Source: Stegostoma tigrinum
Taxonomy: Eukaryota
Direction: 5' to 3'
NCBI RefSeq assembly: GCF_030684315.1
Contig: NC_081391.1
Span: forward strand, 13,431,342-13,495,341
DNA length: 64,000 nucleotides
Shown: one piece after another, positions 1 to 64,000 of the stretch
Layout of the letters: the number at the start of each line of letters is the position of its first letter
How positions within the stretch are numbered: position 1 is the first letter of the stretch
The notes under the pieces: generated by a model
What the model saw: only the letters and a program-made list of their open reading frames with translations
Databases searched by the model: none
What the model was told of the DNA's origin: nothing
Position numbers and translations under genes: made by a program

Positions 1-75
1 AAGAGTGATTGGCCTTCACTGATGATCTCATTTCCTGCTTCATAAAATGAGTGTTGGCTCCTCGGGTATAAATAG
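1..75 (+). promoter_or_regulatory. Proximal promoter of copy A (partial)
   Basis: Inverted CCAAT (GATTGG, 7-12), ETS-like TTTCCTG (31-37), TATAAA (67-72). Same block as upstream of the other copies. Confidence 0.7.
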
Positions 76-160
76 AGTCCCAGGGCAGGGATGTTTATTG
101 TTGTTCTTAACTTTGTTATTTTTGTGGTGTGGAAACTAAAGCAAGCTTTTCCTTTATATG

Positions 161-3100
161 ATGGCATCCCAGATCATGCAGAACTATCACCAGGATTGTG
201 AAGATGCTGTCAACAAGCAGATTAATGTGGAGCTCACTGCCTCCTATCTCTATCAGTCTTTGGTGAGTGGTGTCTCTGTTGGGTGAAACATACTTCTGTT
301 CTGTTGAAGTGAACTCTTCCCCTTGGATGTAATTAAGTTGTCTATCTTATAGACTGAGTTTTGTGGCTCCTACCTCTTTCTCACTGCAGGATGAGTGTGA
401 TGTTACTATAACAATAGTTTGGTGTCTAATGTACTCTAACTTGGGTCCCAGTTGGTTGTCAGTGAGATGTGGAGGGTGGAGTGTTCTTGTAGTTACTTGC
501 CTGTCCCATGATGGTGCTGTGACTGGTGGTAATTATCGCTTCCTGTGACTTTGTTTGAAACTTGAGGGAACTAATTTAAAAACGAATTGGGACTCACCAT
601 TGTGGGAATGGAAGCACCATCGGCTAGTCACTGCTCTTCTTTTCCTCCTTGTATCCTTGCTTGTATTTGAATTTTGTGGTGATCCCAACTTAACATCTCA
701 AATAAACTTGATTTCCGATTGCAATCAGCTTAGAATAGGCTTGTTCTAGCCCTGCAGAGCTGGGCTGAGAAGTGGCAAATGGAGTTTAATGCAGACAAGT
801 GTGAGGTGATGCACTTTGGTAGGAGTAACCAGCAGGCAAAGCACGAGGCTAATGGTAAGATTCTTAGTAATGTCGATGAGGAGAGAGATCTCGGTGTCCA
901 CGTAAACAGGTCCTTGAAAGTTGCCATCCAGGTTGACAGGGCGGTTAAGAAGGCAGTGTTTTCTCTTTGATTAATAGAGGCATTGAGTTCTGGAACCAAG
1001 AGGTTATGGTGAAGCTGTACCAAACTCTGGTGTGGCTGCACTTGTAGTATTGTATACAGTTCTGGTCACTGCATTATAAGGATGTGGAAGCTTTGGCAAG
1101 AGTGCAGAGGAGGTTTACTAGGATGTTGCCTGGTATCGAGGGAAGCTCTTATGAGGAAAGACTGAGGGACTTGAGGCTGTCTTCATTGGTGAGAAGGTTG
1201 AGAGTTGACTTAATTGAAACATATAATATTCTGAGGGTTGGAAAGGGAAATCCTCTTTCTGCGGACGGTGAGCATGAGGGGGCATAGCTGTAAATTGAGG
1301 GATGATAGATATAGGACAGATGTCTGAGGTAGTTTCTTTACTCAGTAGTAAGGGAATGGAATGCTTTGCCTGTGACGGTAGTAGATTTGCCAACTTTAGG
1401 TACATTTAAGTCGTCATTGGACAAGCATATGGACGTACAGGGAATAGTCTAGGTTAGATGGGCTTGAGATCAGTATGACAAGTTGACACAACATCTAGGG
1501 CCTGTACTGTGCTGTTATGTTCTAGTTTCAGATTAAACTGGGTGAGGTTGTGACTGGTATCTGATCAAGCAGATCTCCATTTGAGATCTACTTTGCTTTT
1601 TTTCATACTCATGAGGTGGGTGTGGGCTGTCTGTATATCAGTGTTGGAGCTTTTCCAAGGCATGGCACTGCCGTGGGGCTGAGAATGTGCGGAGGGTACT
1701 GACCCAGTGAATATGGAAAAAATAGCTTATTCCTGTTGTATTTGGCCTGACTCTAAACTAACTAGCCCCTCTTTCCCCAGGTGGTTGGGTGCCTGTGCCC
1801 TTCCAAGGGGTAGAATGTGTTTAGAAGGTGTTAGAAGTAACCTTAGTGAGTGTTGCCGGGTGCTCTCTGGGCTTGTGCTTGTCAGCAGGAAGTCCTCTCA
1901 TGATGAGGATCAAGTCCCTGTCAGCCCCACTTTGGGAGGTGGCAACAGCTTTCATTGAGCCAGCAGTTCAGTTTTAATCGCTGACCCATGTTCCTAACAC
2001 AACTTGGAAGCATGTCCCAAGAGTAAAATCTCCACTATTCTACATCTTCTAACTGCCCATTTAAATGGGCAATGATAAATTGTGCTTGTGTTTGCATTTG
2101 ACAATTAAAGCAACTTTTTTCAGCAGGATTCCCAAGAATGTGTGTCTTAGTAGCTGCTTCCAATAGCAGACCTGGTAAACCTGAATACATTGAATTGTGA
2201 ACATCCTGGTTTAGAAATCTACAGGACTTTGCCTGTTGGATTAAGTCAACAGTAGCATTTCCAGGTTACTGTTTTAATAAGTGATGTTGTCTAGAGAGTA
2301 GGTGATCTGCAGGTCACTGTCATATTTGTCATGTGATCAGTTTGTTTTGTCAATCAGTGTTTCATGTGTAATGGTACAAGTTGCTAGCAGTCTCAGTACA
2401 GCTGTTTTAGATGCAGCAGTAAACTGTATCTAGAACAATCCAAAGACTGTCCCGAGGCAGGCTTTCCTTGGCAGATTCTTGGTGCCCATGTCCTTCATTC
2501 ATCCCTTCCCCCTCACCCCAGCCACCCCACTACTGCAGCCCTTGTCAAACTAATAGATACAGTGCATCCAATTGCATTGATCCTGACTAAGCAGAAAATG
2601 TGCTCCTTCCTAGCTGTTAGTTGCAGTGTCTGGGATCTGTTTTCTGGCCTTTGCCAAAGGAGCAATAGCGTGCCCTGCAGCTGTTCTATTGGTGCACATC
2701 CTGCATTCCAGCTTCTGGCATTTCTTGAAACCCTATTCAATCAGTAATTTATCCCATTTCTGGTGGAGGTTAATCAGTAAAAACATCAATTCACACTTGT
2801 TCTCACCCAATGCTGTGCCAGACCCACTGAGCAATTTGCCAGGAGTTTCAAACCAAAATAAAACACATGGTGTTTACAGCTTACCTGGAGGAAGCTGGGA
2901 TTGTTTTGATTTTTCCAATTCAACAGGAACTGCTCAAAACTGGGTTCTGAATTGTTAATGCATCAGGTACTTAACAGCTTATTGTCAGTCTGATTTTTAG
3001 AATGCTCAAGTAGCCCTGGAGCTCTGAACTAAAATTGGCCCGTGACTTGTTAATGGGCTTTACCTTGATCTCCCTTCCAGATGTCCTACTTTGACCGGGA

Positions 3101-5340
3101 TGATGTTGCCCTCCCCCATGTCTCCCGCTTCTTCAAACATCAGTCCAGGAGAAGCGGGAACATGCAGAGAAGCTGCTGAACTTCCAGAATCAGCGTGGAG
3201 GCCGGGTCCTCCTCCAGGATGTGAAGGTTGGAGTTGGGTGGGGTGGGGGTTGGGATGGTAATGGCTGCTCTTGTGGTGTGGTTTCAAGTCAGTGACAAGG
3301 TTTTCATTTGAGTCAAAACTTTGTTCGGCCTGTTTGATCTCCTTTTTGAAGCCAGTGTAGAAAGAAGCCCTTTGGCCCACCATGTCTTTGCTGACCCCAC
3401 AAACACTAAAGCACATTAATCCCATTTACCTTCCCTTGGTCCACAGGCCACTGTCCTGGCACTATATACTTGTCCAGCTGGACCTTAAACTGATCTGGAG
3501 TAGCTGACTCCACCACCATCCAACCCTTTATGTGGTTCATCTCATATTTCTAACCTCCCCCTCGGAGGAGGGTGAAGAGAACGTTTCCTCCAATCCCCTC
3601 TAACCTGCTTACTCCACAAACCTGGTTTCTCTCTGGTCTTGCTGTCTGCTATGGGGAAGACATTCCATCAACTGGCCACTCTCTATTCTTCAATAGTTAC
3701 ATCAGGTCACTCCCTCAGCCGTTCCTGCTCCACAGAAAATCCCAGCCTATCTAACCTCCAATCAATGGATCTTGGGCAACAGCCTGGGCAACCTCACCAG
3801 CTTCCCCCTGCAGTGCCATCCTGTCCTTGTGACTGGTGAGGCCCAAGAGGGAATCATGTGGTGACTAGAAGAACAAACTGTGACAAGACTGGCCCCCTTC
3901 CTGTTCCACCACACCCAACTAATAGAGGTTGCTTGCCCTCTGTCACTGTTACACCCTGTTGACCTTGTCTGAACTTTGAGGGATCTATGGTTTTGGGCCT
4001 TTCTTAACTGTTAGCAGCACAACACACTTTGCAAACACCTCGCTGTCCCTTGGATGAATTAAATAGCCGTGATGTTTCTGATCATCCTGCTCAGGCATGT
4101 ATGAAGCCACCAGCACAAGTGGTACTTGAACCTTGGCCTTGTCAGCCAGAGACAGGGGCACTACCACTGTACCATGACAGCATTTAGGATTCACTCGTGA
4201 ATATCCTCGCAATTCCATCAGATGGACCCTGATGCAAATCTTGTCATTATCCCCCACAATGACCTGTTATTCAACTTCCTCCTTCAGATCAAGGACCGAC
4301 AGGCAAGGTGAAAGCAATTCTGAAGGAACTGTTCTTCAGCTGTGCTCCAGGGCTGCCTCAGGGGCTAGCAGTGTTCTCAGTGCTAGGGACGCAGGTTTTG
4401 ATCTGGCCTCTGGTGAGGGACTGGTGTTGACATGTCCTCCCCATGTCTGCGTTGGTGTCCTCATAGTATAAGAGGATTGGCCATCTGAAATGCAGGGTTA
4501 CAGGAATAGAGGGGGAGTGGGATGAGCTGGGATGCATTTCAGAGCAGTTCTGCACTGATCGATGTTGTAGAGATTCTGAAGCTTCACTTTCCTTCTTTCC
4601 ATCCTCAGAAGCCAGAGAGGGATGAGTGGGGTAACAGCCTGCAGGCGATGCAGGTTGCCCTGGATCTGGAGAAGAATGTGAACCAGAGTTTGCTGGATCT
4701 TCACCAACTTGCCACAGCCCAGACTGACCCTCATGTAAGCTTCACCACTTCATTCTCTTCACTGCTGGTCACTCAGGGTAACACCTTCAATGGTTGGTCT
4801 TTTGTGGATTAGAAGTTGCCTGCTGTCTCAGACAAGTACCATTTGGATCTCTTCAGATCCGTACCAATGCTTATAATCTGATCAGCTCAGCAATCAAGTA
4901 AAATGGGAATTTGGATTATAATCTAGTAGGAGTGATGAAGTGATATTGGCCACTGAATGCTCATCCAGGATTATTGCAGTGGAATGATCACTATCCATCA
5001 TAATCCAACACAGCATCACTTAACAAACTGCAAGAGCAGTTGAAATACATGGTCCTCACTGGCATAGTCTCCAGGTGTTAGGTTTTCAGGGTAGTCTAGA
5101 GCTCATATGGCTGAGTGTTTTGCAGTAGGAAATCTGAGGTTGTCTTGGATAGCATTAATGCTGCAAGTTGTCATATTCTTGCAGCTGTGTGACTTCCTGG
5201 AGACTCACTATTTGGATGAGGAGGTGGAGATCATCAAGCAACTTGGGGACTACATCACCAACCTGAAGCGCCTGGGAGCCCCTGAGAATGGGATGGGAGA
5301 GTACCTGTTTGACAGGCTCTCCCTGGAGGACAGCAGTTAG
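161..5340 (+). pseudogene. Ferritin copy A (M/L-like subunit), frameshifted in exon 2
   Basis: Exons 161-262, 3081-3226, 4609-4734, 5185-5340 with GT..AG introns at canonical vertebrate ferritin positions. Exon 2 is 146 nt instead of 147: CAGTCCAGG at 3141-3149 versus CAGTCCCAGG in other copies, giving an early TGA. This single C loss in a homopolymer could be a sequencing error. AATAAA at 5469-5474. Confidence 0.8.
752..1524 (+). mobile_element. 5'-truncated CR1 LINE in intron 1 of copy A
   Basis: ORF2 C-terminal peptides [17 protein letters not shown] and RVQRRFTRMLPG, followed by a CR1 3' UTR ending GTTCTA. Confidence 0.9.
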
Positions 5341-7034
5341 TGTGGCCTGGAGTACTGTCTGCTTGGTCTGAATGCATTCCCCACTTCACCCTGGGCAATC
5401 TGTCTCCTTCCAGGGGGAAGGAATTTTGTAGCAAAGAATGTAATGGCTGTACCAGCTGAATGGAAATGAATAAAATGATATATTGATATTGGTTTTTGTC
5501 CATCATTTTGAGACCATTGATACCTTTCTTTGGTCAATCAAGCTTTCCTACTGAAGTTCACCCCCCCCCCCGCCCCCCCCCCCCCACACTGTGGACAGAC
5601 TCTAGGCCTATGGGAGCCAGTTCAGGTTCAAATCGGGGCCTGTGACCTACCCTTGCAATAGCCATTGACAGTTGGCCCCACTGACCAGTTCGCATTTAGT
5701 TTTGTCAGTTGTCTGCTGCTCCTCCCAGGGCACCTTGGGGTTTTCTAAATAACTGTCTTGGTTTAACTGCATTGATCTCTTTTCCCAGAAGCAATCCAAA
5801 ATTTGTCTTCCAAGTGGCTTCATCAGTTTTTTTGCTGTCTTTCCTTCACCCATGGGCTCAGCAACTTTCTCTTCTCCACCCCACCCTGCCTGCCCCCACT
5901 GGAAATAACTGGAAGTCTGCCAGCCCTGAGCTGGGGAAATTCGGCCCAAACTTTCACAACAGTCACATTCCAGGGAATTGGCTCCAGATTCTCTGGGGCT
6001 ACCTGATTGATAGTGGATGGTCTTGATCCCATAAAGACAAGGATTGGTGACCTGGGGCTTGGATGATAGCCCACGGTTTAAAAATACTCCCATTTGGTTT
6101 ATGCTTGCAGCTACAACTGGCTTCTTACTGTCGAAGGGTTTGTATGAAAAGCTGCTGCCTTGGTTCTTGGAACCTTTCCATGGGCTGAAGGCTCTTTTTC
6201 TTTTGACACGCTTCAATTTGAACGAGTGAGGGAGCAGGGATTTCTGGGGAAGGTTGGGACTGTCTCCTTCAGACAAGATGCCTGGACATGCTGACATTCC
6301 TATACAGCTGTTTCCTTGATCATTCAAGGTGTCAGATCATGGCTGAGGGAGGGGGGTGAACAGAGACAGCCCAGAGTTTGTCTTGAGTTTTGTCGAAGTG
6401 CACACTACAGCCTTAGGAAGAGTGTGGGTCATTAAGGTACTGAATATATTTGTTCCATCACAATAATCCTTTTTATTTTGCCCAGTCTCAATCCTTGGTG
6501 ATAGAATCCCTACTCTCCTGGAAGAGGCCGTTTGACCCACGTAGTATCAACCTTCTGCCCAACATCCTGCTCAGTCACACCACAGTCCTTTGACCCTGTG
6601 TTTCCCCTGGCCCCTCTCCCCTCAAACCTGTGCCCTCTAGTTTTGGACTTCCCTACCCTGTCGCAGCATGCTTTTTATATACAGTCATTCTTGAGTGTGC
6701 CAATGGCAAGGCTACATCTAGTGCTCAGCAGCTGGTTATTACAGACCGTCTGGTGTAGGAGACTCTGGAATGATGCTGCTGAGGAGGGGCTTCTGGGATT
6801 TTCATTCACAGAAAACCCTGAGGCCTACTGTGTATACGAGTCACTCAGCACATTTAGCATCTTGCTTTTCAAACTGGGATTCATGAGACCCTAAGTCCCA
6901 GGGATCACAGCAGATTCAGAACAGATCTAAAGGACATCGGTTGCCTGTATTAGACGATCCAAAAGCATACTATTCTGTTGCTGCGCAGAAATAGGAAAAT
7001 GTTCATATCAACCAAATCTGGGCATTTTAGAAAG

Positions 7035-8509
7035 ATGAGATTAGCCAATGTTGTTTCCCCTGTTCAGAGGATCGCAAATGTGGTTCCCCTGTTCAAGAAG
7101 GGGAGTAGAGACATCCCTGGTAATTGTAGACCAGTGAGCCTTACCTCAGTTGTTGCTAAAGTGTTGGAAAAGGTTATAAGGGATAGGATTTATAATCATC
7201 TAGAAAAGAATAAATTGATTTGGGATAGTCAGCACGGTTTTATGAGGGGAAAGTCATGCTCATGCCTCACAAACCTTATTGAGTTATTTCAGAAGGTGAC
7301 TAAACAGGTAGATGAGTAAACTGGTTGATGTGGTGTATATGGATTTGAGCAAGGCATTCGCTGAGCTTCTAAGGTTCCCCACAAGAGGCTATTGTACAAA
7401 ATGTGGAGGAATGGGATTGTGGAAGATATAGCAGTTTGGATCAGAAATTGGCTTGCTGAAAGAAGACAGAGGGCGGTAGTCGATGGGAAATGTTCATCCT
7501 GGAGACCAGTTACTAGTGGTGTACTGCAAGGGTCGGTGTTGGGTCCACTGCTGTTTCTCATTTTTAATAGGTGACCTGGATGAGGGCGTAGAAGGATGGG
7601 TTAGTAAATTTGCAGACAACACGAAGGTCGGTGGAGTTGTGGATAGTGACGAAGGATGCTGTAGGTCGCAGAGAGACATAGATAAGCTGCGGAGCTGGGC
7701 TGAGAGGTGGCAAATGGAGTTTAATGCAGACGAGTGTGAGGTGATGCACTTTGGTAGGAGTAACCGGAAGGCAAAGTACAGGGCTAATGGTAAGATTCTT
7801 GGTAGTTTAGATGAGCAGAGAGATGTCGGTGTCCATGTACACATATCCTTGAAAGTTGCCACCCAGGTTGACAGGGCGGTTAAGAAGGCATACAATGTTT
7901 TAGCTTTTATTAATAGAGGGATCGAGATCCGGAACCAAGAGGTTATGGCGAAGCTGTACAAAACTCTGGTGCGGCCGCAATTGGAGTATTGTGTACAGTT
8001 CTGGTCACCCCATTATAAGAAGGATGTAGAAGCTTTGGAAAGGGTGCAGAGGAGATTTACTAGGATGTTGCCTGGTATGGTGGGAAGGTCTTAGGAGGAA
8101 ATGCTGAGGGACTTGAGGCTGTTTTCATTAGAGGGAAGAAGTTTGCGAGGTGACTTAATTGAAACATATAAAATAATCAGAGGGTTAGATAGCGTGGATA
8201 GGGAGAGCCTTTTTCCTGGGATGGTGACAGCGAGCACGAGGGGGCATAGCTTCAAATGGACGGGTGAAAGATATAGGACAGATGTCAGAGTTTCTTTACT
8301 TGGAGAGCAGTGAGGGAATGGAACGCTTTGCCTGCAACGGTAGGAGATTCACCAACTTGAGGTACATTTAAGTCGTCATTGGACAAGCATATGGACGTAC
8401 ATGGAATAGTGTAGGTTAGATGGGCTTCATATCGGTATGACAGGTCGGCACAACATCGAGGGCCGAAGTGCCTGTGCTGTGCTGTAATCTTCTATGTTCT
8501 ATGTTCTAT
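7035..8509 (+). mobile_element. 5'-truncated CR1 LINE upstream of copy B
   Basis: RT motifs [51 protein letters not shown], with frameshifts and a (TTCTATG)3 tail. Confidence 0.95.
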
Positions 8510-8679
8510 GGCTCCAACAGCAACGTTCAAAAGTTATGACGAATAATCCCTCAGATTAACAATCCGACAGAATTCTGCAAATCTGTGATGACTGTGTCTT
8601 CACGCACAACCTCAGATAGAAAAGCGAAGGTTTAGAGTATATTTTATTGTCATTTTGTGGCAAATACATTTACAGAATG

Positions 8680-8885
8680 TGCACTTGTAGAGGAGGTCAA
8701 AGATCATTCAGCAATTCCATCATCGACCAGTTGTCAACCGTGATTCGTTTCTGGATCCAGTTCCCATCCTGCACTGATTGGACGTGGCAACTGATCAATT
8801 GATTAACAAGAGTGATTGGCCATCACTGATGATGTCATTTCCTGCTTCATAAAAAGAGGGTCTGCCCCTGGGGTATAAATAGAGT
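8680..8885 (+). promoter_or_regulatory. Conserved promoter block, copy B
   Basis: DR1 variant AGGTCAaAGATCA 8694-8706, two ATTGG boxes, ATCAATTGAT palindrome, ATGATGTCAT-TTCCTG, TATAAA 8874-8879. Confidence 0.72.
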
Positions 8886-8966
8886 CCCACGGGAATGATG
8901 TTGATTGTTCTTCCTAATTTTGTTATTTTGGTGGTGAGGAAAATAAAAGAAATTTATTGTCACAAG

Positions 8967-11900
8967 ATGGCCTCCCAGATCAGTCAGAACTATCACCAGG
9001 ATTGTGAAGCTGCTGTCAACAAGCAGATTAATGTGGAGCTCACTGCCTCCTATCTCTATCAGTCTTTGGTGAGTGCTGTCTCTCGGGGTTAAACATATAA
9101 ATCTGTTCTGTTGAAGTAAATTCTTTGCCTGGCCTCTAGTGAAGCTGACAATCTAGTAGATTGAGGTTTTGTGGCTCCTACCTAAATATCAGTTCAGGAT
9201 AGAGGTGGTGTTACTATCACGATGGTGTAGGATACTGATGTATGTTAACTCAGGTCCCAGTTGGCCTTCAGTGGTATCTGGAGGGTAAAAGCCTCTTGCT
9301 TTTTTTTTCTTTCTGACACAAGTTTCCTGACTTCATTTGCCTGATCTCTGTGGTGGTCCTAAACAAACATGCTGATTTTTTTTAACACTGACAATAACAA
9401 TAACTTCCCTGTTGCAGTGGCCCTTGTTAGTCTGAACAAACCTGAGGCTAGTCTGTGACTGGTATCTATTTTATGTGGATCTCCTTCATTGAGGCTGACT
9501 TGGCTTTACTTGTATTTATTCAAGAGGTGGGTGTGGCCTATCCCGTCCCTACTGAGAGTGGATCTGCCGTGTGTGAGAAATGTTGGATCCCCTCTCTGCC
9601 CCCTCTCCACCCCACACTGGGGCTGCAGGAATGTGCTGAGGCTATGAGCCCAGTGACATTGAAGAAATGGAGGTTGTTCCCATATCATTTAGCTTGACCT
9701 AAAACAAAATGTCCCCTCTATCCTGGTGGTGATGTGACTGTGCCCTTCCAAGGAGTAGAATGTGCTTGGAAGGTATGTGTTGAAGTAACCTTGGTGAGTG
9801 CTGCAGGGGACCTGGTAGCTAATGGACCCTGAAAGGAGGTGGTGAATGCAGTCCCCATGAAGTGGGCTGCCCTGTCCTGGATGATGTCTGCTTCTTGCAT
9901 GTTGTAGCTCCCCTTCTACAGACACACGGGGAATATTCATCTCTCTCTGGGCTTGTGCCTATTGGAAGGAAGTTGTCTTATAATGAGGACTAAGTCCCTA
10001 TAAGCCTCACTTGGGAGGTGGGACCGCTTTAATGGTGAGCCAGTTGTTGGGGTTTAATCACTGTGTCTCAACTCTATTGGCACATGCTTCCCAAGGATAA
10101 AATCCCGACTATCTTCTGCCACAACTTGTAACTACCCACTGAAACCACAGATATTTGCTTGCCTGACTGTGGTTTTTGGATTTGAGGATTAAAGTAACTT
10201 TACAGGAGTCCTTCCCCAGAATGTAATTCTTAGCTGATGCTTCCAATAGCGAGCATTAGCTCTTAAACCCTTACATCGAATTGTGAACATGACAGTTTAG
10301 ATATGAGTCACATAGGCTGAAAACCTACAGGATTTTTTGCCTGTTTGGGTAAAGTCAGGGCAAGTGTTTTTCCAGGTTACTGTTTTCACTAGTGACGTTA
10401 TCTACAGGCCACTAATAGTTGACATTTGATCATTTGTTTTGCAATTTGTTTCAGTCATGTGACTTGGTGCAAGTTTCTGACAGCCGGAGTTTGCACTATT
10501 TAGGCAGAGCAATAACCCACTGCTGCAACGATCCAAAGGCTGTTACTGGGCAGGCTTTCCTCGGCATTATCTTAGTGCCAAACTCCATACTGGAGACAGC
10601 ACACCTTTGTAGAGTTCATGTGTACACTTACATCCCAATCTCATTGATCCTGGGTTTGCAGAAAACATGCTCCCTACTAGTCGTTGACTACAGCAGGGTT
10701 TCAACATCTTTTTTCCAGTTTTCCCCAAAGGCAAAACATAGTGCCTTGCGTCTTGTAGTTGAGAACTGGAATGGGGAGTGAGCCAGTGATGTCTGATGTA
10801 ATTTTAACTTGATCTTCCAGATGTCCTACTTTGACCAGGACGATGTTGCCCTCGCCCATTTCTCCCGGTTCTTCAAAGATCAGTCCCAGGAGAAGCGGGA
10901 ACATGCAGAAAAGCTGCTGAAATTCCAGAATCAGCGTGGAGGCCGAGTCCTCCTCCAGGATGTGAAGGTTGGGGTTGGGTGGTGGGGGAAGTGCAGGGGG
11001 GAATGGCTGCTCTTGCGGTGTCATCTCCAGTGACAAGATTTTCAGATCCTGAGCGAGTGTGAGAAGTTCTTTTGCTTGGCTTCCCTGTTTGCTCTCCTCC
11101 ATCTCCAGTGTTTCAGCATTTATGCAAGCCCTCTGGTCCACCAGGCCTATGCTGACGCAGCAAAGACCGAACTGTACTCACCCTGTACTTGGTCCAGGCC
11201 CTACTATACCCTAGTGTTTAGCACTCGCCCAGCTAGTCCTTTAAACAGTGCTGCAGTAGCCGTTTCCAGCACTTTGTTCTTCCGTTCCCCAACACACCCA
11301 CCAAATTTCCTCCAATCCCCTCTATCCTGCTTCCTCAAACCTGTGCCCTCTGGTCTGAGTGTCTGCCATGGGGAAGACATTTTCCCCATCTACTGTCCAG
11401 ACTTCCTTGTCTTCCATCAAACAACCACCTCAGCCTCACCTGCTCAAAGGAAAACCCCCAGCCCATCCAATCTCTCTCCTCAATGGATTTTCTGTCTTGG
11501 CGAAACAACCTGGGGACCCTCACCAGCACCCCCTGCAGTAGCATCCTGTCCTTCTGACCAGTGAGGCCAACGATAGAATGCAGCAGAGACCGGAAGAACA
11601 ATTTTCATAAAATGTGTTCAAAGGACTTGTCCCTGTGCTGTTCCTCACAACCCTGCCCCAAACTAACATGTTACTTGGCCTATGTCCCCTTTCACACACA
11701 GTTTGCCTTGTGTGAGCATTGAGGGATCGATGATCCTGTGTTTATTGTAAGCACATTACTGCCCCCCACAATGAATTCAAGTCATGATGGTTCTGACCAT
11801 GCTGCTCGGGCATGTATGAGGCCACAAGCACAAGTGAGACTTGAACCTCAGCCTTGTCAACCGGAGCTTGGGACACTACCGCTACTTCCCCCACAGCCCT

Positions 11901-13119
11901 TGGGATTCACTCCTGAATATCCTTTTTAAGACTCCAGCAGATGGACACTGGTGCAAATGACTAATCTGGTACATTTTTATTCCCTGTGGTACAAGGATAC
12001 GTTCCTGAGCTTCCGGCTTCAGGTCAAGGATAAATGGGGCAAGGTGAAAGGAGTCACCAAGTAGCTAATGTTTTCTTTATCTGGACTTCAGGGATGGCAC
12101 AGTGGCTCAGTGGTTGGCACTGTTGACTCAGTGCCAGGGGCACCAGTTTGGTTCTGGCCTGTGACGAGAATTTAAACGTTATCCCAAAGCATGGCTTCCC
12201 CACACAGTAGAAAAGAGGATTGGCAACTTGAAATGCAGGTTACACGAACAGGGTGGGAATGGGACCAGATGGGATGCTCTTCAGCAGTTATGGTCTCAAT
12301 GGGGTGAATGGCCAGCTCCCATGCTGCAGGGATTCTGTTTCTAAAGCTTACCTGTCCTTCTCTCCATCCCCAGAAGCCAGAGAGGGATGAGTGGGGTAAC
12401 AGTCTGCAGGCAATGCAGGTTGCCCTGGATCTGGAGAAGAATGTGAACCAGAGTTTGCTGGATCTCCACCAACTCGCCACAGCACAGACTGACCCTCATG
12501 TAAGCTTCACCTCCTCATTCACATCACTGCTAGACTCTCAGGGTAATGTTTCATTGGTTGGTCTGTGTGGATTGGAAATTCACTAATGTAACACTTTCCA
12601 TCCATTACTTTCCTGAACTATTGTAACATTGATCACTTGGGATCATACTGATTACAATGAGGTATAAGGGGAATTTGATCTCGAATCTAGTGGAAGTGCT
12701 GAAATGACGTTGGCCACTGAGTTCTTCATTAGTATCATTGCAGTGGAATGATCATTGTCCATCACAATCCAACTCAGCTCCATTTCACAAACAGCAAGAT
12801 GCAGCAGCTGACATGTTGTCCTCACTGGCACAAATTCTCCAGGTGTTAGCTCGCTTTTCAGGGCTGTCCAGAGCTAGTCATGGCTAAGTCTGTCTTGCAG
12901 TGGGAATTCTGAAATTGTCTTGGATAGTATAAATGTACCAAGTGTCATATTCCTCTGTTGCAGCTGTGTGACTTCCTGGAGACTCACTATTTGGATGAGG
13001 AGGTGGAGATCATCAAGCAACTCGGGGACTACATCACCAACCTGAAGCGCCTGGGAGCCCCTGAGAATGGGATGGGAGAGTACCTGTTTGACAGGCTCTC
13101 CCTGGAGGACAGCAGTTAG
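8967..13119 (+). CDS. Ferritin copy B, intact 176-aa M/L-like subunit
   Basis: Exons 8967-9068, 10821-10967, 12374-12499, 12964-13119 (102+147+126+156 nt). They splice to [176 protein letters not shown]. Confidence 0.93.
9735..10060 (-). mobile_element. Old non-LTR LINE fragment in intron 1
   Basis: The reverse-strand peptide [16 protein letters not shown] resembles a LINE ORF2 C-terminal D.IQ.KA.R.I motif. Related sequence is found in intron 1 of the other copies (about 1790, 19180, 27690, 35780, 43930, 51960, 61600). Confidence 0.45.
12090..12337 (+). mobile_element. tRNA-derived SINE (HE1/V-SINE-like) in intron 2, ending just before exon 3
   Basis: Head GGGATGGCACAGTGGCTCAGTGGTTGGCACTG (A-box) and CR1-like tail GAATGGCC..CCATGCTGCAGGGATTCT. 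Paralogues at about 4355-4578, 21828-22140, 30055-30280, 38137-38385, 46549-46803 and 54365-54612. Confidence 0.75.
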
Positions 13120-14769
13120 TGTGGCCTGGAGTACTGTCTGCTTGGTCTGAATGCATTCCCCACTTCACCCCATGCAATCTGGCTCCTTCCAGGGAAAAGG
13201 GGCTTGTAGCAAAGCATGTAATAGCTGTACCAGCTGAATGGGAATGAATGAAATGTATTGATGTTGCTTCTTGTCCATCATTGAGACCCTTGATATTAAA
13301 GAGCTTTTGAGAGCTTCAAGCCTGTAATTTTGGCTAATGAAATTATTAATTTGACAAAATATTTCCCTGGTCTTCCCTCCAACACCACCGCAGCATCAGT
13401 CTCGGAATTCCCGTGGAACTTCCTCTAAGTTATGAATCGAAGTTATTCCCCCAGCCAGAACTTGAGGTTGGGGCCTGCGGGGTGTAAAATCAGTTTGTAC
13501 TATTATCTCACACCCAAGTATGATGAATACACGTGCAGCTAAAATTTTCATTGCTCTCAAAAGAGAAAACACCCCTGCTTTGCCGAAAGAAAGACTTGAC
13601 ACCCACTTTCACTGAAACAGGGCTGTTGGATGCTTTATGTTCATGTCTAGTTTGCTTAGCAATAGCTTCCCTGTCAACATCCACCAACCGAGACTTATTG
13701 CTAAAGTCCACACAAATCACAAGTTGATGCCAACGTAAATTCTGTGCCAGCTGGCTCGGCTTGCCTCAACAAGAGCTTAAGGGAAGAGACCCAGCAGCGT
13801 CCCCCCTCTAGCCTTGTGGAGGAAACAGCAATGCTGGGAGCAATAAACTTAAACTTAGCAACGGGGATCTGACACACCTGGTCTATTCTATTCAAATCAA
13901 TGTTATTACTTTCTCCGGACAGTGCATCCTAGATTCACTGAGACCCAGTTGAGGTTCAAGCCAAGACCAGCCCTGTGGCCTCCTGACCCCCACCACCAAC
14001 TGCCTGCCTCAGGACAGCCATCAGCAGTTGCTCACAATGACCAGTTCATTTGTTCCTTCGCCTGAGGAACATGCGCTGCTCTCCCAGGGGATATGGATTA
14101 AATACCCATTGTAGCTCGACAAGAAAGCTCACACGGGGGGAACCATTTCCCAGGAGTAATCCAAAGCTGTCCTAATGTGGTTTTGCTCCATTTCCTTCCT
14201 TGCTCTCTGCCAGGTCTTGGTCAGAAACACCACCACGCCTAGTAATAAACTTTAGGCCTGCCAGCCCAGAGATGGGAATATTCAGCACAAGTCTGCTTGA
14301 AAAAATTCACCTGAACTGGATGCACTTAATGCTACCGACAGCAGGATAACAGTGACCTGGGAATGACACAGCAACGCTCCTGGTTAAATGCTGCCATTTG
14401 ATTGGCTCTTGCTGCTAAAGCCAGCATTGAGCGCACTAAGCTGCTCCCTTGGTTCCTCTGAGCTTCCCCCACGGGGAGGGTTACTCCTGATGCAGGTTGA
14501 TTTCACCCGATCACATTGAAGGAGCAGTGTGACTCAGGGAGGAGACCTGCAGATGCTGACTTTCCTGAATGGTTGCTTCCTTTATCTTTCGAGGTGTCAG
14601 AGATCGTGGTTTAGGGAGGGGGCTATCAGAGACATCCTGGGGAATGTTTCAGGGAGTTTTGTAGCGAGTGCACACTGCAGCCTTCACTGAGGGTGTGGGT
14701 CTTTAAGGCACAGAATGTATTTGTTCCACCACGTAGAGTTTTATTTTAAACCATCTTGAGTCTTGCGTG

Positions 14770-15075
14770 TAGAATCCCTGCAGTGCGGGAAGAGGTTGTT
14801 CAGCCCATTTAGTCTGCACTGATCCTCTGAAGAGGTTGTTCAGCCCATTTAGTCTGCACTGATCCTCTGAACAGCATCTTGTTCAGACACACCCTGCCTT
14901 CTTACGCCATCTTTCCCACGGCCACTCCAAAATAAACTGCATGTCTTTGGACTGTGGGAGGAGTCCCACACAGGCACGGGGAGGATGTGCAGCCTCCACA
15001 CGTGACTGGAATTGACCCCAGGTCCCTGGCACTATGAGGCAGTAATGCTGACCATTAAAATACCCTGCCATCCAA
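14770..15075 (-). mobile_element. HE1/V-SINE-like SINE, intergenic
   Basis: Reverse complement of the V-domain-like TTCCTCCCACAGTCCAAAGACATGCAG and a tRNA-like head. Paralogues at about 24139-24420, 40700-40960 and 57055-57320. Confidence 0.78.
14789..14868 (+). repeat. Perfect 40-bp tandem duplication
   Basis: GAAGAGGTTGTTCAGCCCATTTAGTCTGCACTGATCCTCT occurs twice. It is single-copy at the paralogous sites near 24160, 40720 and 57075. Confidence 0.95.
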
Positions 15076-15864
15076 AAGTTACAAAAAACAGGAACACTCT
15101 TTTGCATAGAATTAGAGTGAATGACTCATTTCTTACGGAAACAGACCCTTCGGTCCTACCCGTCCATGCTGACGGGGTTTCCCAACCTGACATAGCCCCA
15201 CTTGCCTGCCTTTGGCCCATATCCTTCGAAACCATTCCTTTCCATGTAAATCTCCAAATGTCACTTAAATGTTGTAATTCTAACTACATCCACCACTGTC
15301 TCTGACAGCTCGTTCTAAACATACACACCACCTTCTGTATGAAAATGTTGCCCCTCATGTCCCCATCAAATCTTACCCCTCTCCCCTCAAACCGATGCCC
15401 TCTAATTTTGGACGCCCCCCCCCCTACCCTGTCCCAGCATGCTTTTTATATACAGTCAATCTTGAGTGTGCCAATGGCAAGGCTACATTTAGTGCTCAGC
15501 AACTGTTACACTTCAGGAGGTGGTGATGAGCTGCTTATTACAGTCCACCTGGTGTAGGAGAGACCGGAATGATGCTGCTGCTGTTGCTGAGGAGGGGCCA
15601 CTGGGATCTTCACTCACAAACACTGATATTATTCCAAGTCAGGATGGTGACGGATTTACTTGGAGCTGCTTCAGTGTCACTGGGGCGCCATTGAGCTGGA
15701 AAATTGCAAGCTTCTCCAGCATTATTCCCAACTTCAGTCTTATCGATGGTGGACAGACTCTGAAAAGTCTGAAGTAGAGTTATTCACAACAGAATTCCCA
15801 GACTCTGACTTGGTCTCAAAGCCATGAGCACATGAATTAGGACTGACCTCTGCCCATGGTTTCT

Positions 15865-17298
15865 TAGAAAATAGAACCTAGAACAGTGCAGCACAGTTCA
15901 CGCCCTTCAGCCCACGATGTTGTTTCGAACTTTTATCCTAAACCCAAGGCCTATCTCACCTCCACTACCTTATACTATCATCCATATGCTTATCTAATAG
16001 CCGCTTAATTGCCCCTAACGAGGCCGACTCCACGACACTCTCTGGCAATGCATTCCACGCCCCAGCCACTCTCTGAGTAAAGAACCTGCCTCTGACATCC
16101 ACCCTATATCTACCTCCACTCACTTCAAAACTATGCCCCCTCATAATAGCTAACTCCATCCTAGGAAAAAGTCCCTGGCTGTCTAATCTGCCTATACTTA
16201 TGATCATTTTGTACACCTCTATCAAGTCACCTCTCATCCTTTGTTCTGAAGAGAAAAGCCCTCGTTCTCTAAACGTTTCTTCGTAAGATCTTCCCTCCAT
16301 TCCAAGCAACATCCTGGTAAATCTCCTCTGCACCTTTTCTAACACTTCCACATCTTTCCTAGAATGAGGTGACCAGAACTGGTCACAATACTCTACATGT
16401 GGCCAAACCAGGCTTTTGTATAGCTGGAGCATAACTTCACAGCTCTTGAACTCAATCCCTCTATGAATGAAAGCTAACACACCACATGCCTTCTTAACAA
16501 CTCTATCCACCTGACTGGCAGCTTTCAGGGAACTGTGGACATGAACCCCGAGATCCATCTGCTCCTCCACACTGCCAAGAATCTTTCCGTTAACCCTGTG
16601 TTCTGCTTTCAAATTTGTCCTTCCAAAATGAATCACTTCACGCTTTTCAGGGTTAAACTCCATCTGCCACTTCTCAGCCCCACTCAATACCCGACCAATG
16701 TCCTTTTGTAACCTAGAACAGCCCTCCACACTATCCACAAGTCAAATCACCTTCGTATCTTCCAAAAACTTACTAATCCGCCATTCCACTCCTACATCCA
16801 AATCATTTAACAAAATCATAAATAAAAGAGGACCCCGAACAGACCCTTGAGGTACACCACTCGTAACTGAGCGCCATGTTGAATATTTTCAGTCAACTGT
16901 CACCCATGTCTTCTATGGGTCAGCCAATTCTGAATCCAATCTGCCACATTTCCCCCGTCGCATGCCTCCTGACTTTCTGCATGAGCCTGCCATGGGGAAA
17001 CTTATCAAAAGCCTTACTTCAATACATGTATCCCACATTCACTGATCTACCTTCATCCACATGTTTGGTCATCCCTTCAAAGAATTCAATCAGATTTGTG
17101 AGGCATGATGTACGCCTCACAAATCCACACTGGCCATCACAAATCATACTGTGCCTGTGCAAGTGATAATTAATTCTGTTTCTTAGAGCCCTTCCCATTA
17201 ATTTGCCCACCACTGGCATAAGACTAGCTGGCCTGTAATTTCCAGGGTTACCCCATTCCCTTTTTTGAACACATGAATAATATTCAAACTTGTCATTC
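15865..17298 (-). mobile_element. 5'-truncated CR1 LINE upstream of copy C
   Basis: ORFs 15965-16738 and 17019-17300 (NPGNYRPASL, CLTNLIEFFE, WQMEFNPEK). TAGAA-type tail at about 15865-15885. Confidence 0.95.
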
Positions 17299-18039
17299 AA
17301 AGCTAAAAGATAGCACTAGATTGCATCCTGCTTTTTGAAGCAGATATTGAGTGAAAGTAACTTGCTTCCACCAATCTGTACATCAGTGCTGTGATCAGAC
17401 TCGAACGTTCATTGGGGATCCTCAATTCCCAAAGCCTCACAGGCCACCAGTCCATGGGAGGCTGCTCCATTCAACGCAGTTTCTGAGCCATACATTCTAC
17501 AGAATGTAATGTAAACAGGACCAGCAACTCTCCACTTGGAAACATGCTGGACTTAAGCTCTCGATTTACTTCATTCAATTAAAAACCAAACTTTGCGAAA
17601 GAAAGTTTGCATGTGCTATACATTTCCAGCAGCAATGTAGACAGGGAGGTGTGAGGTCTACTATGCAGGAGAGGCACTCAGCACATTTAGCACCTTGCTT
17701 TTCAAACTGCACTTCATGAACCCAACGTCAAGGAGATCACAGCAGATTCAGAATGGATCCACAAAGGAATGAGCTTCCTGTATGAGGTAACCCAAAAGCA
17801 CATTGTTTCTGTCGCGGCACAGCAATAAGAAAATGTTTACTGTTAACAAAATCTGGCCATTTTTCAATGGGCTCCAACGCTGTTATTCAACAAGTACAAA
17901 GACTAATCCCTCAGAGTAACAAACTGACAGAATTCTGCCAATCTGTGATGAGTGTGTCTTAAGATATAATTTCAGATACAATCTTGAAGTTTTAGAGTAT
18001 ATTTCATTGTCATTTTCACAGAGAAATATTTCCAGGATT

Positions 18040-18245
18040 TGCACTTGTGCAGGAGGTCAAAGGTCAGTCAGCAATTCTATCATCGACCCGTTGTCAATTC
18101 TGATCGTTTTCTGGATCCAATTCCCATCCTGCACTGATTGGACGTGGCAGCTGATCAATTGATGAACGAGAGTGATCGACCATCACTGATGATCTCATTT
18201 CCTGCTCAAGAAAATAAAGGGCTGCTGCTCGAGTAAAAAAAATGT
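18040..18245 (+). promoter_or_regulatory. Conserved promoter block, copy C
   Basis: Perfect DR1 18054-18066. The proximal CCAAT is mutated (GATCGA) and the TATA is mutated. Confidence 0.6.
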
Positions 18246-18336
18246 CCCAAGAGAGTGATGTTTATGGTGTAGTTGGTTATCTTTCCAAGTTTGTTATTTG
18301 ATTTTGGAGGAAAAGGAAAGCTATTTTCTTCATAAA

Positions 18337-21300
18337 ATGGCCTCCCAGATTCGTCAGAACTATCACCAGGATTGTGAAGCTGCTGTCAACAAGCAGATTA
18401 ATGTGGAGCTCACTGCCTCCTATCTCTATCAGTCTTTGGTGAGTTTTGTCTTGATGGAGTTAAAATTAAATCTATTCTGCAAAAATGAGCTGATCCTCTT
18501 GTTTCAAATTAACTTCATAGTCTTGTAGATTTGAGGTGTTTAAGTTTGCACCTTTAAAAATCATTTTGGGATAAATGTAGTGCCCTTTGGTAACAATGGA
18601 TTTTGATATTGATGTGCAGTATCTAATTCACCAGCTGGGATTGAGTGATAGATGGAGGGCAAATTGTTCTGTCAATTATTTTACAATTTACTGCCAGGCC
18701 TTTGCCTGGTGGTAACTGTCATTTTCCTCCCCAGAATTGACCAAACTTTACTAAAATTAGATGTAATGGTGTTGAGAGTTGTATGCACCCCTTGGCTAGT
18801 CATCCTGTAACATTTTAATATACCTTGATCACACTTACTTTGTGCTCTGATCCTAAATACACATCATGCCAGTTTCCATTCTGTGATGGAGAATGATGGC
18901 AGTGACTGGCTTCTCTGAGCATATGCATGTGTAACTTGCATTGAGGAGGCCTCAGATGTGGACTAGTTGGCTTTCTGCATTCTCAGTTCATGAATGGACT
19001 GTTAGTGGTCAGGAAGTCACTTGTTGTCCATTCCTCCAATAGATCAATGCTCTCCTGTGAGTGCATGCACAGGGTGTCTGGAATAACCTGAGGTCTTCAC
19101 TTCACCAAAAAAGGTGAAGAATTGGAGTTTCAAATTCCCACGGTATGGGAAATGGTGCCTTTCTCCAGGGAGCACTGTGCCTATGGCCTCTCAAAATGGC
19201 AGGCTATAATGGTTTGGAAATGTTGAAGCAGCTTTTGAAGGCTGCTAGGTACCTGGTAGATAGTGGACACTAGGAGTGCATTCACTCACTCCCTTCAATG
19301 AGGTGGGCTGCTCTGTCCTGCATAGTGTCTGCTTTGTGCATGTTGCAGCTCCACTTCTTGGGGGGAAAAAGGGAGAATATTCATCCCTCGTGGGGCTTAT
19401 CACTGAGAAGCATTCTCTTCCCACACTTTCAGGATGAAATCCCTGTACCCTTCCCTTTAGCAGGTGGGAACAGCTATCACCAATAAGCCTGTTGGGTCTT
19501 AACTGTCAGTGGTGTCCCATATCAATTGGGCAGCATGTGCCCAAACAACCCACTATTGTACATCTGTAAGATGCAGCTACCCAAGTAAAGTCAGAGAAAG
19601 TTGCATAACTGTTTTTCGACAAAAGAAACTTCTCAGCCTGATCAGTAGGAACTAGATAACCTGCTCTAACAAGGTGTAGAGCTGGATGAACACAGCAGGC
19701 CAAGCAGCATCGGGGGAGCAGGGAAGCTGATGTTTTGGGCCTGGACCCTTGAGAAATGGGGAGGGGAAGAGGTCCCTGAAATAGCAAGGGGTGGGGAGGT
19801 GGATGGATGAGGGATCAAGAAACAGGTGGTGAGGAGACTCCGGTCTGAGGTGAGGATGGAGCCAATAAAGTCAAGTGAGTTGGGTAGGCCTGTCCAGGGA
19901 GGTGGGGATGGGGTTTGAGGTGGCGGTGGGGGTGGGGTGGGGTGGTGTGGGGAAGTAGGTGGGAGGAAGGATGGACAAGTTAGGGAGGTGGGGACTAGCT
20001 GAGCTGTGACTGGGGGAAGGGAGATCTTTCAGCTTAAGTCCTCACTGATACCATTGGGCTGCAGGGTTCCCAAGCAGAATACAAGGTGCTGTTCCTGCAA
20101 CCTTTGGGTGGCATTGGAGGCCCAGAATGAACATCAACTGTCCCCTCCTGCTCCTCTGGAGGGGAAGTAGTTTGTGACTGGGAGGTGCAGCTGCTGATCA
20201 CGAGCCCAGCATAGGCACTCCACAAAGTGGTGTCAAGCCTCTGCTCGGCTTTCCTGATGTAGAGGAGGCCACGTTAGGAACAGTGGGTACAGTATATCTC
20301 ACTGCAGATGTGTAGGTCCACTTCTTCTTGATGTGGAAGGTCTTGGGGCCTGGGATGAGGGGAGGTGTAGCACAATCTGTGTGGCAGGAAAAAAGCCCTG
20401 GCTAGTGGAATGGACAAGGGAATCAGTGGTCTCTCCAGAAGGCAGCTATGGTTGGGGAGGTTAAAAAAATGTCTTTGTCAGATCGTAGATGGTATAAGTG
20501 CCAGAGGATGCTGCACTGGATCCTGTCATTGAGGTGGTACTGAAGGATGAGAGGATTCTGTTTTGGTTGTGTGCGGGATAAGATGCAAGACCGGTTGTGT
20601 TTTTCTTCCACTAAAGGGAAGTTACGCTCCCTCGGAAAACGAGGACATCTGGGATGCCCAGGAGTAGAATGCCTCCCCTCAGGGCTGGAGGTGAAGGAAT
20701 TGGATTAGGGGAAGGCGTTTTCCTTCCACAGGAAGGTGGGTGAGGTGTAATCTTGGTAGCTGTAGGAGTCAGTAGGTTTGAAATAGATCAAAGATTGATC
20801 GACAAACTTAAGGTTGAGGTAGAAGGTTCTAATGAATTAGAGGAACCGTTCAAGCTCCTTGTGGGATGTAATGGAGGAAGATGTGGAGTTTATGGCCCAT
20901 CTCCCTGTAGAAGGATTGTTCCACATATCCTAACAGAAGCAGGCACAGCCTGGGCCCATGCAGGTACCTATGGCCACCCCCTTCCTCTGTAGGAGGTGGG
21001 AGGAATTGAAGGAGAAGTTAGGGGTGAGGATGAGTTGGCTAGTGGAAAAGCTTGTTGGTGAATGGGGACCAGTCAGACCTGCAGGATGAGAGAAGCAGAG
21101 GGCCTTCGGCTATCTCCACGGGGAATGGATGAGGTTGGAGGCTGTGGGTGGGAGGTCATCTGCAGTGAGGTTGTAGATGGACGAGGAGATGGTTTGGTGG
21201 TCAGGGGTGGAGTCATGATCAAGGGCGGGGTGGTAGGAGGTATCGGCTGCTCTTCCACACAAGTATATGTGGCACTCCAGCTCCTGGCGTTTCCTTAAAC

Positions 21301-22905
21301 CCTGTTCAGTCACGAACTTCATCCAATTCTGATGGTGCTTAGAGTGGAAATGCTCTTCTCTCTACAGACAAGAACAGGCCTGGGCACCTCAGGTTTTTGT
21401 CAAGGAATTTTAAAAAGTGTTTGCCTGGTTACCAGGAGGAGGCGAGGGTTGTTTTTGATGATCCTTGAACTGGAGCCACTGGCTCATTGGACAATGGTTC
21501 TCATCCACCTTGATGTATTCAAAAAATTCATGTTTATTGACTTCTCAATTTGATTGAAGGCTAAACCAGTCATGTCTGGCACCAATTGTATGATGCTTAA
21601 TGGATATAACTTGTTTTCTCCCAGATGTCCTACTTTGACCGGGATGATGTTGCCCTCCCCCATGTCTCCCAGTTCTTCCAAGATCAGTCCCAGGAGAAGC
21701 AGGAACATGCAGAGAAGCTGCTGAAATTCCAGAATCGGCATGGAGGCAGTCCTCCTCCAGGATGTGAAGGTTGGTGTTGGGTTTTTGGGGTGGGGGGAGT
21801 TGGGTGGTAGAGAGTGGCTGCTCCTCAGGGATGGCACAGTGACTCAGTGTTTCCCATGCATGCCTCAGTGCCAGGGATCCAAGTTTGGTTCTTGGTTCTA
21901 GGCTCCAGTGAATGACTGGAGTTGACTTGTTCTTGCCATGTCCACATTGGCTTCACGGTTCAATGACGTGTGGGTTAGAAGGATTGCCATTTAAAATGCA
22001 GGGTTACAGGAATAAGAAGGGACTTGTAGCGATGAATGTAGTGGCTGTACCTGCCGATTGGGGATGAATAAAATGATGTTGTGACCTTGGTTATTGTCAC
22101 CATGACTCAAATAGCCTGTTCCCATGCTGCAGAGATTGTGAAGCTTACCTGTCCTCTCTCCATCCCGAGAAGCCAGAGAGGGATGAGTGGGGTAACAGTC
22201 TGCAGGCAATGCAGGTCGCCCTGGATCTGGAGAAGAATGTGAACCAGAGTTGGCTGGATATGCACCGAGTTGCCACAGCCCAGACTGACCCTCATGTAAG
22301 CCTTCCCACCACCTCCTCATTCTGATCACTGCTAGGCCCTCAGGGCAACACCTCATTGGTCTTTTGTAGATTAAAATTCACTCGGATACTTGGATCACAA
22401 TATCATATCTGAACAGTATGTTCATTTAATCAACATCAAAGCAGCTCAGCTATGAGCTGAAATGGGAATTTGGATTCACTACCAGGAGTGATGTTGGCCA
22501 ATGAATTCACTTTCAGGGCCACTTGCATTAGAATGATCATCGTCTGTCACAGTTCAGCTCAGCTCCATTTCACAAACAAGAAGGTGCATCTGGAACGTTA
22601 CTGTCCTCACTGGCGCAACATCTCCTAGATGTCAGTGGCTTTTCCAGCTGTCGAAAGCTAGTTATGTTGGGGTCTGTTTCGCAGTGGGAATTCTGAAATT
22701 TTCCTAGATCATGCAAATGTACCAAGTTGCCATAATTCCTCTGTTGCAGCTGTGTGACTTCCTGGAGACTCTCTATTTGGATGAGGAGGTGGAGATCATC
22801 AAGCACCTTGGGGACTACATCACCAACCTGAAGCGCCTGGGAGCCCCTGAGAATGGGATGGGAGAGTACCTGTTTGACAGGCGCTCCCTGGAGGACAGCA
22901 GTTAG
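18337..22905 (+). pseudogene. Ferritin copy C, frameshifted
   Basis: Exons 18337-18438, 21625-21769 (145 nt; 2-nt loss, GGCAGTC versus GGCCGAGTC near 21747), 22170-22295 (weak GAG acceptor), 22750-22905. The TATA box is degraded to TAAAAAA at 18234. It has several private missense changes (SWLDMHRV, ETLY, DRRS). Confidence 0.88.
19666..21260 (-). mobile_element. Degenerate Penelope-like retroelement in intron 1 of copy C
   Basis: The reverse strand gives an RT-like GVAIGTCMGP (about 20950-20980) and a GIY-YIG-like IYCTHCS*RGLLYI (about 20255-20297). A terminal GCTGGATGAACACAGCAGGCCAAGCAGCATC segment is shared with the insert at 57446. Confidence 0.8.
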
Positions 22906-25774
22906 TGTGGCCTGGAGTAGTGTCTGCTTGGTCTGAATGCATTCCCCACTTCACCCTGGACAACCTGTCTCCTTCCAGGGAGAAGGGGCTTGTAGCAAAG
23001 AATGTAATGGCTGTACCAGCTGAATGCAAATGAATAAAATGATGTGTTTATCTTGGTTCTTGTCCATCATTCAGACAGCTGGATGCTGTCGGCTTTCACC
23101 AATAGGCCTATGGGAAGAGATATCAGGCTCTGCTTTCTACCCAGGTGCAGGAAACAGCTCAGTTGGGACTGAGATGAGTTCAACCTGACTCGTATCCTCC
23201 CAATGGGCCCTGACATGACCAGCATATTCTGTTTTTCATTTGCTGCCTTTTTCTCATGTGGATACAGCCTAAAGTTACTGGGAGCGAGTGAAGGTTCAAA
23301 CCAAGGCCAGTACTGGTGGGCTGTGACCTACCCTGCCTTGTTACAGCCTACTGTAGTTGATTGCACTGAACGGTTCATTCCTCTTTTCATGGGAGTTAAA
23401 TATGCTGCTACCCTGAAGGGACCTTGGCGTAATTACCCTTAGCCTCGAGTCAATTCTCCTAGGAGCATTCTGAAGCTGGCCTAATGTGGCTTTTGTCAGT
23501 TTACTTTCTCTGACCTGTTCCAACACCTTCATTCCTTTTCTCACCCCTCCCACCACCCCACTCCGAGCAATAAACTTCCACCCTGCCAGTCTACAGCTGG
23601 GAAAATTCAGCCCCAACATTGACAGCACCCATATTCCATGGAGTTCGCTCAGGAAATTATCCTGAACTGTTACATGCTCATGTATGAGCTCAATACCACT
23701 TCGAGCACCATCACTGGGTCTTTGGGAGTAACACAGCAACACTCATGGTTCAATGCTGCCATTTGATTGGCTCTTACTGCTAAAAGCAGCATTGAGCGCA
23801 CTAAGCTGCTCCCTTAGTTCCTCTGAGCTTCCCACACGCTGAGGGTTACTCCTGATGCAGGTAGATTTCACCCGATCACATTGAGGGAGCAGTGTGACTG
23901 GGAGAGGCGACCGTGAGATGCTGACTTTGCTGTACAGCTGCTTCCTTTACCTTTTCGAGGTGTCAGAGAGATGATGGGTTGAGGAGGGGGTTATCGGAGA
24001 CAGCCTGAGGATTGTTTCAGGGAGTTTTGTAGCGAGTGCACGCTGCAGCCTTCACTGAAGGTGTGGGTCGTTCAGGCACTGAATGTATTTGTTCCACTAC
24101 ATAAAGTGTTTTATTTCAAACAATCCTGAGTCTTGGCTGTAGAATCCCCGCAGTGCGGGAAGAGGTTGTTCAGCCCCTTTAGTCTGCACTGATCCTCTGA
24201 ACAGCATCTTGTTCAGACACACCCTGTCTTCTTGCCCCCATCTTTCTACCCCACAGCCGTTCCAAAATAAACTGCATATCTCTGGACTGTGGGAGGGAAG
24301 GAACCCCCACAGACACGGGGAGGATGTGCAGCCTCCTGAGAGTTGCCCATGACTGGAATTACATGTGGGTCCCGGGCACTATGCAGCAGTAGTGCTCGTC
24401 ATTAAGAAACCATGCCACCTAAAGTAACAAAAACAGGAGCACCCTGTTGCATATGATGAGAGTCGCAAACACATTCATTACAGAAATAGACCCCATTGCC
24501 CCTGCTGATGAGGTTTCCACGTTTGGCCCATTTCCCTTTAATGCCATTCCTTTCCATGTAAATCAGCAGATGGCTTTCAAAAGTTCTAATTATGCCACTT
24601 CCTCTAACAGTGTATTTCATATACAGATCACCCTCTGTGAGGATAGAGTTGGCCTTCTGGTTCCCTTTCACATCTTTCCCCTCAAACCCATGTCTTCTAG
24701 TTTTGGACTCCCCTACCATGTCCCAGCATGCTTTTTACATACCGTCAACGTTGAGTGTGCCAATGGCAAGGCTACATTTAGTGCTCAGCAACTGTTACAC
24801 TTCAGGAGGTGGTGATGAGCTGGTTATTACAGTCCACCTGGTGTCGGAGAGACCGGAATGATGCTGCTGAGGAGGGGCTTCTGGGATTTTCAGTCACAAG
24901 CAGGGGTATTGTTCCAAGTCAGGATGGTGACGGACTTACATGGAGCTGCTTGAGCAATGTTGGGGCTGCATGGAGTCAGCAAATTGTAAAGTATTCATTA
25001 ACACTTCCTAACTGTGGTTTTGAAGATGATGGACAGGCTTTGCAAAATCAGCAGTTGAGTTATTCACAACAGAATTCCTCGCATCTGACTTGCTCTTAAA
25101 CCCATGATGATTCACAAGGTGTGATCTCAGACCATGGTTTATGTATAATATTCATACTTGTAAGTTAATCTAATAGGACGAGACTGCAACCTGGTATTTG
25201 AAGCAGATATTGAGACAAAGTAACTTGCTTCCACCAGTCTGTACATCAGTGCTGTGATCATACCCTAACATCTTCAATTCCCAAAGCCTCACAGGCCACC
25301 AGTCCATGGGAGGCTGCTCCATTCAACACAGTCGAGGTTGCCTGTGCTACACATTTCCAGCAGCAATTTAGACAGGGAGGCCTAAGGCCTACTGTGTAGA
25401 AGGAGACACTCAGCACATTTAACGATTGCCTTTCAAACTGGGCTTCATGAGACCCAATGTCAAGGAGATCACAGCAGGTTCAGAATGGATCCACAAAGTA
25501 CATCAGTTACACGTACTAGATGACCCAAAAGCACATTCATTCTGTTGATGCACAGCAGTAGGAAAATGTTTAATGTCAACAAAATCTAGCCATTTTGCAA
25601 TGGACTCCAACACTGTCATTCGAAACATATGAAGACAAATCCCTCAGAGTAACAAACTGACAGAATTCAGCAAATCTGCGATGAGCGTGTCTTAATAGTT
25701 AACCTCAGATACTCAAGTGAAGTTGTAGAGTATATTTTATTGTCATTTTTAGGTTGATATACTTACCGAATTTG

Positions 25775-25975
25775 TACTTGTGCAGGAGGTCAAAGGTTAA
25801 GCAGCAATTCTATCATCGACCAGTTGTCAATTCTGATCGGTTTCTGGATCCAATTCCCATCCTGCACTGATTGGATGTGGCAGCTCATCAATTGATTAAC
25901 AAGAGTGTTTGGCCATCACTGATGATCTCATTTCCTGCTTCATAAAATGAGTGTTGGCTCCTGGAGTATAAATAG
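25775..25975 (+). promoter_or_regulatory. Conserved promoter block, copy D
   Basis: DR1 variant AGGTCAaAGGTTA 25787-25799, distal ATTGG, TATAAA 25967-25972. Confidence 0.7.
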
Positions 25976-26060
25976 AGTCCCAGGGCGGGGCTGTTTACTG
26001 TTGCTCTTAGCTTTGTCATTTTGGTGGTGAGGAAAATAAAGCAAGCTTTTCCTTTATAAG

Positions 26061-29000
26061 ATGGCCTCCCAGATCAGTCAGAACTATCACCAGGATTGTG
26101 AAGCTGCTGTCAACAAGCAGATTAATGTGGAGCTCACTGCCTCCTATCTCTATCAGTCTTTGGTGAGTGGTGTCTCTGTTGGGTGAAACATACTTCTGTT
26201 CTGTTGAAGTAAACTCTTCCCCTTGGATGTAATTAAGTTGTCTATCTTATAGACTGAGTTTTGTGGCTCCTACCTCTTTCTCAATGCAGGATGAGTGTGA
26301 TGTTACTGTAACAATAGTTTGGTGCCTAATGTTACTCTAACTTGGGTCCCAGTTGGTTGTCAGTGAGATGTGGAGGGTGGAGTGTTCTTGTAGTTACTTG
26401 CCTGTCCCATGATGGTGCTGTGACTGGTGGTAATTATCGCTTCCTGTGGCTGTTTGAAACTTGAGGGAACTAATTTAAAAATGAATTGGGACTCACCATT
26501 GTGGGAATGGAAGCACCATCAGCTAGTCACTGCTTTTCTTTTCCCTCTTGTAGCCTTGTTTCTATTTGAATTTTGTGGGGATCTGAAGTAAACCTGCCAA
26601 TTGATACTGAGAATCTTGGTTTCCTATTGCAATCAGCTTAGAATAGGCTTGTTCTAGCCCTGCAGAGCTGGGCCGAGAGGTGGCAAATGGAGTTTAATGC
26701 AGACAAGTGTGAGCTGATCCTCTTTGGTAGGAGTAACCGGAAGGCAAAGTACAGGGCTAATGGTAAGATTCTTGGTAGTGTAGATGAGCAGAGAGATCTT
26801 GGTGTCCATGTACACAGATCCTTGAAAGTTGCCACCCAGGTTGACAGGGCTGTTAAGGCAGTGTTTTGGCTTTTATTAATAGAGGGATTGAATTCTAGAA
26901 CCAAGAGGTTATGGTGAAGCTGTACAAAACTCTGGTGTGGCAGCACTTGGAGTATTGTGTACAGTTCTGGTTGCTGCATTATAAGGATGTGGAAGCTTTG
27001 GATAGGGTGCAGAGGAGATCTACTAGGATGTTGCCTGGTATGGAGGGAAGGCCTTATGAGGAAAGGCTGAGGTACTTGAGGCTGTTTTCATTGGAGAGAA
27101 GAAGGTTGAGAGGTGACTTAATTGAAAGATATAAAATAATCAGAGGGGTAGATAGGGAGAGCCTTTTCTGTGGATGGTGATGGCGAGCATGAGGGGGCAT
27201 AGCTTTAAATTGAGGGGTGATAGATATAGGACAGATGTCAGAGTTTCTTTACTTGGTAGCAAGGGAATGGAATGCTTTGCCTGTGACAGTAGTAGATTTG
27301 CCAATTTTAGGTACACTTAAGTCGTCATTTGACTTTAGCATATGGACTTACATGGAATAGTGTAGGTTAGATGGGCTTGATCGGTATGACAAGTTGGTGC
27401 AACATGAAGGGCCTGTACTGTGCTGTTATGTTTGAAGTTCAGATCAAACTGGGTGAGGTTGTGACTAGTATCTGATTAAGCAGATCTACTTTGCTTTTTT
27501 TCATACTGATGGGGTGGGTGTGGGCTGTCTGTATGTCAAGTGTTGGAGCTTTTCAAAGGCACAGCACTGCCATGGGGCTGAGAATGTGCTGAGGGTACTG
27601 ACCCAGTGACTATGGAAAGAAGCTTATCCCTGTTGTGTTTGGCCTGACTCTAAACGAACTGGCCCCTTTTTCCCCAGGTGGTGGAGTGCCTGTGCCCTTC
27701 CAAGGGGTAGAATGTGTTTAGAAGGTGTTAGAAGTAACCTTAGTGAGTGTTGCAGGGTGCTGTCTGGGCTCGTGCCTGTCAGCAGGAAGTCCTGTCATGA
27801 TGAGGATCAAGTCCCTGTCAGCCCCACTTTGGGAGGTGGGAACAGCTTTCATTGAGCCAGCAGTTGGGTTTCAATCGCTGACCCACTGTCCTAACACACC
27901 TTGTAAGCATGTGCCAGGAATGAAATCCCTACCATTCTACATCTTCCAAGTGCCCATTTAAATGACAATGGTAAATTGTGCTTGGGTGTTTGCATTTGAG
28001 AATTAAAGCAACTTTTTTCAGCAGGATTCGTAAGAATGTGATTCTAAATGGCTGCTTCCAACAGCAGACCTGTTAAACCTGAATATGTTGAATTGTGAAC
28101 ATCCTAGTTAAGAAATCTACAGGACTTTGCCTGTTGGATTAAGTCAACAGTGGTTTTTCCAGGTTATTGTTTTAATGAGTGCTCTCCTCTGGAGAGTAGT
28201 TGATCTGCAGGTCACTGTCATATTTGTGATGTGATCAGTTTGTTTCTTTCATGGGTAATGGTACAAGTTCCCAACAGTCTGAGTCAGTACAGCTGTTTTA
28301 GATGCAACAATCCAAAGGCTGTCCCTTGGCAGGCTTTCCTTTGGACTTTTCTGGCCTTTGTCAAAGGAGCAATACAGTGCCCTGCAGCTGTTCTATTGGT
28401 GTACATCCTGCACTCCAGCTCCTGGCATTTCTTGAAACCCTATTCAATCACTAATTTATCCCGTTTCTGGTGGAGGTTAATCAGTAAAAACATCAATTCA
28501 CATTTGTTCTCACCAAATGCTGTGCTAGACCCCCTTGAGCAATTTACCAGGAGTTTCAAACCAAAATAAAACACATGGTATTTACAGCTTATCTAGAGGA
28601 AGCTGGGATTGTTTTGATTTTTTTCCGATTCAACAGCAACTGTTCAAAACTGGGTTCTGAATTGTTAATGCATCAGGTACTGAACAGCTTACTGTCAGTT
28701 TGACTTTTTTAGAATGCTCAAGTAGCCCTATAGTTCTGAACTGAAATTGGACCATGACTTGTTAATGGGCTTTACCTTGTTCTCCCTTCAAGATGTCCTA
28801 CTTTGACCGGGACGATGTTGCCCTTCCCCATTTTTCCCGGTTCTTCAAACATCAGTCCCAGGAGAAGCAGGAACATGCAGAGAAGCTGCTGAAATTCCAG
28901 AATCAGCGTGGAGGCGGAGTCCTCCTGCAGGATGTGAAGGTTGGAGTTGGGTGGGCTGGGGGATGGGATGGTCATGGCTGCTCTTGTGGTGTGGTTTCAA

Positions 29001-31056
29001 GTCAGTGACAAGGTTTTCATTTGAGTCAAAACTTTGTTCAGCCTGATTGATCTCCTTTTTGAAGCCAGTGTAGAAAGAAGCCCTTTGGCCCACCATGTCT
29101 ATACTGACCCCACAAACACTAAACCACATTAATCCCATTTACCTGCCCTTGGTCCACAGGCCACTGTCCTGGCACTAAGTACATGTCCAGCAAGGCCTTA
29201 AACTGATCTGGAGTAGCTGTCTGTCTCCACCACCATCCAAACCTTTGTGGTTCGTCTCATATTTCTAACTCCCCCTCGGAGTGGGTGAGGAGGGTGAAGA
29301 GTTTCCTCCAATCCCCTCGAACCTGCTTACTCCACAAACCTGTATTCTCTCTGGTCTTGCTGTCTGCCATGGGGAAGACATTCCATCAACTGGCCACTCT
29401 CTCTCCAATAATTACATCAGGTCACTCCCTCAGCCTTTCCTGCTCCACAGAAAATCCCAGCCTTTCTAACTTCCAATCAATGGCTCTTGGGCAACCTCAC
29501 CAGCATCCCCCTGCAGTGCCATCCTGTCCTTGTGACTGTTGAGGCCCAAGAGGGAATAATGTGGTGACCAGAAAAACAAACTGTGAAGACTGGTCCCCTT
29601 CCTGTTCCACCCCACCAAACTAATAGAGGTTGCTTGCCCTCTGTCACTGTTACACCCTGTTGACCTTGTCTGAACTTTGAGGGATCTATGGTTGTGGGCC
29701 TTTCTTAACTGTTAGCAGCACAACACACTTTGCAAACACCTCGCTGTCCCTTGGATGAATTAAATAGCCGTGATGTTTCTGATCATCCTGCTCAGGCATG
29801 TATGAAGCCACCAGCACAAGTGGTACTTGAACCTTGGCCTTGTCAGCCAGAGACAGGGGCACTACCACTGTACCATGACAGCATTTAGGATTCACTTGTG
29901 AATATCCTCGCAATTCCATCAGATGGACCCTGATGCAAATCTTGTCATTATCCCCCACAATGACCTGTTATTCAACTTCCTCCTTCAGATCAAGGACCGA
30001 CAGGCAAGGTGAAAGCAATTCTGAAGGAACTGTTCTTCAGCTGTGCTCCAGGGCTGCCTCAGGGGCTAGCAGTGTTCTCAGTGCTAGGGACACAGGTCTG
30101 GATCTGGCCTCTGGTGAGGGGCTGGTGTTTACATGTCCACCCCATGTCTGCGTTGGTGTCCTCAGAGTATAAGAGGATTGGCCATCTGAAATGCAGGGTG
30201 ACAGGAATAGGGTGGGAGAAGGACGGGTTGGGTTCCTCTTCAGAGTAGTTACAGACTGATACACATTGTAGAGATTCTGAAGCTTAACTGTCCTTCTTTC
30301 CCTCCTCCAGAAGCCAGAGAGGGATGAGTGGGGTAACAGCCTGCAGGCAATGCAGGTTGCCCTGGATCTGGAGAAGAATGTGAACCAGAGTTTGTTGGAT
30401 CTACACCAAGTCGCCACTGCCCAGACTGACCCTCATGTAAGCTTCACCTCCTCATTGACTTCACTGCTAGGCCCTCAGGGCAACACCTTCATTGGTTGGT
30501 CTTTTGTGGATTAGAAATTCAGTTAGACTTTGTTTTTGTGCAGATGACATGGATCACTTCAGATCCATAGTGATTACAAAATCATTGCTGAGCAGTTGAG
30601 TCCAAGTCTGTATTTTAACTTGTAAACCTGTGGGGAGGACTGAGGGGATATTGGTCACCGAATTCTCATTCAGGACCACTGCAGTGGAATGACTTTTATC
30701 CATCACAAGTCAACTCTGCTCCAGTAAATAAACAGCAAGATGAAGCTGCTAAAAAGCAGTTGTCCTCATTGCACAATTTCTCCAGACATTGGCTCTAGTC
30801 ATCCCTGACAATCTCCCTCGATATGCACGTTTTTCAGTGGGAATTCTGAAGTTGTCTTGGATAGTGTTGATGTACCAAGTGTCATGTTCCTCTGTTGCAG
30901 CTGTGTGACTTCCTGGAGACCCACTATTTGGATGAGGAGGTGGAGATCATCAAGCACCTTGGGGACTACATCACCAACCTGAAGCACCTGGGAGCCCCTG
31001 AGAATGGGATGGGAGAGTACCTGTTTGACAGGCTCTCCCTGGAGGACAGCAGTTAG
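26061..31056 (+). CDS. Ferritin copy D, intact 176-aa ORF
   Basis: Exons 26061-26162, 28793-28939 (AAG acceptor), 30311-30436, 30901-31056, with no stop or frameshift. The conserved GGR motif reads GGG. AATAAA at 31184-31189. Confidence 0.9.
26660..27432 (+). mobile_element. CR1 fragment in intron 1 of copy D (paralogue of 752-1524)
   Basis: Same truncation point and flanks as in copy A. ORFs 26687-26917 and 26911-27180. Confidence 0.9.
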
Positions 31057-33094
31057 TGTGGCCTGGAGTACTGTCTGCCTGGTCTGAATGCATTCCCCAC
31101 TTCACCCTGGCCAATCTGTCTCCTTCCAGGGAGAAAGGACTTGGAGCAAAGAATGTAATGGCTGTACCAGCTGAATGGAAATGAATAAAATGATCTCTTG
31201 ATCTCAGTTACTGTGCATCATTTTGAGCCCATTGATACCTCTCTTTGGTCAAGCAAGCTTTCTTGCCTTAGTTCACCACTGCTTTCCCCAACCACCGTGG
31301 ACAGACTCCAGGCCTATGGGAGCCAGTTCGAGTTCAAATGGGGCCTGTGACCTACCCTTAGTACAGCCATCAACTGGTGGCCCTGCTGACCAGTTCACTT
31401 TGTCACTGAAGTCTGCTGCTCCTCCCAGGGGCCCTTGGGTTTTTCTAAACTATCTTGGTTCAACTGCATAGATTTGTCTTTCCCCAGAAGGAATCCAAAA
31501 TTCCTTCAAGTGGCTTCTTCAGTTTTTTGCTTTCTTTCCTTCGCCCCGGGCTCAGTCCCTCCCCATAACTGGAAGTCCACCAGCCCTGAGCTGGGGAAAT
31601 TCAGCCCAAACATTCTGAACAGTCACATTCCAGAGAATCCTCTCCAGTTTCTCTGGGGCTACTTGATTGATAGTGGATGCTCTTGATACCATAAATACAA
31701 GGATTGGTGACCTGGGGCTTGGATGATAGCCCACAGTTCAAAATACTCACATTTGGTTTAAGCTTGCAGCTACAACTGGCCTCTGACTGTTGAAGGGTTT
31801 GTACAAAAAGCTGCTGCCTTGGTTCTTGGAACCTTTCCATGGGCTGATGAAATTTTTTTGACCCAGTGAGGGAGCAGGGATTTCTGGCGAAGGTGGGGAC
31901 TGTCTCCTTCAGTCAAGATGCCTGGACATGCTGATTTTCCTGTACAGCTGTTTCCTTGATCATTCAAGGTGTCAGATCATGGGTTAGGGAGGGGGTGATC
32001 AGAGACAGCCCAGAGATTGTCGTGAATTTTCGCGCAAGTGCACACTGTAGCCTTTAGGGAGAGTGTGGGTCATTAAGGTGCTGAATATATTTGTTTTGTT
32101 TGCCCCATATCCCTCAACCATGCCTTTCCCTGGAAATCACCAAATGTCTTTTAACAACTGTAATTGCACCCACTTCTCCTGCTTCGTATAACAGCTCATT
32201 CTTTACATAAACCATTTTCTGTGGGAAAAGCTCTTCCACCCCCCCCCCCGCCCGCGCCAACCCCACATGCCTGTGTGTGAAAACATTACCCCTACCACCT
32301 CTAGTTTTGGACTCCCCTACCATGTCCCAGCATGCTTTTTATATACAGTCAATCTGGAGTGTGCCAGTGGCAAGGCTACATTTAGTGCTCAGCAACTGTT
32401 ACACTTCAGGAGGTGGTGATGAGCTGGTCATTACAGTCCACCTGGTGTAGGAGAGACCGGAATGATGCTGCTGCTGAGGAGGGGCTTCTGGGATTTCCAT
32501 TCACAAACAGGGATATTTTCCCAAGTCAGGATGGTGACAGACTTAAATGGAGCTGCTTGCATGTTGTTGGTGCTGCCTCCAGCCAGAACATTGAAAACTG
32601 TTCCAGCATTACTCACTCCTAACTTCAGTCTTATTGATGGTGGACCGGCTTTGGAAAGGTAGAAGTTGCGTAATCACAACAGAATTCCCTGCCTCTGACT
32701 TCCCAATTTTTGAGTTGTTCACTCTACAGAATGCAATGAAAACTGTAACAGATACTGTCACCTTGGAAACATGCTGGCGTTAAGCGCTGATTCAACTTCA
32801 ACAATGAAAAACCAAACATGGAGACAGAAATGTTCAACGTGCGATACGTTTCTAGCAGCAGCTGAGACACAGAACCCTGAGGCCTACTGTGTATAAGAGG
32901 CACTCAGCACATTTAGCATCTTGCTTTTCAAACTGGGCTTCATGCGACCCTAAGTCACGGTGATCACAGCAGATTCAGAATGGATCTACAAAGGACATCG
33001 GTTGCCTGTATCAGACGATCCAAAAGCACGTTATTCTGTTGCTGCACAGAAATAGGAAAATGTTCATATCAACCAAATCAGGGCATTTTACAAA

Positions 33095-34555
33095 GATGAG
33101 GATTGCAAATGTCATTCCCCTGTTCAGAGGATAGCAAATGTGGTTCCCCTGTGCAAGAAGGGGAGTAGAGACAACCTGGTAATTGTAGACCAGTCAGCCT
33201 TACCTCATATGTTGGGAAAGTGTTGAAAAAGGTTATAAGGGATAGGATTTATAATTATCTAGAAAAGAATAAATTGGTTAGGGATAGTCAGCACGGTTTT
33301 GTGAAGGGAAGGTCGTGCCTCACAAACCTTATTGAGTTCTTTCAGAAGGTGAGCAAACAGGTATTTGAGAGTAAACCGGTTGATGTGGTGCATATGGATT
33401 TCAGCAAGTCGTTCGATAAGGTTCGCCACAGTAGGCTATTGTACAAAATGCGGAGGAATGGAATTGTGGGAGATATAGCAGTTTGGATCGGAAATTGGCT
33501 TGCTGAAAAAAGACAGAGGGTGGTCGTTGATGGAAAATGTTCATCCTGGAGACCAGTTACTAGTGGTGTACTGCAAGGGTCGGTGTTGGGTCCACTGCTG
33601 TTTGTCATTTTTATAAATGACCTGGATGAGTTTGTAGAAGGATGGGTTAGTAAATTTGCAGACGACACTAAGGTCAGTGGAGTTGTGGATAGTGACGAAG
33701 GATGCTGTAGGTCGCAGAGAGACATAGATAAGCTGCAGAGCTGGGCTGAGAAGTGGCAAATGGAGTTTAATGCAGACAGGTGTGAGGTGATGCACTTTTG
33801 TAGGAGTAACTGGAAGGCAAAGTACAGGGCTAATGGTAAGATTCTTGGTGGTGTGGATGAGCAGAGAGATCTCGGTGTCCATGTACACAGATCCTTGAAA
33901 GTTGCCACCCAGGTTGACAGGGTGGTTTAGAAGGCATACAATGTTTTGGCTTTTATTAATAGAGGGATTGAGTTCCAGAACCAAGAGGTTATGGCGAAGC
34001 TGTACAAAACTCTGGTTAGGCCGCACTTGGAGTATTGTGTACAGTTCTGGTCACCCCATTATAAGAAGGATGTAGAAGCTTTGGAAAGGGTGCAGAGGAG
34101 ATTTACTAGGATGTTGCCTGGTATGGAGGGAAGGTCTTACGAGGAAATGCTGAGGGGCTTGAGGCTGTTTTCATTCGAGAGAAGAAGGCTGAGAGGTGAC
34201 TTAATTGAAACATATAAAATAATTCGAGGGTTGGATAAGGAGAGCCTTTTTCCTAGGATGGTGACAGCGAGCACGAGGGGGCATTGCTTTAAATTGAGGT
34301 GTGAACGATATAGGACAGATTTCAGAGGTAGTTTCTCTACTCAGAGTAGTGAGGGAATGGAACGCTTTGCCTGCAACGGTAGTAGATTCACCAACTTGAG
34401 GTACATTTCAGTCGTCATTGGACGAGCATATGGACGTACATGGAATAGTGTAGGTTAGATGGGCTCCATATCGGTATGACTGGTCGGCACAACATCGAGG
34501 GCCGAAGGGCCTGTACTGTGCTGTAATGTTCTATGTTTTATGTTCTATATTCTAT
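33095..34555 (+). mobile_element. CR1 LINE upstream of copy E (paralogue of 7035-8509)
   Basis: ORFs 33220-33930 ([28 protein letters not shown]) and 33946-34458, with a TTCTAT tail. Confidence 0.95.
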
Positions 34556-34726
34556 GGCTCCAACACCAATGTTCAAAAGTTATGACGACTATTCCCTCAG
34601 ATTAACAATCCGACGAAATTGTGCAAATCTGTGATGACTGAGTCTTAATGCACAACCTCAGATACACAAGTGAAGGTTTAGAGTATATTTTATTGTCATT
34701 TTCTGGCAAATACATTTACAGAATGT

Positions 34727-34930
34727 GCACTTGTACAGGAGGTCAAAGGTCATTCAGCAATTCCATCATCGACCAGTTGTCAACCGTGATTCGTTTCTGG
34801 ATCCAGTTCCCATCCTGCACTGATTGGACGTGGCAACTGATCAATTGATTAACAAGAGTGATTGGCCATCACTGATGATGTCATTTCCTGCTTCATAAAA
34901 AGAGGGTCTGCCCCTGGGGTATAAATAGAG
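34727..34930 (+). promoter_or_regulatory. Conserved promoter block, copy E
   Basis: Perfect DR1 34740-34752, two ATTGG boxes, CRE-like plus ETS-like pair, TATAAA 34920-34925. Confidence 0.75.
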
Positions 34931-35012
34931 TCCCACGGGAATGATGTTGATTGTTCTTCCTAATTTTGTTATTTTGGTGGTGAGGAAAATAAAAGAAATT
35001 TATTGTCACAAG

Positions 35013-38000
35013 ATGGCCTCCCAGATCAGTCAGAACTATCACCAGGATTGTGAAGCTGCTGTCAACAAGCAGATTAATGTGGAGCTCACTGCCTCCTATC
35101 TCTATCAGTCTTTGGTGAGTGCTGTCTCTCGGGGTTAAACATATAAATCTGTTCTGTTGAAGTAAATTCTTTGCCTGGCCTCTAGTGAAGCTGACAATCT
35201 AGTAGATTGAGGTTTTGTGGCTCCTACCTAAATATCAGTTCAGGATAGAGGTGGTGTTACTATCACGATGGTGTAGGATACTGATGTATGTTAACTCAGG
35301 TCCCAGTTGGCCTTCAGTGGTATCTGGAGGGTAAAAGCCTCTTGCTTTTGTTTTCTTTCTGACACAAGTTTCCTGACATCATTTGCCTGATCTCTGTGGT
35401 GGTCCTAAACAAACATGCTGATTTTTTTTAACACTGACAATAACAATAACTTCCCTGTTGCAGTGGCCCTTGTTAGTCTGAACAAACCTGAGGCTAGTCT
35501 GTGACTGGTATCTATTTTATGTGGATCTCCTTCATTGAGGCTGACTTGGCTTTACTTGTATTTATTCAAGAGGTGGGTGTGGCCTATCCCGTCCATACTG
35601 AGAGTTGATCTGCTGTGTGTGAGAAATGTTGGATCCCCTCCCCACCCCACCCCACCCCACACTGGGGCTGCGGGAATGTGCTGAGGCTATTAGCCCAGTG
35701 ACATTGAAGAAATGGAGGTTGTTCCCATATCATTTAGCTTGACCTAAAACAAAATGTCCCCTCTATCCTGGTGGTGATGTGACTGTGCCCTTCCAAGGAG
35801 TAGAATGTGCTTGGAAGGTATGTGTTGAAGTAACCTTGGTGAGTGCTGCAGGGGACCTGGTAGGTAATGGACCCTGAAAGGAGGTGGTGAATGCAGTCCC
35901 CATGAAGTGGGCTGCCCTGTCCTGGATGGTGTCTGCTTCTTGCATGTTGTAGCTCCCCTTCTACAGACACATGGGGAATATTCATCTCCCTCTGGGCTTG
36001 TGCCTATTGGAAGGAAGTTGTCTTGTAATGAGGACTAAGTCCCTATAAGCCTCACTTGGGAGGTGGGACCGCTTTATTGGTGAGCCAGTTGTTGGGGTTT
36101 AATCACTGTGTCCCACCTCTACTGGCACATGCTTCCCAAGGATAAAATCCCGACTATCTTCTGCCACAACTTGTAACTACCCACTGAAACCACAGATATT
36201 TGCTTGCCTGAGTGTGGTTTTTGGATTTGAGGATTCAAGTAACTTTTCAGGAGTCCTTCCCCAGAATATAACTCTTAGCTGATGCTTCCAATAGCGAGCA
36301 TTAGCTCTTAAACCCTTACATCGAATTGTGAACGTGACAGTTTAGATATGAGTCACATGGGCTGAAAACCTACAGGATTTTTTGCCTGTTTGGGTAAAGT
36401 CAGGGCAAGTGTTTTTCCAGGTTACTGTTTTCACTAGTGACGTTATCTACAGGCCACTGATAGTTGACATTTGATCATTTGTTTTGCAATTTGTTTCAGT
36501 CATGTGACTTGGTGCAAGCTTTTGACAGCCTGAGTTTGCACTATTTAGGCAGAGCAATAACCCACTGCTGCAAACATCCAAAGGCTGTTACTGGGCAGGC
36601 TTTCCTCGGCATTATCTTAGTGCCAAACTCCAAACTGGAGACAGCACACCTTTGTAGAGTTCATGTGTACACTTACATCCCAATCTCGTTGATCCTGAGT
36701 TTGCAGAAAACATGCTCCCTACTAGTCGTTGACTACAGCAGGGTTTCAACATCTTTTTTTCCAGTTTTCCCCAAAGGCAAAACATAGTACCTTGCGTCTT
36801 GTAGTTGAGAACTGGAATGGGGAGTGAGCCAGTGATGTCTGATGTAATTTTAACTTGATCTTCCAGATGTCCTACTTTGACCGGGACGACGTTGCCCTCG
36901 CCCATTTCTCCCGGTTCTTCAAAGATCAGTCCCAGGAGAAGCGGGAACATGTAGAAAAGCTGCTGAAATTCCAGAATCAGCGTGGAGGCCGAGTCCTCCT
37001 CCAGGATGTGAAGGTTGGGGTTGGGTGGTGGGGGAGTGCAGGGGGGAATGGCTGCTCTTGCGGTGTCATCTCCAGTGACAAGATTTTCAGATCCTGAGCG
37101 AGTGTGAGAAGTTCTTTTGCTTGGCTTCCCTGTTTGCTCTCCTCCATCTCCAGTGTTTCAGCATTTATGCAAGCCCTCTGGTCCACCAGGCCTATGCTGA
37201 CCCAGCAAAGACCGAACTGTACTCACCCTGTTCTTGGTCCAGGCCCTACTATACCCTAGTGTTTAGCACTCGCCCAGCTAGTCCTTTAAACAGTGCTGCA
37301 GTAGCCATTTCCAGCACTTTGTTCTTCCGTTCCCCAACACACCCACCAAATTTCCTCCAATCCCCTCTATCCTGCTTCCTCAAACCTGTGCCCTCTGGTC
37401 TTAGTGTCTGCCATGGGGAAGACATTTTCCCCATCTACTGTCCAGACTTCCTTGTCTTCCATCAAACAACCACCTCAGCCTCACCTGCTCAAAGGAAACC
37501 CCCCAGCCCATCCAATCTCTCTCCTCAATGGATTTTCTGTCTTGGGGAAACAACCTGGGGACCCTCACCAGCACCCCCTGCAGTACCATCCTGTCCTTCT
37601 GACTAGTGAGGACAACGATAGAATGCAGCAGAGGCCGGAAGAACAATTTTCATAAAATGTGTTCAAAGGACTTGTCCCTGTGCTGTTCCTCACAACCCTG
37701 CCCCAAACTAACACATGTTACTTGGCCTATGTCCCCTTTCACACACAGTTTGCCTTGTGTGAGCATTGAGGGATCGATGATCCTGTGTTTATTGTAAGCA
37801 CATTACTGCCCCCCACAATGAATTCAAGTAATGATGGTTCTGACCATGCTGCTCGGGCATGTATGAGGCCACAAGCACAAGTGAGACTTGAACCTCAGCC
37901 TTGTCAACCGAAGCTTGGGACACGACCGCTACTTCCCCCACAGACCTTGGGATTCACTCCTGAATATCCTTTTTAAGACTCCAGCAGATGGACACTGGTG

Positions 38001-39166
38001 CAAATGACTAATCTGGTACATATTTATTCCCTGTGGTACAAGGATACGTTCCTGAGCTTCCGGCTTCAGGTCAAGGATAAATGGGGCAAGGTGAAAGGAG
38101 TCACCAAGTAGCTAATGTTTTCTTTATCTGGACTTCAGGGATGGCACAGTGGCTCAGTGGTTGGCACTGTTGACTCAGTGCCAGGGGCACCAGTTTGGTT
38201 CTGGCCTGTGACAAGAATTTAAACGTTATCCCAAAGCATGGCTTCCCCACACACTAGAAAAGAGGATTGGCAACTTGAAATGCAGGTTACACGAACAGGG
38301 TGGGAATGGGACCAGATGGGATGCTCTTCAGCAGTTATGGTCTCAATGGGGTGAATGGCCAGCTCCCATGCTGCAGGGATTCTGTTTCTGAAGCTTACCT
38401 GTCCTTCTCTCCATCCCCAGAAGCCAGAGAGGGATGAGTGGGGTAACAGTCTGCAGGCAATGCAGGTTGCCCTGAATCTGGAGAAGAATGTGAACCAGAG
38501 TTTGCTGGATCTACACCAACTCGCCACAGCCCAGACTGACCCTCATGTAAGCTTCACCTCCTCATTCACATCACTGCTAGACCCTCAGGGTAACATTTCA
38601 TTGGTTGGTCTGTGTGGATTGGAAATTCACTGATGTAACACTTTCCATCCATTACTTTCCTGAACTATTGTAACATTGTAATCAGTATGATCCCAAGTGA
38701 TCAATGAGGTATAAGGGGAATTTGATCTCTAATCTAGTGGAAGTGCTGAAATGACGTTGGCCACTGAGTTCTTCATTAGTATCATTGCAGTGGAATGATC
38801 ATTGTCCATCACAATCCAACTCAGCTCCATTTCACAAACAGCAAGATGCAGCAGCTGACATGTTGTCCTCACTGGCACAAATTCTCCAGGTGTTAGCTCG
38901 CTTTTCAGGGCTGTCCAGAGCTAGTCATGGCTAAGTCTGTCTTGCAGAGGGAATTCTGAAATTGTCTTGGATAGTATAAATGTACCAAGTGTCATATTCC
39001 TCTGTTGCAGCTGTGTGACTTCCTGGAGACTCACTATTTGGATGAGGAGGTGGAGATCATCAAGCAACTCGGGGACTACATCACCAACCTGAAGCGCCTG
39101 GGAGCCCCTGAGAATGGGATGGGAGAGTACCTGTTTGACAGGCTCTCCCTGGAGGACAGCAGTTAG
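35013..39166 (+). CDS. Ferritin copy E, intact 176-aa ORF
   Basis: Exons 35013-35114, 36867-37013, 38421-38546, 39011-39166 with canonical splice sites. AATAAA at 39294-39299. Confidence 0.93.
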
Positions 39167-41156
39167 TGTGGCCTGGAGTACTGTCTGCTTGGTCTGAATG
39201 CATTCCCCACTTCACCCTGGGCAATCTGGCTCCATCCAGGGAGAAGGGGCTTGCAGCAAACAATGTAATGGCTGTACCAGCTGAATGGGAATGAATAAAA
39301 TGTATTGATGTTGCTTATTGTCCATCATTGAGACCCTTGATATTAAAGAGCTTTTGAGAGCTTCAAGCCTGTAATTTTGGCTAATGAAATTATCAATAAT
39401 TTGACAAAATATTTCCCTGGTCTTCTCTCCAACACACCCCCGCCTCAGTCTCGGAAATCCCGAGGAACTTCCTCTGTTATGAATCAAAGTTATTCCTCCA
39501 GCCAGAGCATGAGGTTGGGGCCTGTGGGGTGTAAAATCACTTTGTACTGTTATCTCACACCCAGGAATGATGAATACACGTGCAGCTAAAATTTTGTATT
39601 GTTTTCAAAAGAGAAAACACGCCTGCATGTGCAAAAGAAAGACTTGACACCCACTTTCAGAGAAACAGGGCTGTTGGATGCTTATTTTCATGTCTAGCTT
39701 GCATAGCAATAGCTTCCCTGTCAACCTCCACCAACCTAGACTGATGCTAAAGTCAACTGAAATCACAAGTTGATGCCAACATAAATTATGTGCGGGCTGG
39801 CTCAGCTTTCCTCAACAAGAGCTTATCTCACAGCACGTACAATGAATACACATGCAGTTAAGATTCTCGGTGAGCCAGTTGAGGTTCAAGCCAAGACCAG
39901 CCGTGTGCCCTGCTGACCACCGCCACCAACTGCCTGCCTCAGGACAGCCATCAGCAGTTGCTCACAGTGACCAGTTCATTTGTTCCTTCGCCTGAGGAAT
40001 ATGTGCTGCTCTCCCCGGGGATGTGGATTGAATACCCATTGTAGCTCGACAAGAGAATTCACACGGGGGGAACCGTTTGCCATGAGTAATCCAAAGCTGT
40101 CCTAATGTGGCTTTGCTCCATTTACTTTCTTGCTCTCTGCCAAGTCTTGGTCAAAAACCCCACCACGCCTAGTAATAAACTTCAGGCCGGCCAGCCCAGA
40201 GCTGGGAATATTCAGCACAAGTCTGCTTGAAAAAATTCACCTGAGCTGGATGCACTTAATGGCACCTACAGCAGGATAATAGTGACCTGGGAATAACACA
40301 GCAACGCTCCTGGTTAAATGCTGCCATTTGATTGGCTCTTGCTGCTAAAGCCAGCATTGAGCCCACTAAGCTGCTCCCTTGGTTCCTCTGAGCTTCCCCC
40401 ACGGGGAGGGTTACTCCTGATGCAGGTTGATTTCACCCGATCACATTGAAGGAGCAGTGTGACTCAGGGAGGAGAACTGGAGATGCTGACTTTCCTGAAT
40501 GGCTGCTTCCTTTATCTTTCGAGGTGTCAGAGATCGTGGTTTAGGGTGGGGGCTGTCAGAGACATCCTGGGGAATGTTTCAGGGAGTTTTGTAGCGAGTG
40601 CACACTGCAGCCTTCACTGAGGTGTGGGTCTTTAAGGCACTGAATGTATTTGTTCCACCACATAAAGTGTTTTATTTTAAACAATCTTGAGTCTTGGCTG
40701 TAGAATCCCTGTCGTGCAGGAAGAGGTTTTTCAGCTCATTTCGTCTGCACTGATCCTCTGAACAGCATCTTGTTCAGACACACCCTGCCTTCTTACGCCA
40801 TCTTTCCCATGGCCAGTCCAAAATAAACTGCATGTCTTTGGACTGTGGGAGGAGGTCCACACAGGCACGGGGAGGATGTGCAGCCTCTACACGTGACTGG
40901 AATTGACCCCAGGTCCCTGGCACGAGGGTTCAGTAATGCTAACCATTAAAATACCCTGTTTGCATACAATTAGAGTTAATGACTCATTCCATATGCAAAC
41001 AGACCCTTCGGCTACTCCAGCATTATTCCTAACTTCAGTCTTATCGATGGTGGACAGACTCTGAAAAGTCTGACGTAGAGTTATTCACAACAGAATTCCC
41101 AGACTCTGACTTGGTCTCAAAGCCATGAGCTCATTAATTAATTGCCCATGGTTTCT

Positions 41157-42368
41157 TAGAAAATAGAACCTAGAACAGTACAGCACAGTTCAGGCCCTTC
41201 AGCCCACGATGATGTGCCGAACGTTTATCCTAAACCCAAGGCCTGTCTCACCTCCACTACTTTATGCTATCATCCATATGCTTATCTAATAGCCGCTTAA
41301 ATGCCCCTAACGAGGCCGACTCCACTACACTCTCCGGAAATGCAATCCATGCCCCGGCCACTCTCTGAGTAAAGAACCTACCTCTGACATCTCCTCTGTA
41401 TCTACCTCCACTCACTTCAAAACTATGCCCCCTCATAATAGCTAACTCCATCTTAGGAAAAAGTCTCTGGCTGTCTAATCTGCCTATACTTATGATCATT
41501 TTGTACACCTCTATCAAGTCACCTCTCATCCTTTGTTCTGAAGAGAAAAGCCCTCGTTCTCTCAACCTTTCCTCGTAAGACCTTCCCTCCATTCCAAGCA
41601 ACATCCTGGTAAATCTCCTCTGCACCTTTTCTAACGCTTCCACATCTTTGCTGGAATGAGGTGACCAGAACTGGACACAATACTCCAGATGTGGCCGAAC
41701 CAGGCTTTTGTCTAGCAGGAGCATAACTTCACAGCTCTTGAACTCAATCCCTCTATGAATGAAAGCTAACACACCACATGCCTTCTTAACAACTCTATCC
41801 ACCTGGCTGGCAGCTTTCAGGGAACTGTGGACATGAACCCTGAGATCCATCTGCTCCTCCACACTGCCAAGAATCTTTCCATTAACCCTGTATTCTGCTT
41901 TCAAATTTGTCCTTCCAAAATGAATCATTTACCAAAATCATAAATAGAAGAGGACCCCGAACAGACCCTTGAGGTACACCACTCATAACTGAGCACCATG
42001 TTGAATATTTTCAGTCAACTGTCACCCATGTCTTCCATGGGTCAGCCAATTCTGAATCCAATCTGCCTCATTTCCCCCGTCGCATGCCTCCTGACTTTCT
42101 GCCCGAGCCTGCCATGGGCAACCTGATCAAACGCCTTACTTCAATCCATGTATCCCACATTCACTGATCTACCTTCATTCACATGTTTGGTCATCACTTC
42201 AAAGAATTCAATCAGATTTGTGAGGCATGATGTGATCATTAATTCTGTTTCTTAGAGTCCTTCCCATTAATTTGCCAACCACTGGCATAAGACTAGCTGG
42301 CCTGTAATTTCCAGGGTTACCCCGATTCCCTTTTTTGAACACATGAATAATATTCACATTTGTCCTTC
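41157..42368 (-). mobile_element. CR1 LINE upstream of copy F (paralogue of 15865-17298, internally deleted)
   Basis: ORF 41257-41928. Same flanks as the copy upstream of C. Confidence 0.93.
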
Positions 42369-43110
42369 AAAGCAAAAAGATAGCACTAGACTGCAACCTG
42401 CTATTTGAAGCAGATATTGAGTAAAAGTAACTTGCTTCCACCAGTCTGTACATCAGTGCTGTGATCATACTCGAACGTTCATTGGGGATCCTCAATTCCC
42501 AAAGCCTCACAGGCCACCAGTGCATGGGAGGCTGCTCCATTCAACGCAGTTGCTGAGCCATACATTCTACAGAATGTAATGTAAACAGGACCAGAAACTC
42601 TCCACTTGGAAACATGCTGGACTTAAGCTCTCGATCTACTTCAAACAATTAAAAATCAAACTTTGCGATAGAAAGTTTGCATGTGCTATACATTTCCAGC
42701 AGCAATGTAGACAGGGAGGTGTGAGGTCTACTATGCAGGAGAGGCACTCAGCACATTTAGCGCCTTGCTTTTCAAACTGCACTTCATGAACCCAACGTCA
42801 AGGAGATCACAGCAGATTCAGAATGGATCCACAAAGGAATGAGCTTCCTGTATGAGATAACCCAAAAGCACATTGTTTCTGTCGCTGCACAGCAATAAGA
42901 AAATGTTTATTGTTAACAAAATCTGGCCATTTTTCAATGGGCTCCAACGCTGTTATTCAACAAGTACAAAGACTAATCCCTCAGAGTAACAAACTGACAG
43001 AATTCTGCCAATCTGTGATGAGTGTGTCTTAAGATATAATCTCAGATACAATTGTGAACTTTTAGAGGATATTTTATTGTCATTTTCTCATAGAAATACT
43101 TCCAGAATTT

Positions 43111-43312
43111 GCACTTGTGCAGGAGGTCAAAGGTCATTCAGCAATTCCATCATCGACCAGTTGTCAATTCTGATCGTTTTCTGGATCCAATTCCCATCCT
43201 GCACTGATTGGACGTGGCAGCTGATCAATTGATGAACAAGAGTGATTGGCCATCACTGATGATGTCATTTCCTGCTTCATAAAATGAGAGTCTGCTCCTG
43301 GAGTATAAGTAA
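43111..43312 (+). promoter_or_regulatory. Conserved promoter block, copy F
   Basis: Perfect DR1 43124-43136, two ATTGG boxes, TATAAG at 43304. Confidence 0.62.
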
Positions 43313-43408
43313 TGCCCCAAGGACGTTATGTTTTTTTGTCTAGTTGATGTTGGTTCTAAATTGGTCACTTATGTTGTGAATAGAGTAAAACAAACTCCCC
43401 ATCACAAG

Positions 43409-46400
43409 ATGGCCTCCCAGATTAGTCAGAACTATCACCAGGATTGTGAAGCTGCTGTCAACAAGCAGATTCATGTGGAGCTCACTGCCTCCTATCTCTA
43501 TCAGTCTTTGGTGAGTCTTGTCCCTAGGGGGTTAAAACTTGATCTATGTAGTTGCAGTAAATGGTTTCTCTTGAATTTAAATAACTGGACACTCTCTCTG
43601 GTCGACTGAGTTTTGTGGTCCTTTCCTAAATATTAATTCAGGATAAGGGCAATGTTACTATACCAATGGGGTTTGATAATGATGTACTCTGAAGCTGGGT
43701 CCCAGTTGGCATTTGGAGATATGTGGAGGTTTAAGTGTCCCTGGAGATATTTGCCAGTTTTGATTGGCAGTAGATGTCATTCCCTCTAAGATTACACAGC
43801 AGGCTGAGCAGGATGGCTGATGTTTTGGGGCTTGACCCTTCTGAAGGTGTGTCTAGGCCCAAAACATCAGCTTTCCTGCTCCTTTGCTTGGCCTGATGTG
43901 TTCATTCAGCTCTACATCATTGTATCTCAAGGGGTAGAGTGTGTTTGGAAGTTGTGTTGAAGTAACCTTGGTGAGTGCTGCAGGGGACCTGGTAGATAAT
44001 GGACCCTGAAAGGAGGTGGTGAATGCAGTCCCCATCAAGTGGGCTGCTCTGTCTTGGATGGTGTCTGCTTCTTGCATGTGGCAGCTCCACCTCCACAGAC
44101 ACATGGAGAAGCTTCATCACACTCAGCTTTTTTCTCTTAGAAAGAAGATGCCTCATGACAGATGGATGAAGCCTGTGTAAACTCCATTTGGGAGGTGGGT
44201 ACAGCTTTCATTGGTGAGCTAGTTGATGGGTGTTAATTCCTGACCAGGGTCCCAATTCCCTTGGGGAACATGTGTGCCAATTCTAAAATCCTTCCTATTC
44301 TCTCCCGCCACAGCTTGTCCCTACCCCAATTAAACAGCCAAGAAATTTTGTTTGACTGCTTCTGCTTCAAGAAAGTAACTTCCCACCAGGTTTCCTCAAC
44401 AACAAAACCCTTAGCTCCTGTTTCAAATATCAGAAGAATAGCCCTTCATAAACCTCAAGGCATTGGATTGTGAATATCTCGGTTCGGAAGTGAGTCACAT
44501 ATGGGTGGACAAACAACAGAACGCTGCCTGCTGGAATAAGCCAAACTCTGGTGTCCAGCTTTGTGTTAACTAGTGATGTTAGATCAGCCATTATCTGGAG
44601 GTACATGTCGCATTGGCCTGCTCCCCCTCTCCCTCTCCCCCTGCGTGCTCTTGTGGTCATGTGACCCTTGTTTTCTCCCCCCCGACCCCTTCTGGATGTG
44701 AGTGCACTAATTTTAGTGTGCTATAAACTATAGCTGCAACAATCCAGAGGCTGTTACTGGGTAGGTTTTCCTTTGCACTATCTTGTTGTCGCTTTCTCTC
44801 ATTCGCCTCTACTATATCTTGTAGTAATAAAATATACCGTACACTATCTCCCTGGTTTTGAGGCTGCAGAAACCTTGCTTCCTCCTGGTTATATTGTTAC
44901 AGCAGTGTCTAACATGCATTTCCATGCCAGCCCCAAAGGAGCAATAGTGTTGCAGCTCCGCTACTCAACTATAGCCTGCACTCCAGCTCCTGGTGCTTGT
45001 TTCAGCTGTTTTTTAGGCTCTAAATTTGTCCAATTCAAATGAAGGTTAGTGAGTGAAAACATGGCTGGATGCAAGAAGAGCTATAATGCTGTGCCAGACA
45101 GCCTGAGCAATTCACTGTTTTAAGCCAAACTTTTGCCAGTTTCCAATAGGAAATTGGGATTGTTGTTAGTTCCCAGTTGAAGGATCTGCTGGCCAGCTGG
45201 ATATCAGCGGATTCTCAACCATGTTCACATACCACGCAGTTAACAGCTAACTGAGCAGTTAGCTTGCTGCAGAAGGCTGAACTAGAATTTGGAGTCAGTG
45301 CTGTGTTCAATGGGCTTTAACATGTTCTCTCCCTTCCAGATGACCTACTTTGACTGGGATGATGTGGCCCTCCCCCACTTCTCCCAGTTCTTCAAAGATC
45401 AGTCCCAGGTGAAGCAGGAACCTGCAGAGAAGCTGCTGAAATTCCAGAATCAGCGTGGAGGCAGAGGCTGAGTCCTCCTCCAGGATGTGAAGGTTGGAGT
45501 TGTGTGGGAGGGTTGCAGCTGTGGGGAAGAGAATGGCAGCTCTTGTGGTGCTGCTTCCTGTTGGGATGTAAAAATCCTCTTTTGGCCTGGCTTCCCTGTT
45601 TGATTTCTTTTGAAGGCAGTTTCTAAACTAGCCCTATTGTCCACCGTGTCTATGCTGCCCACAAACCTCAAACTACATTAACACAATTTCCTTGCACTTA
45701 GTCCCCAGCCTACTATCTTCTGGCATGAAGAAGTTGTTGAGATTAGGCTTAAATGTTGCTGGAGTAACTTCCTCCACTGACCCCTCAGGTCATGCATCCC
45801 ATACCTCTCCCACCCTCCATTATCCTCCAATCTCCTCAAACCTGTGCCATCTGGTCTTCATGTCTGCCACAGGGACTGTCTATTGTCCATACTCCCTGAT
45901 CTTCCACACTTCCATGAGATAACCATCCCAGTCTATCCAACCTCCCTCTCATCATTGTTTTTTTTGTCAGTTTTCTTCCCCCATCTTGGGCCAACATCCT
46001 GATGACCCTCACCTGTACCCCCTCCAGTGTCACCCTGTCCCTCTGATTGTGGTTCTGGTCACCACACTACATTCCTTCTTTGGTCTGGCCAATGCTGCCA
46101 TGTTTATGGCAAGACTCATCCTTTTTACTGATCCCCAACTCCTGGAGACCAGCATCATGTCAGCCCCTTCCCCACTCTGTCTACCTTTGCTGAACCTTGA
46201 GGGATGGCCTTGGGCATTTGTTGCTTGTCCCTTTTACTGTAAGCCCATTGCTGCTCCCTTCAATGAATTAAACAGCAGTGATGTCTGATCATCCTGCTCA
46301 GACATGTATGAAGCCACTGGCACAGGTGAGACATAGATGCCTGGCCTGCAAGGTCCAGATTGGTACTCTACCTCAAGAGCCCTTGAGACTAAGGTGTGAA

Positions 46401-47550
46401 TGTCCTGATCTAAATGACAAATGGGCACTGGTGCAAACAGTTTAACTTTGTGTGAAATAAATCCCTGTCCCCACAATGACTTCATGCTTCAGATCAAGGA
46501 TAAATGGAGCAAAGTGAAGTCACCTACAAGTCATCAATGTGGGTTTTAGGGGTGGCACAGTTGCTCAGTGGTTAGCACTGCTGCCTCAGTGCCAGGGACA
46601 CAGGTTTAGCTCTGGCCTCTGGTGACTGGTGCTGACATGATCAGTTTCTTCCTACAGTCCAAATATGGGCAGGCTGGGTGAAGTAGCTGTGGGGGAAATG
46701 CAGGGCTATGGGATCAGGTAAATCTGAGATCTGCTTCAGAAGGTTGATTGCAGACTCAATGGGCTGAATGGCCTGCTCCCATGCTGCAGGAAGTCTGATT
46801 CTGAGGCTTAACTGTTCTTCTTTCCCCCCTCCAGAAGCCAGAGAGGGATGAGTAGGGTAACAGCCTGCAGGCAATGCAAGTTCTCCTGGATCTGGAGAAG
46901 AACGTGAACCAGAGTTTGTTGGATCTACCCCAACTCGCCACAGCCCAGACTGACCCTCATGTAAGCTTCACCTCTTCATTCTCACCACTGCCATGCCTCC
47001 TCAACTTCATTGGTTGATCTTTGTGGAGTGGAAAGTCACAGATGTAACTCTGTCCAGATGCTACATTGTCATCATAATTATGTTATTAAGGTACAATGTT
47101 ACAACTGCTCAACACTGAACTGAAATAGGAATTTGGATTACAGTCTAGTGGGAATGCTGATGTGATTTTTGGCTGCTGAATTGGGGATTGTTGCACGATA
47201 CAATACAACTTGGAGCTCTTTCAGAAGGTGAGATGGATCAGCTGAAATGTTGTCGTCACTGGCATCAATTCTCCACCTGGTAGCTAGATTTTCAGGGCTG
47301 TCTAGAGCTAGTTATGGCTAAGGGTTTTTCAGTGGGAATTATGAAATTGTCTTGGACAGTGTTAATGCACTCAGTTGTCATCTTCCTCTGTTGCAGCTGA
47401 GACTTCCTGGAGACTCACTATTTGGATGAGGAGGTGGAGATCATCAAGCAACTCGGGGACTACATCACCAACCTGAAGCGCCTGGGAGCCCCTGAGAATG
47501 GGATGGGAGAGTACCTGTTTGACAGGCTCTCCCTGGAGGACAGCAGTTAG
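43409..47550 (+). pseudogene. Ferritin copy F, multiply inactivated
   Basis: Exons 43409-43510, 45340-45492 (6-nt insertion, TGA at 45469-45471), 46835-46960 (TGG>TAG at 46853-46855), 47397-47550 (2-nt deletion at exon start, CTGAGAC versus CTGTGTGAC). Confidence 0.95.
43792..43930. mobile_element. Decayed Penelope terminal inverted remnant in intron 1 of copy F
   Basis: GCTGATGTTTTGGG...CCCAAAACATCAGC inverted pair, with similarity to the Penelope termini at 19680 and 57450. Confidence 0.6.
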
Positions 47551-49254
47551 TGTGGCCTGGAGTACTGTCTGCTTGGTCTGAATGCATTCCCCACTTCACC
47601 CTGGGCAATCTGTCTCCTTCCAGGGGGAAGGAATTTTGTAGCAAAGAATGTAATGGCTGTACCAGCTGAATGGAAATGAATAAAATGATATATTGATATT
47701 GGTTTTTGTCCATCATTTTGAGACCATTGATACCTTTCTTTGGTCAATCAAGCTTTCCTACTGAAGTTCACCCCCCCCCCCCCCCCAACACTGTGGACAG
47801 ACTCTAGGCCTATGGGAGCCAGTTCAGGTTCAAATCGGGGCCTGTGACCTACCCTTGCAATAGCCATTGACAGTTGGCCCCACTGACCAGTTCGCATTTA
47901 AGTTTTTGTCAGTTGTCTGCTGCTCCTCCCAGGGCACCTTGGGGTTTTCTAAATAACTGTCTTGGTTTAACTGCATTGCTCTCTTTTCCCAGAAGCAATC
48001 CAAAGTTTGTCTTCCAAGTGGCTTCATCAGTGTTTTTGCTGTCTTTCCTTCACCCATGGGCTCAGCAACTTTCTCTTCCAACGGCTTCTCTCCTCGACCC
48101 CACCCTGCCTGCCCCCACCACCTAAATAACTGGAAGTCTGCCAGCCCTGAGCTGGGGAAATTCGGCCCAAACTTTCACAACAGTCACATTCCAGGGAATC
48201 GGCTCCAGATTCTCTGGGGCTACCTGATTGATAGTGGATGGTCTTGATCCCATAAAGACAAGGATTGGTGACCTGGGGCTTGGATGATAGCCCACGGTTT
48301 AAAAATACTCCCATTTGGTTTATGCTTGCAGCTACAACTGGCTTCTTACTGTTGAAGGGTTTGTATGAAAAGCTGCTGCCTTGGTTCTTGGAACCTTTCC
48401 ATGGGCTGAAGGTTCTTTTTTCTTTTGACATGCTTCAATTTGAACAAGTGAGGGAGCAGGGATTTCTGGGGAAGGTGGGGACTGTCTCCTTCAGACAAGA
48501 TGCCTGGACATGCTGACATTCCTATACAGCTGTTTCCTTGATCATTCAAGGTGTCAGATCATGGCTGAGGGAGGGGGATGAACAGAGACAGCCCAGAGTT
48601 TGTCTTGAGTTTTGTCGAAGTGCACACGGCAGCCTTAGGAAGAGTGTGGGTCATTGAGGTACTGAATATATTTGTTCCATCACAATAATCCTTTTTATTT
48701 TGCCCAGTCTCAATCCTTGGTGATAGAATCCCTACTCTCCTGGAAGGGGCCGTTTGACCCACGTAGTATCAACCTTCTGCCCAGCATCCTGCTCAGTCAC
48801 ACCACAGTCCTTTGACCCTGTGTTTCCCCTGGCCCCTCTCCCCTCAAACCTGTGCCCTCTAGTTTTGGACTTCCCTACCCTGTCGCAGCATGCTTTTTAT
48901 ATACAGTCATTCTTGAGTGTGCCAATGGCAAGGCTACATCTCGTGCTCAGCAGCTGGTTATTACAGATGGTCTGGTGTAGCAGACTCTGGAATGATGCTG
49001 CTGAGGAGGGGCTTCTGGGATTTTCATTCACAGAAAACCCTGAGGCCTACTGTGTATACGAGTCACTCAGCACATTTAGCATCTTGCTTTTCAAACTGGG
49101 ATTCATGAGACCCTTCATGAGGGATCACAGCAGATTCAGAACAGATCTAAAGGACATCGGTTGCCTGTATTAGACGATCCAAAAGCATACTATTCTGTTG
49201 CTGCGCAGAAATAGGAAAATGTTCATGTCAACCAAATCTGGGCATTTTAGAAAG

Positions 49255-50728
49255 ATGAGATTAGCCAATGTTGTTTCCCCTGTTCAGAGGATAGCAAATG
49301 TGGTTCCCCTGTTCAAGAAGGGGAGTAGAGACAACCCTGGTAATTATAGACCAGTGAGCCTTACCTCAGTTGTTGCTAAAGTGTTGGAAAAGGTTATAAG
49401 GGATAGGATTTATAATCATCTAGAAAAGAATAAATTGATTTGGGATAGTCAGCACGGTTTTATGAGGGGAAAGTCATGCTCATGCCTCACAAACCTTATT
49501 GAGTTATTTCAGAAGGTGACTAAACAGGTAGATGAGAGTAAACTGGTTGATGTGGTGTATATGGATTTGAGCAAGGCATTCGATAAGCTTCTAAGGTTCC
49601 CCACAAGAGGCTATTGTACAAAATGTGGAGGAATGGGATTGTGGAAGATATAGCAGTTTGGATCAGAAATTGGCTTGCTGAAAGAAGACAGAGGGCGGTA
49701 GTCGATGGGAAATGTTCATCCTGGAGACCAGTTACTAGTGGTGTACTGCAAGGGTCGGTGTTGGGTCCACTGCTGTTTCTCATTTTTAATAGGTGACCTG
49801 GATGAGGGCGTAGAAGGATGGGTTAGTAAATTTGCAGACAACACGAAGGTCGGTGGAGTTGTGGATAGTGACGAAGGATGCTGTAGGTCGCAGAGAGACA
49901 TAGATAAGCTGCGGAGCTGGGCTGAGAGGTGGCAAATGGAGTTTAATGCAGACGAGTGTGAGGTGATGCACTTTGGTAGGAGTAACCGGAAGGCAAAGTA
50001 CAGGGCTAATGGTAAGATTCTTGGTAGTTTAGATGAGCAGAGAGATGTCGGTGTCCATGTACACATATCCTTGAAAGTTGCCACCCAGGTTGACAGGGCG
50101 GTTAAGAAGGCATACAATGTTTTAGCTTTTATTAATAGAGGGATCGAGTTCCGGAACCAAGAGGTTATGGCGAAGCTGTACAAAACTCTGGTGCGGCCGC
50201 AATTGGAGTATTGTGTACAGTTCTGGTCACCCCATTATAAGAAGGATGTAGAAGCTTTGGAAAGGGTGCAGAGGAGATTTACTAGGATGTTGCCTGGTAT
50301 GGTGGGAAGGTCTTACGAGGAAATGCTGAGGGACTTGAGGCTGTTTTCATTAGAGGGAAGAAGTTTGCGAGGTGACTTAATTGAAACATATAAAATAATC
50401 AGAGGGTTAGATAGCGTGGATAGGGAGAGCCTTTTTCCTAGGATGGTGACAGCGAGCACGAGGGGGCATAGCTTCAAATGGACGGGTGAAAGATATAGGA
50501 CAGATGTCAGAGATAGTTTCTTTACTTGGAGAGTAGTGAGGGAATGGAACGCTTTGCCTGCAACAGTAGTAGATTCACCAACTTTAGGTACATTTAAGTC
50601 GTCATTGGACAAGCATATGGACGTACATGGAATAGTGTAGGTTAGATGGGCTTCATATCGGTATGACAGATCGGCACAACATCGAGGGCCGAAGTGCCTG
50701 TACTGTGCTGTAATCTTCTATGTTCTAT
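49255..50728 (+). mobile_element. CR1 LINE upstream of copy G (near-identical to 7035-8509)
   Basis: ORFs 49198-49653 and 49705-50640 encode the CR1 ORF2 RT and C-terminus. Confidence 0.95.
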
Positions 50729-50899
50729 GGCTCCAACAGCAACGTTCAAAAGTTATGACGACTATTCCCTCAGATTAACAATCCAACAGAATTCTGCAAA
50801 TCTGTGATGACTGTGTCTTCACGCACAACCTCAGATAGAAAAGCGAAGGTTTAGAGTATATTTTATTGTCATTTTCTGGCAAATACATTTACAGAATGT

Positions 50900-51102
50900 G
50901 CACTTGTACAGGAGGTCAAAGGTCATTCAGCAATTCCATCATCGACCAGTTGTCAACTGTGATTCGTTTCTGGATCCAGTTCCCATCCTGCACTGATTGG
51001 ACGTGGCAACTGATCAATTGATTAACAAGAGTGATTGGCCATCACTGATGATGTCATTTCCTGTTTCATAAAAAGAGGGTCTGCCCCTGGGGTATAAATA
51101 GA
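50900..51102 (+). promoter_or_regulatory. Conserved promoter block, copy G
   Basis: Perfect DR1 50913-50925, two ATTGG boxes, TATAAA 51093-51098. Confidence 0.75.
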
Positions 51103-51185
51103 GTCCCACGGGAATGATGTTGATTGTTCTTCCTAATTTTGTTATTTTGGTGGTGAGGAAAATAAAAGAAATTTTTTGTCACAAG

Positions 51186-54100
51186 ATGGCCTCCCAGATC
51201 AGTCAGAACTATCACCAGGATTGTGAAGCTGCTGTCAACAAGCAGATTAATGTGGAGCTCACTGCCTCCTATCTCTATCAGTCTTTGGTGAGTGCTGTCT
51301 CTCGGGGTTAAACATATAAATCTGTTCTGTTGAAGTAAATTCTTTGCCTGGCCTCTAGTGAAGCTGACAATCTAGTAGATTGAGGTTTTGTGGCTCCTAC
51401 CTAAATATCAGTTCAGGATAGAGGTGGTGTTACTATCACGATGGTGTAGGATACTGATGTATGTTAACTCAGGTCCCAGTTGGCCTTCAGTGGTATCTGG
51501 AGGGTAAAAGCCTCTTGCTTTTGTTTTCTTTCTGACACAAGTTTCCTGACTTCATTTGCCTGATCTCTGTGGTGGTCCTAAACAAACATGCTGATTTTTT
51601 TTAACACTGACAATAACAATAACTTCCCTGTTGCAGTGGCCCTTGTTAGTCTGAACAAACCTGAGGCTAGTCTGTGACTGGTATCTATTTTATGTGGATC
51701 TCCTTCATTGAGGCTGACTTGGCTTTACTTGTATTTATTCAAGCGGTGGGTGTGGCCTATCCCGTCCCTACTGAGAGTGGATCTGCTGTGTGTGAGAAAT
51801 GTTGGATCCCCTCTCTGCCCCTTCTCCACCCCACCCCATGCTGGGGCTGCTGGAATGTGCTGAGGCTATTAGCCCAGTGACAGTGAAGGAATGGAGGTTG
51901 TTCCCATATCATTTAGCTTGACCTAAAACAAAATGTCCCCTCTATCCCGGTGGTGATGTGCTTGTGCCCTTCCAAGGAGTAGACTGTGCTTGGAAGGTAT
52001 GTGTTGAAGTAACCTTGGTGAGTGCTGCAGGGGACCTGGTAGATAATGGACCCTGAAAGGAGGTGGTGAATGCAGTCCCCATGAAGTGGGCTGCTCTGTC
52101 CTGGATGGTGTCTGCTTCTTGCATGTTGCAGGTCCCCTTCTCCAGACACATGGGGAATATTCATCTCTCTCTGGGCTTGTGCCTGTTGTGAGGAAGTTGT
52201 CTTGTAATGAGGACTAAGTCCCTATAAGCCTCACTTGGGAGGTGGGACAGCTTTATTGGTGATCCAGTGGTTGGGGTTTAATCACTGTGTCCCAACTCTG
52301 TTGGCACATGCTTCCCAAGGATAAAATCCCGACTATCTTCTGCCATGACGTGTAACTACCCACTTAAACCAGAGATTTTTGCTTGCCTGACTGTGGTTTT
52401 TGGATTTGTGGATTAAAGTAACTTTTCAGGAGTCCTTCCCCAGAATGTAACTCTTAGCTGATGCTTCCAAGAGTGACGATTAGCTCTTAAACCCTTACAT
52501 CGAATTGTGAACATGACAGTTTAGATATGAGTCACATGGGCTGAAAGCCGACAGGATTTTTTGCCTGTTTGGGTTAAGTCAGGGCAAGTGCTTTTCCAGG
52601 TTACTGTTTTCACTAGTGACATTATCTACAGGCCACTGATATTTGACATTTGATCATTTGTTTCAGTCATGTGACTTGGTGCAAGTTTCTGACAGCCTGA
52701 GTTTGCACTATTTTTAGGCAGAGCAATAACCCACTGCTGCAACGATCCAAAGGCTGTTACTGGGCAGGCTTTCCTTGGCATTATCTTAGTGCTAAACATC
52801 ATACTGAAGATAGCGTACCCGTGTAGAGTTAATGTGTACACTTATGTCCAAATATCATTGATCCTGGGTTTGTAGAAAACATTCTCCCTACTATTCATTG
52901 ACTAGAACAAGGTTCAACATCTTTTTTGAAAGTTTACCTGAAAGGCAAAACACAGTGCCTTGTGGCTCCTCCATCCTGTGTACATCCTGTACGCCAGCTC
53001 CTGGCACTTCCTGAAACCCTGTTCAACCAGTAACTTCATCCAATTCTGTTGGAGATTAATGAATAGAAGCATGAATTCAGCTCTGTCTCTCCACAAAGGC
53101 TGTGCCAGGCACTCCTGAGCTAATCACCAGTAGATTCAAACCAAAATAAAACAGTATTTTTGGTTCCAGGAGGAAGCTGGACTGTTGTGATTTTGCCCAG
53201 TTGCTGGTGAATTGAACAACACTGGGTTCACAATCTGTTCAGTGTCTGATACATGAGCATGCCTTCTGTCAGTTTGGTTTGAGTGCTCAAGTAGTCTTGT
53301 AGTTGAGAACTGCAATTGGGAGTGAGCCAGTGATGTCGAATGTAACTTGAACTTGTTCTTCCAGATGTCCTACTTTGCCCAAGACGATGTTGCCCTCCCC
53401 CATTTCTCCCAGTTCTTCAAAGATCAGTTCCAGGAGAAGCGGGAACATGCAGAGAAGCTGCTGAAATTCCAGAATCAGCGTGGCGGCCGAGTCCTCCTCC
53501 AGGATGTGAAGGTTGGGGTTGGGTGGTGGGGGAGTGCAGGGTGGAATGGCTGCTCTTGCGGTGTCATCTCCAGTGACAAGATTTTCAGATCCTGAGCGAG
53601 TGTGGAAAGTTCTTTTGCTTGGCTTCCCTGTTTGCTCTCCTCCATCTCCAGTGTTTCAGCATTTATACAAGCCTGACTTCCATCAAACAACCACCTCAGC
53701 CTCACCTGCTCAAAGGACAAGGAAAACCCCAGCCCATCCAATCTCTCTCCTCACAATGGATTTTCTGTCTCGGGGAAACAACCTGGGGACCCTCACCAGC
53801 ACCCCCTGCAGTGCTATCCTGTCCTTCTGACTAGCGAGGCCAAAGATAGAATACAGCAGAGACCGGGAGAAGAATTTTCATAAAATGTGTTCAAAGGACT
53901 TGTCCCTGTGCTGTTCCTCACAACCCTGCCCCAAACTAACACATGTTACTTGGCCTATGTCCCCTTTCACACACAGTTTGCCTTGTGTGAGCATTGAGGG
54001 ATCGATGGTCCTGTGTTTATTGTAAGCACATTACTGCCCCCCACAATGAATTCAAGTAATGATGGTTCTGACCATGCCGCTCGGGCATGTATGAGGCCAC

Positions 54101-55394
54101 AAGCACAAGTGAGACTTGAACCTCAGCCTTGTCAACCGGAGCTTGGGACACTACCGCTACTTCCCCCACAGCCCTTGGGATTCACTCATGAATATCCTTT
54201 TTAAGACTCCAGCAGATGGACACTGGTGCAAATGACTAATCTGGTACATTTTTATTCCCTGTGGTACAAGGATATGTTCCTGAACTTCCGGCTTCAGGTC
54301 AAGGATAAATGGGGCAAGGTGAAAGGAGTCACCAAGTAGCTAATGTTTTCTTTATCTGGACTTCAGGGATGGCACAGTGGCTCAGTGGTTGGCACTGTTG
54401 ACTCAGTGCCAGGGGTACCAGTTTGGCTCTGGCCCGTGACGAGAGTTTAAACGTTTTCCCAAAGCATGGCATCCCCACACAGTAGAAAAGAAGATTGGCA
54501 ACTTGAAATGCAGGTTACAAGAACAGGGTGGGAATGGGACCAGATGGGATGCTCTTCAGCAGTTATGGTCTCAGTGGGGTGAATGGCCTGCTCCCATGCT
54601 GCAGGGATTCTGTTTCTGAAGCTTACCTGTCCTTCTCTCCATCCATAGAAGCCAGAGAGGGATGACTGGGGTAACAGCCTGCAGGCAATGCAGGTTGCCC
54701 TGAATCTGGAAAAGAATGTGAACCAGAGTTTGCTGGATCTACACCAACTCGCCACAGCCCAGACTGACCCTCATGTCAGCTTCACCTCCTCATTCACATC
54801 ACTGCTAGACCCTCAAGGTAACGTTTCATTGGTTGGTCTGTGTGGATTGGAAATTCACTGAAGTAACACTTTCCATCCATTACTTTCCTGAACTATTGTA
54901 ACATTGATCACTTGGGATCATACTGATTACAATGAGGTATAAGGGGAATTTGATCTCTAATCTAGTGGAAGTGCTGAAATGACGTTGGCCATTGAGTTCT
55001 TCATTCGTATCATTGCAGTGGAATGATCATTGTCCATCACAATCCAACTCAGCTCCATTTCACAAACAGCAAGATGGAGCAGCTGACATGTTGTCCTCAC
55101 TGGCACAAATTCTCCAGGTGTTAGCTCGCTTTTCAGGGCTGTCCAGAGCTAGTCATGGCTAAGTCTGTCTTGCAGTGGGAATTCTGAAATTGTCGTGGAT
55201 AGTATAAATGTACCAAGTGTCATATTCCTCTGTTGCAGCTGTGTGACTTCCTGGAGACTCACTATTTGGATGAGGAGGTGGAGATCATCAAGCAACTGGG
55301 GGACTACATCACCAACCTGAAGCGCCTGGGAGCCCCTGAGAATGGGATGGGAGAGTACCTGTTTGACAGGCTCTCCCTGGAGGACAGCAGTTAG
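51186..55394 (+). CDS. Ferritin copy G, intact ORF with weakened exon-3 donor
   Basis: Exons 51186-51287, 53365-53511, 54649-54774 (donor GTCAGC rather than GTAAGC), 55239-55394. The ORF is open but has YFAQDD and DQFQEK substitutions. Confidence 0.87.
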
Positions 55395-57445
55395 TGTGGC
55401 CTGGAGTACTGTCTGCTTGGTCTGAATGTATTCCCTACTTCACCCTGGACAACCTGTCTCCTTCCAAGGAGAAGGGGCTTGTAGCAAACAATGTAATGGC
55501 TGAACCAGCTGAGTGGAAATGAATGAAATGTATTGATGTTGCTTATTGTCCATCATTGAGACCCTTGATATTAAAGAGCTTTTGAGAGCTTCAAGCCTGT
55601 AATTTTGGCTAATGAAATTATTAATTTGACAGAATATTTCCCTGGTCTTCCCTCCAACACCACCCCAGCATCAGTCTCGGAATTCCCGTGGAACTTCCTC
55701 TAAGTTATGAATCCAAGTTATTCCTCCAGCCAGAACTTGAGGTTTGGGCCTGCGGGGTGTCAAGTCACTTTGTACTATTATCCCACACCCAGGTATGATG
55801 AATACAGGTGCAGCTAAAATTTTCATTGCTTTCGAAAGAGAAAACACCCCTGCTTGGCCGAAAGAAAGACTTGACACCCACTTTCACAGAAACAGGGCTG
55901 TAGGATGCTTTATGTTCATGTCTAGTTTGCTAAGCAATAGCTTCCCTGTCAACCTCTGTCAACCTCCACCAACCGAGACTGATTGCTCAAGTCCACACAA
56001 ATCGCAAGTTGATGCCAATGTAAATTCTGTGCCAGCTGGCTCGGCTTGCCTCAACAAGAGCTTAAGGGAAGAGATCCAGCAGCGTCCCCTCTCTAGCCTT
56101 TTGGAGGAACCAGCAATGCTGGGAGCAATAAAATTGAACTGAGCAACGGGGATCTGACACACCTGGTCTATTCTATTCAAATGAATGTTATTACTTTTTC
56201 CGGACAGTGCATCCGAGATTCACTGAGACCCAGTTGAGGTTCAAGCTAAGACCAGCCCTGTGGCCTCCTGACCCCCACCACCAACTGCCTGCCTCAGGAC
56301 AGCCATCAGCAGTTGCTCACAATGACCAGTTCATTTGTTCCTTCGCCTGAGGAACATGCGCTGCTCTCCCAGGCGATATGGATTAAATACCCATTGTAGC
56401 TCGACAAGAAAGCTCACACGGGGGGAACCATTTCCCAGGAGTAATCCAAAGCTGTCCTAATGTGGCTTTGCTCCGTTTACTTCCTTGCTCTCTGCCAAGT
56501 CTTGGTCAAAAATCCCACCACGCCTAGTAATAAACTTCAGGCCAGCCAGCCCAGAGATGGGAATATTCAGCACAAGTCTGCTTGAAAAAATTCACCTGAA
56601 CTGGATGCACTTAATGGCACCTACAGCAGGATAATAGTGACCTGGGAATAACACAGCAACGCTCCTGGTTAAATGCTGCCATTTGATTGGCTCTTGCTGC
56701 TCAAGCCAGCATTGAGCGCACTAAGCTGCTCCCTTGGTTCCTCTGAGCTTCCCCCACGGGGAGGGTTACTCCTGATGCAGGTTGATTTCACCCGATCACA
56801 TTGAAGGAGCAGTGTGACTCAGGGAGGAGAACTGGAGATGCTGACTTTCCTGAATGGCTGCTTCCTTTATCTCTCGAGGTGTCAGAGATCGTGGTTTAGG
56901 GAGGGGGCTGTCAGAGACATCCTGGGGAATGTTTCAGGGAGCTTTGTAGCGAGTGCACACTGCAGCCTTCACTGAGGGTGTGGGTCTTTAAGGCACTGAA
57001 TGTATTTGTTCCACCACGTAGAGTTTTATTTTAAACAATCTTGAGTCTTGGCTGTAGAATCGCTGCAGTGCAGGAAGAGGTTGTTCAGCCCATTTAGTCT
57101 GCACTGATCCTCTGAACAGCATCTTGTTCAGACACACCCTGCCTTCTTCCGCCATCTTTCCCACGGCCACTCCAAAATAAACTGCATGTCTTTGGACTGT
57201 GGGAAGAGGCCCACACAGGCACGGGGAGGATGTGCAGCCTCCACACGTGACTGGAATTGACCCCAGGTCCCTGGCACTATGAGGCAGTAATGCTGACCAT
57301 TAAAATACCCTGCCATCCAAAAGTTACAAAAAACAGGAACACTCTGTTGCACAGAATTAGAGTGAATGACTCGTTTCTCACGGAAACAGACCCTTCGGTC
57401 CTACCTGTCCATGCTGACCAGATTTCCCAACCTGACATAGTCCCA

Positions 57446-57637
57446 AGATAATAAAATGTGAGGCTGGATGAACACAGCAGGCCAAGCAGCATCTCAGGAG
57501 CACAAAATCAGAGATGAAGGATCTAGGCCCGAAACGTCAGCTTTTGTGCTCCTGAGATGCTGCTTGACCTGCTGTGTTCATCCAGCCTCACATGTTATTA
57601 TCTTGGAATTCTCCAGCATCTGCAGTTCCCATTATCA
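57446..57637. mobile_element. 192-bp Penelope terminal-repeat insertion with inverted arms and 14-bp target-site duplication
   Basis: CTGACATAGTCCCA at 57432-57445 and 57638-57651. Inverted arms at 57443-57507 and 57542-57606. Absent from the paralogous site at about 15187-15201. Confidence 0.85.
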
Positions 57638-58312
57638 CTGACATAGTCCCACTTGTCTGCCTTTGGCCCATATCCTTCTAAACCATTCCTTTCCATGCAA
57701 ATCTCCAAATGTCACTTAAATGTTGTAATTCTAACTACCTCCACCACTGTCTCTGGCAGCTCGTTCTAACAATGCACACCACCTTCTGTATGAAAATGTT
57801 GCCCCTCATGTCCCCATCAAATCTTACCCCTCTCCCCTCAAACCGATGCCCTCTAATTTTGGACCCCACCTGACCCTATCACAGCATGCTTTTTATATAC
57901 AGTCAATCTTGAGTGTGCCAATGGCAAGGCTACATTTAGTGCTCAGCAACTGTTACACTTCAGGAGATGGTGATGAGCTGCTTATTACAGTCCACCTGGT
58001 GTCGGAGAGACCGGAATGATGCTGCTGCTGTTGCTGAGGAGGGGCTTCTGGGATCTTCACTCACAAACACTGATATTATTCCAAGTCAGGATGGTGATGG
58101 ATTTACTTGGAGCTGCTTCAGTGTCACTGGGGCGGCATTGAGCTGGAAAATTGCAAACTACTCCAGCATTATTCCCAACTTCAGTCTTATCGATGGTGAA
58201 CAGACTCTGGAAAGTCTGAAGTAGAGTTATTCACAACAGGATTCCCAGACTCTGACTTGGTCTCAAAGCCATGAGCACATGAATTAGGATTGACCTCTGC
58301 CCATGGTTTCTT

Positions 58313-59740
58313 AGAAAATAGAACCTAGAACAGTGCAGCACAGTTCACGCCCTTCAGCCCACGATGTTGTTTCGAACTTTTATCCTAAACCCAAGGACGA
58401 TCTCACCTCCACTACCTTATATCCATATGCTTATCTAATAGCCGCTTAAAATCCCCTAACGAGGCCGACTCCACTGCACTCTCCGGCAATGCATTCCACG
58501 CCCCAGCCACTCTCTGAGTAAAGAACCTACCTCTGACATCCACCCTATATCTACCTCCACTCACTTCAAAACTATGCCCCCTCATAATAGCTAACTCCAT
58601 CCTAGGAAAAAGTCTCTGGCTGTCATATCTGCCTATACTTATGATCATTTTGTACACCTCTATCAAGTCACCTCTCATCCTTTGTTCTGAAGAGAAAAGC
58701 CCTCGTTCTCTCAACCTTTCTTCGTAAGACCTTCCCTCCATTCCAAGCAACATCCTGGTAAATCTCCTCTGCACCTTTTCTAACACTTCTACATCTTTCC
58801 TGGAATGAGGTGACCAGAACTGGACACAATACTCCAGATGTGGCCGAACCAGGCTTTTGTATAGCTGGAGCATAACTTCACAGCTCTTGAAATCAATCCC
58901 TCTATGAATGAAAGCTAACACACCACATGCCTTCTTGACAACTCTATCCATCTGACTGGCAGCTTTCAGGGAACTGTGGACATGAACCCCGAGATCCATC
59001 TGCTCCTCCACACTGCCAAGAATCTTTCCGTTAACCCTGTATTCTGCTTTAAAATTTGTCCTTCCAAAATGAATCACTTCACGCTTTTCAGGGTTAAACT
59101 CTGTCTGCCACTTCTCAGCCCCGCTCGGCATCCTATCAATGTCCTTTTGTAACCTGGAACAGCCGTCCACACTATCCACAAGTCAAATCACCTTCGTATC
59201 TTCCAAAAACTTACTAATCCGCCATTCCACTCCTACATCCAAATCATTTACCAAAATCGTAAATAGAAGAGGACCCCGAACAGACCCTTGAGGTACACCA
59301 CTCGTAACTGAGCGCCATGTTGAATATTTTCAGTCAACTGTCACCCATGTCTTCTATGGGTCAGCCAATTTTGAATCCAATCTGTCTCATTTCCCCCGTC
59401 ACATGCCTCCTGACTTTCTGCATGAGCCTGCCATGGGGAACCTTATCAAACGCCTTACTTCAATCCATGTATTCCCTTATTCACTGATCTACCTTCATCC
59501 ATATGTTTCGTCATCCCTTCAAAGAATTCAATCAGATTTGTGAGGCATGATGTACGCCTCACAAATCCACACTGGCCATCACAAATCATACTGTGCCTAT
59601 CCAAGTGATCATTAATTCTGTTTCTTACAGCCCTTCCCATTAATTTGCCAACCACTGACATAAGACTAGCTGGCCTGTAATTTCCAGGGTTACCCCATTC
59701 CCTTTTTTGAACACATGAATAATATTCAAACTTGTCATTC
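58313..59740 (-). mobile_element. CR1 LINE upstream of copy H (paralogue of 15865-17298)
   Basis: ORFs 58412-59179 and 59455-59742. Confidence 0.95.
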
Positions 59741-60482
59741 AAAGCTAAAAGATAGCACTAGACTGCATCCTGCTTTTTGAAGCAGATATTGAGTGAAAGT
59801 AACTTGCTTCCACCAGTCTGTACATCAGTGCTGTGATCATACTCGAACGTTCATTGGGGATCCTCAATTCCCAAAGCCTCACAGGCCACCAGTCCATGGG
59901 AGGCTGCTCCATTCAACGCAGTTGCTGAGCCATACATTCTACAGAATGTAATGTAAACAGGACCAGCAACTCTCCATTTGGAAACATGCTGGAGTTAAGC
60001 TCTCGATCTACTTCAAACAATTAAAAATCAAACTTTGCGATAGAAAGTTTGCATGTGCTATACATTTCCAGCAGCAATGTAGACAGGGAGGTGTGAGGTT
60101 TACTATGCAGGAGAGGCACTCAGCACATTTAGCACCTTGCTTTTCAAACTGCACTTCATGAACCCAACGTCAAGGAGATCACAGCAGATTCAGAATGGAT
60201 CCACAAAGGAATTAGCCTTCTGTATTAGATAACCCAAAAGCACATTGTTTCTGTCGATGCACAGCAATAAGAAAATGTTTACTGTTAACAAAATCTGGCC
60301 ATTTTTCAATGGGCTCCAACGCTGTTATTCAACAAGTACAAAGACTAATCCCTCAGAGTAACAAACTGACAGAATTCTGCCAATCTGTGATGAGTGTGTC
60401 TTAAGATATAATCTCAGATACAATCGTGAACTTTTAGAGTATATTTTATTGTCATTTTCACATAGAAATATTTCCAGAATTT

Positions 60483-60685
60483 GCACTTGTGCAGGAGGTC
60501 AAAGGTCAGTCAGCAATTCTATCATCGACCCGTTGTCAATTCTGATTGGTTTCTGGATCCAATTCCCATCCTGCACTGATTGGACGTGGCAGCTGATCAA
60601 TTGATGAATGAGAGTGATCGGCCAACACTGATGATGTCATTTCCTGCTCAAGAAAATAAAGGGCTGCTGCTCGAGTATAAAAATT
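60483..60685 (+). promoter_or_regulatory. Conserved promoter block, copy H
   Basis: Perfect DR1 60496-60508, distal ATTGG, TATAAAA from 60676. Confidence 0.7.
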
Positions 60686-60778
60686 GTCCCAAGAGAGTGA
60701 TGTTTATGGTGTAGTTGATCATCTTTCTAAGTTTGTTATTTGATTTTGGAGGAAAAGGAAAGCTATTTTCTTCATTAA

Positions 60779-60880
60779 ATGGCCTCCCAGATCAGTCAGA
60801 ACTATCACCAGGATTGTGAAGCTGCTGTCAACAAGCAGGTTAATGTGGAGCTCACTGCCTCCTATCTCTATCAGTCTTTG
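60779..60880 (+). CDS. Ferritin copy H, exon 1 only (gene continues beyond window)
   Basis: [34 protein letters not shown] followed by a GTGAGT donor. Intron 1 is collinear with intron 1 of copy C to the window end. Confidence 0.9.
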
Positions 60881-62100
60881 GTGAGTTTTGTCTTGATGGA
60901 GTTGAAATTAAATCTATTCTGCAAAAATGAGCTGATCCTCTTGTTTCTAATTAACTTCATAGTCTTGTAGATTTGAGGAGTTTAAGTTTGCACCTTTAAA
61001 AATCATTTTGGGATAAATGTAATGCCCTTTGGTGACAATGGATTTTGATATTGATGTGCAGTATCTAATTCACCAGCTGGGATTGAGTGATAGATGGAGG
61101 GCAAATTGTTCTGTCAATTATTTTACAATTTACTGCCAGGTCTCTGCCTGGTGGTAACTGTCGTTTTCCTCCCCAGAATTGACCAAACTTTACTAAAATT
61201 AGATGTAATGGTGTTGGGAGTTGTAGGCACCCCTTGGCTAGTCATCCTGTAACATTTTAATTTACCTTGATCACACTTAATTTGTGCTCTGATCCTAAAT
61301 ACACATGACAGTTTCCATTCTGTGATGGAGAATGATGGCAGTGACTGGCTTCTCTGAGCATATGCACTTGTAACTTGCATTGAGGAGGCCTCAGATGTGG
61401 ACTAGTTGGCTTTCTGCATTCTCAGTTCATGAATGGACTGTTAGTGGCCAGGAAGTCACTTGTTGTCCATTCCTCCAATAGATCAATACCCTCCTGTGAG
61501 TGCATGCACAGGGTGTCTGGAATAACCTGAGGTCTTCACTTCACCAAAAAAGGTGAAGAATTGGAGTTTCAAATTCCCACGGTATGGGAAATGGTGCCTT
61601 TCTCCAGGGAGCACTGTGCCTATGGCCTCTCAAAATGGCAGGCTATAATGGTTTGTAAATGTTGAAGCAGCTTTTGAAGGCTGCTAGATACCTGGTAGAT
61701 AGTGGACACTGGGAGTGCATTCACTCACTCCCTTCAATGAGGTGGGCTGCTCTGTCCTGCATAGTGTCTACTTTGTGCATGTTGCAGCTCCACTTCTTGG
61801 GAAAAAGGGAGAATATTCATCCCTCCATGGGGCTTATGTCTGAGAAGCATTCTCTTCCCACTCTGAGGATGAAATCCCTGTACCCTTCCCTTTAGCAGGT
61901 GGGAACAGCTATCACCAATAAGCCTGTTGGGTCTTAACTGTTAGTGGTGTCCCATATCAATTGGGCAGCATGTGCCCAAACAACCTACTATTGTATATCT
62001 GTGAGATGCAGCTACCCGAGAAAAGCCAGAGAAATTTACATGACTGTTTTTTGACAAAAGAAACTTCTCAGCCTGATCAGTTGGAACTAGATAACCTGCT

Positions 62101-63690
62101 CTAACAAGGTGTAGAGCTGGATGAACACAGCAGGCCAAGCACCATCAGGGGGAGCAGGAAGGCTGATGTTTTGGGCCTGGACCCTTGAGAAATGGGGAGG
62201 GGAAGGGGTCCCTGAAATAGGAAGGGGTGGGGAGGTGAATGGATGAGGGATAAAGAAACAGGTGGTGAGGAGACTCCGGTCTGAGGTAAGGATGGAGCCA
62301 ATCAAGTCAAGTGAGTTGAGTAGGCCTGTCCGTGGAGGTGGGGATGGGATTTGAGGTGGCGGGGGTCGGCGGGAGGTTGGGTGGTGTGGGGAAGTAGGTG
62401 GGAGGAAGGACGGACCAGTCGGGGAGGTGGGAACTAGCTGAGCTGTGATTGTGGGAAGGGAGATCTTTCAGCTTAAGTCCTCACTGATACCATTGGGCTG
62501 CAGGGTTCCCAAGCAGAATACAAGGTGCTGTTCCTGCAACCTTTGGGTGGCATTGGAGGCCCAGAATGAACATCAACTGTCCCCTCCTGCCCCTCTGAAG
62601 GGCAAGTATTTTGTGACTTGGAGGTGCAGCTGCTGGTCACGAGCCCAGCATAGGCACTCCACAAAGTGGTGTCAAGCCTCTGCTCGGATTTCCTGATGTA
62701 GAGGAGGCCACATTAGGAGCAGTGGATACAGCATACCTCACTGCAGGTGTGTAGGTCCGCTTCGTCTTGATGTGGAAGGTCTTGGGGCCTGGGATGAGGG
62801 GAGGTGTAGCACAATCTGTGTGGCAGGAAAAAAGCCCTGGCTAGTGGAATGTACAAGGGAATCAGTGGTCTCTCCAGAAGGCAGCTAAGGTTGGGGAGGT
62901 AAAACATGTCTTTGTCAGATTGTATAAGTGCCAGAGGATGATGCACTGGATCCTGGCATTGAGGTGGTACTGAAGGATGAGAGGATTCTGTTTTGGTTGT
63001 GTGAGGGATAAGATGCAAGACCGGTTGTGTTTATCTTCCACTAAAGGGAAGTTACGCTCCCTCGGAAAACGAGGACATCTGGGATGCCCAGGAGTAGAAT
63101 GCCTCCCCTCGGGGCTGGAGGTGAAGGAATTGGATTAGGGGATGGCGTTTTCCTTCCACAGGAAGGTGGGTAAGGTGTATTCTAGGTAGCTGTAGGAGTC
63201 AGTAGGTTTGAAATATATCAAAGATTGATAGACAAACTTAAGGTTGAGGTAGAAGGCTCTAATGAATTAGAGGAACCGTTCAAGCTCCTTTGTGGGATGT
63301 AATGGAGGAAGATGTGGAGTTTATGGCCCATCTCCCTGTAGAAGGATTGTTCCACAAATCCTAACAGAAGCAGGCACAGCCTGGGCCCATGCAGGTACCT
63401 ATGGCCACCCCCTTCCTCTGTAGGAGGTGGGAGGAATTGAAGGAGAAGTTAGGGGTGAGGATGAGTTGGCTAGTGGACAAGGTTGTTGGTGAATGGGGAC
63501 CAGTCAGGCCTGCAGGATGAGAGAAGCAGAGGGCCTTCGGCTATCTCCATGGGGAATGGATGAGGTTGGAGGCTGTGGCTGGGAGGTCATCTCCAGTGAA
63601 GTTGTAAATGGACTAGGAGATGGTTTGGTGGTCAGGGGTGGAGTCATGATCAAGGGCGGGGTGGTAGGAGGTATCGGCTGCTCTTCCACA
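62101..63690 (-). mobile_element. Degenerate Penelope-like retroelement in intron 1 of copy H
   Basis: Collinear paralogue of 19666-21260. Confidence 0.8.
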
Positions 63691-64000
63691 CAAGTATATG
63701 TGGCACTCCAGCTCCTGGCATTTCCTTAAACCCTGTTCAGTCACAAACTTCATCCAATTCTGATGGTGCTTAGAGTGGAAATGCTCTTCTCTCTACAGAC
63801 AAGAACAGGCATGGTCAATTCACAGGTTTTGGTCAAGGAATTTCAAGTTTGCCTGGTTACCAGGAGGAGGCGAGGGTTGTTTTTGATGATCCTTGAACTG
63901 GAGCCACTGGCTAATTGGACAATGGTTCTCATCCACCTTGATGTATTTAAAAAAACATGTCATGTTTATTGACTTCTCAATTTGATTGAAGGCTAAACCA

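Follow-up and report, generated by a model that had tools for sequence, protein, structure and literature searches.

The window analysed here, a 64 kb stretch of DNA from the zebra shark Stegostoma tigrinum, holds eight ferritin genes arranged head to tail (A–H), and, judging from the sequence, none of them has a canonical IRP binding site in its leader. In vertebrates, cytosolic ferritin is the standard textbook example of a protein whose translation is controlled by iron. The reading that we prefer, with a probability of roughly 55%, is that the array genes have a short, unspliced and IRP-free 5′ UTR, that their output is governed by tissue transcription and copy number, and that they are expressed in the ovary, their products co-assembling for egg iron.

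Organization of the ferritin array

Self-comparison of the window places the start codons of A–H, all on the forward strand, at positions 161, 8967, 18337, 26061, 35013, 43409, 51186 and 60779. All four exons are present in seven genes (A–G), and H (60476–60880, promoter and leader included) is truncated by the window end, leaving exon 1 only. The preliminary description of this DNA had counted eight copies; eight ferritin starts are indeed there, but three of the genes are broken. Exon 2 is 146 nt long in copy A (161–5340; exons 161–262, 3081–3226, 4609–4734 and 5185–5340; AATAAA at 5469) and 145 nt in copy C (18034–22905 with its promoter region and leader), causing frameshifts in both, and copy F (43104–47550, likewise) is a pseudogene whose exons 2 and 3 contain in-frame stops. 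The frameshift in A may reflect one base lost in a short C run, be it a real loss or an assembly error. Intact ORFs of 176 aa are found in B (8967–13119), D (26061–31056), E (34720–39166 with promoter and leader) and G (50893–55394, likewise), the poly(A) signal of B and G being the weak AATGAA instead of AATAAA. Exon 2 of E has 100% identity to a Stegostoma tigrinum model whose contig contains many of this kind.

Several further features of the region deserve a record. The 5′ part of copy A is D-like, whereas 160 nt of its 3′ end have 100% identity with F (5052–5522 versus 47252–47710), which suggests a recombinant gene generated by unequal crossing-over. A LINE fragment on the forward strand (7090–8508, recognized by an RVT_1 match on the homologous element of copy G) ends 459 nt before the ATG of copy B; fragments at the same distance occur in E and G, bounding the common proximal block, and we take all three to be of the CR1 type. 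LINE reverse-transcriptase fragments in both orientations (720–1530, 7000–8500, 15700–16700, 26600–27430, 32900–34540, 41000–41930, 49030–50720 and 57640–59140) have been duplicated together with the array units. Many public database models of array genes are partial or fuse exons of neighbouring copies into proteins of 260–410 aa (P0002, P0003, P0004, P0005 and similar), and copy counts based on annotation are therefore unreliable.

Iron-responsive elements

The preliminary description had claimed that no 5′ UTR of the array contains an IRE, and this holds: the loop motif CAGTG or CAGAG occurs in none of the eight leaders, and neither a motif scanner nor a covariance model, the two kinds of scan that it had proposed (both run here on the window DNA), reports an IRE in any of them. 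The scanner was written from the SIREs rules with the two canonical loops (PMC2896125). It found no canonical IRE on the forward strand of the whole 64 kb, which is not an unusual depletion, since shuffled versions of the window yield 0–5 matches (mean 1.25). A relaxed superset of loops (with the 14–18 pair and C8 or G8), standing in for the 16 motifs of SIREs, gave 257 matches across the window and none between −110 and +30 of any of the eight ATGs. No leader has a loop of any kind with C8, and no SELEX-type loop variant within this superset lies near any of the eight ferritin ATGs. The combination that defines an IRP-regulated ferritin mRNA, i.e. a C-bulge, a 5-bp stem and a CAGWGH loop in the 5′ UTR, is thus not found in the array.

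As controls we used 80 animal ferritin transcripts, kept from 199 metagenome loci. The scanner detected an IRE upstream of the coding sequence in 38 of the 80, many of which have short leaders, and its background was a single match in 85,673 nt downstream in the control transcripts. The positive controls include a rodent-type L-chain mRNA (L044) with an IRE 170 nt 5′ of the ATG. The covariance model was built from 30 control IREs and scored 17–43 bits in 24 of 50 loci outside the training set, some of these being near-identical to training sequences. Its best match in the window reached 8.9 bits (E 4.6), none of the 14 window matches falls in a leader, and the leader of copy D scores 2.5 bits. 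Rfam likewise found no IRE in the window, which is a weak test, since it recognized one of 20 controls as against nine for the scanner. The idea, arrived at by eye for copy A, that a leader retains a decayed IRE was rejected (p ≥ 0.34 in 24 of 24 comparisons). No shark locus, as assessed from identity and the lack of introns, was present among the 80 kept of the 199 metagenome loci, and the viral contigs contained no shark ferritin locus.

Promoters and leaders

The segment between TATA and ATG had been described as T-rich and 90–100 nt long. Its T fraction is indeed 0.35–0.41 across the eight copies and its measured length 93–105 nt, but a cap is expected about 25–30 nt past a TATA box, which would leave a true 5′ UTR of about 65–80 nt. 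In copy A, where the TATA box occupies 67–73, the putative T-rich 5′ UTR would accordingly extend over 92–160. The TATA box itself, reported for all eight genes, is an exact TATAAA in six, and C and F deviate.

Identity in the six pairwise comparisons of B, C, D and F is 84–93% over the 200 bp before TATA, 51–75% in the leader, 57–73% in the introns and 86–92% in the 3′ UTR. By this measure the promoter is constrained and the leader, which diverges at an intron-like rate, is not. The conserved block has the anatomy of a promoter, with a DR1-like repeat at −180 (7/7 copies, exact in five), an inverted CCAAT at −97 (7/7) and another at −59 (5/8), and a CRE-like plus ETS-like block at −44 from TATA, which is found in all eight copies and nowhere else in the window. 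These motif names are our own assignments, and the motifs themselves are generic. Motif comparison places the proximal promoter of copy A at 8–37 (inverted CCAAT at 8–12, CRE-like plus ETS-like block at 23–37). The promoter and IRE-less leader of B span 8674–8966 (TATA at 8874; DR1-like repeat at −180, inverted CCAAT at −97 and −59) and those of D 25767–26060 (TATA at 25967), the latter including the acceptor-like tract flagged in the preliminary description; the TATA boxes of E, G and H lie at 34920, 51093 and 60676. That the genes are controlled transcriptionally, as had been proposed, would fit both the missing IRE and the contrast between promoter and leader, and the earlier interpretation is supported in part.

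Two other segments stand out by their conservation. The 3′ UTRs (13120–13280 and homologues) are as conserved between paralogue lineages as the promoter is; gene conversion could account for this, or else selection for an element in the 3′ region. A block in intron 1 of B (9778–9960) is common to divergent copies, with matches at 19221, 43928 and 61660, and is covered by far more DNA contigs than the neighbouring intron; it is possibly an enhancer or a repeat.

Active site of the encoded proteins

The array proteins have the features of cytosolic ferritins: a ferritin domain (PF00210, E 6.7e-36 on P0009, a model 97% identical), about 176 aa encoded by four exons, no signal peptide, and an N-terminus that aligns with frog M ferritin from residue 1. 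Numbered by the latter protein, the intact copies B, D, E and G all carry K58, E137 and I140 and keep E23, H61 and E103, so that the catalytic set of H/M-type chains (E23, E58, H61, E103 and Q137) is incomplete. Among the Stegostoma models, site 58 is K in 40 of 58, E in 12 and unscored in six, a biased sample rather than a census. K58 corresponds to human Glu62Lys, a change reported to be sufficient to abolish ferroxidase activity in the germ-cell ferritin FTHL17 (PMC7760355), and the array proteins are thus probably ferroxidase-deficient, L-like cytosolic subunits.

Comparison with known ferritins puts these features into context. Among solved structures, amphibian and fish M ferritins match best (176 aa, E about 1e-84), and they presumably share the four-exon layout; the shark proteins differ from them by Glu58Lys, Gln137Glu and Asp140Ile. 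K58 and E137 are also present in all four tetrapod L-chain sequences of our set, but FTL has an IRE (as in control L044) and has lost Glu23 and His61, both of which the shark proteins keep. FTHL17, which we take to be H-derived and intronless, was outside our tree, and it differs from the shark genes, which have retained their four exons and exist in far higher numbers. What FTHL17 shares with them is Glu62Lys, and it combines this with lack of ferroxidase activity, germ-cell expression and multiple copies in mouse (PMC7760355). The absence of an IRE has its own parallels, as FTMT is described as free of IRE/IRP control (PMC7760355), and an IRE is reported to be missing from nearly all of the atypical invertebrate ferritins whose sites are altered (PMC8395497); the shark genes differ from these in being vertebrate, intron-containing and massively tandem and in lacking a targeting peptide. 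The preliminary description had suggested, from the missing IRE and the altered active site, a distinct function for the array. This calls for qualification: Glu62Lys is of the ordinary L-chain/FTHL17 type, and IRE-less atypical ferritins, the shark cluster and its ovarian expression had already been reported.

Relationships among shark ferritins

In a tree of 74 sequences, all shark proteins with K58 form one clade (14 sequences, support 100/99) that extends across four shark orders and comprises Heptranchias, Mustelus, Cetorhinus, Carcharodon and four carpet-shark genera, with Heterodontus and Scyliorhinus assigned to it by cluster membership only. The window proteins thus belong to a multi-copy clade spread across the sharks. 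E137 is confined to the eight carpet-shark sequences, and Q137 is found in all six other shark sequences with K58. A second expanded clade (22 sequences, 100/92) has mostly kept E58 and Q137, and a third (seven sequences, 100/92) contains about one gene per species and represents the ordinary gene. The two expanded clades are joined at 94/82 only. The K58 sharks and tetrapod L chains are separate in the free tree, and the AU test does not reject their joint monophyly (p 0.327). The window proteins combine K58 and E137 as tetrapod L chains do, and the IRE in the 5′ UTR that an FTL orthologue would have is missing from the array; K58 may have arisen by convergence or reflect orthology with FTL, both of which fit the AU result (p 0.33).

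Some database entries are worth noting in this context. Residues 547–721 of P0001, the end of a Heterodontus model, represent a divergent ferritin falling outside the three shark clades. Pristiophorus (clusters P0176–P0190) has several large clusters with an intact site and no sequence with K58 among the best 120 of 1647 hits, so that the K58 clade may be reduced in this genus. Shark-type ferritins are also filed under Salmonella and Aeromonas (P0269, P0294, P0297 and P0195); P0294 has the same sequence as a white shark model, a sign of contamination by shark cDNA.

The expansion as such is known from other sharks. The Greenland shark genome has been reported to contain 155 FTL and 179 FTH1 copies in clusters syntenic with those of the white shark, and the largest cluster, with 104 ‘FTL’ and 118 ‘FTH1’ copies, to be expressed specifically in the ovary (10.1101/2024.09.09.611499). 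The zebra shark array resembles these clusters in belonging to a shark-wide expanded clade, and carpet sharks have Gln137Glu in addition. The preprint's passage on ferritin is silent on IREs, promoters and active-site residues. We infer that its ‘FTL’ label denotes the K58 clade and that the two Greenland shark types correspond to the two expanded clades. Ferritin is not mentioned in a second preprint on the Greenland shark (10.1101/2025.02.19.638963), and in listings of the open-access literature we found no statement that the shark array lacks IREs.

Expression and control of the array

We envisage the array as one block within an ancient tandem cluster of ferritin genes that extends across the sharks. 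Transcription would start from the compact, conserved TATA/CCAAT promoter just 5′ of the ATG exon and yield a short leader, and because this leader lacks an IRE, IRP1/2 would be unable to hold translation down at low iron. How much protein is made would then depend on tissue-specific transcription and on gene dosage. The ovary is the most likely tissue, and there the chains may co-assemble with catalytic chains of the sister clade into bulk cages for maternal iron storage. The ovary report concerns another species and consists of one sentence of a preprint that is not assigned to K58 copies (10.1101/2024.09.09.611499), and the three broken copies and two more with a weak poly(A) signal count against our explanation.

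The same IRE-free, promoter-driven design might serve myeloid cells of the epigonal organ, in iron withholding or antioxidant immunity, or another somatic tissue, rather than oocytes, which we regard as rather unlikely. The DR1-like repeat of the promoter is not known to be oocyte-specific, and the invariant pairing of an ETS-like with a CRE/ATF-like site in all eight promoters would suit such cells. The shark ovary is, moreover, embedded in the lymphomyeloid epigonal organ (PMC5568229), and a tandem expansion of fthl27 in snailfish is broadly expressed and tied to oxidative stress (PMC10746142). Expression of the Greenland shark cluster, on the other hand, was specific to the ovary among the tissues of that report (10.1101/2024.09.09.611499), and the repeated inverted CCAAT would fit NF-Y, which is needed for transcriptional activation in mouse oocytes (PMC13060261), though NF-Y is ubiquitous.

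It is less probable still that we are looking at a birth-and-death array, mostly silent or decaying, in which the copies lack an IRE because they are hardly expressed, and their promoters and exons resemble one another through gene conversion. In favour of this are the three broken copies, the altered TATA of C, the AATGAA signals of B and G and the many fused or partial database models. Signs of homogenization do exist: the synonymous difference between B and D is 0.10, compared with an intron divergence of about 30%. This contrast suggests that both selection and gene conversion have been at work, and conservation is a weaker proof of selection because gene conversion may homogenize exons and promoter. 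Continued function is nevertheless favoured by pN/pS values of 0.19–0.32 in all six pairs of intact copies, by the retention of full-length members of the K58 clade in several shark orders, by the uninterrupted, mRNA-derived K58 ORF of P0297 and by the reported expression of the cluster (10.1101/2024.09.09.611499).

Finally, the ‘leader’ could be intronic, either as a complete intron of 95 nt from a G-TATAA donor to the AG-ATG or as the last part of one that begins at a distant, possibly shared exon, but this is very improbable, and an IRE-bearing exon makes up a small part of that small chance. A splice site is suggested by the intron-like divergence of the leader, by GTA ahead of the TATA-like run in 8/8 copies and by an AG that directly precedes the start codon of five copies (B, D, E, F and G), all four intact ones among them. 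This AG is missing from A, C and H, however, the pyrimidine fraction of the tract is 0.47–0.71 compared with a mean of 0.80 at 20 real acceptors of these genes, and an A at −3 in all eight copies explains AAG as start context. Even with a short intron, the block upstream lacks an IRE. The spacers before B–H lie fully in the window (3155–5384 nt) and contain no IRE according to both scanner and covariance model; therefore an IRE could come only from an exon, common to the copies, that lies beyond the window, as does the region 5′ of copy A. The preliminary description's own caveat about an upstream exon is thereby largely removed, save for such a shared exon.

An unspliced leader is also hinted at by P0297, an mRNA-derived sequence whose 631-bp contig is catalogued as bacterial. 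Its uninterrupted ORF reproduces a white shark K58 model exactly and has 17 additional in-frame residues before the Met. Back-translated, this extension matches the window leaders in register (p 0.005–0.017 in 6/8; 0.09 and 0.12 in A and F), in a post hoc test in which the copies are not independent. It does not match the sequence 5′ of the donor-like site (p 0.34–0.90), and the N-terminal extensions of three other models, taken as controls, do not match the leaders. P0297 thus appears, with modest confidence, to keep the leader unspliced. Contigs from four runs of one sample cover introns, include no joint of exons 1 and 2 and so behave as DNA. Among their listed joints, five of 12 exit the promoter and resume close to the ATG, in agreement with further copies that have the same promoter and exon 1 and divergent leaders. 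None of the 24 loose contig ends listed, out of 325, has CAGTG or CAGAG; they are too few and too short to survey the array.

Implications for shark ferritins

The shark ferritin cluster and its expression in the ovary were known; the regulatory and active-site description is what the present analysis adds. An IRE-less, promoter-constrained, intron-containing multi-copy family would give the reported but unexplained expansion a regulatory logic, and counting array copies as extra iron-regulated FTH1 or FTL genes, for example in arguments about longevity, is likely wrong. The questions of how large shark eggs are loaded with iron and whether L-type chains arose twice become testable. More tentatively, the clusters might constitute a system of maternal iron provisioning kept since before the major shark orders split, in which hundreds of co-expressed catalytic and Lys62 L-like genes are released from IRP and driven by an oocyte promoter. 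If that were true, gene dosage rather than cellular iron would set the output of ferritin cages for very large yolky eggs, and in sharks the H/L division of labour would have been invented independently for a second time, together with a vertebrate yolk-ferritin system.

Follow-up and report, generated by a model that had tools for sequence, protein, structure and literature searches.

The division of labour between ferritin H and L chains is usually held to be a tetrapod feature, fish having a single dual-purpose M chain. A tandem array of ferritin genes in the carpet shark Stegostoma tigrinum, in which an M-type backbone carries an L-like active site, therefore raises two questions: what such a protein might do, and whether its site is related to that of tetrapod L chains (FTL) or arose independently. 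With moderate confidence, we propose that these genes, marked by Lys62, are a shark-specific subfamily devoid of the iron-responsive element (IRE), which likely encodes a non-catalytic, cage-stabilizing subunit co-assembling in oocytes with predicted catalytic Glu62 subunits, and that the L-like site is most likely independent of FTL.

Ferritin genes in the window

The window, the whole stretch of DNA analysed, comprises 64,000 nt (NC_081391.1, 13,431,342-13,495,341). Between positions 161 and 60880 it contains seven complete four-exon ferritin copies (A-G), followed by exon 1 of an eighth (H), all on the + strand; the splice sites of the four-exon genes are GT-AG. Four of the seven whole copies are open: B, with 176 codons (exons 8967-9068, 10821-10967, 12374-12499 and 12964-13119), D (26061-26162, 28793-28939, 30311-30436 and 30901-31056), E (35013-35114, 36867-37013, 38421-38546 and 39011-39166) and G (51186-51287, 53365-53511, 54649-54774 and 55239-55394). 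Exon 1 of copy H occupies 60779..60880; its remaining exons lie outside the window, and the whole gene is open. The pseudogenes are A (exons 161-262, 3081-3226, 4609-4734 and 5185-5340), in which a 1-nt deletion in exon 2 leaves the Lys62 codon intact; C (18337-18438, 21625-21769, 22170-22295 and 22750-22905), with a 2-nt deletion in exon 2; and F (43409..47550), which has a 6-nt insertion and a stop in exon 2 (45340-45492), an in-frame stop in exon 3 (46835-46960), making two in all, and a damaged exon-4 start. Sequencing read errors are ruled out as the origin of this damage, since the same lesions recur among the array copies (the A deletion in 3, the C deletion in 8-9 and the F insertion in 10). 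Downstream of copies B and G, AATGAA stands where AATAAA would be expected.

All seven exon 2s encode Lys62 (copy A being read past its deletion), as the first-pass annotation of this DNA had claimed; the motif SQEKREH, which it quoted for this site, is confined to A, B and E, with SQEKQEH in C and D, SQVKQEP in F and FQEKREH in G. Its other residue assignments were borne out: YLDEEVEII in 7/7 exon 4s, with FDRL in six and FDRR in one, Glu27 and Tyr34 in 8/8 exon 1s, and Glu107 in 7/7 exon 3s. The complete set in copy B reads E27 Y34 K62 H65 E107 E141 I144 L173.

The proteins are vertebrate ferritins, with a PF00210 domain (123.8 bits in Pfam for P0004), a four-helix bundle plus E helix, and four exons with three introns. 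The predicted model (pLDDT 89) superposes on frog M ferritin with a TM score of 0.94, and frog M ferritin is the best PDB match in both sequence and fold, in agreement with the M-type backbone recognized earlier. When the PDB was searched with a crocodile L chain, mammalian L alignments were absent among the matches listed.

Extent and integrity of the array

The window is a slice of an array of 170 units on a single strand, covering 1.42 Mb (G000:C50:12,987,143-14,403,987) at a median tandem spacing of 8.5 kb. The previous count of at least eight tandem copies thus held locally and greatly underestimated the whole. Within the window, multi-gene repeat units recur at offsets of ~26 kb and ~42 kb with 95-96% identity. 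Of all units, 113 are open and 57 broken; as this broken third was co-amplified, a large part of the amplification may be passive. The open copies are nevertheless under purifying selection: pN/pS is 0.30 (600 pairs from 96 distinct CDS), with 76 synonymous versus 124 replacement variants, on 112 versus 416 sites.

The amplification proposed by the first annotation is real and already in print as a phenomenon of sharks. One account describes, for the Greenland and the great white shark, ferritin copies by the hundred, ancient, mostly full length and lying in a few large clusters, the largest of which in the Greenland shark is ovary-specific (10.1101/2024.09.09.611499); the Lys62 array might correspond to any of its three clusters. 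The Stegostoma array is likewise a tandem cluster of more than 100 mostly full-length copies. In section 6 of that account, copies are named FTL or FTH1 by similarity, and Lys62, the two site types and IRE loss are not mentioned. Nor did we find a description of a Lys62 shark ferritin, or of a split between catalytic and Lys62 arrays, in the literature searched, which was mostly open-access. Ferritin expansion and ovary expression are therefore published, while the catalytic versus Lys62 split is apparently unreported.

Active site, cavity and channel

In all 112 full-length open copies, Glu27, Lys62, Glu107, Glu141, Ile144 and Leu173 are invariant, as are the 3-fold channel residues H118, C130, D131 and E134, and E64; position 61 is likewise Glu. 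Y34, H65 and E140 are near-fixed (107, 108 and 111 of 112). Glu62 is absent from all 169 array exon 2s, and the H/M ferroxidase ligand set (E27, E62, H65, E107, Q141) is broken in 112/112 copies by K62 and E141. The tetrapod FTL set of Lys62, Glu107 and Glu141 is present in its entirety, its E141 part being limited to carpet sharks. Published ligands of the di-iron centre include E62 (PMC6929972), and the Lys62-Glu107 bridge stabilizes the L chain (PMC13012636). From the residues, we soundly infer that Lys62 proteins would be impaired in ferroxidase activity. The published inactivating mutant, which abolishes ferroxidase activity, is the double E62K+H65G (PMC6929972), whereas His65 stays in 108/112 array copies.

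Among the proposed L-chain hallmarks, Lys62, Glu141 and a hydrophobic residue 144 are indeed common to tetrapod L chains. Leu173 is ruled out as a marker, for it occurs in most Glu62 shark array ferritins and in a lamprey ferritin.

Positions 57 and 60, which we take to be the cavity nucleation acids of the ferritin L chain, are Asp (64) or His (48) and Gln (102) or Arg (10), respectively, in the 112 full-length open copies, none of which has the L-type acids E57/E60. In salmon, the cavity nucleation acids are numbered Glu54/Glu61 (PMC4117605). Since the residues at 57 and 60 are not Glu, the role in mineral nucleation once suggested for these proteins is weakened.

Regulatory sequences and other ferritin loci

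No IRE-like element was found in any of 167 array regions upstream of the ATG, nor by Rfam in the 64-kb window, a search that did recover its positive controls at other loci. Fourteen ferritin loci yielded two IRE matches, in FTH1 and in the single M gene only. This absence had been overlooked by the earlier annotation. Upstream regions of the array contain TATA (122/167) and inverted CCAAT (GATTGG, 151/167) motifs. The array-typical promoter and putative 5' leader of copy B (8807..8966, + strand), which lacks an IRE, has inverted CCAAT (GATTGG) boxes, TGATGTCA and TATAAATA, the last standing ~90 nt upstream of the ATG. The element TTCCTGCTTCA, upstream of the TATA box, was considered as an IRE relic and found no support; the region upstream of the Lys62 genes fails to align with the promoter of the IRE gene (z -0.1).

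A second array without IRE, of the Glu62/Gln141 type, lies 5.5 Mb away on the same chromosome; genome-wide, this type accounts for at least 230 exon-4 matches with Q141/M144, and all 21 sampled exon 2s have Glu62. Upstream DNA of the Lys62 genes aligns with three Glu62-array promoters (z 3.9-6.4, 0/300 shuffles each) and with none of the promoters of the M gene, FTH1 or g21580. The two arrays share a promoter, and this common architecture suggests that they may be co-expressed.

The same chromosome carries a single M-type gene with an IRE and an intact site, which rules out the Lys62 array as the ordinary M/L gene of the shark. With that gene intact, and with Glu141/Ile144 found only in carpet sharks, the notion of a 'half-way M-to-L' step in the lineage falls.

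An old, intronless Lys62/E141 retrocopy, which shares 85% identity with copy E and 70% with the M gene, points to past germline transcription of Lys62 genes. In a relative's run X1, whose RNA status is a guess, one contig joins 15 nt of exon 3 to exon 4; run X2, of equally guessed RNA status, has exon-4/3' pieces only. Lys62-type exons 1-3 are not covered by any contig of X1, X2 or X5, in which the long spliced contigs derive from the FTH1 and IRE-M genes.

Origin of the Lys62 subfamily

The subfamily is old and present in ten shark genera, with multi-copy sets in several: six genera of non-carpet sharks have Lys62 without E141, and four have Lys62, E141 and I144, Glu141/Ile144 being confined to carpet sharks. 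In the tree, the Lys62 clade, Heptranchias included, has support of 100/100 and is sister to the Glu62 array (79/81; 90/82 after removal of six site columns). The branch uniting the Lys62 clade and the Glu62 array is unstarred in the tree. Because tree and promoter both place the Lys62 genes with the Glu62 array, convergence is favoured: the subfamily likely descended from that array, and its L-like site would hence be convergent with tetrapod FTL. The match at E141 must at least be convergent, since this residue is missing in the six non-carpet-shark genera.

The alternative, in which the shark Lys62 clade is genuinely orthologous to tetrapod FTL, is improbable, and it has points in its favour. 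It would place an L-type gene in the jawed-vertebrate ancestor, subsequently lost in ray-finned fish, with the IRE lost or the promoter replaced in sharks. An AU test does not reject a Lys62+FTL clade (lnL 0.24 lower, p 0.50; without site columns 6.6 lower, p 0.15). Human FTL neighbours RUVBL2 and GYS1, and RUVBL2 lies on the chromosome of the Lys62 array (C50:18.55 Mb), 4.1 Mb from it and 3.1 Mb from the IRE-M gene; on C20 and C33 lie the glycogen synthases. Moreover, the Xenopus laevis oocyte L chain (FRIL_XENLA, Q7SXA5; P0319) nearly matches the array site, with E27 Y34 K62 H65 E107 E141 L144 L173, and other amphibian 'oocyte' L chains have a closely similar site. However, it is 62% identical to the array protein and has its own K61, D64 and E57/E60, and amphibian L, represented in the tree by the X. 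tropicalis relative P0212, groups with tetrapod FTL, apart from sharks. In the best tree, FTL sits next to tetrapod Glu62 'heavy chain A/B-like' genes (96/75), within a bony-fish M group. Lys62 proteins are 62-63% identical to L chains versus 71-74% to shark Glu62 array proteins, with which they share the promoter. Furthermore, Lys62 is one base change away from Glu62 and is seen again in a lizard protein (P0161) and in an array copy of Heptranchias that is unrelated (P0060). The earlier 'convergent or ancestral' thus leans towards convergent. Function would be identical under orthology: the subfamily would be the surviving FTL orthologue, a non-catalytic L chain predating the shark/bony-vertebrate split as an oocyte partner, in an IRE-free two-subunit egg ferritin whose ratio is set by arrays of ~170 versus 230+ genes. 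To this scenario as well we assign a low probability.

The array differs from known systems in further respects. Mammalian and reptile FTL, 63% identical, share K62, E107, E141 and L173 with it, but most amniote L chains have replaced E27 and H65, both of which the shark array keeps. Mammalian FTL has an IRE (for human FTL, PMC8196845), and the shark Lys62 array has none. Fish and frog M ferritins resemble the array in length (176 aa), in their four exons, in sequence (69% identity) and as best PDB sequence and fold match, but have E62/Q141 and an IRE (PMC4117605); the shark possesses an M-type gene of its own. No large FTL array is known in mammals and reptiles.

Proposed function

Returning to the non-catalytic, cage-stabilizing subunit that we favour, Lys62 would replace an iron-bridging carboxylate and, as it does in the mammalian L chain, pair with Glu107, and Lys62 and Glu62 subunits may form mixed 24-mers. 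Messages without an IRE would be translated whatever the iron level of the cell, and hundreds of copies could supply the dosage for stocking a large egg. The site probably arose stepwise, Glu62 changing to Lys early in shark history and Gln141 to Glu, together with Ile144, later in carpet sharks.

Alternatively, the Lys62 protein could form cages of its own and act in the egg, or in another tissue, as a stable carrier or bulk protein that contributes little to iron storage, comparable to crystallin-type recruitment. The loss of both the ferroxidase ligand and the cavity acids 57/60, the extreme dosage and the separation of the two arrays by 5.5 Mb accord with this idea, as does mammalian FTHL17, a family of germline-associated ferritins that lack ferroxidase activity and do not store iron (PMC5312872). 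Even so, we judge it unlikely: the 3-fold channel residues are fixed in 112/112, as are E27, E107 and E64, which would be expected if iron still passes, and the promoter architecture common to both arrays hints that they are expressed together. FTHL17, moreover, is H-derived, unstable and intronless, and is an analogue only.

Still less probable is a site that is remodelled, not dead, in which Glu27, His65, Glu107, Glu140 and the new Glu141 would bind metal and oxidize it, slowly or by a different route. The fixation of E27, E107 and E141 and near-fixation of Y34, H65 and E140 would fit, but E62 is a listed di-iron ligand, the same residues characterize tetrapod L chains, and E141 is no required compensation, because six genera have Lys62 without it. 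Very improbable is the view that the array arose mainly as a side effect of unequal crossing-over, with a few copies that matter and a neutral copy number, since the broken units and common lesions spread in multi-gene repeat units are set against 113 open copies, purifying selection inside the array, multi-copy Lys62 sets in several genera and an expansion common to distant sharks.

Implications

Sharks appear to keep an old, separate Lys62 subfamily, amplified together with its Glu62 partner family to ~400 IRE-less genes, a distinction masked by database names such as 'heavy', 'middle' and 'higher subunit-like'. If convergent, the subfamily would amount to a second, natural run of L-chain evolution whose steps can be dated (six genera with K62 alone, four with K62+E141+I144), and it would isolate the effect of E62K, His65 and Glu27 being intact. 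The proposed co-assembly would also give the ovary-specific expansion of shark ferritins, so far unexplained, a mechanism that can be tested.

Results

Exon searches of the window recovered, on the forward strand, seven complete four-exon ferritin genes (A–G) and one extra exon 1. Spliced at GT-AG sites, copies B, D, E and G give open frames of 176 codons; in A, C and F the frame is disrupted. With residue numbering anchored on the frog M and human H chains (PDB alignments) and on frog protein sequences, position 62 in exon 2 is Lys instead of Glu in all seven copies, and all seven exon 4s encode YLDEEVEII (Glu141, Ile144), just as the first-pass annotation had read them. Aligned to itself, the window, which lies at C50:13.43–13.50 Mb, resolves into multi-gene repeat units of 95–96% identity; exon 4 matches proteins of Stegostoma tigrinum at 100% identity, the next matches being other carpet sharks. 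The open copies B and G carry AATGAA (window 13120–13260 and 55395–55535) at the place where A and C–F read AATAAA, and the 3′ ends of B and G may therefore be processed differently. Decayed LINE-like reverse-transcriptase fragments, presumably CR1-type, lie in introns and spacers (window 752–1502, 7050–8464, 26660–27432, 33733–34538 and 49909–50690) and were amplified along with the array.

The tandem array, first estimated at eight or more copies, is real and far larger. A ferritin profile search of the genome gave 1249 candidates; the 150 that were scored lie mostly in two regions of contig C50 and on C216. Examination in full of C50:12,948,000–14,489,999 yielded 170 gene units between 12,987,143 and 14,403,987, all on one strand and 164 with four exons. 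Frames are open in 113 and 531 nt long in 112 of these, which encode 82 distinct proteins. E27, K62, E64, E107, H118, C130, D131, E134, E141, I144 and L173 are invariant in these 112 copies, Y34 and Y137 are kept in 107, and H65 in 108. None of the 169 exon 2s has a Glu62 codon: codon 62 is AAG or AAA in the 138 ungapped ones and AAG in 30 of the 31 gapped ones, the remaining one having it deleted. Independently of this census, the exact E141/I144 pattern gave 159 forward matches and one on C2 (control, 0).

For 600 random pairs drawn from 96 distinct coding sequences, pN/pS is 0.30. Distinct variants comprise 76 synonymous on 112 sites against 124 replacement on 416 (ratio 0.44; binomial p 5e-8, which treats variants as independent events, although they are not). 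The lesions seen in A, C and F turn up in 3, 8–9 and 10 array copies, respectively, indicating that pseudogenes were co-amplified, and a third of the units are broken, which counts against the proposed amplification for functional dosage.

A second array, of the Gln141/Met144 type, lies at about C50:19.95–21.56 Mb and on C216; its exon-4 pattern has 230 matches, and among the first 100 in the list 99 fall on C50. At the loci sampled from this array, 21 of 21 exon 2s encode Glu62. A single gene at its end keeps the site intact (E27, E62, H65, E107, Q141, A144, H173), and an FTH1-type gene lies on C20. Two further single genes were observed. One, a divergent ferritin gene that has a TATA box and lacks an IRE (C50:21,570,730–21,580,354, reverse strand; L039, L041), encodes KQSDKEREQAE (K61, E62, Q65) and an altered 3-fold channel (LSNFLE), and has a long tree branch. 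An intron-bearing ferritin (C50:21,591,500–21,601,906, forward strand; L038:8500–8764, L037:7170–8907), with a GC-rich, IRE-less upstream region, has in exon 1 an in-frame extension of ~60 residues, rich in Arg, Leu and Gly and without acidic residues, which looks like a mitochondrial presequence. Since the mitochondrial ferritin of mammals is intronless, this gene may represent a mitochondrial ferritin of separate or earlier origin.

Among 14 loci scanned, Rfam IRE matches were confined to the FTH1-type gene and the M-type gene with the intact site; the window had none, and a looser pattern found none in 167 upstream regions of the Lys62 array. In both arrays, what we take to be a TATA box and inverted CCAAT boxes precede a short leader. 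The DNA upstream of the Lys62 genes can be aligned to three promoters of the Glu62 array (z 3.9–6.4), but not to those of the IRE genes or the divergent single gene (z under 1).

Four decayed intronless copies lie on contigs other than C50 (L001, C11:45.82 Mb; L002, C5:51.55 Mb; L003, C2:16.74 Mb; L004, C2:140.65 Mb). Their apparent source is the Glu62 array for three and the Lys62 array for one, and for none is it the IRE genes; the K62/E141-type copy shares 85% identity with copy E, against 70% with the M gene. Retrocopies are inherited solely from germline or early-embryo mRNA, and this old one speaks for germline transcription in an ancestor. One Lys62-type contig that looks spliced, from a sequencing run of uncertain type on a relative, joins just 15 nt of exon 3 to exon 4. 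Ferritin transcripts are described as plentiful in zebrafish follicles (PMC1488847).

Discussion

The first-pass annotation left open whether the L-like site is convergent or ancestral. For the tree, 75 proteins were picked and 12 then set aside because they had no name, a wrong label or a redundant sequence, leaving 63 of 250 collected proteins plus four zebra shark genes. The Lys62 sequences group together (100/100), as do those of tetrapod FTL (100/99). The neighbours of FTL are Glu62 genes of tetrapods named 'heavy chain A/B-like' (96/75), a grouping that agrees with the M/L orthologous group described in PMC4117605. The best tree joins the Lys62 clade to the Glu62 array and a chimaera protein (79/81; 90/82 without six site columns). 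RUVBL2 lies on C50 between the two arrays, and the glycogen synthases on other contigs, so that synteny speaks for neither origin. A tree constrained to unite the Lys62 clade with FTL is not rejected (p-AU 0.50 on the full alignment, 0.15 once the six columns are removed). Convergence is nevertheless favoured by the best tree, by identities (71–74% to the Glu62 array versus 62–63% to L chains), by the shared promoter and by how late E141 arose.

Among the protein matches listed, this subfamily's Lys62 proteins occur in at least 10 shark genera, with E141/I144 in Stegostoma, Rhincodon, Chiloscyllium and Hemiscyllium, and with Q141 and A/T/V144 in Heterodontus, Scyliorhinus, Mustelus, Carcharodon, Cetorhinus and Heptranchias; none of those matches came from rays, Pristiophorus or Callorhinchus, which does not prove absence. 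Leu173, taken at first for an L-chain hallmark, loses that standing, being frequent in Glu62 shark array proteins and present in lamprey. The site of amphibian 'light chain, oocyte isoform' proteins is almost that of the carpet-shark Lys62 protein. Some Glu62-array members have broken sites, with K27/R65 in two ray proteins (P0046, P0080) and N62 or K62 in Heptranchias copies (P0106, P0082, P0060), suggesting that the site was lost repeatedly within the ferritin expansion. Three shark-type ferritins (P0141, P0310, P0313) are filed at NCBI under Aeromonas veronii and Salmonella enterica; these records are probably mislabelled or contaminated.

Shark ferritin amplification itself is already known: a Greenland shark preprint (10.1101/2024.09.09.611499) reports 155 'FTL' and 179 'FTH1' copies and three clusters syntenic with white shark, the largest expressed ovary-specifically. 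A germline ferritin without activity, FTHL17, is also on record (PMC5312872). In the open papers searched, we found no description of a Lys62 or IRE-less shark ferritin subfamily; passages from PMC11719527 contribute nothing further. Neither the split between two IRE-less arrays, one with Lys62 fixed and one with Glu62, nor the step-by-step route towards an L-type site appears to have been described.

Glu62 serves as a di-iron centre ligand, and the double mutation E62K/H65G abolishes activity (review PMC6929972); the array proteins, unlike that double mutant, keep His65, which tells against the non-catalytic reading. The Lys62 of L chains forms a bridge to Glu107 that stabilises the subunit (review PMC13012636). 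The predicted structure of P0004, one Lys62-type protein, has the usual fold of a ferritin subunit (pLDDT 89; TM 0.94 against frog M). Among the roles first proposed, cage stability fits better than mineral nucleation, because the ion channel is intact and residues other than Glu occupy cavity positions 57 and 60; judged from these residues, the protein would be a stabilising or spacer subunit. As the nearby Glu62 array looks co-regulated and its subunits are predicted to be catalytic, the simplest model would be that Lys62 subunits join them in mixed cages.
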